From an uncultured Chloroflexia bacterium (lineage in GTDB: Bacteria > Chloroflexota > Anaerolineae > JAAYZQ01), in NCBI GenBank assembly GCA_963700285.1, contig CAVOXA010000010.1, forward strand, positions 1,984,001 to 2,048,000: 64,000 nucleotides of DNA, in the 5' to 3' direction. Below, piece by piece: positions 1 to 64,000 of this stretch (the stretch's first letter is position 1; each line of letters opens with the position of its first letter). The notes beneath the pieces were generated by a model that was not told where the DNA came from, did not search any database, and was given only the letters and a program-made list of their open reading frames with translations. The position numbers were made by a program, and so were the translations under genes.

Positions 1-741
1 GATCCCCGCCAGGCGGCTTGGGACCTGCGCCGGCAGATAAACGCCGCGAGACCGAGTGTCGTAGCCGAAGGCGCTGGTTCTGATGTATCCTGGCCAACTC
101 CCCACGCGGTACGCTCATCAAAAGCCGAGTTGGCCCTGGCCCTGGCCGACATCGGCGCCGTCAAGTTCGGCGAGTTCACCCTGGCCTCGGGCAAGAAATC
201 TCCGATCTACATCGACCTGCGGTTGCTGGCTTCCCACCCCGATGTTCTGCGCCAGGTTGCCCACGCCTATACGCGGCTGATAGAGGAGATCTTGGCGATT
301 GGGGATGCAAAAGCGGCCCGGAGCCTGGATGGGCTTCGCCTGGCTGCCATTCCCTACGCGGCGCTACCCATCGGTACGGCAGTAGCGCTGGAGCTGGGCT
401 TGCCCATGATCTACCCCCGCAAAGAGGTCAAAGCTTACGGCACCGCGCAGCAGATCGAGGGCAGATATAACCCGGGCGAGCGGGCCGTGGTACTGGACGA
501 TCTGATCACTACCGGTGGAAGCAAGCTGGCAGCCATCGAGCCACTGGAAGCAGCCGGGCTGGAGGTTCAGGATGTCGTGGTACTCATTGACCGCGAGGAG
601 GGTGGGCGTGAGGAATTAAGAGACGCCGGCTACCGGCTGCATACAGTACTGTGCCTGGGCGAAATTCTGGATCTGTTGGTCGAAGCAGGACGAATCAGCA
701 AGACGCAGCAACGTCAAGTCCTGGCCATCTTGAGAGGTTGA
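1..741 (+). CDS. pyrE: 3' part of a PyrF-PyrE fusion (OMP decarboxylase C-terminus + orotate phosphoribosyltransferase)
   Basis: Frame is open from base 1 (DPRQAAWDLRRQINAAR, like the PyrF C-terminal helix) into OPRT motifs FGEFTLASGKKSPIYIDLR, RKEVKAYG and VVLDDLITTGGS. Confidence 0.9.
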   Translation, partial: DPRQAAWDLRRQINAARPSVVAEGAGSDVSWPTPHAVRSSKAELALALADIGAVKFGEFTLASGKKSPIYIDLRLLASHPDVLRQVAHAYTRLIEEILAIGDAKAARSLDGLRLAAIPYAALPIGTAVALELGLPMIYPRKEVKAYGTAQQIEGRYNPGERAVVLDDLITTGGSKLAAIEPLEAAGLEVQDVVVLIDREEGGREELRDAGYRLHTVLCLGEILDLLVEAGRISKTQQRQVLAILRG

Positions 742-747
742 GGCAGG

Positions 748-812
748 CATCTTCTGCAAGGTTCTTCTGCAGACATCTTCTGCAAGGTTCTTCTGCAGAC
801 ATCTTCTGCAAA
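748..812. repeat. Tandem repeat of 5 x 13 bp with a 26-bp higher-order unit (CATCTTCTGCAAG/GTTCTTCTGCAGA)
   Basis: Read directly; a degenerate sixth unit runs to about 830. Lies between convergent genes. Confidence 0.9.
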
Positions 813-828
813 CTATTTCTGCCGGCAT

Positions 829-1782
829 CTACTCGCCAATTGCATCGAGGATGGCCTGAGCCATCTGGGCAGGCGTCAGTCCATGGTGCTCCAGCAATTC
901 GTCGGCAGTCCCCGATTGCCCGAACGTATCTCGTACACCCAAACGGAGCAAGGGGGGCGTGCCCCGAACCTCGGAGAGTGTCTCCGCAACAGCACTGCCC
1001 AAGCCGCCACTGACCCAGTGCTCCTCCATCGTCACACCAAGTTCCTTGCCGCCAGCGGCGGCGAGGATTGCTTCTGTGTTCAATGGTTTGATCGTGGCCA
1101 CATTCAGTACGGTGGACTCGAAGCCCTGACCTGCCAGAATTTCCGCGGTATCTATGGCAATGGCGGTCATGATGCCCGTGGCATAGATGGCGATGCTGTC
1201 CCCCTCGCGCATCACGGGAACCGCACCGATTCGGAACCGGTAATCCTCGCCAAAGATGATGGGTGTCGGGTACCGCCCCAGACGGATGTATGCCGGCGTT
1301 GTGATCTCGGCTGCTGCCAATATGGCCTTGTAGGCTTCGGTGGCATCGGCAGGAACCAGCACGGTCATGCCTGGCAGCAGTCGGGTCAACGCAATGTCAT
1401 CGAGAGATTGGTGGGTGGCACCATCGGGGCCCTGGGTCAGGCCAGCACTGACGCCAACGATTTTGACATTCTCCTGCCCGTAACTGAGCTGGAGCCGGAT
1501 CTGATCGTAGGCGCGGCCCGGGATGAACATGGCAAAGGAGGTGGCAAATACGGTCAGGCCGGTGGCGGCCATGCCGGCCGCGGTGCAGACCATGTCGGCC
1601 TCGGCAATACCCATGTCAAAAAATCTCTCCGGGTGCGCCTGCCCAAAATCGTAGGTCTTGTTTGACCGCTGGAGGTCAGAGTCCAGCACGACAATATCCT
1701 GGCGCTGGCGGCCTAGCTCTAGCAAGGCTTCACCGTACGCGTCGCGCGTCTCTACCCTGTCGCCCGGCTTCCACCTTATCAT
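829..1782 (-). CDS. Transketolase, C-terminal subunit (split type)
   Basis: TRDAYGEAL, ERFFDMGIAEADM, DGATHQS, YIRLGR, TIKPL and EEH motifs; ATGA overlap with the upstream subunit. Confidence 0.9.
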   Translation of the reverse strand: MIRWKPGDRVETRDAYGEALLELGRQRQDIVVLDSDLQRSNKTYDFGQAHPERFFDMGIAEADMVCTAAGMAATGLTVFATSFAMFIPGRAYDQIRLQLSYGQENVKIVGVSAGLTQGPDGATHQSLDDIALTRLLPGMTVLVPADATEAYKAILAAAEITTPAYIRLGRYPTPIIFGEDYRFRIGAVPVMREGDSIAIYATGIMTAIAIDTAEILAGQGFESTVLNVATIKPLNTEAILAAAGGKELGVTMEEHWVSGGLGSAVAETLSEVRGTPPLLRLGVRDTFGQSGTADELLEHHGLTPAQMAQAILDAIGE

Positions 1783-2618
1783 GCTACCTCCTCGTCCGGT
1801 GCCAGCAGCCGCATGGCTTCTGCCCACTGCTCCTCGGTGATGGCGGCATTGTGGAACTGAAACTTGCCTTCCATGAATGAGACCCCTTTGCCCTTGACCG
1901 TCTTGGCGATAATCACCGTAGGCTTGCCCTTGACGACCTCAGCCTCGTCCAGCGCGTCACAGATCTGGCGCAGGTTGTGCCCGTCCACGGTTATTGCCTG
2001 CCAACCAAACGCTTCCCATTTTGGAGCCAAGGGCTCTAGCTGTTTGGCCTCGTCCACCTGGCCCTGACTCTTTAGGCTATTCCTGTCCACGATGGCGCAC
2101 AGGTTGTCGAGCCGGTGGGTCGAACTCCCCATTGCTGCTTCCCAGACCTGGCCCTCGTGCAGCTCACCGTCGCCCAAGAGGCAGTATACCCGGATGCCCA
2201 GTTTGCGGATCCGGGCCGCCATGGCGATCCCGTTGGCAAACGACAACCCTTGGCCCAACGATCCGGTGCAAGCCTCAAGGCCCGCTGTCATGCAGGCATT
2301 GGGATGGCCTTGGAGGACGCTGCCCATCTGCTTCAGAGTAGCCAAGTCCTTCATGGAAAGGACGCCCATCTTGGCCAGGGCTGCATACTGTGTCGGGACC
2401 GTGTGCCCCTTGCTCATCACGAAACGATCTCGATCGTCCCACGCGGGATCGGATGGATCATAGCGCATTTTGTAAAAATACAGAGCGGTGATCAGCTCCA
2501 CGATGGACAGGGAGCCGCCAAAATGATGAGGCTTGTCCGCACCCATCATCCTGATAATGTGGTAGCGCAGCTCGCGGGCGGTAGCCTCAAGCTCGGCCAG
2601 CTTGCGATCGTCAACCAT
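1779..2618 (-). CDS. Transketolase, N-terminal (TPP-binding) subunit
   Basis: DRDRFVMSKGH, LQGHP, TGSLGQG, GDGELHEGQVWEA and KGKG motifs. Confidence 0.92.
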   Translation of the reverse strand: MVDDRKLAELEATARELRYHIIRMMGADKPHHFGGSLSIVELITALYFYKMRYDPSDPAWDDRDRFVMSKGHTVPTQYAALAKMGVLSMKDLATLKQMGSVLQGHPNACMTAGLEACTGSLGQGLSFANGIAMAARIRKLGIRVYCLLGDGELHEGQVWEAAMGSSTHRLDNLCAIVDRNSLKSQGQVDEAKQLEPLAPKWEAFGWQAITVDGHNLRQICDALDEAEVVKGKPTVIIAKTVKGKGVSFMEGKFQFHNAAITEEQWAEAMRLLAPDEEVA

Positions 2619-2663
2619 TGGGTTGCCTCCAACCTCTTTTTCCCTTCACCTGGGGAGAGATTC

Positions 2664-3704
2664 TCAATCCACTGGATACAGCAGGATCTTGTGCGCTTCC
2701 AGCGCTTCGAGCTTGTGGAAAGCTTCTTCCCAGCGGGTGATGGGCCAGATCTCGCTGATCAGAGACTCGGTATCGATCTTGCCCTGGCTCATCAACCCGA
2801 GACAGGTTTCCCAGGTCGTCCAGGTATGGCTGAAGGCGCCTTGATAGGTGACGACTTTGGCCACGATCTCGTCCAGGGTCAGGTTCACAGGCTGCAAGGA
2901 CCAACCTATCTTGGTGATCTGTCCATTCTGGCGGACGATCTCCAGCGACTGCTGAATTGCTGGCGGCACGCCGGCGGCATCAATCACCAGGTGCGCGCCC
3001 AGCCCGTCTCCAAGCCCCTGGACGACCTCCACCGGGTCCTGCTCGCCTACATCGACCGTGATATCGGCGCCAAGTCTGGCAGCTAGCTCGAGCCGGGCGC
3101 CATCTCGCTTCGTACCAGTGACCACAATGGTTCCGGCGCCCGAGAGCTTGGCCACCTGGAGCGCAAACAAGCCTACAGGCCCGGGGCCGATGATGACCAC
3201 GACGTCACCCGGGGTTACGCGGCTCTTCTCAGCAACGGCGTTATAGGCCACGCAGATCGGCTCGGTCATTGCCGCGGCTTGGTAGCTTACCCCATCGGGG
3301 AGATGGTGGAGCCGGAGATACTTGGCCCGGACATACTTGGTAAAGGCCCCATCCACGGCAAAGCCGAAGGCTCTTCGCTCCGGGCAGACGTTGTACGAGC
3401 CTGAACGGCAGAGGGCACAGACGCCGCAGGTTTCGGCCGCGGTTTCGCAGGTTACCCGGTCGCCGGCGGCAAAGCCCTTGACCTGCGACCCGACCTCTAC
3501 GATCTCCCCTGACCATTCGTGCCCCAAGATGACGGGTGGGCGGGCAAGAAGGGTAAGCTGGCCGTGGTACATGTGTGGCTCGCTGCCACAGATCCCGCAG
3601 TACTTGACCTCAACCAGGCATTCCTCTGGGCCGATGGAGGGTACCGGAACATCGCGGATCTCAACGGACTTGTCGATCTTGTCATAGAGGACAACTGCTT
3701 TCAT
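2664..3704 (-). CDS. Zn-dependent alcohol/polyol dehydrogenase (MDR family)
   Basis: CGICGSE, GHEWSG, structural Zn CGVCALC...C, and GPGPVG. Confidence 0.9.
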   Translation of the reverse strand: MKAVVLYDKIDKSVEIRDVPVPSIGPEECLVEVKYCGICGSEPHMYHGQLTLLARPPVILGHEWSGEIVEVGSQVKGFAAGDRVTCETAAETCGVCALCRSGSYNVCPERRAFGFAVDGAFTKYVRAKYLRLHHLPDGVSYQAAAMTEPICVAYNAVAEKSRVTPGDVVVIIGPGPVGLFALQVAKLSGAGTIVVTGTKRDGARLELAARLGADITVDVGEQDPVEVVQGLGDGLGAHLVIDAAGVPPAIQQSLEIVRQNGQITKIGWSLQPVNLTLDEIVAKVVTYQGAFSHTWTTWETCLGLMSQGKIDTESLISEIWPITRWEEAFHKLEALEAHKILLYPVD

Positions 3705-3729
3705 GAGTTCAATCCCCTTCGTCTTTTGT

Positions 3730-4525
3730 CTAAGCCGCCGTCCAGCCGCCATCCACGTAGAGGACATGGCCCGTAATAAAGTTGGACGCCGGCGACGCCA
3801 AAAAGACCGCAGCGCCGAAAAGATCCCAGATCTGGCCAACCCGGCCCATAGGGATGCGGCTCAGGACCCATTCGCGCGTAGGCGGATCGTCGAGCATAAA
3901 GGCGTTCAGGTCCGTGCGGATGAATGTCGGGGCGATGGCATTGACATTGATGCCCTTTTGGGCCCACTCGATGGCCAGTGACTTGGTCAGAAGGTTGATC
4001 GCCCCCTTGCTGGCCGGGTAGGCCGGATCATTGGCCCGGCCCTGCATGCCCCGCACCGAGGACATGTTGATGATCTTGCCCTGTTTCTGGCGGAGCATGA
4101 CCTTGCCCACTTCTTTGCAGCAGAGGAAGGTGCCTTCCAGATTCACACGGATAATCTTGCGCCATTCCTCCATGGGGAACTCGATGGTCGGTTTGAGGCT
4201 TACGATGCCCGCCGAGTTCACCAGGATGTCAATGCGCCCAAACTCGTCGAGCATGCTGCTGGACCATCGACTGAACCTGCGCCTCGTCGGTGATATCGAC
4301 GGCAAGTGGCAGGGCGCGCCGTCCTAGTGAACGGATCTCCTCGGCCACGGCTTCCACGTCAGCTAGCGTGCGGCTGACCGGGGTCACGTGGGCGCCCGCT
4401 GCTGCCAGGGCCAGGGCGATGCCGCGCCCCAGACCACGGCTGCCCCCGGTGACAACGGCTACCTTATCGGTCAGCGAAAACAGACCGGGAACGGCCTCAA
4501 GTTTTTCGCCAGGTATCTTTTCCAT
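3730..4525 (-). CDS. SDR oxidoreductase (KduD/gluconate 5-dehydrogenase-like), frameshifted near 4260
   Basis: TGGSRGLG in ORF 4229-4537; NSAG, YPASKG and VDGGW in ORF 3730-4305. Confidence 0.85.
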
Positions 4526-4669
4526 CCTCCCCTCCAAATAGTAGGAGCGAGGTCTCCCCGGCAGAACCTGTGCACCTCAACGCTCTATTGTCCTTCGTAA
4601 AACGTTGCCTTGCGCGTTCCGTATTCGGGATGCCTCGCTCCTGGATTGCGAAAGCCTCTACGGCTCGTC

Positions 4670-5374
4670 CTAATCCTCCAGCACGGCCACAGCCCGGATG
4701 GGTGAGCCGCTGCCGTTGCGGATCTTGAGCGGCAAGCCGATGAACTGGAAGCGCTTGCCTACCACCGGTCGCAGGTCGCCCAGATTCTCGATGTTCAGCG
4801 TCTGCATTTCGCGGCAGACCTGGTGTGCTGGGTAGCTCGTGGTCCCGGCGCAGTCGTGGCTGGGCGCATCCTGGCCGATGTTGATCGCTCCCGAGCCATA
4901 GATGATACTCGGCGGCCTCGCGGCTCAGCCCTGGATAGTCGGTCAGCCAGGCGTCGGTGCCCCAGGTTCGCACATAGTGGCCCGAGTACATGAGTACCGT
5001 GTCGCCCTTGCGGATGTCCAGGCCGTGCTTGTCTAGCGCGGCTTTGATGTCCGCCACCGTGTACTCGGTCTTGGGCGGGATGTGCGACAGGTCGATACAG
5101 ATGCCCCCGGTGTAGAACCAGTCAAGGGGGATCTCGTCGATGGTGGGCGCGCCCGGGGAGGGATCGATGTGGCTGATCGAGTCTACGTGGGTCGTGACCG
5201 TGGGTGCTCATCTCGATCTTTTCGGCCGTATAGCTATAGTTCTCGGTGAACCGACCAGACTTGACCGTCTCTTCGTGGGTGGCCACGACAGTGACCTCGG
5301 TCTCAGGATGACCCGGCCAGACCGGCGGCGCCCGTGTAGATTTCCTGGCTCAAGTCAATCAGCTTGTAGCCCAT
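4670..5374 (-). CDS. Cyclase (kynurenine formamidase-like) family hydrolase, several frameshifts
   Basis: MGYKLIDLSQEIYTG start, THVDS, DIRKGDTVLMYSG, C-terminal KIRNGSGSPIRAVAVLED; paralog of 28349-29050. Confidence 0.8.
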
Positions 5375-5557
5375 ACATTTCCTCGCTTTCATATGCGTCA
5401 ATCCATCCTCACCAGGTTGCCATCCCTGGATGGAAGGGAGATCTCATCCTTCTCCTTGAAGGAGAGACTAGGCGAGGGTGAGACCCCAATGCTTCGATGA
5501 TTGGCAGCTTTGCCGGAGCCTCACCCTCCCCCAGCCCCTCCTTCGGGGGGCTTGACC

Positions 5558-6000
5558 TCAAACTGTCTGGATGATCTCCAGCGACACACCATCTGGGTCA
5601 AAGAAGTAGGTCCAGCGCCAGCCTTCCATCGGGCCAGCGGGAATCGTCGCCGGCGGCGCGGTAAAACGCACACCGTGCGTCCAGCATCCGCTGGTACACG
5701 GCGTCGATGTCCTCCACCTGGAAGGCGATGTGCATCGCTCCGACATCGTTGTTGCTGCGATCGTAGGGCCGGCCCTTGGCGGTGACATACTCGATCAACT
5801 CTACCTGGGCCTCGTCCAGCCCGCAGGATGGCCAGTTTGACCTTGGCCTTGGCTACGCCCAGTGCCTTGGAGCGATCGTCGCCGCTGCGCTCGCTCTCCT
5901 CGGTCATCACCAGTTCCAGGCCCAGTACGTCGCGGTAGAACGCGATAGATCGTTCCAGGTCGCTGACAGTGATGCAGGTGTGATGGACGCCCTTGATCAT
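5558..6000 (-). CDS. VOC/glyoxalase-family protein, frameshifted
   Basis: HHTCITVSDLERSIAFYRDVLG, HIAFQVEDID and YFFDPDGVSLEI. Confidence 0.8.
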
Positions 6001-6079
6001 AACTGTCTCCAAAGATCCTCCAGGTCTGGGGAGACGGGGCAGCTGGCGCCACCCCGTCTTTTCGTCTGTCCAGGCTGGC

Positions 6080-7173
6080 CTAGAGACCGATCTTGTCTCC
6101 AAGATCCTCAACCCAGTCTCCGACCTTGTCTACCAAGGCTTCGATGGGATGATCGGCACGCTCTTTCTCTTCCAGTGCCCGCAGAACCACCTCGGGTGAG
6201 GCCGGGTACTGGTCGATCCAGACGCCGATTGCGTCGTGGATGGCGGCCATGATGGCCGGCGGTGGCCCATTGGTCGATCCTTCGGAAAAGCCCTTGGCAC
6301 CTTTGACGCCCATTGGGTGCGGGACTTCCTCAATAGCCCCACAGGAACTCGTCCGGATAGTCCATAAAGGTGGGCAGGGCATAGTCCGAAAAGTTCTCTG
6401 GCGCCCAGTCGGCATTCGGGATAGTAGGGGTAGGCGTTCTCGATGAGGGCCGTACCCAGACCGCAGTGCATGCCGCCGGTGATCTGCTGGCGCACCAGCA
6501 GCGGGTTGACCGCCTTGCCGACCTCCCACACCTGGGTCATCTTGGTCACATCGACCACGCCGGTTTCTGTGTCGACCTCGACCTCGACGACGCAGGCGCC
6601 AAAGGAGATGGCACCGACAGCAGGCATCGCGCCTGTCTCCGGGTCATGGGCGTGGAACCGGGCCGGCTGCCAGGCTCCCGTGCCCACCAGCAGGGCCGGA
6701 TCGTGCACCGCCGCCGAACATGGACGCTCCGCCGACCTCAGCCAGCGTCATCGAGCGGCCTTCGGGCAGCACCCTTGACAAAGACCTTGCCGTCTGCGTA
6801 TTCTAGGTCGTCCGGGTGTGCCTCCAGCAGGTCTGCGGCGTACTCGCGGATCTTTTTCTTTAGGTCCTCGGCGGCATTTTCCACCGCGTGAGGGTCGATC
6901 AGCGTCACACGACTGGCAAAGCTGCCCAGGCTCAGCGGGGCAAAGTCGTCGGCAAAGTTGCTGGCAAAGATGTTCTCGATGGGCACTTCCATGCAGTCGG
7001 CCGCGAACTGGCGGAGGATGGTGGTCGAGCCCTGGCCCAGGTCCACGGCGCCGACCAACAGGACCAGGGTGCCATCGGGTTTGAGTTGGATTGCTGCATT
7101 GCTGGGATCGCCTGCTCCCTTGTTGCCGCTGGGATGCAGAACGCAGAGCCATCCCGACACCTTTCTTTTTCAT
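6080..7173 (-). CDS. Molybdenum hydroxylase, medium Mo subunit (NdhM-like), frameshifted
   Basis: MKKKGVGM start, DLGQGSTT, FASRVT, VEVEVDTETG, GKAVNP, QITGG, and KGAKGFSEG (catalytic Glu region). Confidence 0.8.
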
Positions 7174-7178
7174 CGCTG

Positions 7179-8485
7179 CTACCTCCCTCGTGAACTCATG
7201 GCCAGGAGATGCTCTGGCAGCTCGATCCCGGCCAGCTCGGCGGCGGCCTTCATGGCCTCCAGCGCCCCGGCGCCCCGGACCTCGTAGCGCGAAATGCCAA
7301 TGTCGCCATCGCGCCAGGCATTGATGAAGCGCAGTTCCCACTGATCCATGCCGATGGCTTCGGCGACCTTGCTCATCTGCATTTCCATGGGGAACTGGCC
7401 GTTCATGATCGTAAAGCCGCGCATTGAGCTGGAGCCGGCCTTGTTGGTGAGAACACACTGGCCGTCCATCCGCATGTTGGGGATGTGGTACGGGCCACAG
7501 GCAAACATCCCACCCTTTTCCACGCCGTAGGGCGAGAAGCCGCCATAGGCGCCGGCATCGTGCCACATCTTGATATGGTTGGCCGTGAGCCGTCCATCCT
7601 TCTTGACGCCTGTCTTGTACTCCAGGACAAAGACACCGCGCTTGGTCGAGTAGAGCAGGTCCTCGCGGCGGCTCATGCGGTACTTGACCGGCCTTCTGAA
7701 CTTGATGCGCCGCCAGACCGGCAAAGTGGTCGGCGTGGATGTGGTTCTTGCCGCCAAAGCCACCGCCGACGATGCCGCCGATGTAGCGGATCTGGCTCAT
7801 GGGCAGGTCAAAGATGGCGGCCAACTGCCCCAACTGGAAGTAGAGGCACTGGCTGTGGGTGTGGATCGCCAACCGCTCGGCATCGTCAAAGTAGGCCACC
7901 GAGACCATCGGTTCCATGGCGGCGTGATCCTGCTCGCCGGTCTGGTAGCGACCTTCGACGATATAATCCGCCTCGGCGAAGCCCTGCTTCACGTCGCCGA
8001 CGTACATGACGCGCGTCGTCATGCCGGGCCCATATTCCCAAAGGTTGCTCTTCAGGTCGGGCCGGACGAGCGGGGCATCGGGCTCCATGGCCTTGAACAT
8101 GTCAAAGACTGGCTCTTGCTCCTCGATGTCCAGCTTGACCTTTTCCAGGGCTTCCTGCAGGTGTCTTCGTCCACGGCCACGACCAGCGCGATGTCCTCGC
8201 CTTTGTAGGCGGATGTACTTGTCGGCCAGAACCGGCTGATCGCCACATGCGCCGTAGCAGCTTGGCCCCGGGGATGTCATCGGCGGTTACGAATCCGACC
8301 ACACCAGGCATCTTTTCCGCTGCCGAGAAGTCGATGCTGCGGATGATCCCCTTGTGGACCGGGCTGCGCAGGGCCTTGGCATACAGCATGCCGGGGAGCA
8401 CAAAGTCGTCCACAAACTTGGTCTGGCCCTTCACCTGCCCGATTCCGTCGTACCGTGGCATTGCCTTACCAACGTATTCGGTCAT
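7179..8485 (-). CDS. Molybdenum hydroxylase, large Mo subunit (NdhL-like), frameshifted
   Basis: VGKAMPRYD...LPGMLYAKALRSP, DHAAMEP, GGGFGGK, DAGAYG, GPYHIPN and MRGF. Confidence 0.85.
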
Positions 8486-8497
8486 GGTTCCTACTCC

Positions 8498-8966
8498 TTA
8501 TACTCGCCAGCGGCCACTGCCTGGATCGCTTCGACGACCTCTTCGTAGCTTCCGCAGCGACACAGGTTGCCGGACATGTAGATCCGGATCTCGTCCCGGG
8601 AGGGATTGGGATTGCTGATCCAGCAACGCCTTGGCGCTCATGAGCATTCCTGGGGTGCAAAAGCCGCACTGGAAGGCGCCATGCTCGTGGAACGCCTTCT
8701 GCAGTGGATGCAATTCTCCATCGGCACTCAGGCCCTCGACCGTCAGGACCTGCCTTACCAGCGACCGTCAGAGCGATGGTCAGGCAGGAGCGGACCGGTT
8801 CGCCGTCGATGAGGACGGTGCAGGTACCACAGTCGCCGTCGTCGCAGCCGCGCTTTGGACCTGTCACGCCGAGTTTCTCCCGGAGGACGTCAAGGAGCGT
8901 CTCGGTAGGCGTGACGATGACATCCACCGGGGAGCCGTTCAGGGTAAATGATAGTATCTGTTTCAT
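8498..8966 (-). CDS. Molybdenum hydroxylase 2x[2Fe-2S] subunit (NdhS/CoxS-like), frameshifted
   Basis: [21 protein letters not shown] and NLCRC. Confidence 0.9.
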
Positions 8967-8989
8967 GGTTGCTTCGCCTCCTTGCTCGC

Positions 8990-9840
8990 CTAAACGCCAG
9001 CAGCCTGGGCCAGAGCCCGGGCAACGAGCGCCGTCGCCGCCTTGCTCGCGGTACCAGGCCGTGGCACGCTGGTCGTCGATGGGGCTGCTCTCGGCGACCG
9101 CCTGTGGCAGCGCACTCGGCGATCAATGCCTCGTCGAGCGCCTTGCCCTTGATCATTGCCTCGGCCTTGGTGCAGCGCAATCGGCGTCGGCGCCATCGAC
9201 CCAAGCACAATGCGTGCATCCTTGCAGACCTTGCCGTCCATTTCCAGCCGCACCGCCGCGGATGCGATGGAGCAGGTCTGGGCCTTGCGCAGCCCGATCT
9301 TTTTGAATACAGCCTTGCCTGCGAGCAGCGGCACGTGGATCTCGACGATCAGCTCATCTGGCGTGCGCACCGTCTCCCCAGGCCCGGTGAAAAAGTCCTT
9401 GACCGGCACCACCCGCTCGCCCTCGGCGCTGGCCAGGAGCACTTCGGCATCCATGACCATAAGCGATGGGATCAGGTCCCCGGCTGGCGAAGCGGTCCCC
9501 AGGTTGCCGCCGATGGTAGCCACAGTGCGGATGGCCGGGCTGCCATGGGTCTTGGCCGCATCCGCGAGCACGCGGAATTTCTGGCGATCAGAGTCGCTGG
9601 CGATCAACTGGGCTGCCAGTCGTGCCGGCACCGATCACCAGCTTTCCGTCCTCTTCTTTGATATAGTCCAGACCCAGCCCGCCGATGTAGAGCAGTGCGC
9701 CTGGCTTGATCTCGTAGTAGTTGAGCTGCGGCCACGAGATCGGTGCCGCCAGCCAGGATCGCCGCCTTGTCGCCGTGCTCGGCGAGCAGTTTGACCGCTT
9801 CGCCGACTTCGGTCGGCGCGAAATAGCTGACTTCTCTCAT
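8990..9840 (-). CDS. Molybdenum hydroxylase FAD subunit (NdhF/CoxM-like), frameshifted
   Basis: LAGGTDL, IRTVATIGGNL and SPAGD. Confidence 0.88.
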
Positions 9841-10070
9841 GAGTAAACCCTCCGTTTCTCACCATAGAGTCTTTCCGAGTGTTCACTTGAGTCTTGCCAC
9901 CTTCCAGGTTCGATGCCTCTTAACCTCCTCTCTTCCCCTTCCTTGGGGTGCTGGCCACCTCGGTTCGTTTGCTGCATAGCCAGGATACCTGGCAACTGCT
10001 CGTTAGCTACCTAGCCTGTGCGGGGGAACGAGTTCGACTTGTACATGGTGGTGGACGAGATTGCCTCGGC

Positions 10071-10139
10071 ATCGATAACCGATTATCGATTGTTCTTCCA
10101 TTCAGGCCAGATTCTACCACAAGCCGTCAGAGGTGTCAA
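10071..10139 (-). promoter_or_regulatory. Sigma70 promoter for the Mo-hydroxylase operon plus downstream operator
   Basis: Minus-strand TTGACA (10139-10134), 17 bp, TAGAAT (10116-10111) with extended TG; near-palindrome ATCGATAACCGATTATCGAT at 10071-10090. Confidence 0.75.
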
Positions 10140-10458
10140 ATAGACTGGCAGGGCAGTTGCATATCGTTTTCGGTGGGAATCGCACTGTGGGCAGACCTCC
10201 CGGCGATGAAGCCGCTTCGCTACCAAGTCGACCGGACTACAGAGCAACGCCCCATGATACTGGGGCTTCAGGGCCGGTTCGCTGTTCTCCAGCCGGCCTC
10301 AACTGAATGGCAACTAGAGTGCTCTTTGTCCCCGGATCGGGTATTTTGGAGCGATACAATGAGGGCTCGCGCGTGCCTCGAGTTGCTGCGGTATTCGGGG
10401 ACATGGCCGCGCGGGAGCACGTCAGCTTCCACAGCTCCCGCACGGCGGTGTTCGAAGT

Positions 10459-11019
10459 TTAGGCTTCTGCCGGGACTTTGGCTTCGGCTTCGTCCGGGGC
10501 CTCGAATTTCTGGTAGAATTTGCCCCACAGGCCGTAGAGCCAGACCGTCAGCCAGCCGTTGAGGAAACCGAATGCCATCGACAGGGCTACCAGGATGGTC
10601 ACTGTCACGTAATCTCCGGGGACAGCGAACTCCTGCGCTGGCCACCAGTAGAAATACGCTGCAAAGAAAAGGCCAGCCCCCTGAAAATAGGCTGGCACAG
10701 AGGAAATGGGTTTGACCCGCTCAGCTAACAGGATGATCAGAGCGGCCCAGAACGCCACTGAGAGCGTCAGGGACCAGACCCCCAGGCCGGGCGTCGCCAG
10801 GAACTGCACGATGATGGCGATGGCAAACAGCTCACCCAGGATGAAACACAGTGCTCCCCACAGGCCGGTCTTCAGAGTGCCGCCCAGCAAGAAGTAGAGT
10901 GCCCAGCAGGTGAAGCTCACAAACACAATCAACTGGGAAACATAGGCCGAGACCAGCATGAGGGGCAGTACCAGCAGAAAGATGATGATCGGATGGGCGA
11001 GTACATTCAGCAGTTTCAT
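10459..11019 (-). CDS. DUF1097-like integral membrane protein
   Basis: 186 aa, about 5-6 hydrophobic segments, WALYFLLGG and VPAYFQG motifs; RBS AAAGGAG. Confidence 0.7.
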   Translation of the reverse strand: MKLLNVLAHPIIIFLLVLPLMLVSAYVSQLIVFVSFTCWALYFLLGGTLKTGLWGALCFILGELFAIAIIVQFLATPGLGVWSLTLSVAFWAALIILLAERVKPISSVPAYFQGAGLFFAAYFYWWPAQEFAVPGDYVTVTILVALSMAFGFLNGWLTVWLYGLWGKFYQKFEAPDEAEAKVPAEA

Positions 11020-11216
11020 GAAGCAATTCTCCTTTCTTGTTGACCTAGATACTTTTGCTCAACAAATCTCCACTCTGTGAGGTTTTTCCCTCCTTCCAGA
11101 CCATGGATCGGCCAGAGCAAGATGGACGCCTGCCAGGTCCAGTCCTGCTTGCCCCCTTGGCCATCGCAACTGCAGTGGTGCTAGATGTCAGATACCCATG
11201 GGTCAAGTTTCTCGCC

Positions 11217-11277
11217 ATCGATAATCGATAATCGAGAACTTGAGGCCAATTGTACCACACACCGGATCTACTGTCAA
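11217..11277 (-). promoter_or_regulatory. Sigma70 promoter plus operator for the DUF1097 gene
   Basis: TTGACA (11277-11272), 17 bp, TACAAT (11254-11249); ATCGATAATCGATAATCGA at 11217-11235. Confidence 0.75.
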
Positions 11278-11669
11278 GTCGACGAACCGAACGATGGGGT
11301 TCACATTTCGGTGGGAGAGCCGCCAGTGCCTGGGCCAGGTGTTGTGCCGCGAGGTGTGATGCTCGATCGATGCAGCAGAATGCTCGGCCATGGTATTCTC
11401 CGTGCCTCTTCACGAGGAAAGCGCAACCATGTAACTTTGTCGAGCCATACTCGAGTTTAGATGCAATTTCCCCACTGGATTGGTTCCTGTGCCAGCGATT
11501 TGAGCTTGAGGCAAAGATCTGGCAGGTTTGGGCCGGACCGGCAGTATCATCCGACCGTGTCGCCCTTGGATGACGCAGATTCCTGCAACCGGTGCAACAA
11601 ACCTGTCAGATCTGATCACATTCAGAACTCCCGGTCCTTGCGCCGCGCAGGACGAGCTAGGCACATCTG

Positions 11670-11698
11670 TTGACAGTCTATTCAGTCTGGCGTACAAT
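11670..11698 (+). promoter_or_regulatory. Sigma70 promoter for the Zn-ADH gene
   Basis: TTGACA, 17 bp, TACAAT; RBS AGGAGG before GTG 11741. Confidence 0.7.
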
Positions 11699-11740
11699 CA
11701 GCCAGAATCCCTGGGACAGATGGTGGACAGGAGGTTAGCC

Positions 11741-12778
11741 GTGAAAGCGCTCGTCAAATATGCCAGCGGGGAGGGTAATGTCGACCTCCTTGATGTAGCT
11801 GAGCCAACTCCGGGACCGGGTCAGGTCAAAATCGAGGTGAAAGCTGCCGGTGTCTGCGGTTCGGACCTGCATATCTATCACGACGAGATTGCCATCTCCG
11901 TCGAACCGCCAGTCATCATCGGACATGAGTTTTCAGGGGTAGTTGTCGGGGTCGGCAGCGGTGTTAAGGATCTCGGCGCGGGCGACCGGGTTACCTGCGA
12001 GACGACGGCCTGGTCCTGTGGCCAGTGCCTGCAATGCCGCCTAGGGCACCACAATATGTGTGCCAACCGCAAGGTCGTGGGTTATGCTGTGGATGGCTGT
12101 TTTGCCCGGTATTGCCTGGCCAACGAGCATCAGGTCCATCTTTTACCGGACAATGTGGGTTTTGTTGCTGGCGCCCTTACCGAGCCGTTGGCCTGCTGTG
12201 TTCACGCCGTGCTCGAGTTGACGACCATATCGGCCGGCGACGTCGTGGTCATCACCGGCCCTGGTTCTATTGGTCTGCTTTGCCTTCAACTGGCCAAGAC
12301 CAGCGGTGCTTTTGCGGTCATGTGTGGCACTTCCCAGGATGCTGGGCGGCTGCAGCTGGCTCAGGAGTTCGGTGCGGATCTAGTCGTCAACGTCGAGGCC
12401 GAGAATGCACTCGATCTTGTTCACGGACTGACCAGTTCACAGGGAGCCGATCTGTTCTTAGAATGCGCGGGAGCACCACCAGCCGCTCGCCTTGGCCTGG
12501 AGATCACGCGTCGTGGGGGACAATATACCCAGGTTGGCCTGTTCCCGGGTCCTTTTGAACTAGATTTCGATACAATCGCCTATAAGGAACTTCGGGTCAC
12601 TGGTTCCCTGGGCCAGCGCCGGACCTCCTGGGACCGTGCACTCGCTCTCATGGGGCAGGGTCGTGTGGATACCGAGGGTCTGGTTCGCTGTACTCTGCCC
12701 CTCACCCAATGGCGTGAGGCATTCCGGCTCTTTGAGGAGAAGGAAGCCCTAAAGATCGTCCTGGAACCTTTGGGCTGA
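11741..12778 (+). CDS. Zn-dependent alcohol/polyol dehydrogenase (paralog of 2664-3704)
   Basis: GVCGSDLH, GHEFSG, CGQCLQC...C and GPGSIG; intact ORF. Confidence 0.9.
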   Translation: MKALVKYASGEGNVDLLDVAEPTPGPGQVKIEVKAAGVCGSDLHIYHDEIAISVEPPVIIGHEFSGVVVGVGSGVKDLGAGDRVTCETTAWSCGQCLQCRLGHHNMCANRKVVGYAVDGCFARYCLANEHQVHLLPDNVGFVAGALTEPLACCVHAVLELTTISAGDVVVITGPGSIGLLCLQLAKTSGAFAVMCGTSQDAGRLQLAQEFGADLVVNVEAENALDLVHGLTSSQGADLFLECAGAPPAARLGLEITRRGGQYTQVGLFPGPFELDFDTIAYKELRVTGSLGQRRTSWDRALALMGQGRVDTEGLVRCTLPLTQWREAFRLFEEKEALKIVLEPLG

Positions 12779-12868
12779 GGGCTGGCAGACTGGCAGGTCA
12801 AGCGATAGCACATTACGTCCCGGGATTGACCACAGCGGCAGTTCCTGGCCTACCATACTGCCGCAACG

Positions 12869-13615
12869 CTAGTCGATAAGCAGGCCCCCATTGACGTCCA
12901 AAATCTCGCCCGTGATAAAGCTTGCCTCATCAGAGGCCAGGAATACGACGGCGTTTGCCACGTCTGCCGGCGTGCCTAGCCGCCCCAGTGGGGTCTGCAG
13001 CCGGAAGGCTTCGTTCTCTTCCTCGGAAGCGATCTGGATCATGGGGGTGTCGATGCGGCCTGGGGCCACGGCGTTGACAGTGATGCCGTGGGAACCAAGC
13101 TCCCTCGCCAACTGCTTGGCCAGGCAAATGACACCGGCCTTGGAGACCGAATAGTGGGCGCCGGCTAGCCTGCCCCCAGTTTTCCCAGCCGAAGAAGCCA
13201 TGTTGATGATCCGGCCTTCACCCTGACGGATCATGGCAGGGAGCACTGCCTGGCAGCAGAGAAAAGCCCCCTTGAGGTTCACGGCCAACAGGCGGTCCCA
13301 CTGTGCTTCAGTGATTTCTTCAAAGGGCAAGACCTCGTAGATACCGGCATTGTTGACCAAGATGTCAATCGTTCCCCATTGGTCACATACCTCAGAGACG
13401 ACATCCTGGATCTGCTGCCGGTTGGTCACATCCATCTGGAATGCCCGGGCCTCGCCGCCTGCAGCCTTGATCTTGACCATCGCGTCGTCGAGGAGCGAGC
13501 TATCGATTTCGCACACAGCGACATGTGCTCCCTCCCGGGCGAAAGCCATGGCGATGCCCAGGCCAATGCCACGGCCTGCCCCGGTGACGATGGCCACCCT
13601 GCCTTCCAAGCGCAT
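12869..13615 (-). CDS. SDR oxidoreductase (FabG-like)
   Basis: TGAGRGIG, NNAG, YSVSK and VAPG. Confidence 0.88.
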   Translation of the reverse strand: MRLEGRVAIVTGAGRGIGLGIAMAFAREGAHVAVCEIDSSLLDDAMVKIKAAGGEARAFQMDVTNRQQIQDVVSEVCDQWGTIDILVNNAGIYEVLPFEEITEAQWDRLLAVNLKGAFLCCQAVLPAMIRQGEGRIINMASSAGKTGGRLAGAHYSVSKAGVICLAKQLARELGSHGITVNAVAPGRIDTPMIQIASEEENEAFRLQTPLGRLGTPADVANAVVFLASDEASFITGEILDVNGGLLID

Positions 13616-13675
13616 ATTCCCGACCTCATGCCTCAAGGCTCTGCAAGAGACCTTTCCCGTGCAGCGCCCTCCAAG

Positions 13676-14056
13676 TTATTCTTCTATCAGGTGATCCTGT
13701 CTGTATTTCTCCGGGATGAAGGGAGGAGCAACCGCAGAGACTACCTTGAGTATCTCTTCCCCATCGTTGATCAATTGGTGGACGGCTTTTGGTGGTACGT
13801 AAACAACCATACCGGGCTCCAAAGGAGCTTCTTCGTCGTCTACCAGAATCCGGCCCTTGCCCGACACACAGTAAAAGACTTCTTCCTGGTCGTCGTGGGC
13901 GTGGGCGTTGCTGAGAAAGCCCGGGTCAACCGAACTGGTACCCAGCCACAGGTACCGGCTGCCCATGTTTTCGGGCGTGACCAGATGCCGGATAACCCGC
14001 TGATGCGGCGGCCCAATGCGGTCGCCCTCAACGTCTTGCTCGCGAATGTATTTCAT
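13676..14056 (-). CDS. Cupin-domain protein
   Basis: HAHDDQEEVFY...G...VPPKAVH metal-binding cupin motifs. Confidence 0.85.
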   Translation of the reverse strand: MKYIREQDVEGDRIGPPHQRVIRHLVTPENMGSRYLWLGTSSVDPGFLSNAHAHDDQEEVFYCVSGKGRILVDDEEAPLEPGMVVYVPPKAVHQLINDGEEILKVVSAVAPPFIPEKYRQDHLIEE

Positions 14057-14110
14057 TGTTTTACCCCCTTACCATCAAGATCTGTCGCTTTTGGGAAGCT
14101 AGCCGTTCAA

Positions 14111-14250
14111 ATCGATTATCGATTATCCCATCTTCCATTTTAGCTTTTTTTGTCGAGGTGTCAAGTAGGTAGTACCTTCATACAGGAATTGTCATTCACT
14201 TGACAAGAATCGAAATGGTGGTAGAATATGGGCGGAAGAATCGATAATCG
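14111..14250. promoter_or_regulatory. Divergent promoters (cupin-SDR and gntR), each followed by the ATCGATAATCG operator
   Basis: Minus: TTGACA 14164-14159, TAAAAT 14142-14137, operator 14111-14127. Plus: TTGACA 14200-14205, TAGAAT 14222-14227, operator 14240-14250. Both spacers are 16 bp. Confidence 0.7.
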
Positions 14251-14278
14251 TTTATTGAGAGGTCCATGGAGACCAGAC

Positions 14279-14971
14279 ATGACTTCCAGACAACTACAAA
14301 CCGAACCTGCCCATGAGGGTCAACATCTCCCCCGCGTCGTTCTCAGCGACCGGGTTAAAGAGTACATCGTCGACGCGGTTTTGAATGGAGATCTAAAGCC
14401 TGGAGAGCGCATCGTCGAAAGCTCGCTGGCCCGCCAGCTTGGCGTAAGCCAAGCTCCGGTGCGCGAGGCCATCCGTGACCTGGTACTGCTTGGGTTCTTG
14501 GAGACACAACCCTACAAGGGAACCTCTGTTCGGTCCTTCACGCCTGAGGAGTTGTGGGAGACCTATGCAGTCCGCGCCGCCCTGGAATCCCTTGCAGCCC
14601 GTCTGGCAGCCACCCATCTGACCAACGAGGACGTACGGGCGCTGCAGGATATTCTGGACGCGATGATGCTGGCTGCCCGGCGGCAGGATCGAGATGAGCT
14701 TGTGGAACTTGACAACCGCTTTCACGAGAAAATCCTGCAGATCTCGAGAAACAAAACGTTGTATCAGATCTGGAAGACGCTGCAGTTTGGAACCTGGACC
14801 ATTGTCACATACCGGAAAAGTAGCTACGATCCAGAGTATCTGGCCGCACGTCACGAAGAACTGCTCAAAGCCCTCGAGTCGCGCGATCCAGAAAAAGCAA
14901 TGCACGTAATGCAACACCACATCGAGGACATGGGAAAGCCACCCGATGACATGAATCTTGAAGACAATTGA
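14279..14971 (+). CDS. GntR-family regulator with FCD domain
   Basis: LKPGERIVESSLARQLGVSQAPVREAI wHTH; FCD motifs DNRFH and RHEELL...HHI. Confidence 0.92.
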   Translation: MTSRQLQTEPAHEGQHLPRVVLSDRVKEYIVDAVLNGDLKPGERIVESSLARQLGVSQAPVREAIRDLVLLGFLETQPYKGTSVRSFTPEELWETYAVRAALESLAARLAATHLTNEDVRALQDILDAMMLAARRQDRDELVELDNRFHEKILQISRNKTLYQIWKTLQFGTWTIVTYRKSSYDPEYLAARHEELLKALESRDPEKAMHVMQHHIEDMGKPPDDMNLEDN

Positions 14972-15082
14972 GCCCGAGTTAGTTCTCTGGTCAGCTCGAG
15001 ATCCCCGTCCATCCGCGACGGGGGTCTTTGGGTTTCTAAAGGACATTCGCATGGTGGTCCCAGTCGAAAACGCACCCAAACT

Positions 15083-16279
15083 ATGAATCAAACTTGTACG
15101 TCATCTGGAGATCGCACTCCAGCAGTGACTGGCAGCCGGCGCCTGTTGGTCGGGTTGTACCTCGCAGTGACCTTCCTGTACTTCATGGCCCTCTACCTCT
15201 ATATGCCAACCTTGCCCACCTACGTCGCCAGTAAAACAGGTAACCTGGCTCTAGTAGGCGTCATCCTGGCCCAATTTGGCCTGTGGCAGGCCATCATCCG
15301 GCTGCCTCTGGGGATAGCCACCGATTGGTTGGGCAAGCGCAAGTTGTTCATCATGGTTGGGCTTGTCTTGGCAGGCGTCGGCGCCTGGGTGATGGGTTCC
15401 GCCGATGGCTCGACTGGGCTGTTTGTTGGACGGGCTATCACAGGTGTGGCGGCTGCCACGTGGGTCCCATTGACTGTGGTGTTTAGTAGCCTGTTCCCCG
15501 CTCAGGAAGCCATACGGGCGACCGCAATCCAAACATTCGTGGGCTCACTGGGGCGGGTGACCGGCACTAGCGTTACCGGCTTGCTCAACCAGTTTGGAGG
15601 CTATTCGCTGGCTTTCATGCTGGCAGCTGGCGTTGCAGCGCTAGCTGTAGTCCTGATGTTGCCCGTGCGCAAGAAGCCTCAGCCCACTCGTCGCCCATCT
15701 ATTGCCAGTATTGGGCGCCTGATCACCCGTCGGGATGTGTTGCTCCCTTCTCTGCTTGCTGCTGTCAGCCAATATGCGAACTGGGCTGCCACCTTTGGCT
15801 TTCTGCCGATTCTGGCGGAGGGTATGGGGGCAACCGATGTCATGCTTAGCCTGCTTGTGAGCATGCACATCGGTGTGGTCATCATCACGAACTTGGGAGC
15901 GGCGGGGCTCGTCAATCGCATGGGGGCCAGGCGCCTGGCTCTCATCGCTTTTGTGCTTCTGGCAGGGGGAATCGGCCTGGCTGCGCTGGCGCCCTCGTTG
16001 GCGATCATCTTTGTCGCGCAGTTTCTCATTGCGGTGGCTCAAGGTATCAGCTATCCAGTGCTGATGGGCATGAGCATCCGCGATGTGGCCGATGCCGAGC
16101 GCAACACGGCCATGGGCCTGCACCAGTCGGTGTACGCCATCGGCATGTTCGCCGGTCCGTGGCTGAGCGGCTTGCTGGCCGACGCCATAGGCATTCGGCC
16201 CATGTTTGGCGTGACAGCTTTCGCCTGCCTGGCCCTCGGTGTGTTCTTGATCCGTCTGCTTCCCCCCAAAAAGCAATAG
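15083..16279 (+). CDS. MFS transporter
   Basis: 398 aa, about 12 TM segments, motif-A-like GIATDWLGKR. Confidence 0.9.
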   Translation: MNQTCTSSGDRTPAVTGSRRLLVGLYLAVTFLYFMALYLYMPTLPTYVASKTGNLALVGVILAQFGLWQAIIRLPLGIATDWLGKRKLFIMVGLVLAGVGAWVMGSADGSTGLFVGRAITGVAAATWVPLTVVFSSLFPAQEAIRATAIQTFVGSLGRVTGTSVTGLLNQFGGYSLAFMLAAGVAALAVVLMLPVRKKPQPTRRPSIASIGRLITRRDVLLPSLLAAVSQYANWAATFGFLPILAEGMGATDVMLSLLVSMHIGVVIITNLGAAGLVNRMGARRLALIAFVLLAGGIGLAALAPSLAIIFVAQFLIAVAQGISYPVLMGMSIRDVADAERNTAMGLHQSVYAIGMFAGPWLSGLLADAIGIRPMFGVTAFACLALGVFLIRLLPPKKQ

Positions 16280-16302
16280 GGGCGCGGTAACCGCGCCCCT
16301 AC
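16277..16302. terminator. Perfect GC-rich palindrome (GTAG-type REP-like hairpin) between convergent genes
   Basis: TAGGGGCGCGGT-A-ACCGCGCCCCTA(C). Confidence 0.65.
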
Positions 16303-16318
16303 CAGAGACGATTGGCCC

Positions 16319-17400
16319 CTACCAGGCGTCCGGTCCGTACTCTACGCTCTTTTTCCAGTTCATCCGCTCGCGCCAGTCGGGATAGACGTAGCGGCCCATA
16401 TCCATGTCGGTCGGGTGCTCGTAGCGGGCGCCAGGGTAGAGCGTCACCGTCCGCAGATCGATCCTCTTTTCCTTGGCCTTGCGATTGACAATATACTCCA
16501 GGTAGGCAGGGTCTTCGTCGCAGTTGGCCCAGTTGTCATGGTGCATGGGGATGACGACCTTGGCGTTGAGCGCCTCGCTGATGCGCCACAGATCCCAGGG
16601 TGACATCTTGTCGGTGTAGCCAGGAGCATTGTTGCCCATGTTCATGGTACAGACGTCGACCTTGTACTTTTCGCCGACCATGCGGTAGCCGTTGTGGTAG
16701 AGCGTGTCGCCCAGGAAGGCGACGTTGCCGCCCTCGGTGTTAAAGATGAAAGCTGACGGCTACTTCCTCGAATGGCGCCGGTGTGTCAAATCCGGTCTTG
16801 GTGGCGATGGTGTCAAAGTTGGGCGCAAAGTCGATGCGCATGTCCTCGATTTCGACGTACTCGCCCACCTTGGCCACGATCATCCGCTCCTCGGGGACGC
16901 CCATGTTCTTCATCATCCGCCGTGCCGACTCGGGCGGGGCGATGAACTTGCAGTTGGTGGTCTGTAGGGCGGCGGCGATGGTGTAGAAGTCCATGTGGTC
17001 CTGGTGGTGGTGGGTGACACACACCGCATCCAGTCGCTCGAACTTCCAGGGATCGATGACGTGGGGATTGAGGCGCATCCACCACAGCTTGTCGGCGCCG
17101 CTGGTCCGGCACACGCCGCAGTAGGAAGGGTCGGTAAAGATGCTCGGCCCGGCATAGAGGTCCACGGTGAAGACCGCCCCACCCCGCGACTTGAGCGCCC
17201 ACGACGGCCCGCCGAAATACCACATCACTCCCGTGCCCGGCTTGACGTCGAAATTCTCGATCTCGTAGTTGAGGAACGTTCCCCACTCGGGAAACACCTC
17301 CTGCAACCAGATGTCGCGTGACATCTCGCCGTGGTAGGCCAATCGTCCCACCGTCCATAACACCCATTTCGTCGTACTTGACAACTTGGTCCTTGCTCAT
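16319..17400 (-). CDS. UlaG-like metallo-beta-lactamase-fold lactonase, frameshifted
   Basis: FPEWGTFLNYEIE, THHHQDHMD, GDTLYHNGY, DKMSPWD and IPMHHDNW match the pattern of L-ascorbate-6-P lactonase UlaG. Confidence 0.8.
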
Positions 17401-17491
17401 GCTCGCTTCCTTTCTGTGTCTTCTTTTCTTCAATCACGGATCAAAGCTTGCAACCCCGGTTACATTGAACAGGTACCCCATCTCCCCAAAC

Positions 17492-18361
17492 TTAGCTACT
17501 AGGTAGGCTCAGTATCGCTCGGGCCTCCTCCGGTGCAGCTGGCTCGCGCCCGGCGATGCGCGCGATCTGTACTGCCTTTTCCACCTGGTCCCAGTTTCCC
17601 TTCGACTTGGTCCTGGTCAGCGTGTCGAAGTAGATATTATCCTCCAGCCCGACGCGGATGTGGCCGCCAAAGATGGCGCTGGCCATGGCCACGGGAAAGC
17701 AGTTCGGTCCGGCACCGATACCCTGCCACGTTGAGCCGGGTGGGATCGCGTGAATGTAGCTGTTCACCATGTCTGAATCAAAGCGCACGCCACCCATCAC
17801 CCCAAAGACGAAGGAAAAGTGAAGCGGTGCCGCTAAAAAGTCATAATGCTCAAAGAAGAACAGCGCGTTATGGACATGGGATAGGGCAAAACATTCCAGT
17901 TCAGGTTTGATCCCCCGGGCCTGCATCGTCGTGCCAAACTCCAGCGTCGCCTCAAGTGGATTAAAGTAGGTCTTGTCATGGATGATACTGCCATCCCTGT
18001 AGTTGACCGTGCAAAAGTTCATGGTCCCCGGATTCAAGGAGGCCAACTCTGGCTTGTGGAGTTTGATGGGGCGCTGGCGCTCTTCCAGACTGGATTCCAG
18101 GCTGACGCCAGTACTGAGATTCAGCAAGACTCCGGTATTGTCGCGGATGCCCTGGACGACCTCGGCCATGACCGAGGGGTCGGTTGTAGGCGTGCCGCTG
18201 ACCGGGTCTCGAAAATGTACGTGGACGACTGCTGCACCTGCTTCTTCAGCCCGCACAGCCTCGCGTACAAATTCCTCTGGGGTATAGGGCACATTGGGAT
18301 TGTGCTCCTTCATGGTCATGCTGCCGGACAGTGCCGCGGTGATGATGACCTTCTTTTTCAT
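17492..18361 (-). CDS. Beta-keto acid cleavage enzyme (BKACE/DUF849, Kce family)
   Basis: IITAALSG, GAAVVHVHFRD, PELASLNPG, KPELECF and HIRVGLEDN. Confidence 0.92.
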   Translation of the reverse strand: MKKKVIITAALSGSMTMKEHNPNVPYTPEEFVREAVRAEEAGAAVVHVHFRDPVSGTPTTDPSVMAEVVQGIRDNTGVLLNLSTGVSLESSLEERQRPIKLHKPELASLNPGTMNFCTVNYRDGSIIHDKTYFNPLEATLEFGTTMQARGIKPELECFALSHVHNALFFFEHYDFLAAPLHFSFVFGVMGGVRFDSDMVNSYIHAIPPGSTWQGIGAGPNCFPVAMASAIFGGHIRVGLEDNIYFDTLTRTKSKGNWDQVEKAVQIARIAGREPAAPEEARAILSLPSS

Positions 18362-18372
18362 GCTTACCCTCG

Positions 18373-19329
18373 CTACTCTTTCGTTATCTCACGGATCGCC
18401 TTCAACTGCCGGACAAAGAAGAGGTCACGCTTGCGCAGGATCTCCTCCCGGGCGTCAGGTTCATACTCGTAAAATCCTTCACCGCTCTTGATGCCCAGCT
18501 TGCCCTCTGTGAAGAGCTGGGCAAGGATCTCGGGCATCTCTGCTGCTGAATTGAGCGCGGGAAACAGGTACTGGCCAACATTGTGGAACACGTCCAGGCC
18601 GCCAAGGTCGGCCGTCTCCAGCGGACCAAGCCATGGGTAGCGAAAGCCAACGCCGTTCTTGAGCGTACGGTCTACATCCTCGGCACTCATGATGCCCTCG
18701 GCCACCAAGTGTAGGGCCTCGCGCAACACGGCGTACTGGAGCCGGTTGCTGGCAAAGCCGGGCAGTTCTTTTTGGATCAACACCGGCACTTTACCCAGCT
18801 TTTCTGCGACCTGGTAGATGACATCCACTGTATTGTCCGAGCTTTGCTCGCCACGGACCACCTCAACCAAGGGGACGATCTCGGGCGGATTGGCCCAGTG
18901 CATCCCGCCCACACGCTCCGGATGCGCGCAGGCCGAGGCGATGGCTGTGATGCTGAGCCCTGAGGTGTTTGTGGTCAGGATGGTGTCGGCCGCGCATGCT
19001 GCCTCCATTCTGCGAAATAACGTCTGCTTCAGCGTCAGGTCTTCGGGCACTGACTCGAGTACGAACTGTGCCTCTGACAAACACTCTTCCAACCGCGTCG
19101 TCGTAGCGATTCGTCCCATGGCTGCCTCCGCCTCTCCGGCTGAGAGCAGCCCTTCCTGCACAAACAGGGCCTGGCTGTTCTCGATGCGGGCCACGGCACG
19201 GTCGAGACTTTCCAGGGTACGGCTGTAAAGGACAACCTCATAGCCAGCCTGGGTAAAGCACATGCTCATGCCGGCTCCCATCGTCCCAGCACCGATCATC
19301 GCTACCTGGTGCAAATCCTCAAAATGCAT
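18373..19329 (-). CDS. 3-hydroxyacyl-CoA dehydrogenase-family protein, probably acting on a free 3-hydroxy acid
   Basis: GAGTMG, ESVPEDL..K, NTSG, GMHWANPP, PGFASNRL and GKLGIKSGEG. Confidence 0.85.
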   Translation of the reverse strand: MHFEDLHQVAMIGAGTMGAGMSMCFTQAGYEVVLYSRTLESLDRAVARIENSQALFVQEGLLSAGEAEAAMGRIATTTRLEECLSEAQFVLESVPEDLTLKQTLFRRMEAACAADTILTTNTSGLSITAIASACAHPERVGGMHWANPPEIVPLVEVVRGEQSSDNTVDVIYQVAEKLGKVPVLIQKELPGFASNRLQYAVLREALHLVAEGIMSAEDVDRTLKNGVGFRYPWLGPLETADLGGLDVFHNVGQYLFPALNSAAEMPEILAQLFTEGKLGIKSGEGFYEYEPDAREEILRKRDLFFVRQLKAIREITKE

Positions 19330-19361
19330 GCTTTCACACAAACTTGCTACCCTCCTTTGGG

Positions 19362-20657
19362 CTAGGGCTTTGCCCAGAGTTCCAGCGCTGCCTTCAATTC
19401 AGGGTGAGCGCTTGCCTTTTCGACCAGGGAAAGGCCCTCCACGATAGCGTCGATGGCCTGACGCATGGCCCGTCCTCCAGCCGCGGGGCCGCCGGGGTGG
19501 CCCTGGATCGCCCCGCCGACGGCAAGCATGACGTCGAAACCGAGATCCTCAATGATGCGCGCTGCAGTGGCGGGGTGGATGCCGCCGCCTACAGATGTCA
19601 TCGTCGGCTTGAGATCGTAGAGGGGCATGGTCTGAAAGTGTGCCGTTCTCAGGTACTTTTCGCGGAGCAGTGGGTAGCTGCTATAGATCGAGCCGAACAT
19701 GGCTACGTCCGCTCCGGCCAGGCGGTTCAGCTTGCCCAACAGTAGCGGCGAACTGATGCCGGCCCGTGGATTCTCCACCAAGGTGCCAGCACCGGCATAG
19801 TGGGCCAGAATGGGAATGGTGACTTGGGGATCCTCGGCCACAGCCTGGATGACGCCCAGCCCGGCGGCTGACTGCGTTGACCATGACCATGCCCGCTCCC
19901 AGCTCCTGGGCGCGCCGCGCATTCTCTACTACCTTCTCAGGCCGATCGGTGATGTTCGGGCAATAGACCGCCCGGTGGCCCGTCTCCTCGTAGACCTGGT
20001 CGGCCGCACGGCCATAGGCCGGTCACCCGGTCGAGCATGGCGCTGAATGTGGTATTGCCCAGCAGTTCGTCGTCCTTGATGACGTCAACGCCGCCGCGGG
20101 CTGACTCGGCAAAAAAAGCCGCCCCCACCTCCGGACCAAAACCGGTGCAGGGCTTGATCATATTCAGCAGGATAGGCCGTTTCGGGATGCCCAGGTGCTT
20201 GCGCAGGCCGGCAATGCCGAACTTGGGGCCGCCGAATCCGGCCACAAAGCTGGGCGAAAGGTACAGATCTACCAGCTTGAGCTGTGCGGCGGTAGAGACA
20301 TCGTTGCCCAGCAGGGTCGTGAACAGCATCGGGAACTGGGGGCCAAAGTTGGCCTCGGGAAAGGCGATCTGGACAAAGAAGGAGCGCTTGCCTTCCGGCA
20401 GGTCGGGTTCGAGTTCGACAGGCGGCGCATCATAGATGGCGACGATGCGGCCCATGTGGCGCTCCAGCATCTCACGCGTGACACCCGGCACCGGCGTCCA
20501 GGTACCCACGCTCTGTCCCACGGCAAAGGAGGCAGCCCTCGACGACAATGTCCACGCCGGGATCGGCTTCCAGGTAGTAGGTGGCAATGACGTACTCTTT
20601 GCTGCTCAACTCTTCGCTATAGGCAAAGGCACACGTTGCATCGTCCACGGCACTCAC
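19362..20657 (-). CDS. RuBisCO-like protein (form IV RLP), frameshifted
   Basis: GQSVGTW, FGGPKFGIAGLR, MIKPCTG, GGVDVIKDDE and GGAIQGHPGG. Confidence 0.9.
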
Positions 20658-21808
20658 CTTGTACTCAACCTCAATCCTGAGCTCTGATAATTGATGGCCG
20701 CATCCACCATGGCCACGATGTTCTCCGGCGGCACGTCCTCCTGGATGTTGTGCACCGGCAGCCAGCACAAAGCCGCCGCCGGAAGCCAGGTCGCTGGATG
20801 CGCGACTGAACCTCGAGCCCGAACATCCTCCGACGTGCCCGCAGGCAGCACGCGACCGGTGTCGATCGCCGCCCCAGAAGCAGATGCGGTCGCCAACTCG
20901 GCCTTCAGCGCGGCGGTGTCCATGCCCACCGACGAGACCTGGACCGGGTTCAGGGCGTCGACGCCGATGTCGATGAACTCGTGGATCGAGCGACTTGACC
21001 GCCCCACAGCAGTGATAGAGCACCTTGGCCCCATTCGATCTTGGCCTTGAGCAGATCGATCATCTGCTGGTGGCGGGGCTTGAACAGCCGGCGATAGCGA
21101 TCCAGATCGACCATGGGCCGATCGTGAAAGGCCACGTCGTCGCCGAAGGCGACCACGTCCACGTAGGGTCCCACCTCGTCCAGGACCGCGCCGGCCAGAT
21201 GCCAGCCACCAATCAAGGACCCGGTCCAGCAGGGCGTCCAGGAACTCGGGGTTGAGGACGATGTCCATGAGCCACTGCTCGTAGCCGCGCAGGTACTGGC
21301 TGAGGTGGACAAAGCCCACCGGCAAGCGAGAGGACCACGGCGTAGTCGGTCTCCTCGTGCAGCCGTCGGGCCTGTTCGCGCAGGCCCCGCGTGCCGGCCC
21401 GGATTCGAGCGGGTCGGGCCAGGGGAAGGTGTCCAGGTCGGCCAGCGTCGCCTCGCGGAGCGGGTTGCCCGTCGGCGCATAGTGCCCATCGCCCGCCCTG
21501 CGCCAGACCACGCCGAACTCGTCCGGAAGGAACCGTCCTCGAAATAGACGTCCTGCCAGCCATCGGGGCTGCCGACCAGCAGCGGGCGCGTGTCGGCGTG
21601 CAGCCGTCGGGCAACGCGCTCGTCGAGGATGACGCTTCGCGATTTGCTCTTCATATAGCGCGGTCTCGGCCTCAACGTCCAGGTGCTCCTTCAGCCGCTC
21701 GTAGGCCTAGCCGATGATCGTGCTGAAGGAACTGCCACCGACGTCGATGGGCACGCGGTCCGGTTGGCGATGCTCAACAGCCGCCAGCACCCTCTCGCGT
21801 GAGGTCAT
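20654..21808 (-). CDS. Uroporphyrinogen decarboxylase/MtaA-CmuA-family protein 1, many frameshifts
   Basis: MTSRERVLAAVEHRQPDRVPID, LRGYEQWLMD, FGDD, YHCCG, DALNPVQ and HNIQEDVPPEN. Confidence 0.8.
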
Positions 21809-21919
21809 GTCTCTACCATGGGTTCTCCTTGAGCCAGCTTCTAGCCCTGTGCCTCTTCCCTTCCTCGCCCTGGCTGATCCACACAAAGATACCCCGCTTG
21901 GCAAAGCCAACGGCGCATC

Positions 21920-23221
21920 TCAAGCTGATGAGACCGAGCCGAGGCGAAGGTCTTGTTCTGAGCGCAGTCGAAGGGCCTGTCCTGAGCGAGCGAAGGGCCT
22001 GCGAGCGAAGGCAAGGATCAGATCCACGGCGTCGGCGAAAGCAGCGGTCGTTGATGTGGGCGTCGAGTCTCGATCAGCTCGACCTCGGGCGACAGGGAAT
22101 CTTCCATCGCCTCGGCAAAGGCCCTGTTGGCTGCCTCGTCGTAGAGAATCTCGCCCTCGCGGTTCAGCATGCTAGTAGCCGCGCAGGGGAATCATCACCG
22201 CCCGGGGGCCGCTGGCCGCGTTGAGCCGCTCGGCGACGAGACGGGCCACAGCCGCCATCTCCTCGGCGCTGGCTCGCACGTGGGTGTGGGTGGGCGTGTG
22301 CTGGACCCAGGCCCGGTTGCCCGCAGCTCCTCCGGCAGTGTCCTCAGGAGGCCCGTGGAGCCGGATGTCGGTCGCGCCAGGGGTGACGATCTGGGGGATG
22401 CCCATCCGCCCGGCCGCCTCCAGACGGCCGGGCATGGCCGGCATCGAGCCCGCCGTACAGCAGGTCGGTGATCTCGTGGGGCGAATAGTCGATAACGCCC
22501 TTGACCACGCCGTCGAGGATCAGCTCTTCCATCGCCTGGCCGCCGATGCCGTTGCAGTGGAAGGCAATGACCTCAAAGCCCAATCCCTCCAGCCGCTCCT
22601 TGACGGCCATTACCCCGGCGTGGTGATGCCCGCCTGGGTGATGGCCACCAGCTCCCTGTCTTCCGTACTGGAGGCGACGGAACCTCCTCGACCGAGGCCA
22701 TGGCGACGACGGCCGCCGCTGCCTGGGCCAGGATGCGGCGCGGTGACCCGGTTCAGGCCCAGGATGTCGGCCACCGAGTGGATCATGGTGATGTCCTTGG
22801 TGCCGACGTAGGGACCAAAGGTCGTCTGGCCGCAGGCCACCGTCGAGACCATGACCTTGGGCAGGCCGACCGGCAGGGCGCGCATGGCCGCCGTGGCCAT
22901 GGCCGTGCCCTGAGCGCCGCCGACGCCCACCACGCCGTCCACCCGGCCCTCGGCGTGCAACCGGCCGACGACCCGACCAGTCCGTCGATCATGGCCTGCT
23001 GGCACCGCTGCTTGTCGCCGGTGGCGACCAGGATCGGCCAGCTCCTGTCCGGCGGCCCGGGCCACCTCCTGGCGGGTGATGTCGGCGGCGGATAGCCGGC
23101 TCGCCCAGGATGCCGGGGTCGATGACCAGCGGTGTCTGCCCTCGCTTGGGCAACCTGATCGCGCACATAGCCGACCTCGGGACCCTTTGGTGTCCAGGGT
23201 GCCGATGACGAGAATGTTCAT
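21920..23221 (-). CDS. Tm-1-like ATP-binding (UPF0261) protein 1, frameshifted
   Basis: VIGTLDTKG, GGAQGT, LPVGLPKVMVST, HSVADILGLN, FHCNGIGG and AHIND. Confidence 0.85.
21932..22012. repeat. 3-4 degenerate tandem copies of a ~23-bp REP-like unit (CCTGTCCTGAGCGCAGTCGAAGGG)
   Basis: gagccgaggcgaagg / ttgttctgagcgcagtcgaaggg / cctgtcctgagcgagcgaaggg / cctgcgagcgaagg. Confidence 0.65.
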
Positions 23222-24050
23222 GGCCTCACCCCCAGCCTTGGCCTGCAGCCAGCTGAGCATTCGCCAACCCCTCCTCCACCGACCGCATCATGGTGAAGGA
23301 CGTGCTTCAGGGCCTGGATCAAAGCCGCCGGGTTCGCGCTCTGCCAGATGTTGCGCCCAAAGGTGAGGCCTGCCGCACCGGCCTGTACCACGTCGTGGGC
23401 CATGCGCAGCACGTCGGCGTCAGTCTCCAGCCGGGGGCCGCCGGCAGCCACGACCAGGGCCGGGGAGGCCATCTCGACCACCTGGGCAAAGCTCTCGGCC
23501 GAGCCGGTGTAAAAGGTCTTGACAATGTCCACGCCCAGTTCCATGGCCAGCCGCGAGGCGTAGCCCACCCGCTCGGCGGTAAAGACCTCGTCGGGCGGCA
23601 CCAGCTCGCCGTTGGGGTAGGCGTGGACGATGACCGGCATGCCGGCCTGCTCCGCCTCGCGGACCAGCGCGCCGAGGTTGGACAGCGAGCTGCGGCCTGC
23701 TGCGGGCTGCCGACGGTCAGGGCCATGGCGATGGCATCGGCGCCCAGGCGGACGGCGTCCTCCACCGAGCTGACCCACACATCGTGCTGGGGATGGTAGG
23801 GCGACAGCGTGGAGGATTTCAGGATCAGGGCGACCCGCCCGGCGTAGGGCCGGAAGCAGCGCTGCGGCAGTGCCCTTCATCAGCAGCAGGGCATCGGGAC
23901 CGGCGCTGGCGACTCGGTCCACGACGTCCTGGATGTTCTCCAGGCCAGCCAGAACGCCATAGCTGGGCGCGTGGTCCACCGCGACGGTCAAGATGCGACC
24001 CGATGCCGGGTTTTTCATTCGTCTGGATGCGAATCTCTTTGCCTAGTCAT
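23218..24050 (-). CDS. Class I aldolase, DhnA/LsrF family, frameshifted
   Basis: TVAVDH, SSVEDAVRLGADA, HAYP, ELGVDIVKTFY (Schiff-base Lys) and FGRNIWQ. Confidence 0.85.
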
Positions 24051-24072
24051 TTACAGATTAGACTCCTCTGTC

Positions 24073-25219
24073 TCAGTTATGTTGTCGTCCGCTGCCGTAC
24101 TTCGAGCCCCGCCGCCAGCAGGGCCCGATAGTTCTCCACCGGCACAAAGTCGGGGATCGAGTTGCTGGAGCCCAGCAGCCAGCCGCCGCCGGGCGCCAGG
24201 GCAGCCGCCATCTCGCCGCACCTCGGCCTCGACGTCGGCTGGGCGTGCCGTCGCACAGCGTCTCCTTCAGATCGATGCCGCCGGCCACGGCGATGCGGTC
24301 GCCCCACTGCCGCTTGACGGCGACAATGTCGTTCATCGGCGGCTCGAAGGGATGGATGGCGTCAAAGCCACAGGCCACCAGGTCGGGCAGCAGGCGGGTC
24401 AGGTCGCCGTCGCTGTGCAGGCCCACCGGGATGCCCGCCTGGTGGCAGCGCTCCACGATCTTGACGTACCAGGGATAGACGTACGGCGATAGACCCTGGG
24501 CGAGACCACCGGGCCGCTGTTGTAGCACAGGTCGTCGGGCAGCCAGACGGTGCCCACACAGTCGTGCTGGAGCAGCATCTCCAGCACGGCGAGCTGGCTG
24601 GCTCCCAGCCAGTCGTGCACGTCGCGGACCAGGTCGGGGTCGTCGGCCAGCTTGAGGCAGTAGTTCTCAAAGCCCAGCAGTTGCCAGGCGCCCATAAAGA
24701 CGTAGCCGAGCTGGACCAGCAGCTTCATGCCGGCGGGCAGCAGACCGGCCAGCGCCGCCAGGTAGCCGTCCAGGTCCTCATAGTCCGGGTAGCCGCCCAG
24801 GTCCTCGGGTCGCGGCCAGGGAAAGTCCTCGAAATCGCGCCGGTCGTGGATGAGGGCCTGCTTCCTCGGCGACCCAGCCGCCCGCGGCCCGCGTCCTGCG
24901 CCATGCTGCGTCTTCCGCCACGCCTGTACCAGCCGGGTGGTAGCCCCGCACCACCGAGCGCACCCCGGCCCGCACTGAGACGAAATCGTAGCCGGCGACG
25001 CGCCAAAAGTCTACTTCGTCCGTGATGCTTGGCCACGGGACGACCCAGGATCGCCGCCTTGTGGCTGTTGTGGATCGACATCTCGAACAGCGGCACCCGA
25101 TCGCCCTCACCCTGGCGGAACATGGCCCGGCGAACTCGTTCAAAATCTGGCGAGCCTCCGGATTTCTGGAGGGCCACCTGCGCATCTGACATCGGGGATT
25201 GGGGCGGGTTGCCAATCAT
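24073..25219 (-). CDS. Uroporphyrinogen decarboxylase-family protein 2, many frameshifts
   Basis: PDFERVRRAM...DRVPLFE, LLGFENYC, DDLCYNSG, LHSDGD, IHPFEP and GSSNSIPDFVPVENY. Confidence 0.8.
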
Positions 25220-25230
25220 GATCCCATGTC

Positions 25231-26496
25231 CTATTGCCATCCGGACTGAGCGGCCACATCCTGGGCCGCTTCTCCCTGGAGCAGACCTTGCCATGCACTC
25301 GGCGACGAGGTCGGCGAAGGCGGGATCGTTGAGGTGCAGGTCGGCCACGAAGCAGCGGGAATGTCCAGGCTGCAGCGTCGCCTGGAACTCGTCGATGACG
25401 GCCCGGTTGCCCTCGGGTACGTACAGGCGGCACGCCCTCCTGGTTGGGCCGCGAAAACCCCTTGCCCGGCAGGACGACGATCGTCGGTCCCAGGGCGCGG
25501 TTCAGCCGCTCGATCATCTCCCGGGCGGCGGCGACCATCTCGTCGGCGGTGGGCGCAAAGCAGGTCATCTGCGCATTGTGGACCATGTGCGGCCGGCTCC
25601 GGTACTTTTCCGGCGCTTTTTGCATGCTCTCAAAGAGCACGTAGTCGCTGCCGCCCACCGAGATCACAGCCGGGATCGCCGTCCGGGTGAGGGCCTCCAG
25701 GCGGTTGGGCGCGCCGGCCAGGCCGCCGTGCTGCTGGTCGATCACCTCGTGGGTGCTCAGGTCGATGACGCCCGCGAACTTGCCCTGCTCGATCAGCTGC
25801 TCCATGGCCGGGCCGCTGGTGCCGTTGGCGTGAAAGGGCACCACCTCGTAGCCCTGGCTCTCCAGCGTGGCCTTGACGCGCATCACGCAGGGCGTGGTGA
25901 TGCCCAGCATCGTGATGGCGATGGTCGGCTCGTGGTCTGAGCTTCGGCTTCGGCTAGCGCAGGACCATGCCGGCGATGGCGTTGGCCGCGTTGCGCAGGA
26001 TGGGCCGGCTGATGACATTCAGGCCCAGCACGTCGGTGATCGAGTGCATCATGCACAGGTCCTTGGTGCCGACGTAGGGTCCGAACTGGAAATTGCCGCT
26101 GGCCACGGTGGACAGCATCAGCTTGGGCACACCGATGGGCAGGGCGCGCATGGCCGCCGTGCCGATGGAGGTCCCCTGCCCGCCGCCCAGGCCGACGATG
26201 CCGTGCAGCCGGCCCTGGGCGTGCAGGTCGAGGACGATACGGCACAGGCCCTCGGTCTGGGTGGCGATGGCGTGCGCCTTGTCGCCCCGCGCCAGCAGCG
26301 CTTCCAGCGTCGTGCCCGCCGCCTGGGCCACCTCCTCGCGGCTGACGTCGGCCTCGACCGTCGGCGCCGGCAGGATGCCGGGGTCGATCAGGATCGTGTC
26401 CAGCCCCCAGGCGGCCACGTGGTCGCGGACGTAGGCCGCCTCCTCGCCCTTGGTGTCGAGGGTGGCGACGATGACGACGGTGCGGTTTTCGCTCAT
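25231..26496 (-). CDS. Tm-1-like ATP-binding (UPF0261) protein 2, frameshifted
   Basis: ATLDTKGEE, GGGQGT, LPIGVPKLMLST, HSITDVLGLN, FHANGTSG and LHLNDPAF. Confidence 0.88.
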
Positions 26497-26523
26497 GCAT
26501 CCTTCCTCGCCTGCCATTGCATC

Positions 26524-27365
26524 TCAGATATTGCCAGATTCCACGAAATAGAAGGGCGCGCCCGGCATCGGCTTGCGCCTCTCGCGCAGGGGCATACCCT
26601 CGTAGGGATAGACCGGATGGTCCAGCACCGCTTCGTCGTGGCCGGGCAGGATGAAATCGGCGCGGCGGTCGATCTCTTCCATGCTGCGCCAGCCGTCGAT
26701 CATGCTCACGAAGCGCTGCTGGACCCAGTAGCGCCAGTGCTCTTCGAGCGCGCGGCTCCATGTTGCGGTAGCGGAACACGGCGTCGCCGCAGATGACGCA
26801 TGCTGCCCGCCGCCGTCTCGACCTGGACCGACTGGTGGCCGGGCGTGTGGCCGGGCGTGGGAAAGACGCGCACGCCGGGCACGATCTCGGCCTCGCCCTC
26901 GACCAGCTCGAACTGGCAGCCGACGAACGGCGCCTCGATGCCCAGCGCCGGCGACTCGTAGGAGCGATAGTAGAGCGGCAGGGGGTTGTAGGCCCACTGG
27001 ATCTCGGTGGCGTGGGCCACGTAGCGGGCGTTGCGGTACTTTTTCATGTTGTGGGTGTGATCCCAATGCAGGTGGGTAAAAATGCAGATGTCGATCTCGT
27101 CGGGATCGACGCCCATCTTGCGCAGTTCGTCGGGGCTGTCGAGGCAGTCCTTCTTCTGGCAGGAGTGGTGGTACTTGGTCGCCCGCTCGGCGTCGGGCAG
27201 GCCGGTGTCGACCATGATCTTGTGCTCGCCGGTGTCCACGTAGAAGCAGAGCACCGGGATCTGGATCTTTTTGCCGGGCTCGCCCTTGAAGAACATGTAG
27301 GTGCCCAGGTCGGTCTCGCACCAGCCGGTGTTGATGGGGTAGATCTTGGTTTTCTCTACAGACAT
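26524..27365 (-). CDS. AHL-lactonase/4-pyridoxolactonase-like MBL hydrolase, frameshifted
   Basis: VDTG, THLHWDH, TPGHTPGHQS and LPGHD. Confidence 0.85.
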
Positions 27366-27384
27366 CGTTGTCCTCCTACTGCGT

Positions 27385-28153
27385 CTATGACCACCATGTG
27401 GCCGGAGTCAGAGTCGTGGTCTGTGAGCAATTCCGCCGCCTGGGGCCACAGCGCCGCGACGTACTCGATAGCGGTCGGGCCGGATGCGGATGTCGGCCCA
27501 GACCAGCGGCCAGCCGGTGGCGCTCAGGGCGATGCGGTCGACGACCAGCACCGACGCGCCCTCGGGCAGGCCCAGGACCTCCCGGTCCCGCTCGGTCGCC
27601 GGGACCAGCCGAGTACTGCTCTTGCATCTCCACCAGGACGGCGTGAGTACTTTTCCTCGAGCAGCTTTTGGAAGGAGTAGCGGGTCACGTCGTCGTGCTC
27701 CAGGCCCGGGCAGACGTCGAAGGGCATATAGTTGGTCTGGTTGGCCAGCGCCTGTCTCGTCCACCCAGCGGGTGCGCACGTAGCGGTAGACCGGGCTGCC
27801 CACGCTCGACCCGCAGCTTTTCGGCTGACCAGGGGCGTGGCCGGCTCAACCTCAACCTCGCGCACCTCCGACCTGGGCTTCAAGCCCGAACCGGCGGTGT
27901 GGGTGAAGACGCTGGCAAAGCTCGTGGTGGGCAGTCCCAGGATCCGGAAAGCGTCGCCCTCTCCGGTGACCTCGGCCACGCAGCCCCTTGCGTTAGGCGG
28001 TCAGCAGCGACCTGCCGCATCTGCTCCGGGGTCGCCTGGAACTCGGGCGCCAGGTCGTCCAGCAGCCATGACCTGGCCGCTGGCGCAGCTCGCCCGTCGA
28101 CGATGACCTGCTCAAATCGTCGCTGCAACTGCTCTGGGAAACTCGATGTTCAA
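27385..28153 (-). CDS. GntR/HutC-family regulator with UTRA domain, heavily frameshifted; ends approximate
   Basis: UTRA-like fragments TSFASVFTHT...PRSEVREVEV, VYRYVRTRWVD, QTNYMP and EVLGLPEGASVLVVDRI. Confidence 0.6.
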
Positions 28154-28257
28154 TGATTTCCTGCCAGATCTTCGATACTCACGACAAGCAACCACTGCCT
28201 GGCAGCCATTATACCTCAGGCCATGACATCTCCGGTCAAAAGCCGGCTAGACTTGTA

Positions 28258-28320
28258 GATTATCGATTATCGATGCTTTAGCACACAGGCTTTGACACTC
28301 GCGCCTGGATGTGCTATCAT
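28258..28320 (+). promoter_or_regulatory. Operator plus sigma70 promoter for cyclase-SDR-HOT, in a divergent region
   Basis: GATTATCGATTATCGAT at 28258-28274; TTGACA 28292-28297, 17 bp, TATCAT 28315-28320. Confidence 0.7.
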
Positions 28321-28348
28321 GAATCATCAACTGACGAGGAGGGCAGCG

Positions 28349-29050
28349 ATGAATCTGAAGGGCAAGATTGTCGATCTGAGCCAGGAGATCTATACTGGGA
28401 TGCCGGTCTATCCCGGCCATCTCAAGACGGTCATCTTTACCCACGTCTCCCACGAGGAGAGCCAGCGCCAACTCGGCACTGACTTTTCCTACCAGGCCAG
28501 CGGCATCCTGATGTGCGACCACGGGCCAACCCACATCGACTCTGTCAGCCACCTGTCCCGCGACCCCGATGCGCCCTCGGTGGACGAGATCCCGCTGGAG
28601 CACTGCATCACCTCCGCCATCTGCATCGACGTGAGCGACGTGCCACGCCAGGCCCAGTTCGGCGCGGACAAGATCGAGGCCGAGCTGGAGCGCTGGGGGC
28701 TCGACATCCGCCCTGGCGACACGGTGCTGTTCTACACCGGCCACTATGACCGCTTCTACGGCACGCCCGAGTACATGACCCACCAGCCGGGCCTGACCCG
28801 CGATGCCACCGAGTTCATCATCGACCAGGGCGCCATCAACTTTGGCGTGGATTGCACCAGCCCCGACATGTTCCTGGACAAGACCTACCCCTGCCACACC
28901 GTCTGCGCCGAGCGCCAGGTGACCCACATCGAGAACCTGTGCAACCTGGACAAACTGGTCGGCAAGCGCTTCACCTTTGTCGCCCTGCCGCTCAAGATCC
29001 GCAAGGGCACCGGCTCGCCGCTGCGGGCGGTCGCCATCCTGGACGACTAG
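28349..29050 (+). CDS. Cyclase (kynurenine formamidase-like) family hydrolase 2
   Basis: DLSQEIYTGMPVYPG, DHGPTHIDS, GVD, HIENL and GTGSPLRAVA. Confidence 0.9.
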   Translation: MNLKGKIVDLSQEIYTGMPVYPGHLKTVIFTHVSHEESQRQLGTDFSYQASGILMCDHGPTHIDSVSHLSRDPDAPSVDEIPLEHCITSAICIDVSDVPRQAQFGADKIEAELERWGLDIRPGDTVLFYTGHYDRFYGTPEYMTHQPGLTRDATEFIIDQGAINFGVDCTSPDMFLDKTYPCHTVCAERQVTHIENLCNLDKLVGKRFTFVALPLKIRKGTGSPLRAVAILDD

Positions 29051-29148
29051 CCTGACCGCAAAAATGACGTGGCTGCCTGGGCATCCGCGCATGGTGAGCC
29101 CGCCATTCTGGCTCGCCCACGTCGCTGCAGAGGGCAGGGAGTTCGACC

Positions 29149-29916
29149 ATGAGGTTCCCCGATTTCCGCCTGACCGACAAGATCGCCATCGTGACCGGCG
29201 CCAGCAAGGGGCTCGGCCAGGGCACGGCCCTGGCCCTGGCCGAATGCTGGCGCCCACGTCGTCGTCACCAGCCGCGACCTGGAGCGGGCCGAGCCGGTCG
29301 CCGCCGAGATCCGTGAGCTGGGCCGCGAGGCGCTGCCCCTGGCCCTGGAGGTTCGCGATCGCTGGACAGCATCGAGGCCATGGTCCAGGCGACGCTGGCT
29401 CGCTTTGGCCGCATCGACATCCTGGTCAACAACGCCGGCATCAACATCCCCGAGCCGGCCCTGGAGGTGAGCGAGGAGCATTGGGACCGCGTGCTGGACA
29501 TCAACCTCAAGGGGCTGTTCTTCTGCGCCCAGAAGGTGGGCCAGGTCATGGTCGAACAGGGCCGGGGCAAAATCATCAACATCGGCTCGCAGATGGGTTT
29601 CGTCGGCGGCAAGCTGCGGGCGGCCTATTGCTCCAGCAAGGGCGGCGTCGTGCAGTTGACCAAGGCCCTGGCCATCGAATGGGCGCCGCACGGCGTCAAC
29701 GTCAACGGCGTGGCGCCCACCTTTCTCGAGACGCCCTTTACCGCCGCCATGTTCGAGAACCAAGAGTTCTACGAGGAGGTGGTGGGCAATATTCTGTTTG
29801 GCCGGCTGGGACGAGTTGAGGATGTGCTGGGAGCCATCGTCTTTCTGGCCTCTCCTGCCTCCGACCTGATCACCGGCCATACTCTCCTCGTGGACGGCGG
29901 CTGGACAGCGAAATAG
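29149..29916 (+). CDS. SDR oxidoreductase (paralog of 3730-4525), frameshifted
   Basis: TGASKGLG, NNAG, YCSSKG, LAIEWA and VDGGWTA. Confidence 0.85.
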
Positions 29917-30065
29917 CCCAAAAGGGCGAATGATGAACACTTGTCCGAAAAGGCCCCAGCCCTCCGTTCCCAAATGGACTGCGCCCTTGCGGGCGAAACT
30001 TGCCCCAGGACAAGGGCTCTGGGCGAGTTTACGGCTAGTCCATAGATCTCAACTGGAGGTGCAGT

Positions 30066-31351
30066 TTGAGCGCAGAATTCGAAACCATCATCCCCTTGAT
30101 GATGGCCAAACTGAAATTTGGCCTTGGGGCGACGGAAGAATTGGGCTACGAACTGAAGGCGATGGGCGCCGAGAAGGTTCTGCTCGTCGCCGACAGGCAC
30201 CTGTGGGCCCTCGGCCTGGTGGACAAGGTCAAGACGATCATCGAGGACGAGGGCATCGCACTCACCATCTATGACCAGATCCACATCGAGCCGACTGACG
30301 TCTCGTTCCGCCACGCCATCGAGTTTTCCCAGGGCGTGGAGGTGGACGCCTTTGTGGCCCTGGGCGGCGGCAGCACCATCGACACGGCCAAGGCCATGAA
30401 CCTGTTCTCCACCTACCCCGCCGACCTGTACGACTACATCAACAAGCCCATCGGCAAGGGCAAGCCTGTTCCCGGTCCGCTGCGGCCGATGATCGCCCTG
30501 CCCACCACCGCCGGCACCGGCAGCCGAGACGACGGCCGTCCTCGTCCTCGACCTGCTCGACCTGCATCTCAAGACCGGCATCTCGCACCAGAACATGCCG
30601 GCCGACGATGGCCATCGTCGATCCGCTGAACACGCTGACCACCTCGCCCGAGGTGACGGCGTCGAGCGGCCTGGATGTGTTTACCCACGCCGCCGAGTCG
30701 TTCACCATCAAGCCCTACAACATGCGGCCCAAGCCGGCCAGCCCGGCACAGCGCGGCGCCTACGTCGGCGCCAACCCCATCTCGGATCTGTGGAGCGAGA
30801 AGGCCATCGACTGGGCGGGCGCCTACCTGCGGCGGGCATGCTACAACGGCAACGACCTGGAAGCCCGGACCCACATGGCCATGGGCTCGACCTTTGCCGG
30901 CATCGGCTACGGCAACGCCGGCGTGCACATCCCCCACGCCCTGGGTTATCCCATCGCCGGGCTGGCAAAGGGCTGGATGCCGGATGGCTTTGGCGTTGAC
31001 GAGCCGATGGTGCCCCACGGCATCTCGACAGCTCTGACGGCGCCGGCCTGTTTTCGCTTCACCGCGCCCACGAACCCGGAAAAGCATGCCCGCATCGCCA
31101 AGCTGCTGGGCGTCCACACGGAGGGCTTGTCGGCGAGCGATGTAGCTATGCTGCTGCCAGACGCCATCATCCGTCTGCTGCACGACGTCGGCTGTCCCAA
31201 TGGCCTGTCCGCCGTGGGCTATACAACAGAAGACATACCAAAGATGGTCGAAGGGGGATGGAAGCAGCAGCGGTTGCTGGTGGGAAGCCCGCGCCCGGTC
31301 ACAGAGAGAGACCTCCGCCGGATCCTGGAAGAATCGATGATTCTGTGGTAG
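30066..31351 (+). CDS. Hydroxyacid-oxoacid transhydrogenase (HOT/ADHFE1-like Fe-ADH), frameshifted
   Basis: EPTDVSF, GGGSTIDTAKAMNL, YINKPIGKG, PTTAGTGS, GNAGVHIPH and VPHG. Confidence 0.85.
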
Positions 31352-31461
31352 GGAGCAACGTTCTTTGGTCAGAGGGTAAGCCGAACTGCGGGAAACAACT
31401 CTTGAGAGTATTGGTCCAGGGGACTTGTTGGGGCGAGTAGCCATGCTGCCCCGGCCTGAGG

Positions 31462-32874
31462 TCAGCCCCTCATGGTTGGACTGCTCGCCGAATCGAGACG
31501 CTGCCTCACGCGTGCAGCCCAGGCAGGATCCTTTTCGGGATCCCGTTGATCCGTTGGGACAGTGTCGCCGGCTTCTTCTGTTCCCAGCGCCGGCGGACGG
31601 ATGCGCTGCCGTCTCACCGGGCGTATGGCCGCCACCGAGGACAGGACGCTGGCCAGGTGTTCCAGACTGGCCAGGTTGTGCACGGGAAGAAAATCGTCCA
31701 CGCAAGGCATCACCGTGGCCATCCCCCGCTGAATCGGTTGGAATTGGTCCGAGCCCTTGAGCGGATTAAGCCAGATCAGCCGGTAGGACGAATGCTGCAA
31801 TCGGACCATCTCTTTGAATAGCAGTTGCAGATCACCCCGGTCCCATCCGTCGCTGATGATGAGGACCACTGCTCCGCGCCCCAGTACCCGCCGTGCCCAT
31901 TGAAAATTGAAGGCTTTGAGGGTCTCACCGATGCGAGTCCCTCCCGACCAATCGCGCACGACGGCGCCCAGTTCGTTTAGCGACTCATCCACATCCTTGT
32001 AGCGAAGGTGGTGGGTGATGCGCGTCAGTCTCGTGCCAAAGACAAATGCCTCGACATCGGTATCTTTGAGGCCGTGTGTCAGCGCGTGGATAAAATGTAA
32101 GAGCATGCGCGAGTAGCGTTCCATCGAGCCACTGATGTCACTCAGCACGACCAGCGGGCGGGGGCGAAAGACGCGCCGCCGGTAGGCCAGGTTGATCGGC
32201 TCTCCGCCATGTCGCAGGTTGTCGCGGATCATGCGCCGTAGGTGGATATTGCCCTTGGAGTATGGTCGAATGCGGCGGGTGCGTCGTTCCCCCAGGTTCC
32301 AATCCAGGCTGGCAATGGCCCGTTTGGCTTCCTGGATCTCCTCCCAGGTCATTTCGCCAAAATCTTTGTGGCGAAAGATTTCGTCAGGGCTGTAGATCAT
32401 CTGTTGATCGCGCCCGCCTGCGTCGTTGCCCTCTCCGTCCTGATTGGGTTTGCCGGCCTGGCTTCCATCACCCCCCGGTTCCGTCTCTGGCTTGAAGGCA
32501 GGCGTAGCAGGCAGTCTGGCGCGCTTGACCTCCGCGCCGGACTCGAGTCCCCCGTCCTGGGAAGTCTCACTATCCGTACGCCAGAAGAGATGGAATGCCT
32601 GGTCAAAGACCAGCAAGTCCTCGCGGCGGTTGACCAGCAGTGCGCGGCAGGTATGGTAGAAATCGGAATGGTCGGTGATAGGTACAAACTGCAGCGCCTC
32701 GACCAGGTCAAGGATCTGGCCTGTGCTCACATCCACCCCCATCACGCGGAGCATCTGCCCGAAGCGCAGCATGTGGCCCAGAAGGTGCCCTCCCCCATCG
32801 CGATCGGCTTTGAAATCGGGTCCGGCACCTTTGACCGGCACTTGTCTTGGATCCTCGCCCTTTGTCTCCAGCAC
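31462..32874 (-). CDS. CoxE-like VWA-domain protein
   Basis: MIDAS DISGSMERY, FVFGTRLTRIT, WSGGTRIG, ISDGWD and IWLNP. Confidence 0.9.
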   Translation of the reverse strand: MLETKGEDPRQVPVKGAGPDFKADRDGGGHLLGHMLRFGQMLRVMGVDVSTGQILDLVEALQFVPITDHSDFYHTCRALLVNRREDLLVFDQAFHLFWRTDSETSQDGGLESGAEVKRARLPATPAFKPETEPGGDGSQAGKPNQDGEGNDAGGRDQQMIYSPDEIFRHKDFGEMTWEEIQEAKRAIASLDWNLGERRTRRIRPYSKGNIHLRRMIRDNLRHGGEPINLAYRRRVFRPRPLVVLSDISGSMERYSRMLLHFIHALTHGLKDTDVEAFVFGTRLTRITHHLRYKDVDESLNELGAVVRDWSGGTRIGETLKAFNFQWARRVLGRGAVVLIISDGWDRGDLQLLFKEMVRLQHSSYRLIWLNPLKGSDQFQPIQRGMATVMPCVDDFLPVHNLASLEHLASVLSSVAAIRPVRRQRIRPPALGTEEAGDTVPTDQRDPEKDPAWAARVRQRLDSASSPTMRG

Positions 32875-32897
32875 TAGTTTAGGCTCTCCATGCCAGG

Positions 32898-33884
32898 TCA
32901 GGAGAAAGGTGACTCTTGTATCATCTGCTCCATAATCTGTTGCTTGGCCTGCTCCAACATGCGTTGGGCGTGACCATCCCGCACCAACTCAAAGTCGTCC
33001 TGGTACTTGAGCAACATCCCCAGCGTATCCTCCACCAGTGGAAGCTGCAGATCCTTTGCATCAAGGGCCACCAACGCCTCGGCCCAATCAAGGGTCTCGG
33101 CTACGCCAGGCAGCTTGTAGAGATCCAGCTCGCGCAGTTCCTGAACAAAGTGTACCAATTGGTGGGCCATAAGCTGCGGAGCGTGTGGCACCTTGAGGGT
33201 GACGATGCTGTGCTCCTTCTCCAACGAGGGGAAATCAATCCAGTGGTAGATACAGCGGCGCTTTAGCGCGTCGTGGATCTCTCGGGTGCGGTTGGAGGTG
33301 ATGACCACCACCGGCGGCTCGGCGGCCCGGATCGTGCCGACTTCGGGGATGGTAATCTGAAAGTCACTCAGAAGCTCGAGCAGAAACGCCTCAAACTCTT
33401 CGTCAGCGCGATCCAGTTCATCAATCAGCAGCACGGGAGCGACGCCGCTTTCGGTCAACTCGATAGCTCGCAGCAGTGGCCGCTTGATCAGGTACTCTTC
33501 CCCAAAAAGGTCCCGCTCGGTCTGCTCATCGATGTCGCAGCTCTGAGCCTCCAGCATGCGAATGTGAAGCAACTGCCGCGTGTAGTTCCATTCGTAGATG
33601 GTGCTGTTCACATCCAGTCCCTCGTAGCATTGGAGCCGGATGAGGGGGGCCTTCAGTACCTCAGAAAGGGTTTTGGCCACCTGGGTTTTGCCCACCCCCG
33701 CCTCGCCTTCCAGCAAGAGTGGTTTGCGCAGCTTTAGCGTCAAATAGAGCACCGTGGCCAACACTCGGTCAGTTACGTAGGCGTGCTCAAATAGGGTACG
33801 TTCAAGTTCATCAATACTCGGAAATGCTTGCGGATTCACAGTCACCTCAGACTCATCGGTCTCTTGCTTTGCAATCACGGCCAA
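32898..33884 (-). CDS. CoxD-like MoxR AAA+ ATPase
   Basis: GEAGVGKT, RLQCYEG, LLIDELDRAD, TSNRTREIHDALKRRC and PGVAET. Confidence 0.92.
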   Translation of the reverse strand: MAVIAKQETDESEVTVNPQAFPSIDELERTLFEHAYVTDRVLATVLYLTLKLRKPLLLEGEAGVGKTQVAKTLSEVLKAPLIRLQCYEGLDVNSTIYEWNYTRQLLHIRMLEAQSCDIDEQTERDLFGEEYLIKRPLLRAIELTESGVAPVLLIDELDRADEEFEAFLLELLSDFQITIPEVGTIRAAEPPVVVITSNRTREIHDALKRRCIYHWIDFPSLEKEHSIVTLKVPHAPQLMAHQLVHFVQELRELDLYKLPGVAETLDWAEALVALDAKDLQLPLVEDTLGMLLKYQDDFELVRDGHAQRMLEQAKQQIMEQMIQESPFS

Positions 33885-33996
33885 CTATACAACTATCCTA
33901 TCAAGCTCCGATTATACCTCAGGCTGCACCATTCGGCAACTTGGATGCGCCTGGGGTTTGTATCGCGAAAGTTTGTAGAACCTTCGTGCCTGGCAT

Positions 33997-34058
33997 TTGA
34001 CAAAACCTAACAAGCGAGTATAATAGCTCTGGCTATTCATAATGTGAATAACCAGAGC
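33997..34058 (+). promoter_or_regulatory. Promoter plus inverted repeat (candidate PadR operator)
   Basis: TTGACA 33997-34002, TATAAT 34019-34024; GCTCTGG-cTATTCA-taatg-TGAATA-a-CCAGAGC at 34026-34058. Confidence 0.65.
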
Positions 34059-34069
34059 CTGAACTCAGG

Positions 34070-34648
34070 ATGGGAGCTATGCCGCGCGCAACAACGGTCT
34101 CTCCGCAACCGGCCCTGCTGGGTTTGTTGATGACTGAGCCCAAGCATGGCTATGAACTGCATCAAGAATTCAACCACAACCTGGGGCGGGTTTGGGAGAT
34201 CGGGCTGAGCCAGCTCTATGCCCAGCTCAAACAGCTAGAGGAGTCTGGGTTGCTCACAGCCCAGACCGAGTCCCAGGTCAACCGCCCACCGCGCAAGGTC
34301 TACCATCTGACCTCAGAAGGCCGGAATGCGTTCTTGGACTGGGTTCGCCGGCCTACCCCGTACCTGCGCCATATCCGGGTAGAGTTTCTGGCCCGGTTGT
34401 ACTTTTACCAAAAATTATCCTTGCCTGGTCTTGAGCAACTGGTTGCCGAGCAAAAGACAGTCTGCCAGGCCCAGGCTGAACGCTTTGAATCGCTTGCGGC
34501 TGAAACCGACGATCAATACCGACGCCTGGTGCTCGAGTTCCGTCGAGGGCAGCTTGAGGCCGTCATCCAGTGGCTGGATCGCTGTCTGGAGATCTTGTGT
34601 GGACAAGGCAACCTTTCTCCGAATAAAATCAAGGAGTCAAAAGCATGA
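34070..34648 (+). CDS. PadR-family regulator
   Basis: LLGLL...HGYEL, SQLYAQLKQLE and RKVYHLTSEGR. Confidence 0.9.
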   Translation: MGAMPRATTVSPQPALLGLLMTEPKHGYELHQEFNHNLGRVWEIGLSQLYAQLKQLEESGLLTAQTESQVNRPPRKVYHLTSEGRNAFLDWVRRPTPYLRHIRVEFLARLYFYQKLSLPGLEQLVAEQKTVCQAQAERFESLAAETDDQYRRLVLEFRRGQLEAVIQWLDRCLEILCGQGNLSPNKIKESKA

Positions 34649-35771
34649 GATGTCGAAGGCTTTGTACTATGGTCAGCGCCGTGGTATTGGCAGGATTGCT
34701 CCTGGGAGCGTGCAGTAGTAGCCCCACCGAGAATGTCCAGGATTCATCCCCGGCGGTGCAGGTCAAAGATGGCGGTGGCTTGACCCTCGTCGACGCGATG
34801 GGCCGGAGCGTCGAGTTTTCCGAGTTGCCGCAGCGCGTCGTCGTCGCCGGCAAAAGCAGCCTGACCATTGTGAATACGCTTTTCCTCTTCCCCGAGGCCA
34901 AGGATCGTGTGGTCGGCCTGGTGGTTGGCAATCAAAACCCAGGCGACTTTCTTGGCTTTGTCGACCCAACCTTTGATCAGAAGACGATTCTGGAGGTCGA
35001 AGCAGGCCCGGAGCAGATTGTCCCGCTGGAGCCCGACGTGGTCATCCTGCGCAGTTTCATGGCCGACAAGCTGGGCAAACCGCTGGAGCAGCTAGACATC
35101 CCGGTGGTCTATGTGGATCTCGAGACGCCAGAGCAGTACTTCCGCGACCTGGCCACCCTGGGCCAGGTGCTTGGCAACGAGGCGCGGGCTGAGGAGATCA
35201 GGGCTTATTACCAGGCGAAACTGGACCTGGTCAACAAGAATCTAGAGGGCCTGACCGGCGAGCAGAAGCCCGAGGTTTTGCTTTTGCAGTACAGTGACCA
35301 GGGGGGTGAGGTTGCCTTCAACGTGCCCTCGGCTTCCTGGATCCAGACGATCGAGGCCGAGTTGGCTGGGGGCCAGCCACTTTGGAAGGATGCAGCCCAG
35401 AGTGGTGGCTGGACGGTGGTCAACTTGGAGCAGATCGCTGCCTGGGACCCCGACCAGGTGTTTGTCATTGACTACAAAGGCGATTCTGCCGAGATAGTGG
35501 ACCAGCTCAAAGCCGATCCCCAGTGGCAATCGCTTGGGGCCACAGAGGCGGGTGAAATCTATGGTTTCGCCTCCGATATCTTTAGCTGGGACCAGCCCGA
35601 TCCACGCTGGATTCTGGGTACATCTGGCTGGCTGGCAAGGTCCATCCTGATCGTTTCGCTGATCTGAACATGCAGCAGCAAGTCATCGAGTTTTTTGAGC
35701 AGATGTATGGAATGCCCAGGGCCTCCGTAGAGGAAAATATCCTACCCAGCCTCAAGGGGGACGTTGAGTGA
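34645..35771 (+). CDS. ABC substrate-binding lipoprotein (BtuF/FepB/MolA class), frameshift near 35620
   Basis: Lipobox LLGAC, DAMGRSV...PQRVV, LEPDVVI, EQIAAWDPD and WDQP. Confidence 0.85.
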
Positions 35772-36814
35772 CCGCAGCCCAGCGCGCCGCCGCTATTGGC
35801 GGCCAATCCAGGGCAGGGTGGCGTGCTGCCTTGTACAGGCGGCCGATGCTGATCTTGGGCTTGCTCTTTTTGCTGGTCCTGCTCCTGTCCCTGTTTGTTG
35901 GCCGCTACCCGGCCCCCTACTGGATGTCTCCTGCGACGCTGTGGGAGGACGACATGGCCCGGCAGTTGGTGCTACAGCTACGGCTGCCCCGGGTTCTGAC
36001 CGCTTGCCTGTTGGGTATGACCCTCGCGGCCTGTGGTACGGTGCTGCAGATGATCTTTCGCAACCCACTGGTCGCTCCCGGTCTCCTGGGCGTGTCGCAG
36101 GGTGCAGCCTTTGGGGCTGCTGTCAGCATCATCTTCCTGGGGGCTTCTCGCCTGCTGAGGCAGGGCGTCGCCGCGCTTTTTGCCTGTCCTGGGCCTGGCC
36201 CTCTCTTACTTTTTGGCCCGGCGCGTCCGCTATGGCGGCTGGATCCTGCGCCTGATGCTGTCGGGCATCGCTGTCTCGGCCCTGTTTTCGTCGGGTGTGG
36301 GCATGCTCAAGTACCTGGCCGATCCATTGACCGAACTGCCCGACCTGGTTTTTTGGATGCTGGGCGGGCTGTGGGGCGTCACCTGGATTGACTTTCTGTA
36401 CCTTCTTCTCCCGGTCATCGCCGGTTTGATCATCGTCTATCTGATGCGCTGGCGATTGAACCTGCTCTCTCTGGACGACGACACCGGCTTTTCGCTGGGT
36501 GCCTCGCCGGGACGGAGCGTACGCTGGTACTGGTCGCTGCCGTGGTTGCCACCGCGGCGGTGGTTTCGGTTGCCGGCGTGGTGGGCTGGATCGGCTTGCT
36601 CATCCCCCACGTGGCCCGCCGCCTGACGGGCGCCGACGCGCAGCGCTCGCTGCCGGCTTCCATCCTGCTCGGTGGCATCTTTGCTCTGGTATGCGACGAT
36701 CTGGCCCGTACGCTGCTGCCCGGCGAGATCCCTTTGGGCATCCTGACCTCCTTCTTTGGGGCGATCCTGTTCATGGCCATGATGCTGAGCAAGAACATCC
36801 GGGTACAGCGATGA
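35768..36814 (+). CDS. FecCD/BtuC-family ABC permease, frameshifted
   Basis: LRLPR, FRNPLV, WMLGG, GWIGLLIPH and EIPLGILT. Confidence 0.88.
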
Positions 36815-37632
36815 GCAACCACGCGGATGACCAGACAGGATTGCACCGACCACCGCGGTCTGAGGACATGATCTCTGTTTCAGAGCTGTCCTTCAGCTAC
36901 AATGGCGCCAAGCGTACGATCCTCCACGACCTGTCCCTGGAGATTCCCGAGGCTACGATCACGGCCATCCTGGGGCCGAACGGTTCGGGAAAGACGACGC
37001 TGCTGCGGTTGCTCTTGGGCGTGCTCCGGCCTCAGCAGGGCAGAATCCTGCTGGCAGGGCAGCCCCAGGGCAGCTACTCTCGCCGCGAGATGGGCAAACT
37101 GGTCGGTCTGGTGCCCCAGGATGAGCACATCCCCTTCGATTTTTCCGTGCTAGAGTACGTGCTGCTGGGCCGGGCGCCTTACCTGGGCACCCTAGCCATG
37201 CCGGGCGAGGATGACTATCAAGCAGCCCTCGACGCCCTGCACACCACGGGGCTGTCCGGTATGGTCGCTCGCCCGCTGCCCAACCTGAGCGGCGGCGAGC
37301 GGCAATTGGCCGTCGTGGCCCGCGCCCTGGCCCAACAGCCGCGAATCCTCCTGATGGACGAGCCCACTGCCCACCTGGACCTGAGCAACCAGGGCCGGCT
37401 GTTGGCCATCATGCGTGACCTCGTCGCCCAGGGAATCACCCTGGTGCTGACCACCCACGATCCCAACCTGGCCGCCTCGGTGGCCGGCTATGCGGTTCTG
37501 ATGCGCGATGGCCAGGTTCTGGATGCGGGTCCGCCGGAAGCGACACTAACAGCCCGGAAGCTGTCCGCGACCTACGATGTGCCTGTGCAGGTCTTCCAAG
37601 TTGACGGAAGACGCATCATTCTGTTATCATGA
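36811..37632 (+). CDS. ABC transporter ATPase
   Basis: GPNGSGKT, LSGGERQ, MDEPT and THDPN. Confidence 0.92.
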   Translation: MSNHADDQTGLHRPPRSEDMISVSELSFSYNGAKRTILHDLSLEIPEATITAILGPNGSGKTTLLRLLLGVLRPQQGRILLAGQPQGSYSRREMGKLVGLVPQDEHIPFDFSVLEYVLLGRAPYLGTLAMPGEDDYQAALDALHTTGLSGMVARPLPNLSGGERQLAVVARALAQQPRILLMDEPTAHLDLSNQGRLLAIMRDLVAQGITLVLTTHDPNLAASVAGYAVLMRDGQVLDAGPPEATLTARKLSATYDVPVQVFQVDGRRIILLS

Positions 37633-37696
37633 CGCCTGCTTATTAGACCATGATTTGCCCACGATGAGGGCCCATGAGACTGGAGAAGCGTACGCG

Positions 37697-38707
37697 ATGA
37701 GACTGGAAAAACGAACGATCTCTGACGCCGAGGGAACCATCTTGATGCACAATATCGCCGCTGCCGATGGCAAGCGCACGCTGAAGAAAGGCATCCGGCT
37801 TGACAAAGAGGATCTGGCACAGCTGGCCGAAAGCGGGCGTCCATCGGTCGACGTCGCCGTTCTGGAGGAGGACGACGTTCACGAGGACGATGCCGCGGCG
37901 GCGCTGGCCGAAGCGATGCAGACGGAAGAGCTGTACCTCTCCCGACCATTCGGGGGACGGATCAACCTCCGTACCACGGTGGACGGCATTCTGGAGGTAG
38001 ACGCCGGCCGGCTGCTGGAAGTGAACATGCTGGCTGGCTTTGCGCTAGCAACACGCCGCCAGCACACGGTCGTCGGTCCTAGTCAGGATACGGACAATGT
38101 CGGCACCCTCAAGATCGTGCCTTACGCCGTGCGGCGTTCTGACCTGGAGCATGCCCTGGAACTGGCTGGGGCCCGGCCGGGCATTGTCGAGGTGCGCCCT
38201 TTCCAGCAGGGACGGCGGGTGGCCATGCTCTTCGTCGCCGAGCCATCGGCCCAGGACAAAACCCGCGACGAGTACCTGCCGCCGACCCAGACCCGCCTGG
38301 CGCGTTTAGGAGCCGAGGTGGTCGCCACCGAGATGGTAGACCAGGACGATGCTTCCATCGCAGATGCGGCCGCGAGGCTGGCAGCCAGTTCGGACCTGCT
38401 CATCATCGCCGGGCAGACCTCGATCATCCACGAGGATGATACGACGCTGCGCGCCCTGCGCCAAGCTGGGGCCGAGAGCACGCTCTCTGGCGCGCCGGTG
38501 GAGCCGGGCAACCTGCTGGCCCTGGCCTATTTTCCTGATACGCCGGTGCTCTGTGCGCCTGGCTGCGCCAAGGGTTTGAAACGAAACGTCGTCGACCTGG
38601 TGCTGCCCCGCCTGCTGCTGGGCGACAGGCTGGATCGCCGGGACATTGCCGCCCTGGGACTGGGTGGCTTTCTGACGGCAGCCGAGAGATCTGGGGACAT
38701 CACCTGA
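37697..38707 (+). CDS. Molybdopterin-binding (MoeA/MogA-like) domain protein
   Basis: AEGTILMH, LKKG, DVHEDDAA, GAPVEPGNLL, PGCAK, and the C-terminal VLPRLL...LGLGG signature. Confidence 0.75.
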   Translation: MRLEKRTISDAEGTILMHNIAAADGKRTLKKGIRLDKEDLAQLAESGRPSVDVAVLEEDDVHEDDAAAALAEAMQTEELYLSRPFGGRINLRTTVDGILEVDAGRLLEVNMLAGFALATRRQHTVVGPSQDTDNVGTLKIVPYAVRRSDLEHALELAGARPGIVEVRPFQQGRRVAMLFVAEPSAQDKTRDEYLPPTQTRLARLGAEVVATEMVDQDDASIADAAARLAASSDLLIIAGQTSIIHEDDTTLRALRQAGAESTLSGAPVEPGNLLALAYFPDTPVLCAPGCAKGLKRNVVDLVLPRLLLGDRLDRRDIAALGLGGFLTAAERSGDIT

Positions 38708-38719
38708 TACGTGGAACCC

Positions 38720-39268
38720 AATCCTGTCCACAAGTTTTTTCCGATCCAACCCAGTACCAACCCAGAGCACGACCCGTTCGTAGTAGGTGCTTCAGCGCCG
38801 TGCAGTAAGCTAAAACGCACTGAGCCAGCCACAATCCGGCCAGCGACCTTTTCCGACTCAACGCAGTATCTACCCAGAGCACGACCCGTTCGTAGTAGGC
38901 GCTTCAGCGCCGTGCAGTAAGCTAAAACGCACTGAGCCAGCCACAATCCGGCCAGCGACCTTTTCCGACTCAACGCAGTATCTACCCAGAGCACGACCCG
39001 TTCGTAGTAGGCGCTTCAGCGCCGTGCAGTAAGCCAAAACGCACTGAGCCAGCCACAATCCGGCCAGCGACCTTTTCCGACTCAACGCAGTATCTACCCA
39101 GAGCACGACCCGTTCGTAGTAGGCGCTTCAGCGCCGTGCAGTAAGCTAAAACGCACTGAGCCAGCCACAATCCGGCCAGCGACCTTTTCCGGCTCACTGC
39201 AGTATCTACCCAGAGCACGACCCGTTCGTAGTAGGCGCTTCAGCGCCGTGCAGTAAGCCAAAACGCAC
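38720..39268. repeat. Tandem array of a 112-bp unit (~4.5 near-identical copies plus a degenerate 5' part), each with a GTAG-GGCGCT-TC-AGCGCC hairpin
   Basis: Units start (CCCAGAGCACGACCCG) at 38761, 38873, 38985, 39097 and 39209; the ORF track shows repeated peptides. Confidence 0.95.
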
Positions 39269-39294
39269 CGAAGCACGGCCTGGCAGGAGAAAGC

Positions 39295-40038
39295 ATGAAG
39301 TCCATCGATACATTGTTGAATAGCCTAGAGTCCGACGCCCCCGTCCGCCAGATCCTGGTTGGCGCCTTCTGGACCGCGGTCGTGCTGGATACAGAGCCTG
39401 CTCGCTGTGGCTTGGCTTCAACACTGCGGGCTGAGGACGGCGGACCCTGGCCACCGGTAACCGAGCCGGGGCGCCTACAGCAGCGAAGCGCGCGGCAGCT
39501 TGCCGAGCTGCTCCGTTCCGAGCGCATCCTGGAAGCCAGCATCGGGATGGCAGCCTTCAATGCCCTGCTGAAAGTTGACGAGTCTGCCCTGACCGAAATC
39601 AACGCCGACGAGATCATTCTGGAACGGGGAGCCGGGCGCCGTGTGGCCATTGTGGGACATTTCCCCTTCATCGAGCGGGTACGGGCCGAAGCAGCCGAGT
39701 GCTGGGTGCTGGAACGCCAGCCTGGCGCCGGAGACTTGCCCGCCGAGCAGGCCGCCGAGGTGTTGCCCCAGGCCGACGTCGTTGCCCTGACCGGTACCTC
39801 CCTGATTAACCACACCTTCGAAGAGCTGATGGCCCTTTGTCGTTCGGACGCCTTTGTCCTCTTGCTCGGTCCCAGTGCCCCCCTCACGGCCAAGCTCTTT
39901 GAGATTGGCGTGAACGCAATCAGTGGCACGCGGGTATACGACCCTGAACTCGTACTGTACTCGCTTTCGCAAGGGGCCACGTTCCGCCAGATAAAGCGTG
40001 GCGGTGGTTTGCGCCTGCTCACGTGGGTCAAGTCGTGA
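39295..40038 (+). CDS. DUF364 (Rossmann-like, putative metal/pterin-binding) protein
   Basis: GAFWTAV, CGLAST, EASIGMAAFNAL, VAIVGHFPF, TGTSLINHT and LGPSAP. Confidence 0.8.
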   Translation: MKSIDTLLNSLESDAPVRQILVGAFWTAVVLDTEPARCGLASTLRAEDGGPWPPVTEPGRLQQRSARQLAELLRSERILEASIGMAAFNALLKVDESALTEINADEIILERGAGRRVAIVGHFPFIERVRAEAAECWVLERQPGAGDLPAEQAAEVLPQADVVALTGTSLINHTFEELMALCRSDAFVLLLGPSAPLTAKLFEIGVNAISGTRVYDPELVLYSLSQGATFRQIKRGGGLRLLTWVKS

Positions 40039-40072
40039 AAGTGAGTTTGTGATTGGAGGATAAGAAAGCACG

Positions 40073-41191
40073 ATGCTAGATCTTTTGCCACAGATCCAGG
40101 ATTGGTTCGCCGCTGGGGAAAAAGTGGCCGTGGCCACGGTCATCCGTGTGGCCGGCTCGGCGCCGCGACCGGTAGGCGCGCGGATGATCGTTTCCTCTGC
40201 AGGCCGCATGGCCGGCTCGGTAAGCGGCGGTTGCGTGGAGACGACCGTTTACGAGGAGATGATGGACGTTTTGGACGGTGGCCCAGCCGCGCAAGCTGCA
40301 CTTTGGCATCACCGAGGACATGATCTGGGACGTGGGCCTGGCTTGCGGCGGGACCATCGACGTATTTGTCCAGGAACTCGATCCGGTGCTGGTCGACCAT
40401 CCTGGTAGATCACGTGGAGCAGGGGATGCCAGTGACGCTGGCCGTAGCGGTCGTCGGGGGAATCGGCGACCGGAGACTCGGTACTCGTTACCCGCAAGGG
40501 ACCGGTGCAGGGGCAAGCAGACAAACGAGTCGTCGAGGTCGCCCAGGAGATGCTGGCATGTCGCGCGCGGAGATAGGCGCCATCCACGAGATCGAGCCAG
40601 GCGCGGAGGTCTTTGTCGAGCCGTTCCTGCCGCCGCCGGTGCTGGTCATCGTCGGCGGAGTGCACGTGGCAATCCCGCTGACCCGCTTTGCCAAGGAGCT
40701 GGGCTTTTACGTGATTGTCGTCGATCCCAGGGCCAAGTTCGCCAGCCGCGAGCGATTCCCCGAGGCCGACGAGGTGCTGCTGGAATGGCCGGACGAGGCG
40801 TTGGCCCATCTGGAGGTCGACAAGGCGACTTACATCGTGCTCCTGACCCACGATCCCAAGATCGACGAGCCGACGCTGGCCGCCGCGCTCCAGACCGAGG
40901 CGGCCTACATCGGCGCCATCGGCAGCCGGGGCACCCACGCCGCGCGCTTTGAGCGCATGGCGGAATGGGACGTCACGCCGCGAGCAGCTGGCACGGGTCT
41001 ATGCCCCCATCGGCCTGGACCTGGGCGGGCGCACTCCGGAAGAGACGGCGCTGAGCATCATCGCCGAGGTGGTGGCCGTCAAGAACGGACGCAGCGGCGT
41101 CTCGCTGCGGGACAGCCGCGGCCCAATCGGCCAAGCGCCTCAATCGTGCGCGGAAAGCGAGGCGGTACGCACCTCGGAGGATGGCTCGTGA
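40073..41191 (+). CDS. xdhC: XdhC/CoxF Moco-insertion accessory protein, frameshifted
   Basis: GSAPRPVGA, GSVSGGCVE, GLACGG, LTHDPKID, YIGAIGSR and PIGLDLGGRTPEETALSI. Confidence 0.9.
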
Positions 41192-41577
41192 GCGAGATGT
41201 ACACCGACCGCCTGCTCGACCACTACCGCAATCCGCGCAACAAGGGGCGCCTGGAGTCGCCCGATCTGGCCGCGGAAGAGTACAATCCGCTGTGCGGCGA
41301 CCGGGTGACGGTCGAGGCCTCTGTGGAAGATGGGCGGATCGTCGAGGCGCGCTTTGACGGCCGGGGCTGCGCGCTTTGCCTGGGCGCGGCCTCGATCCTG
41401 ACCGAGGCGATCGAGGGCCGTACCCTCGACGAGTTGGATGGGTGGGGAAAAGACGAATTCCTGGCCGAACTCCAGTCAAGTCTGCGCCCCGCGCGGCTCA
41501 AGTGCGCGCTGCTGCCCTGGATGGCCTTTCGCCACGCGGCCTATGGCGAGACGGAGTGGCCGCTGCTGGATCGCTGA
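41188..41577 (+). CDS. SufU/IscU-like scaffold or sulfurtransferase
   Basis: LLDHYRNPRNKG, NPLCGD, GRGCAL and RLKCALL; no LPPVK motif; GTGA overlap with xdhC. Confidence 0.85.
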   Translation: MSEMYTDRLLDHYRNPRNKGRLESPDLAAEEYNPLCGDRVTVEASVEDGRIVEARFDGRGCALCLGAASILTEAIEGRTLDELDGWGKDEFLAELQSSLRPARLKCALLPWMAFRHAAYGETEWPLLDR

Positions 41578-41624
41578 TCTGCCGGCGGCCATGGATCCAG
41601 GGACTCGCTTTAGCCAGGCTGCGC

Positions 41625-42842
41625 TCAGGTTTCCATCAACTCCCGCATTGTGCGAGCCGCTGACTCTGCAAAGGACTCATCATTGATGTGGGCATCTACC
41701 CTGTGCAAGCGTATCTTTGGTGACAGTTCTGCTTCCAACGCATCAACCAGAGCCCTGTCGGCCTCAGGGTCATGGAAGGCGTGCCCTGGCCGGTCCGAAT
41801 AGCTGAACCCACCCTCCGGAATCAACACCGCTGCTGGCCCTCTGGCCTCGTTCAGACGTTGAGCCATCAGACGCCCAATCTGCGCCATCTCGCCTTTGGT
41901 CGTGCGAATCAGGGTGATATTGGGATTGTGAACAATGAGAGGGCGATGGCGCTGTTCCTGGCTCAGTGAGGACAGCGGGCCAAGGACGACATAGTCGGTG
42001 CCGCCAGGCGCAACCACCTGGGGGATCCCTTGCCGCCCGGCTGCCTTCAAACGATCGGGCCCGGCATCAAACAGCCCTCGACAGACGTGCCCGACCAGTT
42101 CTTGGGTACTGATGTCCAGGACGCCTCGGATCAGGCCCTCTTCGATCAATCGTTCCATTGAGCGCCCGCCCGTGCCGTTGGGGTGAAAGGCCACCAACTC
42201 GTAGCCCCAAGACTCCAATATCCCCTTGGCGTGCAGCACGCAGGGTGTGGTCAGTCCTAGCATCGTCGTCCCCAGAACCGTCTTGTCGTTGCTTTCGTCC
42301 GCCTCACCGGCCTCGACCATGGCGGTCACGGCCGCCGCGGCGTTGGCGAATACCTTTCGCGTGACGGCATTGTTGCCCAGGATGTCCGCCACCGAGTGCA
42401 TCAGCGTCACATCGGCGGTGCCAACGTAGGGCTCGAACACGTTTTGGCCGCTGGCGATGGTCGAGACCATGACTTTGGGCACGCCGATGGGCAACGCTTG
42501 CATCGCGGTCGTGCCGATGGCCGTACCCTGGCCGCCGCCTACGGCGATAACGCCGCCCAGTTTTCCCTCCGCGAAGAGTTGGATGACGATGGCTCGCGTG
42601 CCGTCGATCATGGTTTGGATGGCCTGCCCCTTGTCCCCGGCGGCAACCAGATCGGCCAGATCCGCTCCTCCCGCCCGAGCGACCACCTGGCGCGGGAAAT
42701 CCGCCTCGATGGCCGGCTGCCCCAGCAACCCGGGGTCCAGGACCCAGGTTTCATGGCCTCGAGCCTCGATCAGGTCCCGGATCCAGGCGACCTCGTGACC
42801 CTTGGTATCCAGTGTGCCAATGACGGCGATCGGTTTCAACAT
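41625..42842 (-). CDS. Tm-1-like ATP-binding (UPF0261) protein 3, intact
   Basis: GTLDTKGHE, GGGQGT, LPIGVPKVMVST, HSVADILG, FHPNGTGG and AHINDESF; own TTGACA-17-TATCAT promoter at about 42877-42905. Confidence 0.92.
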   Translation of the reverse strand: MLKPIAVIGTLDTKGHEVAWIRDLIEARGHETWVLDPGLLGQPAIEADFPRQVVARAGGADLADLVAAGDKGQAIQTMIDGTRAIVIQLFAEGKLGGVIAVGGGQGTAIGTTAMQALPIGVPKVMVSTIASGQNVFEPYVGTADVTLMHSVADILGNNAVTRKVFANAAAAVTAMVEAGEADESNDKTVLGTTMLGLTTPCVLHAKGILESWGYELVAFHPNGTGGRSMERLIEEGLIRGVLDISTQELVGHVCRGLFDAGPDRLKAAGRQGIPQVVAPGGTDYVVLGPLSSLSQEQRHRPLIVHNPNITLIRTTKGEMAQIGRLMAQRLNEARGPAAVLIPEGGFSYSDRPGHAFHDPEADRALVDALEAELSPKIRLHRVDAHINDESFAESAARTMRELMET

Positions 42843-43099
42843 TGACGGCTCCCTCCAAGCGTGATGCCCAACGGCCATGATAGGCCAATCATGGCTGTCT
42901 GTCAAAGACAGCCTGTTCCTGTTGCAAAGCTGGCGTAGGGGCGAGGCATTCCGGAAAAATCCACTGGCGGGCCCAGGGTTCACGAGCTACGGATGGGCTA
43001 GTGCATGGCAACCGGTTGCTGGCAATGCCTCGCCCTAGGTTAAAGGACTGGCTTATTGCCTCTCCGGTCCGGCTTGATTTGTGTGCCTCTCACCTCTGT

Positions 43100-43240
43100 G
43101 CTATAATTCGCTAGTTCTAGTTGAGGTGGGGGAGCGTGCGCACAAAGCACGAACTACAACCACAGAAAGGAACAGGGCACCATTTGGGAATCTGTCCCAT
43201 TAGGTGCCCTTTTTTCTTATGGCGAGAGCACCGAGTTTGA
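43100..43240 (+). promoter_or_regulatory. pyrD leader: extended -10, terminator-like hairpin with U-tract and a candidate leader peptide
   Basis: TGCTATAAT at ~43099-43107; AGGGCACC...GGTGCCCT-TTTTT at 43174-43215; GTG ORF 43136-43240 after GAGGTG. Confidence 0.5.
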
Positions 43241-44158
43241 ACGTAACCCTGTGCGGTGTAGACCTGCCCAACCCGCTGGTCCTGGCCAGCGGCATCCTGG
43301 GCACCGAGGCGGAGCTGATGGCCCGGGTGGCGCGGGCCGGCGCCGGGGCGGTCACGGCCAAGTCGTGCAGCCTGGAGCCGCGGGCCGGGCATCCCAACCC
43401 CACGGTGCTGGCCTGGGAGCACGGACTGATCAACGCCGTCGGCCTGGCCAATCCCGGCGTCGAGGCCGAGGTCGAGGAACTGCGGCGGACCAAGGCGCTG
43501 CTCCAGCCCCTGGGCGCGGCGCTCATCGCCAGCGTCTTTGCCGACACGGTGGAGAATTTTGCCCGGGTGGCCGCCCGCGTCGTCGAGGCCGCGCCGGACC
43601 TGCTCGAGGTCAACATCTCCTGCCCCAACGTCCACGACGAATTCGGCACGCCCTTTGCCGCCGACGCGGGCGCGGCAGCGGAGGTGACTGCGGCGGTCAA
43701 GGAAGCCGTGGCCGGCCGGGCGCCGGTCCTGGTCAAGCTCTCGCCCAACGTGACCGACATCGCGGCCATCGCCCGGGCGGTGGAGGCCGCCGGGGCCGAC
43801 GGCATCACGGCCATCAACACGCTGACCGGCATGGTCATCGACGTCCACGCCCGGCGGCCCATCCTGGCCAATCGCACCGGCGGCCTGTCGGGGCCGGCCA
43901 TCCGGCCGCTGGCCGTGCGCTGCGTGTACGAGATCTACCGGGCGGTGCGGATCCCCATCGTCGGCACGGGCGGCGTGCGCAGCGGCCGCGACGCCGTGGA
44001 GATGATCATGGCCGGGGCGACGGCGGTGGGCGTCGGCTCGGCGGTGTACGGGGAGGGGCCGGAAGTCTTTGGCCGCATCCGCAACGAGATGGCGGCGCTC
44101 ATGGCCGAGCTGGGCTGCGAGCATGTGGCCAGAGATGCGGGGGGTGGCTCACCGATGA
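43219..44158 (+). CDS. pyrD: Dihydroorotate dehydrogenase family 1B, catalytic subunit (3' indel)
   Basis: [35 protein letters not shown] and [10 protein letters not shown]. Confidence 0.92.
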
Positions 44159-44921
44159 GCCTGCAGCAAGACGAGCTTGCCCCAGGTCGCCCGTATCCTG
44201 AGCATCACGGACGAGAGCGACGCAAGGTCCGGACCCTTGTGCTCGACCTGCACCTGGAGGCCGATCCGGGCCAGTTCGTCATGGCCTGGCTGCCCGGCCT
44301 GGACGAAAAGCCCTTCAGCCTGGTCCGCGCCGACCCGGTCACCCTGACCATCGCCCGCGTCGGCCCCTTCAGCCCAGGCCATCCACGCCCTGAGCGTCGG
44401 CGACCGCCTCTGGCTCCGCGGCCCCCTGGGCCAGCCCTTCACCCTCGCGCCTGCCGAGTCTCCCGAGACCCCGAGGACCGGCGAATCTCCTCCTCCTCGT
44501 CGGCGGCGGCTACGGCGTGGCCCCGCTCCACTTTCTGGCCGAACGCGCCCGCGCTGCTGGCTGGAGCGTGAGCATGGTCATCGGCGCGCGGACGGCGGCG
44601 GACGTCGTCTTTGCCGAGCGCTTTGCGGCCCTGGGCGCGCGGGTGATCGATCACCACCGACGATGGCTCGCTGGGCCAGCGGGGCCTGGCCACCGACGCG
44701 GCCGCAGCGCCTGCTGGACGAAGACGGCTGCCAGGGCCATCTACGCCTGCGGCCCGGAGCCGATGCTGGAGGCGGTGGAACGGCTGGCCCGGGACCGCAG
44801 CCTGCCCGCCCAACTGAGCTACGAGCGCTACATGCGCTGCGGCTTTGGCGTGTGCGGCTCCTGCGCCACGGAGGGCTGGCTGGTCTGCCGCGATGGGCCG
44901 GTGCGGCACGTGCAGGTGTGA
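44155..44921 (+). CDS. pyrK: Dihydroorotate dehydrogenase electron-transfer subunit, frameshifted
   Basis: [28 protein letters not shown] and [11 protein letters not shown]...VCRDGPV. Confidence 0.88.
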
Positions 44922-45053
44922 GTACGCCAGCCGTCAGTGTCATGCCGCGTGGCATGCGCGATGCCTCGTGCCGCCGAAACGTGCGCCAGCCGGCAAACTC
45001 TGCTATAATGGCCGTCCGCACGGGCATCGCACCCGACCATGGAGGTTCCCAAG

Positions 45054-46637
45054 ATGAGATTCCCGCGCCGCAGCGGCATCCTGATGCATCCCACGTCGCT
45101 CCCGGGCCGGTTCGGCATCGGCGACCTGGGCGACGCAGGCCTACGCGTTCGTCGATTTCCTGGCTGCCGCCGGCCAGTCCTACTGGCAGGTGCTGCCCCT
45201 GAGCCCCACCGGCTACGGCGATTCGCCCTACCAGGGCCTGTCGGCCTTTGCCGGCAACCCGATGCTCATCAGCCCGCAGAAGCTGGTGGAGGCCGGCCAC
45301 CTGTCGCCGGCCGACCTGGAGGCCCTGCCGCATTTTCCCGACGACAAGGTCGATTTTGGGCCGGTCATCTACCACAAGACGCGCCTGCTGAACCGGGCCT
45401 TTGCCAACTTCCACGCCCAGGCCCCCGCCGAGCAGCGCGCAGGCCTTTGCCCGTTTCTGCGAGGAGCAGGCCTCCTGGCTGGACGATTTTGCCCTGTTCA
45501 TGGCCCTGAAGGAGGCCCACGATCTGCGCCCCTGGGAGGAGTGGGAGCCGGAGCTCGCGACCCGGCAGCCAGAGGCCCTGGCCCGCTGCGGCAGAGTCGC
45601 TGGCCGAGCGAGATCGAAAACCAGAAGTACCGCCAGTGGCAGTTCTTTGAGCAGTGGCTGGCCCTCAAGGCCTACGCCAACGAGCGGGGCATCCGCATCA
45701 TCGGCGACATCCCCATCTTTGTCGCCCATGGACAGCGCCGACGTCTGGGCCAATCCCCACCTCTTCCACTTTGACGAGGACCTGCAGCCCACGGTCGTCT
45801 CGGCGTGCCGCCCGACTATTTCAGCGAGACGGGACAGCTGTGGGGCCATCCCCTCTACCGCTGGGACCTGATGGCCGAGCGAGGGCTATGCCTGGTGGAT
45901 CGACCGCTTCCGCATGGCCTTCACCCAGGCCGACGTGGTGCGCATCGACCACTTTCGCGGCTTTTACAACTACTGGGAGGTGCCGGCCGGCGAAAAGACG
46001 GCGATCAAGGGCCGCTGGCTGTACGGCCCCGGCGCCGATCTGTTCCACGCCGTCACCGAGGCGCTGGGCGAGGTGGCCATCATTGCCGAGGACCTGGGCG
46101 ACTTTGACGACGAGTCGCGGGCGGGCGTGGATGCCCTGCAGGAGGAGTTCGGCTATCCCGGCATGAAGGTGGTCCAGTTCGCCTTTGGCGCCGGCCCGGC
46201 CGACCCCTTCCTGCCCCACAACTATACCCGCCGACTGGGTGGCCTACACCGGCACCCACGACAACGACACGGCCGTGGGCTGGTACGAGGCCACCTCCAC
46301 CGAGCAGGAGCGGGACTATGCCCGCAAGTACCTGGGCAGCGATGGCTCCGACATCGCCTGGGACCTGATCCGGCTGGCCTGGGCCTCGGTGGCCAACACG
46401 GCCATGACCACCACCCAGGACCTGCTCAGCCTGGGGCACGAGGCGCGGATGAACACCCCCAGCACCGTCGGCCCGCCCAACTGGTGCTGGCGGCTGCTGC
46501 CCGGCGCGCTGACCGACGAGATCGCGGAACGGCTGCTGGCGCTGACGGCGATCTATGGCCGGCTACCGGATGGCTGGAGGGCAGCGCCTGGAGACGAGGG
46601 CGACGAGGCGGCAGCGGCGGCGGTAGATTCCGCTTAG
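45054..46637 (+). CDS. malQ: 4-alpha-glucanotransferase (GH77), frameshifted
   Basis: SGILMHPTSLP, WQVLP, SPYQ, GDIPIFV, PPDYFS, RIDHFRG, AEDLG and YTGTHDN. Confidence 0.92.
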
Positions 46638-46728
46638 GGTCCGTCCTTCGCCGTTGGCCCTGGAGGCGGGTGCAGGTCACCGCGCATCTTGCCAACCGGG
46701 CCACCTTGTGCTAGAATAGGCGCAGTGA

Positions 46729-46800
46729 GCCCCCGTAGCTCAGTGGATAGAGCGGCGGCCTCCGGAGCCGTGCGCGGGCGTTCGAGTCGCCCCGGGGGTA
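46729..46800 (+). tRNA. tRNA-Arg: tRNA-Arg (anticodon CCG), CCA not encoded
   Basis: Cloverleaf: GCCCCCG/CGGGGGT acceptor stem, GCTC-AGTGGATA-GAGC D arm, GCGGC-CTCCGGA-GCCGT anticodon arm, GGGCG-TTCGAGT-CGCCC T arm. Confidence 0.95.
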
Positions 46801-46935
46801 CTCAAAACGAATGCCCGCACATGCGGGAAGCGGGATGCACCAATATTGCGTCCCGCTTTTGCTTGCAAGCAGCATCTCCCCGGCAATTGACGCCGGTCGC
46901 CAACTCATAGTATAATCAGGATACGAGAAGATGCC
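46780..46935 (+). repeat. Copy 1 of a diverged direct repeat (tRNA 3' end + hairpins + promoter); attL-like
   Basis: Homologous to 47850-48038; CGCCCCGGGGGTACTCAAAA is identical at an offset of 1070 bp. Confidence 0.85.
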
Positions 46936-47040
46936 GATGAATCGCTGGCATAGATCGGATGCAGTGTCTGCGCCATGCAGGAAAGCTAACGCGCAGTGGA
47001 ATCGGCTGCCCACGGCATCGGAAGATGTGGGAGGTGAACA

Positions 47041-47337
47041 GTGTCAGAAGTCGTCGAGGCCGTATACGAGCGAGGTGTGTTGCGCCCTCTGGATCCGCTC
47101 GATTTGAGTGAACAACAAAGGGTACGAATCCAGGTCTGGCCTGAAGAAGAGCCAGAAGAGGAAGAGGTTCTGCGCATATTGACCCAGGCTGGGTTGATGC
47201 GACCCCGACCCAGGCCAGGATCACAACCGGCACCGCCTCTGTCGGAGGATGAGCGCCAAGCCCTCGCCGACGAGGTGGGTCGTGCTTCTGGGAAATCGCT
47301 ATCGGAGATTGTCATTGAAGACCGGGGTGCGTGGTGA
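47041..47337 (+). CDS. Antitoxin, AF2212/DUF104-like
   Basis: VEAVYERGVLRPL N-terminus and SLSEIVIEDRG C-terminus; overlaps the PIN gene. Confidence 0.8.
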   Translation: MSEVVEAVYERGVLRPLDPLDLSEQQRVRIQVWPEEEPEEEEVLRILTQAGLMRPRPRPGSQPAPPLSEDERQALADEVGRASGKSLSEIVIEDRGAW

Positions 47338-47801
47338 GTGTTGCCTACTTTGACACGAGTGCCCTCCTCAAGCGATACGTGACGGAGGCGGGTACGGAGT
47401 GGGTCAAGTCGCTCTTGGCCTCCCTTGACGCACCTGTCGTCCTTACCTCGCATCTAGCTGTCGTTGAAGCGGCTTGTGCCTTTTCTCGTCGAGCCCGAGA
47501 AGGCAATCTCCCAGCCGAAGCGTTGGACAACCTCCTTCGGCTGTTCGAGTACGATGTTGCCTACCGCTATCACATTCTCGAGCTCGGTCCTGCGACGATC
47601 GACGCGGCCCGCGACCTGGCGCTTCAGCATCCACTGCGAGCCTACGATGCCGTGCATCTGGCGAGTGCCTGGCTAGCCAACCAAGAGCTGGTTCGCACCG
47701 GCAAGCACCCTTTGACCTTTGTCTGTGCAGATGATCGGTTGGTGGGGATTGCCGGCGCCACAGGCCTGCTGACCGCCAACCCCCTTGACCATGCTCGATA
47801 G
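47334..47801 (+). CDS. vapC: PIN-domain (VapC-like) toxin
   Basis: YFDTSALLKRY, VE, LRAYDAVHLASA and FVCADDRL. Confidence 0.88.
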   Translation: MSVAYFDTSALLKRYVTEAGTEWVKSLLASLDAPVVLTSHLAVVEAACAFSRRAREGNLPAEALDNLLRLFEYDVAYRYHILELGPATIDAARDLALQHPLRAYDAVHLASAWLANQELVRTGKHPLTFVCADDRLVGIAGATGLLTANPLDHAR

Positions 47802-47849
47802 GGTGCTCGCCTTCACAAACTGAAGGGCAGTGTGCTGGGCGGTCCTGTT

Positions 47850-48038
47850 GTTCGCACCGCCCCGGGGGTACTCAAAAGGAATGCCCGCACGTGCGGGAAG
47901 CGGGACGTATCGGTACAGCGTCCCGCTCTTACTTGCTGGCAATTCCCTCTCCCCGGAATAAGGTGAGGTGTGCCCCTGTTCTTGCAATTGACTCCAGTCT
48001 TCATCTCATAGTATAATCAGGATGCGAGGAGCCGTCGA
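47850..48038 (+). repeat. Copy 2 of the tRNA-3'/terminator/promoter repeat; attR-like
   Basis: GTTCG-cac-CGCCCCGGGGGTACTCAAAA, ATGCCCGCAC.TGCGGGAAGCGGGA...TCCCGCT, then GCAATTGAC..CTCATAGTATAATCAGGAT. Confidence 0.85.
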
Positions 48039-48165
48039 TCTGCACGCGACCTTCGAGCTCACAGCACGACCCGCGTCGACGATACGTTCCTCTGTCCGAT
48101 TGTATTCAACGTGATTGAGGGGACGAGAAAGCCGAACTCGACTGGCCGGGAAGTGACGAGTTGGA

Positions 48166-48903
48166 ATGGCCAAGAAAAAGCAGTACTACGTTGTAATCCA
48201 CGGGCGCCGGCCAGGTCTCTATGACCGATGGTTCGGGGAGGAGGGAGCGGCCGAGCAGGTAGATGGCTGGGCCGATGCCGTTTACAAGGGATTCTACACG
48301 CTGCAGGAAGCCACCGAGTGGTTGCGCGAGCTTCACGCCGAGACCATCCCAGAGCTGCCGCCAGACCTGGTGGAGCTCCTTGGCCTCCATCCCGAGCAGC
48401 GACGTCGTGAAGGCCCACGCGCCCTGCTCAAAGCCGGCAAGATCCTGATCTACACTGACGGCGGGGCCATCGACAATCCCGGCCCCGGCGGCTATGGCGT
48501 GGTCCTGCGCTACAAGGGCCATAGGAAGGAACTGTCCGGCGGCTTTCGCCGGACGACCAACAACCGTATGGAACTGCTGGCTTGCATCGAAGGCTTGAAA
48601 GCACTGAAGCGCCGATGCACGGTGGTGCTGTACAGCGACTCCAAGTACGTGGTCAACGGCATGAGCAAAGGCTGGGCCGAGCGCTGGCAGGCCAGGGGCT
48701 GGAAGCTGAGCAACGACCAGGATGTCAAGAATGCCGACCTGTGGCAGCAACTGGTCGCCCTGTGCCAGCAGCACGACGTCGAGTTTCGCTGGGTACGGGG
48801 TCACAGCGGCAACCCGGACAACGAGCGCTGCGATCAACTGGCAATGGCCGCGGCGCAAGGGCGGGACCTCGCCATCGATGTGGCTTACGAAGCAGCCCGG
48901 TAA
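48166..48903 (+). CDS. rnhA: Ribonuclease HI with N-terminal hybrid-binding (Caulimovirus VI-like) domain
   Basis: YYVVIHGRRPGLYDRW...YKGF; IYTDG, TTNNRMEL, SDSKYV, KNADLW and WVRGHSG..NERCD. Confidence 0.93.
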   Translation: MAKKKQYYVVIHGRRPGLYDRWFGEEGAAEQVDGWADAVYKGFYTLQEATEWLRELHAETIPELPPDLVELLGLHPEQRRREGPRALLKAGKILIYTDGGAIDNPGPGGYGVVLRYKGHRKELSGGFRRTTNNRMELLACIEGLKALKRRCTVVLYSDSKYVVNGMSKGWAERWQARGWKLSNDQDVKNADLWQQLVALCQQHDVEFRWVRGHSGNPDNERCDQLAMAAAQGRDLAIDVAYEAAR

Positions 48904-48933
48904 GCGGACAACGCACAGGAGGGAGAAGCAGAG

Positions 48934-49507
48934 ATGGCCAAATCCAAGAGCGCAACAGAGGCGCCGATCTACCAGATCAAGGTGACGCTGGAAGACAGCA
49001 AGCCGCCCATCTGGCGGCGGCTCCTGGTCCGCAGCGACATCACCCTGGCCGAGCTGCACGACATCATCCAGGCGGCCTTTGGCTGGTGGGACTATCACCT
49101 CCACCAGTTCATCGTCGGTGAAACCTACTTTGGCGTACCCGACCCCGACTATGAGGACTATCTGGAGATGAACGACGAGCAGGACGTGACGCTGCGCCAG
49201 ATCGCCCCACGAGAAGGCTCCAAGTTTCGCTACGAATACGACTTTGGCGACAGTTGGCTGCACCAGGTGCTGGTGGAAAAGATCCTGCCCCCGGAGCCGG
49301 GCCAGGACTATCCGGTGTGCATCAAGGGCCGGCGCGCCCGCCCACCCGAGGATGTGGGCGGCATGTGGGGCTACTACCACTTTCTGGAAGCCATCGCCGG
49401 ATCCCGACCACGAGGAGCACGACGAGTACCTGGAGTGGGTCGGCGGCGAGTTCGATCCTGAGGCCTTTGACCTGGAGGAGGTCAATCAGGCATTGCGTGC
49501 CTTGTAG
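48934..49507 (+). CDS. Plasmid pRiA4b ORF-3-family protein (3' frameshift)
   Basis: IYQIKVTL...PPIWRRLLV, LHDIIQ, HLHQF, YEYDFGDSWLH and PPEDVGG. Confidence 0.88.
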
Positions 49508-49565
49508 TGGGGGAGAAACAAAACAGCGGCAAGGTGCAGGGGGCAAAAAATGGACGACAGAAAAA

Positions 49566-49596
49566 AGAAACCAGCCCCATCGAGGGACTGGCTTCT
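49566..49596. terminator. Intrinsic terminator hairpin between convergent genes
   Basis: AGAAACCAGCCCC-atcga-GGGACTGGCTTCT preceded by an A-tract. Confidence 0.6.
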
Positions 49597-49630
49597 GTAG
49601 CGTGAGGTGGAGGGGAGAGAGGAGAGGCAC

Positions 49631-50326
49631 TCATTGCGCTGGCACGGGCTTTTGCTGGTCGGGGTAGGTCAATTGGATCTCGCGGGCTCGCTGCTGGTTG
49701 CCGCCGCTGCGGTCGTACTCGACCAGGGCATCCAGGGGGAGCAGGCTTTCGAGCAGCCGGCGGATCCGTTGGCGGCGGTTCCGGATCGTGCCTTCGGTGG
49801 TGCCCATCAGCTCGGCGATGCTGGCGTTGGTGTGCCCGTTGGCGGCCAGGCGGATGATGCGCTTGTCGGTCTGGATCGTGTCCCAGTAGCGGGTCAACAG
49901 GCGCTGCGAGAAGCCGGCCGCCTGGCGCGCTTCAAAGAGCACACCTTCCAGGACCTCGTCGGAGAGCCAGTCCAGGCGCAGGGTGTCGTCGTCGGTGGAT
50001 GTGGAAGGAGCCAGCCATTCGTGAGGCAGGTCGCCGCCGTCGTGCAAGGGGGCATCCAGGGAGAGGGGACTGCGGGGGTTTCGGCCCAGGACTTGGCGGT
50101 AGAAGTACTTTTCGGCGGCCTGGCGGGCGCAGACGAAGCAGAAGGGGACGGGGCGGCCTTCACGATGGTGCTTCCAGTAGGCCAGGGCGGCGGTCTGGAT
50201 CATGTCTTCCATGTCCTGGGGGGTCAGGGTGTCGGCTCCACCGTTGAGGCGGCGGCGGGCGCAGTAGGCCGCCTTGCGGCTGGTGACGAGCCATTCGGGC
50301 TCGGTGGGCAGGTCGTTTGTGCTCAT
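49631..50326 (-). CDS. Sigma-70/ECF-like factor or related HTH regulator
   Basis: Region-2-like DMEDMIQTAALAYW, SLDAP, and region-4 HTH GHTNASIAELMGTTEGTIRNRRQRIRRLL; RBS AAAGGAG. Confidence 0.6.
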   Translation of the reverse strand: MSTNDLPTEPEWLVTSRKAAYCARRRLNGGADTLTPQDMEDMIQTAALAYWKHHREGRPVPFCFVCARQAAEKYFYRQVLGRNPRSPLSLDAPLHDGGDLPHEWLAPSTSTDDDTLRLDWLSDEVLEGVLFEARQAAGFSQRLLTRYWDTIQTDKRIIRLAANGHTNASIAELMGTTEGTIRNRRQRIRRLLESLLPLDALVEYDRSGGNQQRAREIQLTYPDQQKPVPAQ

Positions 50327-50466
50327 CTCGATCTCCTTTCGGGTTGTGATGTGATTGAGGTGAGCACCCTCAATCCGCCTGCCCTGGCGCGGTAGCGGCT
50401 CTTGCTCCATCAGTAGGTGATGGATGCATACAGAAGCACTTTCTGCAGTTTGCAGAATGGAAAAAG

Positions 50467-50499
50467 GCCGGGACTGAGATTCGTTCTCTCAGTCCCGGC
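50467..50499. terminator. Strong hairpin with flanking A/T tracts
   Basis: GCCGGGACTGAGA-ttcgttc-TCTCAGTCCCGGC. Confidence 0.65.
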
Positions 50500-50800
50500 T
50501 CTTTGGTTCTGCCTACCTGTGCCAGAGCTATTGCTTGTGAGCTTGTGCGGTGGTCAATCTGCTTTGTGTTTCGTGGTGCGATCTATCGTATGAGCAAGGA
50601 ATTACGTCCGGTAACGATATGAGCCTCCGACTACCTTGAGCCAAACATGAGGGTGGCAATGAAGGTTTATCGCCCGCTTGCTTGAGCCATTGTTCGTCTT
50701 GGCATTCCCAAGCAACCCTCCGGAGAATCGCACCAGATCTCACCCCGATCTGCACCAAATCTCAACATCTCTGTGGTACAGTGCAGAAGGAGATGGGGAA

Positions 50801-51340
50801 ATGACAAACAAACTGGCAAAACCGATTCTCGCGGCGGCGATGGCACTGCTTCTCGCCGCCATCGGCCTGGTCCTGGTCGCCTGTAGTTCGAGCGCAGAGG
50901 ATGTGCCATCGCTAGGGGCAACGCCGACCGCAGTTGTGGAGGAGAAACCCCTGGACGATGAGGCCAGGGTGATGGCCTTTACGTAGTGCATGCGCGACCA
51001 GGGCATCGAGTACAAGGACCCCGTGGTCGATTCCGACGGAAACGTACAGCGGCCGCAGCTCGTCGAGGGCGTTACGGTTACCTGTGAGGAGCTGGCCGCC
51101 CCCTACGCGGCTTGTGCCCATCACCTCGAAGGTCTCACCCTGGGGCGAGAACGCAGTGACGTGAGCGAACAGGTCGATTCCCTCGTTGCCCTCGCAATCT
51201 GCTTGCGCGAAAAGGGCTACGACGTGGACGACCCCACGGCCGAGACGCTGGAACAGTGGGGCATGGACTTTCGCGTCGAGTTCCCCTGGGACGACCCCGC
51301 GGCCCAAATAGCCTACGAAGCACGCAGCAGCGGGGATTGA
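50801..51340 (+). pseudogene. Lipoprotein gene interrupted by an in-frame TAG (50984-50986)
   Basis: Lipobox LVAC; AFT*CMRDQG..DP continues in frame, with a second ICLREKG..DDP repeat. Confidence 0.65.
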
Positions 51341-51345
51341 TTCTC

Positions 51346-53127
51346 GTAACTGCTCAATAAATCGGGGTAAGTTGGGCAACCGACCATGAAGCGCCAAGCT
51401 CCAGTTCGCTAGCACGAGCCTCGATCAGGCTTGCCAACGATGGAATCTCGTTCGCCTTGGAAACACGATCGTGAATGTACTGATAGAAGCTGATACCCAA
51501 CTTCTTGGCCGTAGCAGCCAAGCTCATAAAGGTGTCCCAAGCCTTGACACCATCTTGCGTGCGCGGGCCGAAACTGACGTCACGTTTTCGCACCCGTTGA
51601 CGCGCTTCCAACTCGGCTGGGTTGTTATGCAATGGTATCTCTGGATGCTTGAGCACCATCAGCAGAGACTCTTTCTTGGCTCTTCGTCTTGGCAATCCGG
51701 GAGTCCAGAGCATCAAACCCAGTGCAGGTCGAAAACAGTTTGTCGAACTCCGCATCCAGTCGGACCCTTTCTTCAAGGGTTGGTTGCTGTCGGTAGGTCA
51801 ACAACTCGTCGTAGAACTCCCAGAACTGCTTCCGAAAGTCCTTCAGCAGCTTGAAATGGTGGACAAAAGACGGCATCAGCTTCTTGTAATGCCGTGCCTT
51901 CATGCACCCAGCAGAGGGCCAACTCTTCCGCGATCCAGTTGAACTGCGGGGCATCGTCGCAGAGCAACAAACGAACAATGGGCAGGTCCGCTTCGGCGTG
52001 ATACGCTGCCACAGCAGCTGCACTCAGGATCGCCTGACGCTGCTGCTCGTTCAGCTTCGGCCAATTGGTGTCCAACCGCTCGACAAAGGTCTGTTCATCC
52101 CAATCCTGGTCACTGCATTCGGCCGACAACCAGGTACGAGTGGCTTTCGACAGCGGCGTAGACTCCAGATAGCCCAGCGCTTCTTCGTTCAGCCGGAACC
52201 GGCGTTCTCGCCCGGGGCGCAGCACATCCAACACGCTCAAGCGGTCCTTTTTCGGCGTCGTGGTGTAGATAGTGTACAACGGGTTGCACACAATGTTGCA
52301 GTGCTGGTTCTGGCCGTCCACGCGCGTGCTGGTTTGATCGGTGTGCTGCCAAGGAGTGCTGGCCAACCCCGCTTCGCAGACCTCTTCCTTCTCGGCGTGA
52401 AACTGCTCCTGGCCCTTGATCAACAGGTTGGACACTTCACCCGCCGAGATCTGGACGCCGACATTCTCGTACAAGTCCCGGATCTTGGCCTCACTCATCC
52501 CGCCTCCAAAGTACAAGGTCAAGGTCAGCGCTTTGAGCCCTGGTCCAAATTGCCCTTCATACCCCAACGGCAACTCGGCCAGATAGGTTTTGCCCGTCGA
52601 GTAGGCCCAATACTTCTCCTTGTGAAAGCGTACGTTGTCGGCGCGAAAGACGACATCTTGGACCACCACATCTTCGTAGCCCTTGAATTCGGCATCTTCC
52701 GGCAGGCTGGCCTTGTCCACCTCCAACGTCTGTTCACGATGGATCTTGATCGTTGCTTTCTTGGCACGCTTCCGACGTGGTTTGGGTTTGCGACGTTCCT
52801 GCTCCGACGAGTAGTTGGACCGAGGGAACTTGGGGTTGTTACCCTTGATGTTGGGTTTGCCCTGTTCGCCTTTCAACCGATTGTTCTCATCTCGCAGTCG
52901 CTGAATCTCTGCCTGTGCGTCCCGCAAGTCGGTACTCACGGCTTCGATCAGATTCATCAAGCGGACAATCAGTTCCCGAGCATTTTCATCTTGGATGTTG
53001 CTCAGGTCTACAGGGTTCAGCTTATCCAACATTAGTTGCGCCATTTTACTCATCTTTGCCCAAATGGCAAAGCGTGAGACTCGCCGAAGTCTTTCCCGGG
53101 GTTTCCCCCGGATTATTGAGCAGTTAC
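51346..53127 (-). mobile_element. IS66-family element (single transposase 53053-51354, frameshift near 51900)
   Basis: TIRs GTAACTGCTCAATAA at both ends; coiled-coil N-terminus, HTDQT, CDDA, ALCWVH and LHNNPAELEAR. Confidence 0.88.
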
Positions 53128-53853
53128 CATTGAATCAGCGGCACAGCCGCAAAGCTGCCATCACCCACCAGAACGACTTCCCGATCTGGCTGCCAGCGCC
53201 GCACCTTGTCCACCATGAGCATTGCCCAGTCAATCAGTGTTCGATGTCGTTTCTGGAGCTTGGCGCTTGTCTTCGGTCCCAGGGCGGGGACCGTCATAAA
53301 CGGCAAGGCCCACAGTCGTTGGCTCCAGGGAACCGGCACCAAGACGGCTAGACAGAGCCAGCGGATGCCCAAGGACTTGCTCACATGAGTGAGCGTGGAG
53401 CGAATCGGATCCCGAAACCAGCCCTTATACTTGATCTTGGGCCCGCGGCGGCGCTCCAACGTGTCATCGATGACAAGGAGTACAGGCAGCCCAGGCGGCA
53501 GCAGTAGATGAATGATCAAACTCAACAGCAGTCTGCTCAAGATCCACGGCGACCAACAAGCACGATTGAGGACGCGATGGTAGTTGGTAAAGTGCCGGTT
53601 GTCGGCCAGCCCCATGGCGCGAAGGGCGGCAGCCACCGTACGGCGGCCGGGAGCCAGGATCGTTCCGTAGAGCAAAACCATTGCGTTGGCGAAAGTTGGC
53701 ACGGTGAACGCCTTGGCAAATATCGAAAGCAATTGTATAATCTCCTGGGCTTGGCATGGGCTCTCCTGTGTCGATAGAGGTTTGGACACCGACTATCTTA
53801 CCACAGGTTGCTCAAATCAGCCCATCCCTTCTTCAAAAATGGCCAAAGTCCAG
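53128..53853 (-). mobile_element. Truncated DDE (IS701/IS4-like) transposase element, 3' part lost at the IS66 end
   Basis: ORF 53124-53789 (GRRTVAAAL, YHRVLNRACWS, VIDDTLERR, VGDGSFA) stops at the IS66 TIR; likely end CTGGACTTTGGCC at 53853. Confidence 0.75.
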
Positions 53854-53898
53854 TCAAGTAACACTTGCGCATATCTGAGACCAATGCCGCCGGTCTAG

Positions 53899-54473
53899 AA
53901 GGGCTTGATTCTGTACGACTGGGCTTGCCAGCGGAGCGTTGAATGCCGTGACGGGCTGCCGGGACCGGATGGCTGGCTGATTGCTCGCCGTTCGATCAGT
54001 GATCCGACCGATATTGCCTACTACTTGTCGAACGCGCCAGTTGACACGCCGCTTCTGAAGCTGGCGCAAGTGGCCTCGACCCGCTATACGGTCGAGCAAT
54101 GTATTGAAGAGGCCAAGGGTGAAACGGGCCTGGACGAGTATGAGGTACGCTATTGGCACAGTTGGCATCGCCATATTACACTCTCGATGATGGCTCACGC
54201 CTGGCTCGCCTCCGTCCGCTACACAGCCACGGAGAAAAAAGGGGGCCTGAGCCCTTCCTGGCCGAGCTGACGGTTCCGGAAGTGCGCCGCTTGCTGGAAG
54301 TGGCGCTACCCTTGCCCTATCGTTCGCGTGATCTGCGACTCGCATGGTCGCAGTATCGACGGGCCAAGCGCTGGCAGGCCCGCCAGAGCCATTCTCGCCG
54401 TCAAGCTACCGCCTGGCGGCTCCTCTTGAAGCCGGATGCCAGCACGCCGGCAAAACTGCGGTTGTAGTACTAG
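53899..54473 (+). mobile_element. IS701-family transposase 3' remnant with right end
   Basis: YDWA, WLIARRS, YYLSNAP, RYTVEQCIEEAKGETGLDEYEVR, WHRHITL, LTVPEVRRLL; end CTGCGGTTGTAGTACTAG. Confidence 0.8.
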
Positions 54474-54918
54474 GGCGTCCCCCCGCCAGCACACAGCCCG
54501 CTCCTGGTACCTGTGCCGGCTGATTCGCCTTCTGCCTCCACAGCCGGCCTGAAGTTGCTGTTCACGCGGAATAGGCTGCCCGGTGCGTGCCACATGTCGG
54601 TGGTGGTCCGCATGGGGAACCAAGTGCCCTGCCCCAGCGTCCAATCCATAGACGTGATCGACCCTGCGTCCCGGTGGACATGCAACAAGAACAGTGCTAT
54701 AGTGCGTGCTTACAGTGCCTGGCAGGCTGCGCGACCCTTCCTCCGGCCCGCCCTCTTGGCTCCGAGCCCCAGTCGCTCGATCTACCTCCTGCCGGAGATG
54801 GACCAGCCATGGGCCAAGTGTTGGCGAGCCGTGGGTCAGTCGCCACCAAAGCAGCGACCGGCCGGAAACCGATCGGCATAGTATGGGCAAGAGACAACCC
54901 GCAGAGACCGAGTGTGCC

Positions 54919-57486
54919 ATGAGATCCCATCCGCGCCATCGCCGCTTAGGGGTGGCCCTGGCCCTAATCCTCAGCCTGGTCCTTGCCGCCGCGGCTGGCA
55001 CCTACTGGCTGCTGGCCGGCCTGCCTTCGCTCGACGGTCCCACAGCGTCCCGTGGCCCGAGCCTGTATGCCTATGCCGCTGCGCCCAGCTCCAAGATCTA
55101 TGATCGCTACGGCCGGCTGCTCTACGAGATGCCGCCGCCCCATACGGGGAGCCACTCACCCGTGCCCCTGAGCGACGTGCCCCTGCCCCTGCGCCAGGCC
55201 CTCATTGCCACCGAAGACGCCACCTTCTACGATAACCCGGGAGTCGATGCCAGGGCCATCTTACGGGCGGTGTGGATCAACCTGCGCGGGGGCGGGATCC
55301 TATCGGGGGGCAGCACACTCACCCAGCAGCTGGCCCGGAACCTGCTCCTCAGCCCCGAAGAGCGGTACGAACGCACACTCGGCCGCAAGCTGCGCGAGGC
55401 GGTACTGGCCTGGCGGATTGCGCGCCACTACGCCAAGGACCAGATCCTCGAGCTCTACCTCAATGAGATCTATTTCGGAAACATGGCCTACGGCGTCGAG
55501 GCGGCAGCCCAGGCCTATTTTGGCAAGCCGGTCCGCGACGTCGATCTGGCCGAGGCTGCGTTGCTGGCTGGCCTGCCCCAGGCCCCGGCCTATTACAGCC
55601 CCCTCGAAAACCTGGAAGGCGCCAAGGACCGCCAGGCTGTGGTCTTGGACTTGATGGTCAAGCAGGGCTACATCACCGAGGAGCAGGCTCGCCTGGCCAA
55701 GAAGGAAAAGCTCTACTTTGCCTCGGCGCCCTTTGACATCCGTGCTCCCCACTTTGTAATGTACGTCCGCGGAATGTTGGAACAGGAACTTGGCCTGGAT
55801 CACATCGAGCAGGGTGGGTTGCACATCTACACCACGCTGGACCTGGACTTAAACGAGGCTGCTCGAGACGTGATGCGGGTTCGGCTGTCGCGCTTGGCCG
55901 AGTGCAGCGGGCAGCAGACCAACTGCCCGCCTGGCGGCCACAATGTGCGCAACGCAGCCCTGGTTGCCCTGGACCCGCGCACGGGAGAGATCCTAGCCAT
56001 GGTGGGCAGCCCCGATTACTTTTCCGCGCGCATAGACGGGGCGGTCAACGGCACCACCGCTCCGCGGCAGCCGGGTTCCTCCATCAAGCCCCTTACCTAC
56101 GCGGCGGCCTTTGCTCGAGGGGACCTCACGCCGGCGACGATGATGCTCGATGTACGCACCTCTTTCCTGACCGAGGAGGGCACACCCTACGTCCCCCTTA
56201 ACTACGACCTCCAGTTCCGCGGCCCGGTCCGGCTACGTGAGGCCCTGGCGTCGTCCTACAACCTGATCGCCGTCAAGGTCCTGGACGCGGTCGGCGTAGA
56301 GTCCATGACTGGCCTGGCGCGGCGCCTGGGCATCACCACCTTTGACGACCTGGAGGCGCTGGGGCTGGCCGTCACCCTGGGCGGCGGCGAGGTGCGCCTA
56401 CTGGAGGAGACGGCGGCCTATGCGGCCTTTGCCAATGGCGGCTACGCGGTGCGACCCCTTGCCATCCGTCGTGTAGAGGACGAGGCAGGCAACGTGCTTT
56501 GGTCGCCAGAACCTGGCCTGGGTGCCCGGGTCCTCGACGAGCGGGTCGCCTACCTGGTCACCGATGTGCTGAGTGACGACCGGGCCCGTATCCCATCCTT
56601 TGGCGAGGCCAGTGTCCTGGAGCTGACCCGTCCCGCGGCGGTCAAGACCGGGACGACGACAGACTACCGGGACAACTGGACGGTGGGCTATACGCCGGAG
56701 CTGGTTGCCGGCGTCTGGGCAGGCAACGCCGACAACGAGTCGATGCTGGACATCTCCGGCATAAGCGGTGCCGCACCCATCTGGCACGATTTCATGGAAC
56801 TGGCCCTCAAGGGCCAGCCGGTCCAATCCTTCCAGCGGCCCGAGGGGCTAGTCGAGTTGGAGGTATGCGCTCTTTCCGGGCTGCTGCCGGGGCCGGATTG
56901 CCCACACAGGGTGAAGGAGCTGTTTGTGAAGGGCACCGAGCCCACTCAGGTCTGCACGATGCACCAGCGCCTTGCCATCGACAGCGCTACCGGCCTGCGG
57001 GCCACGAGCGCTACGCCTCCGGAGCGCGTTGTCGAGCGGGTGTACGCGATACTGCCGCCAGAAGCCCAGGATTGGGCCCGGCAGCAGGGCATCCCCGAGC
57101 CGCCAGCCGCGGGCCGCGCTGGATCGCCCAACTCTGATCCGGACAGTCAGCTTGCCGCAGCGGGCGCGCCAATCCAGGAGCAGGAGGGAGGAGCCCCGTG
57201 TCTGACCATGAGCAGCCCCGACCGCGGCGCTGTCTACCTTCTGGATGCCGGCTTGCCCCGCGCTGCCCAGCGCATCGTCGTCTCGGCCTTTCCAGGACCG
57301 GATGCGAGCCTGCGCGAGGTGACGCTGTGGGCCGATGGCCGGCTGCTGGCCAAATTTGTGGCACCGCCTTACAAGACCCTGTGGCAACTTGAGCCGGGTG
57401 CGCATACCTTTTGGGCAGAGGGAATCTCTGCCGGCGGCGACCGGGCCAAGAGCGACGAGGTCCAGGTGACAGTCCAAACCCGCTGA
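54919..57486 (+). CDS. pbpC: Penicillin-binding protein 1C
   Basis: TEDATF, GGSTLTQQ, RKLRE, PGSSIKP, SYN and KTGT; C-terminal PBP1C-type domain; adjacent to A2M. Confidence 0.9.
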   Translation: MRSHPRHRRLGVALALILSLVLAAAAGTYWLLAGLPSLDGPTASRGPSLYAYAAAPSSKIYDRYGRLLYEMPPPHTGSHSPVPLSDVPLPLRQALIATEDATFYDNPGVDARAILRAVWINLRGGGILSGGSTLTQQLARNLLLSPEERYERTLGRKLREAVLAWRIARHYAKDQILELYLNEIYFGNMAYGVEAAAQAYFGKPVRDVDLAEAALLAGLPQAPAYYSPLENLEGAKDRQAVVLDLMVKQGYITEEQARLAKKEKLYFASAPFDIRAPHFVMYVRGMLEQELGLDHIEQGGLHIYTTLDLDLNEAARDVMRVRLSRLAECSGQQTNCPPGGHNVRNAALVALDPRTGEILAMVGSPDYFSARIDGAVNGTTAPRQPGSSIKPLTYAAAFARGDLTPATMMLDVRTSFLTEEGTPYVPLNYDLQFRGPVRLREALASSYNLIAVKVLDAVGVESMTGLARRLGITTFDDLEALGLAVTLGGGEVRLLEETAAYAAFANGGYAVRPLAIRRVEDEAGNVLWSPEPGLGARVLDERVAYLVTDVLSDDRARIPSFGEASVLELTRPAAVKTGTTTDYRDNWTVGYTPELVAGVWAGNADNESMLDISGISGAAPIWHDFMELALKGQPVQSFQRPEGLVELEVCALSGLLPGPDCPHRVKELFVKGTEPTQVCTMHQRLAIDSATGLRATSATPPERVVERVYAILPPEAQDWARQQGIPEPPAAGRAGSPNSDPDSQLAAAGAPIQEQEGGAPCLTMSSPDRGAVYLLDAGLPRAAQRIVVSAFPGPDASLREVTLWADGRLLAKFVAPPYKTLWQLEPGAHTFWAEGISAGGDRAKSDEVQVTVQTR

Positions 57487-57546
57487 CGGCAGGATGGGCA
57501 ACGCTCGCTTCACCGCTATCGAGTCATTCGTAGGAAGGATCGGACA

Positions 57547-60500
57547 ATGGAAACGCAGAATAGACGAAGTGACTTATTCCTGATTCTTCTGGTCTTTCTT
57601 TGCCTGCTGCTGGGTGCCTGTGGGTCATCCACCCCCGAGGTGATGCCCACGGCTGGCGAACCAACCGCTACCCTGCCGCCGACGGAGACGCCGCCCCCAA
57701 CGGTCACGCCCATACCCTTGCCCGCGCCGCAGCTTCTGTTCCGCAGCCCCGCACCTGGGGAGGAGCAGCCCCTCGATGCACCCATCGAGCTGACCTTTGA
57801 CCAGCCGATGGATCGCAAAAGTGTGGAAGCAGCTTTCACCATTTCACCCACGATCGAAGGCGAGCTCACCTGGCTCGACGACAGGACGCTGTCCTTTGAC
57901 CCACGGGTCGAGCTGGAGCGCGGCGCCACGTATCGGGTGACGGTGGACGCCACGGCAGAAAACGCTGAGGGCAAGCCGCTGGAGGAACCTGCCAGTCTTG
58001 GATTTGATACGGTAGGCTTTCTCGAGGTCAGCCAGGTAATGCCCGCTCCAGATAGTGACGAGCTGGACCCTCAGACTGTGGTCACAGTCGTGTTCAACCG
58101 GCCGGTCGTTCCCCTGACGGCCATTAGCGACCAGGGCGAGCTGCCCCACCCCCTCACCTTTGTGCCCCCGGTGCGGGGCCGCGGCGAATGGCTCAATACC
58201 TCCATCTATCTCTTCACACCGGAAGGCGGCTTTCTGCCTGCCACCCACTACAAAGCCAGGGTGGCTGCCGGCTTGATGGATACCACTGGCGCACTCCTCG
58301 AGCCGGACTATACCTGGGAGTTCGAGACCATCCGGCCGGCCATCCTGCAGGTCTCGCCTGCAGAAGGTTTCGCCCAGGTTGGGCCCACCGACCTGATCAG
58401 CGTGACCTTCAATCAACCCATGGACCACGCCTCGGCTCAGTCGAACTTTTCTTTGGAGATGGACGGCCAGCCCGTAGCCGGCGAATTCCGCTGGAGTGGC
58501 GGGCAGACGCCTATAGACACGGAGACGATGCTCTTTGTGCCCGACGAACCCCTGCCTCGCGACACCTCCTTCAGTGCTCGTGTGGCGGCGGATGTCCAGG
58601 CCCGTGCCGGAAACACCGGCACGCAGCGGCAGAAGCGTTGGACCTTTTCCACCGTTAAACAACCGGGCATCGTTGGCACCTTGCCCGGGGATGGCGCGAG
58701 GGGTGTGGATCCGGGTGAGAGCCTGGCGATTACCTTCGCCAGCCCCATGCAGCCAGAGGGTTTCATGGACCACCTCACCATCCTCCCGGCTGTGACAGAG
58801 GTCTACACCTATTGGTCAGAGAATGATACGCAAGTCGAGATCGACTTCCAGAGCAGGCCCGCCACGGCCTACCAGGTTGGCCTGGATGCTGCCACCCCCG
58901 ACCGGTATGGGGCCGCGCTGGGCAGAGCCGCGCCCATCCGGTTCACCACCGGAGACCTGCCCGCTTTTGCCAGCCTGACCACGGTTGGCCAGTTGGGCAC
59001 CGTCAGCGCCTACACCGACACGGTGGTCTATGCCACCTACCGCAACGTGTCCAGCCTGCAGATCGGCCTGTACCGTCTCAGCCCACGCACTTTTATGGAC
59101 CTCAACACGCGCTGGGAGGCCTGGGATCAGTTCGTGCCCGACGAGGGTGAACTGGTGCGCCGCTGGTCCCGCGAGGTCCAGGCGCCCCGCAATGAGGCCC
59201 GCCTGGAGCGCTTGCTGTTGGTAGATGACAGCGGCGAGGCTCTGCCTCCTGGCCTGTACTACCTCCAGCTCACGGCGCCAGAGGTTCAAGAATCACAGGC
59301 TGCCGGCGAAAAGCTGTCTCGCTACATGTTTGTCAAGTCGCGGCTGAACCTGACTCTGAAGCAAACCCGCTCTGAAGCCTTGTTGTGGGCCACGGACCTC
59401 GCCTCCGGCCAACCCGTGCCGGATCTCTCTGTGCACTTTTATTTGGGCCCCGACCAGATCGAGGCTGCCGCCAGGACCGGTGCCGAGGGCCTCGTAGTGG
59501 CCGATGGCCTTCCTCTGGACGATCTGTGGAGCCCATTCTTTGCTATGGCCGGTGAGCCGGGCGACGAAGGCTTTGGCATCGCCTACAACCGCTGGGAAGA
59601 GGGTATCAATCCCTGGGACTTTGGCGTGGATTCAGAATTCTGGGGCAGCGATTACCAGGGCTATCTCTACACCGACCGGCCCATCTACCGGCCGGGTCAG
59701 ACTGTCTACTTCAAGGGCATTGTCCGTGCTGACGACGACGCCGTGTACAGCTTGCCTGACGAGATAGAGACCGTGCAGGTGCAGGTCAACGATGCCCAGG
59801 GCAAAGAGTTGTACCGCACGAAGCTGCCCCTCAGCGAGATGGGGACCTTCTACGACGAGCTGGTACTCGACGAACAAGCGCCGCTGGGCGACTATTATGT
59901 CGAGGTCCAAGAGCCTGATCTCCAATTCTACACCGGTACCAGCTTTCGCGTCGCCGAATACAGGGCTCCGGAGTTCCAGGTGTCGGTAACCGCGGGCCGT
60001 GATGCCTATCTCGCCGGTGAACCCGTCGGCGTCACGGCCGAGGCCACCTACTACTTTGGCGGCCCCGTGGCCGACGCTGGTGTCCACTGGAGCGTCCTCA
60101 GCAGCGACTACTTCTTCCGCCATGAATGCCCTCAGGGGCAAAGCTGCCCTTGGTATAGCTGGACCGATTCCGAGTGGGGCGAACAGCCGGAAGGCGAGTA
60201 CTATGGAGGTTACGGCGGGCTCCTGGCCGAAGGCGACGCCCAGACCGACAGCGAAGGTCGGGTTACCTTCAGCGTCCCGGCGGACATTGGCGACGAGGTG
60301 CGAAGCCAGCTCTTGACCATCGAGGCCAGTGTGACCGATCTCAGCGGCCAACAGGTGAGCAACCGGACGGGGACTGTCGTCCACAGGGGCGAGTTCTACG
60401 TCGGCGTCGCGCCTCGCGGCAACCTGTCCGAGGTGGACCAGGAAAAGCCTGTTGATCTGCTGACGGTAGACTGGGATGGAGAGCCAGTCGCGGGCGTGGA

Positions 60501-63500
60501 GCTGACCGTGATCCTCATGGAGCACCGCTGGTATAGCGTCCGACGCCAGGCGGAGGATGGCCGCTACTACTGGGACTGGACCGTGGAGGACATCCCCGTA
60601 GTGACCAGCACCGTGACCACCGACGACGAGGGTCAGGCCGTCGCCACTTTCATCCCTCCCAAGGCCGGCAGTTACCGCGTGCGTGCCATCGGCCGCGACA
60701 GTCGCGAGAATGAGATCCGCAGCAGCGACTACTTCTGGGTCTGGGGCGGGCAGGATTACATAAGCTGGCGCCAGGAGAACAACAACCGCATCGACCTGGT
60801 CGCCGACCAGGAGGAGTACGAGATCGGCGACGTGGCCGAGATCCTGATCCCTTCCCCCTACACCGGCACCGTGCAGGCACTGGTCACCGTCGAGCGGGGC
60901 CACATCCTGGAGACCGAGGTGCGCGAGCTTTCCACCAACAGTGAAGTCCTGCGTATTCCCATCGTCGAAGCGCACGTGCCCAATGTCTTTGTGTCCGTGG
61001 TCATCGTCCAGGGATCTGACCAGGCTGCAGACGGGCTCGCCACTTTCAAAATGGGCGTCGTCAAGCTGCCGGTTTCGGTCGAGGCCAAAACCCTGAACAT
61101 CAGCCTTACGCCGGACAAAGAGATGGAGGACGGCGAGTACTATGGCCCCCGACAGACGGCTACCTACGACGTGCTGGTCACCGATTACCAGGGGAAGCCG
61201 GTGGAGGCCGAACTGTCGCTTCGCCTGGCCGACCTCGCCGTGTTGGCCCTGGCCGACGAGCCGGGCCCGACCCTGGTCGAGAGCTTCTGGCGCGACCGTG
61301 GCCTGGGCGTCAAGACCAGCACGCCGCTGGTCGTGGCCATGGAGCCCTTTAACCGCGAGATCGCGCCCGGTACCAAGGGCGGTGATGGCGCCGCAGGGGG
61401 AGAGCTGGTGCGCTCCCGCTTTGCCGATACTGCCTTTTGGGCTCCAGCAGTGCGTACGGATCAGGATGGCCGGGCCCGGGTGACGGTCCAACTGCCGGAC
61501 AACCTGACCACGTGGCGCATGCAGGCCCGCGGGATTACGGGCGATACCAAGGTGGGTCGCGCCGACGTGGACGTACTCAGCAGCCTTGACCTGCTCGTGC
61601 GACCAGTGTTGCCCCGTTTCTTTGTCGTGAACGACCAGGCCCAGATCGCGACGGTGGTCCACAACAATACCCAGGAGCCGCTCAAGGTCCAGGTCGAAAT
61701 CGAACTGGAGGGCCTGGCTCTGCAAGGTGCTAGCAGCCAGACTGTCGAGGTCGGCGCTGGCGACAAGGTCCAGGTTACCTGGCCTGTGAAGGCCATGTCT
61801 GGAAACGACGATCGGGGCTGACGGTATCGAACGGGCCACGGTGCGCATGTGGGCCAGGGCTGGCGACCTCTACGATGCCCGCGAGGATACCCTGCCCGTG
61901 TACCACTACACCTCGCCAGAAGTGGTGGCCACCGCCGGCTTGCTGGCCGAGCCCGGCGTCCGCCAGGAGGTCATCCAGTTGCCGGGCACGTTCGACCCGA
62001 CCCAGGGCGAGCTCACGGTGGTACTCGATGGCTCCCTGACCGCTGTGGCCCAGGATGCGCTCGATTACCTCGAGCACTATCCCTACGAGTGTGTGGAGCA
62101 GACGGTCAGCCGTTTCCTGCCCAACGTGGTCACTTGGCAGGCCCTGGAGGAGATGGGCCTGGAACGTCCCGAGCTGCGCCAGAAGCTGGCCCAGATGGTG
62201 GGCATCGGCCTGCAGCGGCTCTACGCCCAGCAACACTACGATGGCGGTTGGGGCTGGTGGACCTACGACGAGAGCAATTCTTATCTGACAGCCTACGTCC
62301 TGCACGGGATGTTGGAAGCTCACCGCGCTGGGTTCGTGGTCGACCAGGGGGCCGTGGACAAGGCTGCCGACTACCTGCGCCAGGGGCTGCCCTCGGTGGC
62401 CCAGGTCAAGGCTGCCTCGGAGGCGAACCGGCTGGCCTACGCGCTCTACGTCCTGGCCAGCTATGCCGATACGTTCGACAGCTCTTCCAGGGGGGAGTTG
62501 AGCCGGGCCGTGCGTCTCTTTGACGACAGGCACCTTCTCGACCACTATGGGCAGGCTACCCTGGCCATGGCTCTCGCCTTGCTGGAACCGGACGAGCCCC
62601 AGCGGGTCCAGACGCTGCTCGACGACCTGGCTGGCGACGCTGTCCTCAGCGCCACGGGCGCCCACTGGGAGGAAGCTGAGCCTGATTACTGGAACATGAG
62701 CACCGACGTCCGGACCACGGCCATCGTTCTCTGGACGTTGGCACACCTGCGCGCTGACGATCAACTCCTGCCCGCCACCGTGCGCTGGCTGATGGCGATG
62801 CGAGAGGAAGGCCACTGGCAGACGACCCAGAACAACGCCTGGTCACTGCTGGGGCTGGTGGCCTACATGCAGGCTACGGGCGAGCTCGAGGGGGACTATA
62901 GTTACAGCGTTTACCTAAATGGGCAAGAGCTGACCAGGGGGGATGTTTCCCAGGACAACATCGACGAGAGCCACGAACTTGTGGTCGGCATCACTCGCCT
63001 GCTGACCGAGGAGGGCAATCGCCTGGTCGTCGAACGCCAAGCTTCTCAAGGTGACCAGACGGGTGAGGGACAGCTCTACTACTCGGTGGACCTGCGCTAC
63101 TACCTGCCTGCCGACCAGGTCCAGGCGCTGGATCGAGGTATCGTCGTCGCCCGGCAGTACAGCCCGGTCGACGATGCGGGGCAGGTGGAGGCCAGGCGCT
63201 ACGTCGACGTCGCGCGTGTTGGAGACGTCATCAAGGTCAAGGTCACCCTCGTCGCTCCCACGGACCTCTACTACGTGGTTGTCGAGGACCCGCTGCCAGC
63301 CGGTTTCGAGGGCATAGACCTCAACCTTAAAACAACCAGCGTGGTTGGAGAACAGCCGACCCTGCGCAACCTGACCGTTGAAGAGGAGGAGCGCTGGTTC
63401 CGCTGGTACGGTTGGGGCTGGTGGTGGTTCTCCAACTCGGAGATGCGCGACGAGAAGGTTGTCCTCTTTGCGGAATACCTACCCCGGGGAACCTACGAGT

Positions 63501-63625
63501 ACACTTATCTTATGCGTGCCGGGGTGCCGGGTGACTTTTACACGATGCCCACGACCGCCCACGAAATGTATTTCCCCGAGGTCTTTGGCCGGAGCGATGG
63601 AGGCAAGTTCACCGTACAGCCGTGA
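57547..63625 (+). CDS. Bacterial alpha-2-macroglobulin lipoprotein with N-terminal Ig-like (Big_5) repeats; one frameshift near 61810
   Basis: Lipobox LLGAC, TFDQPM/FNRPV/FNQPM/FASPM repeats, YTDRPIYRPG, RSRFADTAFW, PDNLTTWR, thioester motif YPYECVEQ and DGGWGWW. Confidence 0.92.
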
Positions 63626-63636
63626 GTACGTACAGT

Positions 63637-63684
63637 GCGGGCCTGTTGTTCGTAATGCTCCGGGGATACGAACAGACAGGCCGC
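63637..63684. terminator. Hairpin between convergent A2M and purB
   Basis: GCGGGCCTGTTGTTCGTA...TACGAACAGACAGGCCGC imperfect inverted repeat. Confidence 0.5.
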
Positions 63685-63786
63685 AGGCAACCCGTATGAG
63701 GGTTCCCGCGGCCTTTTCTGTTGCGCTCTTGTTCAGGATCTTGAGCAGCGTGGCGCGGATCTTTCCTGTGTCGGTGAGCTCAAACC

Positions 63787-64000
63787 TCAGCCTGCCCAGC
63801 CCTGTCCTTCCTCACCGATCATCGCCGCCAGCTCCCGCGCCCGCTGCGGCGCATCCCCCACATAGTCGCTGGCCTCCAGCATGGCCATCACCTCTTCGAC
63901 CGGCAGGAAAGCCAGTACCTCCCGGTCACCGGCCAACAGACCGGCCAGCGGATTGGGCTCGTCCTGCTGGACCGCGTCCCAGGCCGCCATGCTGTGCTGC
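63787..64000 (-). CDS. purB: Adenylosuccinate lyase C-terminus (partial)
   Basis: HSMAAW...NPLAGLLAGD...LEASDYVGDAPQRARELA resembles the PurB C-terminal domain. Confidence 0.7.
   Translation of the reverse strand, partial: QHSMAAWDAVQQDEPNPLAGLLAGDREVLAFLPVEEVMAMLEASDYVGDAPQRARELAAMIGEEGQGWAG

Follow-up and report, generated by a model that had tools for sequence, protein, structure and literature searches.

A co-inherited catabolic gene island of an Anaerolineae bacterium and a possible oxygenase-free route for a sugar-derived nitrogen ring

The genes located at 829-42842 of the analysed stretch of an Anaerolineae genome (64,000 nucleotides, hereafter the window) form one co-inherited and probably co-regulated catabolic unit, and no described pathway matched this island, just as the earlier note had stated. 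Our explanation is based on gene content, gene order, co-occurrence, a promoter motif and conserved residues. Tentatively, and at somewhat less than even chances, these sequence features suggest that in three stages, and without oxygenases, the island degrades a small N-containing ring compound that carries a chain derived from a sugar.

Scanning 102 reading frames against Pfam and NCBIfam led us to count 40 genes in the island (Table 1), about 35 having been counted before, and bore out its description as a catabolic cluster with nearly every family named in that description. The ring-type families are a four-subunit Mo hydroxylase with a split large subunit, two cyclase-family hydrolases, a VOC protein and a cupin; the lactone and acid families are UlaG-like and AHL/pyridoxolactonase-like lactonases and BKACE; the sugar-phosphate families are a split transketolase, a form IV RuBisCO-like protein (RLP) and a DhnA aldolase. 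Catabolic dehydrogenases include two Zn-ADHs, three SDRs, a 3-hydroxyacid dehydrogenase and an Fe-ADH. There are also three UPF0261 and two UroD-family proteins (UroD1 was confirmed only via its intact ortholog), regulators and transporters (FCD-GntR, UTRA, PadR, MFS, DUF1097, FecCD-type ABC) and Mo-enzyme accessory families (CoxD/E, a MoCF-domain protein, DUF364, XdhC/NifU). Transport and maturation genes are thus present, as claimed earlier, but the ABC/Moco block at 34-41.6 kb is generic, and the distribution of its binding protein differs from that of the pathway. The same scans matched no oxygenase family among the island genes, in line with the earlier observation; the accompanying label "anaerobic" can refer to this lack of oxygenases only, since the host carries haem-copper oxidase genes.

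Table 1. Features of the island; positions are counted from the first letter of the window.
Feature	Position	Strand	Remarks
Split transketolase	829..2618	-	N-terminal gene 1779-2618, C-terminal gene 829-1782; end of Mo operon; same position in G009, G011, G019, G062
Zn-dependent alcohol dehydrogenase 1	2664..3704	-	Pfam/NCBIfam
SDR1, KduD/gluconate 5-dehydrogenase-like, below cut-offs	3730..4520	-	frameshifted; start approximate
Cyclase-family hydrolase 1	4670..5374	-	frameshifted; 49% identical to cyclase 2
Single-domain VOC protein, H/E/H/E metal site (isomerase/epimerase type)	5560..6000	-	frameshifted; end approximate
Mo hydroxylase medium molybdopterin subunit, NdhM-like	6080..7172	-	frameshifted
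Mo hydroxylase large molybdopterin subunit, NdhL-like	7179..8485	-	frameshifted
Mo hydroxylase 2Fe-2S (8491-8966) and FAD (8990-9840) subunits	8491..9840	-	frameshifted
Operator-like palindrome pair upstream of Mo operon	10071..10090	.	kept in G001, G005, G006, G009, G012, G013, G019, G062
DUF1097 membrane protein, candidate importer	10459..11019	-	Pfam; missing at this place in G001, upstream of Mo genes in G064
Operator-like palindrome pair between DUF1097 and Zn-ADH2	11217..11236	.	motif search
Zn-dependent alcohol dehydrogenase 2	11741..12778	+	Pfam/NCBIfam
SDR2 (12869-13615) and small cupin (13676-14056)	12869..14056	-	Pfam/NCBIfam
Two operator-like palindromes between cupin and FCD-GntR gene	14111..14252	.	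motif search
FCD-type GntR regulator	14279..14971	+	Pfam/NCBIfam; predicted binder of palindrome
MFS transporter	15083..16279	+	Pfam
UlaG-like metallo-beta-lactamase-fold lactonase	16319..17400	-	frameshifted; start approximate
BKACE beta-keto acid cleavage enzyme	17492..18361	-	Pfam/NCBIfam
3-hydroxyacid dehydrogenase	18373..19329	-	nearest solved relative FHMPC dehydrogenase 4OM8
Form IV RuBisCO-like protein (RLP)	19362..20640	-	GQSVGTW, GND, IKPCTG, KDDE; no loop-6 lysine; frameshifted; start approximate
UroD/MtaA-fold protein 1 (YHCCG, HNIQ)	20654..21811	-	frameshifted
UPF0261 kinase-like protein b	21990..23221	-	frameshifted; end approximate
DhnA-type class I aldolase	23218..24050	-	frameshifted; start approximate
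UroD/MtaA-fold protein 2 (LHSDG, SNSI)	24073..25200	-	frameshifted; start approximate
UPF0261 kinase-like protein a	25200..26500	-	frameshifted; ends approximate
AHL-lactonase-family hydrolase (HLHWDH)	26524..27365	-	most conserved core marker; frameshifted
UTRA-type GntR regulator, first gene of core operon	27408..28150	-	frameshifted; start approximate
Operator-like palindrome between core operon (28150 down to 16319) and cyclase 2 operon	28255..28274	.	kept in G001, G005, G006, G012, G018, G062, L156, L157, L181
Cyclase-family hydrolase 2 (28349-29050), SDR3 (about 29130-29916), Fe-ADH of HOT type (30066-31351)	28349..31351	+	
CoxE (VWA) and CoxD (AAA+) maturation pair	31462..33884	-	palindrome upstream in G005 and G012, not in this genome
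Accessory block: PadR, FecCD-type ABC transporter, MoCF-domain protein, DUF364, XdhC/NifU	34070..41577	+	
UPF0261 kinase-like protein 3, intact	41625..42842	-	adjoins CoxD in G006

Co-occurrence of the genes in other genomes, by which the earlier idea could be judged, was indeed found: close orthologs of the RLP, the lactonase, the Mo medium subunit, the UlaG-like protein and the cyclase are present in the same 10 of 23 genomes of the family, and the gene order is shared with G001, G006 and G062. The clustering is far beyond chance. Among 201 genomes of the class, all nine carriers of the Mo subunit fall within the 11 carriers of the lactonase; such distribution profiles (7 genera with, 9 without) overstate independence, since kin share genes. 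The promoter palindrome ATCGAT-W-ATCGAT has eight sites in the window versus 0.40 expected, and seven of the nine sites of the whole genome lie inside the island, the eighth being upstream of an E2-E1-E3-MFS operon on contig C14. The FCD-GntR regulator should bind it, as sites flank the start of its own gene. In G009, G011, G019, G023, G061, G063, G064 and G065, a search allowing up to two mismatches did not detect the palindrome at the core operon.

The second stage appears to be the best supported of the three. A lactonase would open a lactone, MarK-type UPF0261 kinases would phosphorylate the opened product, the RLP would shift a carbonyl along this mono-phosphorylated carbon chain, from which triose and tetrose phosphates for glycolysis would be produced by the aldolase and the split transketolase. 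The lactonase-UPF0261 core recurs across phyla, where its neighbours are sugar transporters, aldolases and tetrose/pentose-phosphate isomerases; of the 48 lactonase loci that span at least 5 kb, 42 carry UPF0261 and only one has a Mo enzyme beside the core. Lactonase orthologs with 62% identity sit in sugar clusters. Since the core adjoins sugar genes and almost never a Mo enzyme, it is likely to perform sugar chemistry, to which Anaerolineae would have added the Mo/cyclase stage; for the same reason the core does not imply a ring nitrogen, and the N-heterocyclic substrate proposed earlier is not established. Outside Chloroflexota, RLPs of the same clade adjoin a class II aldolase in 15, a TIM-like isomerase in 14 and RpiB in 13 of 20 loci, and a galactitol-type PTS takes the place of the lactonase and kinase in several Clostridia of the gut.

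The UPF0261 proteins, previously listed among the unknowns, belong to the family of the kinase MarK (PMC12624787), and their retained key residues mark them as kinase-like: the D-T-K ATP site of MarK and its Gly195, His219 and His304 are kept in all three island paralogs and do not vary in any of the 15 UPF0261 proteins aligned. The nearest solved relative of the RLP is MtnW (about 40% identity, E 7e-86, versus 4e-32 for 3QFW, which we take to be DeepYkr). The RLP retains the KDDE metal motif and one phosphate site and forms a separate clade marked by GQSVGTW/IKPCTG, in a tree without a DeepYkr reference row. It can hardly be the MtnW DK-MTP-1-P enolase, as Asn occupies the position of the lysine base (Asn123-equivalent; LGND versus FGK) and the scores are under the MtnW cut-offs (366 versus 409 and 331 versus 514 bits), nor the OiaX decarboxylase of an apionate pathway, given 192 versus 700 bits and the absence from the island, in the Pfam/NCBIfam scans, of the neighbours ApnO and OiaK. 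A carboxylating RuBisCO was rejected as well: at the positions that we assume to be catalytic (Glu60, Lys177, Arg295, His327, Lys334) the protein has Gly, Cys, Tyr, Phe and no lysine. According to PMC5893883, one DeepYkr RLP is a ketose-phosphate 1,3-isomerase.

The UroD proteins may be corrinoid demethylases, and the chances are slightly in favour of their transferring methyl groups to a corrinoid protein whose gene lies elsewhere. The modelled fold (pLDDT 93.5) is a UroD-type barrel with MtaA (4AY7) as the best match, UroD2 being about equally close to MtaA (TM 0.73) and UroD (0.70); the MtaA/CmuA-type model gave 72 and 51 bits (cut-off 235). A corrinoid gene is adjacent in the related loci L041, L163 and L180, none was found near the island in this genome (G000), and acetyl-CoA synthase is present in the host. 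The chances are rather against these proteins being metal-dependent decarboxylases, which would replace the class II aldolase-family enzyme of other phyla; the loci of Chloroflexota have UroD genes in 16 of 16 cases and the aldolase-family gene in 0 of 16, versus 0 of 20 and 15 of 20 elsewhere. This genome contains about 50 UroD-fold copies.

In the first stage, the Mo enzyme would introduce a water-derived oxygen at a position adjacent to the nitrogen of the ring, giving a cyclic amide that the two cyclase-family hydrolases would open, and the SDR and Zn dehydrogenases, VOC protein and cupin would convert the product to a polyhydroxy keto-acid or its lactone. The earlier assignment of the Mo enzyme to the NdhFSLM type holds: it consists of four subunits, L and M together making up the molybdopterin protein, and the nearest solved relatives of the large and medium subunits are NdhL (E 1e-66) and NdhM (E 6e-43) of Eubacterium barkeri (3HRD). 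Identity is only about 35%, however, and, although the catalytic Gln, Arg and Glu positions are retained, pocket positions differ: His and Lys align with Tyr13 of M and Arg319 of L, which presumably bind nicotinate. In G001, G005, G006, G009, G011, G012, G013, G018, G019, G023, G062, G063, G064 and G065 the medium subunit is followed, at most three genes downstream, by a cyclase gene; in locus L041, where the Mo genes sit between the RLP and DhnA, there is none beside them. The nearest solved relative of cyclase 2 is an isatin (lactam) hydrolase, while cyclase-family enzymes may hydrolyse esters as well. An AmiS/UreI channel gene follows a Mo paralog in G011, and a class III aminotransferase gene is added to the Mo operon in G062. 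Extradiol dioxygenases of the VOC type are two-domain proteins with a His/His/Glu site, unlike the island protein, which has 146 residues, a single domain and an H/E/H/E site.

In the third stage, C4 hydroxy-acid fragments would pass to the UlaG-like lactonase, 3-hydroxyacid dehydrogenase, BKACE and Fe-ADH, and the co-regulated E1/E2/E3 dehydrogenase operon on contig C14 would make acyl-CoA. The UlaG-like protein scored 225 bits versus a cut-off of 306 (intact ortholog); the Fe-ADH matches only general Fe-ADH models, all under cut-off, and from its motifs we take it to be of the HOT (hydroxyacid-oxoacid transhydrogenase) type. In its widest form the scheme is unlikely: a widespread route of sediment bacteria by which a sugar-derived N-heterocycle loses methyl groups, is hydroxylated with water and has its ring opened, followed by paired UPF0261 kinases and UroD-fold enzymes, with the new RLP clade as a carbonyl-shifting isomerase.

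Among the competing explanations the one that survives best, although it is doubtful too, is that the substrate of the whole regulon is an enediol lactone of the ascorbate type or a related oxygen ring of sugar origin (ascorbate, erythroascorbate, a methyl ether or a hydroxypyranone); the Mo enzyme would then oxidise an aldehyde or hemiacetal, as happens when Pseudomonas oxidises deoxyribose, and the cyclases would be esterases. UlaD-, UlaE- and UlaF-type genes above cut-offs adjoin UTRA-lactonase-UPF0261 in L165, but this adjacency was seen in one locus; the UlaG-like gene shares the distribution profile, but its product is under the UlaG cut-off; Mo dehydrogenase, lactonase, SDR, BKACE, GntR and MFS make up the family set of PMC6365646, but the Mo enzyme is NdhLM-like and not IorAB-like. 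Further support comes from an FGGY kinase and HPS/UlaD-family gene in L193 and L195, a D-erythrulose-4-phosphate isomerase above cut-off in L196, two sulfatases in L231 and the natural ascorbate analogues and conjugates listed in PMC6191929; the two cyclases, amide-type channels and aminotransferase would be left unexplained.

It is improbable that the Mo/cyclase and lactonase-kinase-RLP operons are two pathways for different substrates with a common regulator and niche. The core does stand by itself in G228 and in other phyla, it is equipped with a UTRA regulator of its own, and in most relatives the modules are on different contigs; however, both modules have an identical distribution, one palindrome is found at both promoters, and L041 has Mo genes within the core. 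Still less credible is a breakdown of vitamin B6 or 4-pyridoxate without oxygen. The best model and best solved relative of the 3-hydroxyacid dehydrogenase are FHMPC dehydrogenase, and 4-pyridoxolactonase is among the top models of the lactonase, but both scores are far under cut-off (268 versus 500 bits; 84 versus 325 for the fragment, 90 for a whole ortholog), so that no family model backs the B6-like substrate suggested earlier. The phenolic oxygen bound by MarK and an Fe-ADH of the HOT type, suited to succinic semialdehyde, the known aerobic end product of B6 degradation, would agree with such a route; the sugar-cluster orthologs of the lactonase and the lack of a MocR-type regulator speak against it.

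Frameshifts interrupt about half of the island genes, and comparison with relatives indicates that they are assembly errors. There are 244 non-triplet indels versus the same-genus genome G001 (some may be errors of G001 itself), 144 of them single-base insertions; they are not enriched in homopolymers. Intact orthologs of the frameshifted genes occur in G006, G005 and G011. Reads of this strain itself were looked for and not found. Real decay of the island in this strain, which so many interrupted genes might suggest, is very improbable, given the insertion bias, an equal indel density in pyrD, pyrK and malQ outside the island, and the extra bases at 19867, 20019, 20544, 20871, 20986 and 21323 that are absent from the relatives' contigs (two public runs).

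Sediments and digesters are rich in Anaerolineae, degraders with largely unknown substrates. If true, the widest form of the scheme would provide the first sugar substrate for UPF0261, a new UroD-fold reaction and a new function in the RuBisCO superfamily. One testable regulon joins three little-known families, UPF0261 (one characterised enzyme), the new RLP clade and UroD-fold proteins; its core occurs in marine and gut bacteria as well as in Chloroflexota of sediments, its operator offers a direct route to the inducer, and the enzymes can be screened now, since some carriers of the RLP clade are in culture (L070, L072).

Among known systems, the nicotinate fermentation of E. barkeri shares with the island the four-subunit Mo hydroxylase with its split large subunit and catalytic residues; besides the divergence noted above, Hnr reductase, enamidase, Hgd and methyleneglutarate mutase are lacking in the island (Pfam/NCBIfam), and its Mo genes are followed by VOC, cyclase, dehydrogenase and transketolase genes. 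The acetovanillone kinase MarK (PMC12624787; 9MPY) has its key residues kept in the three island paralogs, whereas His348 is lost, the neighbours are sugar-phosphate enzymes, and neither the AcvCDEF carboxylase (biotin carboxylase) nor the phosphatase was found in the island (Pfam/NCBIfam). The Ula/Sgb L-ascorbate pathway of enterobacteria resembles the proposed one in phosphorylation, lactone opening and ketose-phosphate rearrangement, in the UlaG-like gene and in the UlaDEF-type genes beside the core in L165, but the island has kinases, RLP and aldolase instead of PTS and UlaD/E/F. In Pseudomonas simiae, according to PMC6365646, a Mo dehydrogenase with lactonase, SDR and BKACE oxidises a plain sugar, deoxyribose; these families, with GntR and MFS, recur in the island, which differs from what is described there in its Mo subfamily, the lack of glycerate kinase and about 25 further genes. 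Vitamin B6 degradation pathway I of Mesorhizobium loti has lactonase and dehydrogenase families in common with the island, whose scores are under the cut-offs and which has neither pyridoxine oxidase nor a ring-cleaving flavin oxygenase. Finally, the island RLP shares KDDE and one phosphate site with the form IV RLPs (MtnW enolase, DeepYkr 1,3-isomerase, OiaX decarboxylase) and stands apart from them by its Asn in place of the MtnW lysine, its scores under the MtnW and OiaX cut-offs and its separate clade.

The catabolic island of the window is inherited as one unit. It comprises 40 genes by our count, which draws on family scans of 102 frames and on six-frame scoring by a model that had been trained on the host genome. 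The scans recovered the families named in the earlier note, and the clustering it described stands, though its figure of about 35 genes was too low. The same 10 of the 23 family genomes carry close orthologs of the RLP (RuBisCO-like protein, form IV), the lactonase, the Mo hydroxylase medium subunit, the UlaG-like protein and a cyclase, and the remaining 13 (71-95% complete) have no close ortholog of these five at the thresholds used. Class-wide, among 201 genomes, 11 carry the lactonase, and each of the 9 with the Mo subunit is one of these 11; the broken copy of the host genome falls below the threshold, and one genome (G228) has the lactonase without the Mo subunit. Three genomes (G071, G157, G189) duplicate G062, G065 and G064 at the same contig places, and each was counted once. 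As kin are not independent, such counts overstate the co-occurrence. Most of the island keeps its gene order in G001 (same genus), G006 and G062, and in the genome collection the RLP has its closest orthologs at 16 loci (64-100% identity), all from Chloroflexota and mostly from Anaerolineae, which indicates where the host belongs. The ABC binding protein, used as a control, occurs in 15 of the 23 family genomes, yet is missing from three carriers; since this distribution differs from that of the pathway genes, we rejected the 34-41.6 kb transport/Moco block, previously counted into the pathway, as pathway-specific and regard it as generic. With the shared operator, the common distribution supports a single unit better than was originally claimed.

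This operator, the palindrome ATCGAT-W-ATCGAT, emerged from a repeat search of intergenic gaps. With at most two mismatches it has 8 sites in the window against 0.40 expected, lying only ahead of the Mo operon, the DUF1097/Zn-ADH2 genes, the cupin/GntR genes and the core and cyclase 2 operons, which diverge from each other. In the 7-Mb genome as a whole, nine sites occur with at most one mismatch, seven of them within the island; for eight control palindromes the counts range from 0 to 6. The eighth precedes the E2-E1alpha-E1beta-E3-MFS operon on contig C14, whose orthologs sit within the island in G005, G006 and G062; the C14 operon is a detached part of the regulon. The sites are kept in relatives, in some of which the palindrome also stands ahead of CoxD (G005, G012) and of a dehydrogenase-BKACE-IlvD-UlaG operon (G023, G065; BKACE, beta-keto acid cleavage enzyme); a search with at most two mismatches did not find it at the core operon in a further eight carriers. 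The palindrome is probably bound by the FCD-GntR regulator of the island.

Positions of the island and of other features in the window, in the host genome (G000) and in related loci
Feature	Position	Remark
Catabolic island	window, 829-42842	flanked by pyrE and pyrD/pyrK
112-bp tandem repeat, about five copies	window, 38737-39296	between MoCF-domain gene and DUF364; apparently about one copy in G001
tRNA-Arg, then PIN, RNase H, pRiA4b ORF3-like, sigma-like, IS66 and IS701 genes	window, 46729-54270	
PBP1C and alpha-2-macroglobulin genes	window, 54706-63625	
MoaD-like, E2, E1alpha, E1beta, E3 and MFS genes	G000:C14:55886-62900 (L248:7887-14935)	behind a copy of the island's palindrome
Ninth palindrome site	G000:C5:138676 (L249:5677)	between two MttB-family-like methyltransferase genes (by eye); possibly chance
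Split PEP-synthase-like pair, aldehyde ferredoxin oxidoreductase, further cyclase, fourth UPF0261	L117:1075-8653 (G062)	inside the island
Syntrophomonadaceae-type RLP locus	L085:10001-15191	example from L066-L095

Roughly half of the island's genes are interrupted. Comparison with G001 gave 265 indels, of which 244 are non-triplet; 144 of these 244 are insertions of a single base in the window. The indels show no enrichment in homopolymers and reach the same density in pyrD, pyrK and malQ. At six frameshift positions the extra bases are missing from relatives' contigs of runs X1 and X3, which are mostly 90-95% alike to the host genome and thus not from the same strain. Because of the frameshifts, the analysis was made on intact orthologs, mainly those of G006.

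The order UTRA-lactonase-UPF0261-UroD-(DhnA)-UPF0261-UroD-RLP of the core operon is conserved across Chloroflexota loci. UPF0261 includes the ATP-dependent kinase MarK (PMC12624787), and neither the ATP motif nor the three residues of the hydroxyl site vary in any of 15 aligned proteins; all three UPF0261 genes of the host lie within the island. In the RLP the metal motif and one phosphate site are intact, but it lacks the carboxylation residues and the MtnW lysine (its predicted structure, pLDDT 56, was too poor for use). A quick tree of 79 of 80 rows (L055, too short, was left out) puts it in a clade with RLPs from Bacillota and from a single actinobacterium, which adjoin RpiB in 13, a TIM-like isomerase in 14 and a class II aldolase in 15 of 20 loci. 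In these loci the supply comes either from a sugar ABC transporter accompanied by lactonase and UPF0261 or from a galactitol-type PTS, and one locus has microcompartment genes (shell, PduL; by eye) behind the aldolase. The lactonase scan yielded 80 metagenome loci; among the 48 of at least 5 kb, UPF0261 accompanies it in 42, class II aldolase in 24, RLP in 8 and a Mo enzyme in 1, and some loci additionally have HAD, FGGY, erythrulose-phosphate isomerase or UlaDEF-type genes. Searches of plasmids found no close lactonase (best 35.5%) or RLP (best 39.1%); the best lactonase match there adjoins SDR, BKACE, 3-hydroxyacid dehydrogenase and sugar ABC genes. The neighbours of the RLP and the lactonase in other loci point to sugar-phosphate chemistry as the probable task of the core.

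Enterocloster-type L072 and L143 combine galactitol-type PTS, RpiB, TIM-like isomerase, RLP, class II aldolase, acylating aldehyde dehydrogenase and microcompartment genes. A widespread marine-type locus (L225, L212, L218, L202) has class II aldolase, UPF0261, sugar ABC, GntR, lactonase, HAD, RhaD-like aldolase and FGGY kinase.

As for the UroD-fold proteins, UroD1 and UroD2 score below the MtaA cut-off, the confident predicted structure of UroD2 is about as close to MtaA as to UroD, and no characterised name appears among the 120 UroD2 homologs listed. A corrinoid gene is adjacent in three loci (L041, L163, L180), modestly above chance given some 14 such genes per genome. As evidence to the contrary, UroD and class II aldolase genes are mutually exclusive across loci, which suggests that the UroD-fold proteins are a displaced decarboxylase or lyase. 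The whole host genome has 52 UroD-family and 42 B12-binding matches.

The nearest solved relative of both Mo subunits is nicotinate dehydrogenase, at an identity of only about 35%, and no characterised name occurs among the 120 subunit homologs listed. In 14 related genomes a cyclase gene comes after that of the medium subunit, L041 being an exception; the nearest solved cyclase is isatin hydrolase, and the Mo/cyclase genes are flanked by DUF1097 or AmiS/UreI membrane proteins. Taken together, these similarities favour hydroxylation of a nitrogen-containing ring followed by amide hydrolysis. Riboflavin, pterin, fructosazine, iminosugars and mycosporines may be considered as substrates, and the data give no order among them. 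A plain sugar ring is possible as well, since in Pseudomonas deoxyribose is oxidised by a Mo dehydrogenase whose partners are lactonase, SDR and BKACE enzymes (PMC6365646).

Relatives carry further Mo genes. A third split Mo-hydroxylase paralog (45-50%; L145, L153, L126, L155) accompanies IlvD-like, hydroxyisobutyrate-dehydrogenase-like, DUF6282 and LarA genes; in G005, G063 and G065 it is found close to the BKACE/UlaG operon, and the host genome lacks it. On contig C17 of G011 (L136-L137) the entire FAD-FeS-L-M set is duplicated in tandem.

No oxygenase family was found among the island's matches in the scans of 102 frames, as the earlier note had stated, and the island's oxygen independence rests on this absence. 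The metal site of the VOC protein is of the isomerase type; the cupin and the RLP may in principle use oxygen. The host genome encodes a haem-copper oxidase and acetyl-CoA synthase, so the host is not necessarily a strict anaerobe. Some relatives add an HpaB-family gene, absent from the host, which we read as 4-hydroxybutyryl-CoA dehydratase.

None of the membership tests for described pathways placed the island in one, and no published description was found among the full-text papers searched, in keeping with the earlier note, which could match it to no described pathway. Acetovanillone carboxylation, the MarK pathway, was rejected, and so was methionine salvage: MtnA, MtnB, MtnK and MtnX are missing and the RLP has no lysine base. 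The Syntrophomonadaceae-type RLP keeps Glu60 and Lys334; its neighbours are two PEP-hydrolase-like barrels, a ComB phosphatase and UPF0261, and together they form a putative kinase-phosphatase-RLP set that recalls phosphorylation-driven carboxylation. The L-threonate 3-dehydrogenase described in PMC12994016 belongs to the SDR family. In its simplest role the island RLP would shift a carbonyl, after which the aldolase could release DHAP; an equivalent shift, in the reverse direction, is described for the DeepYkr RLP in PMC5893883.
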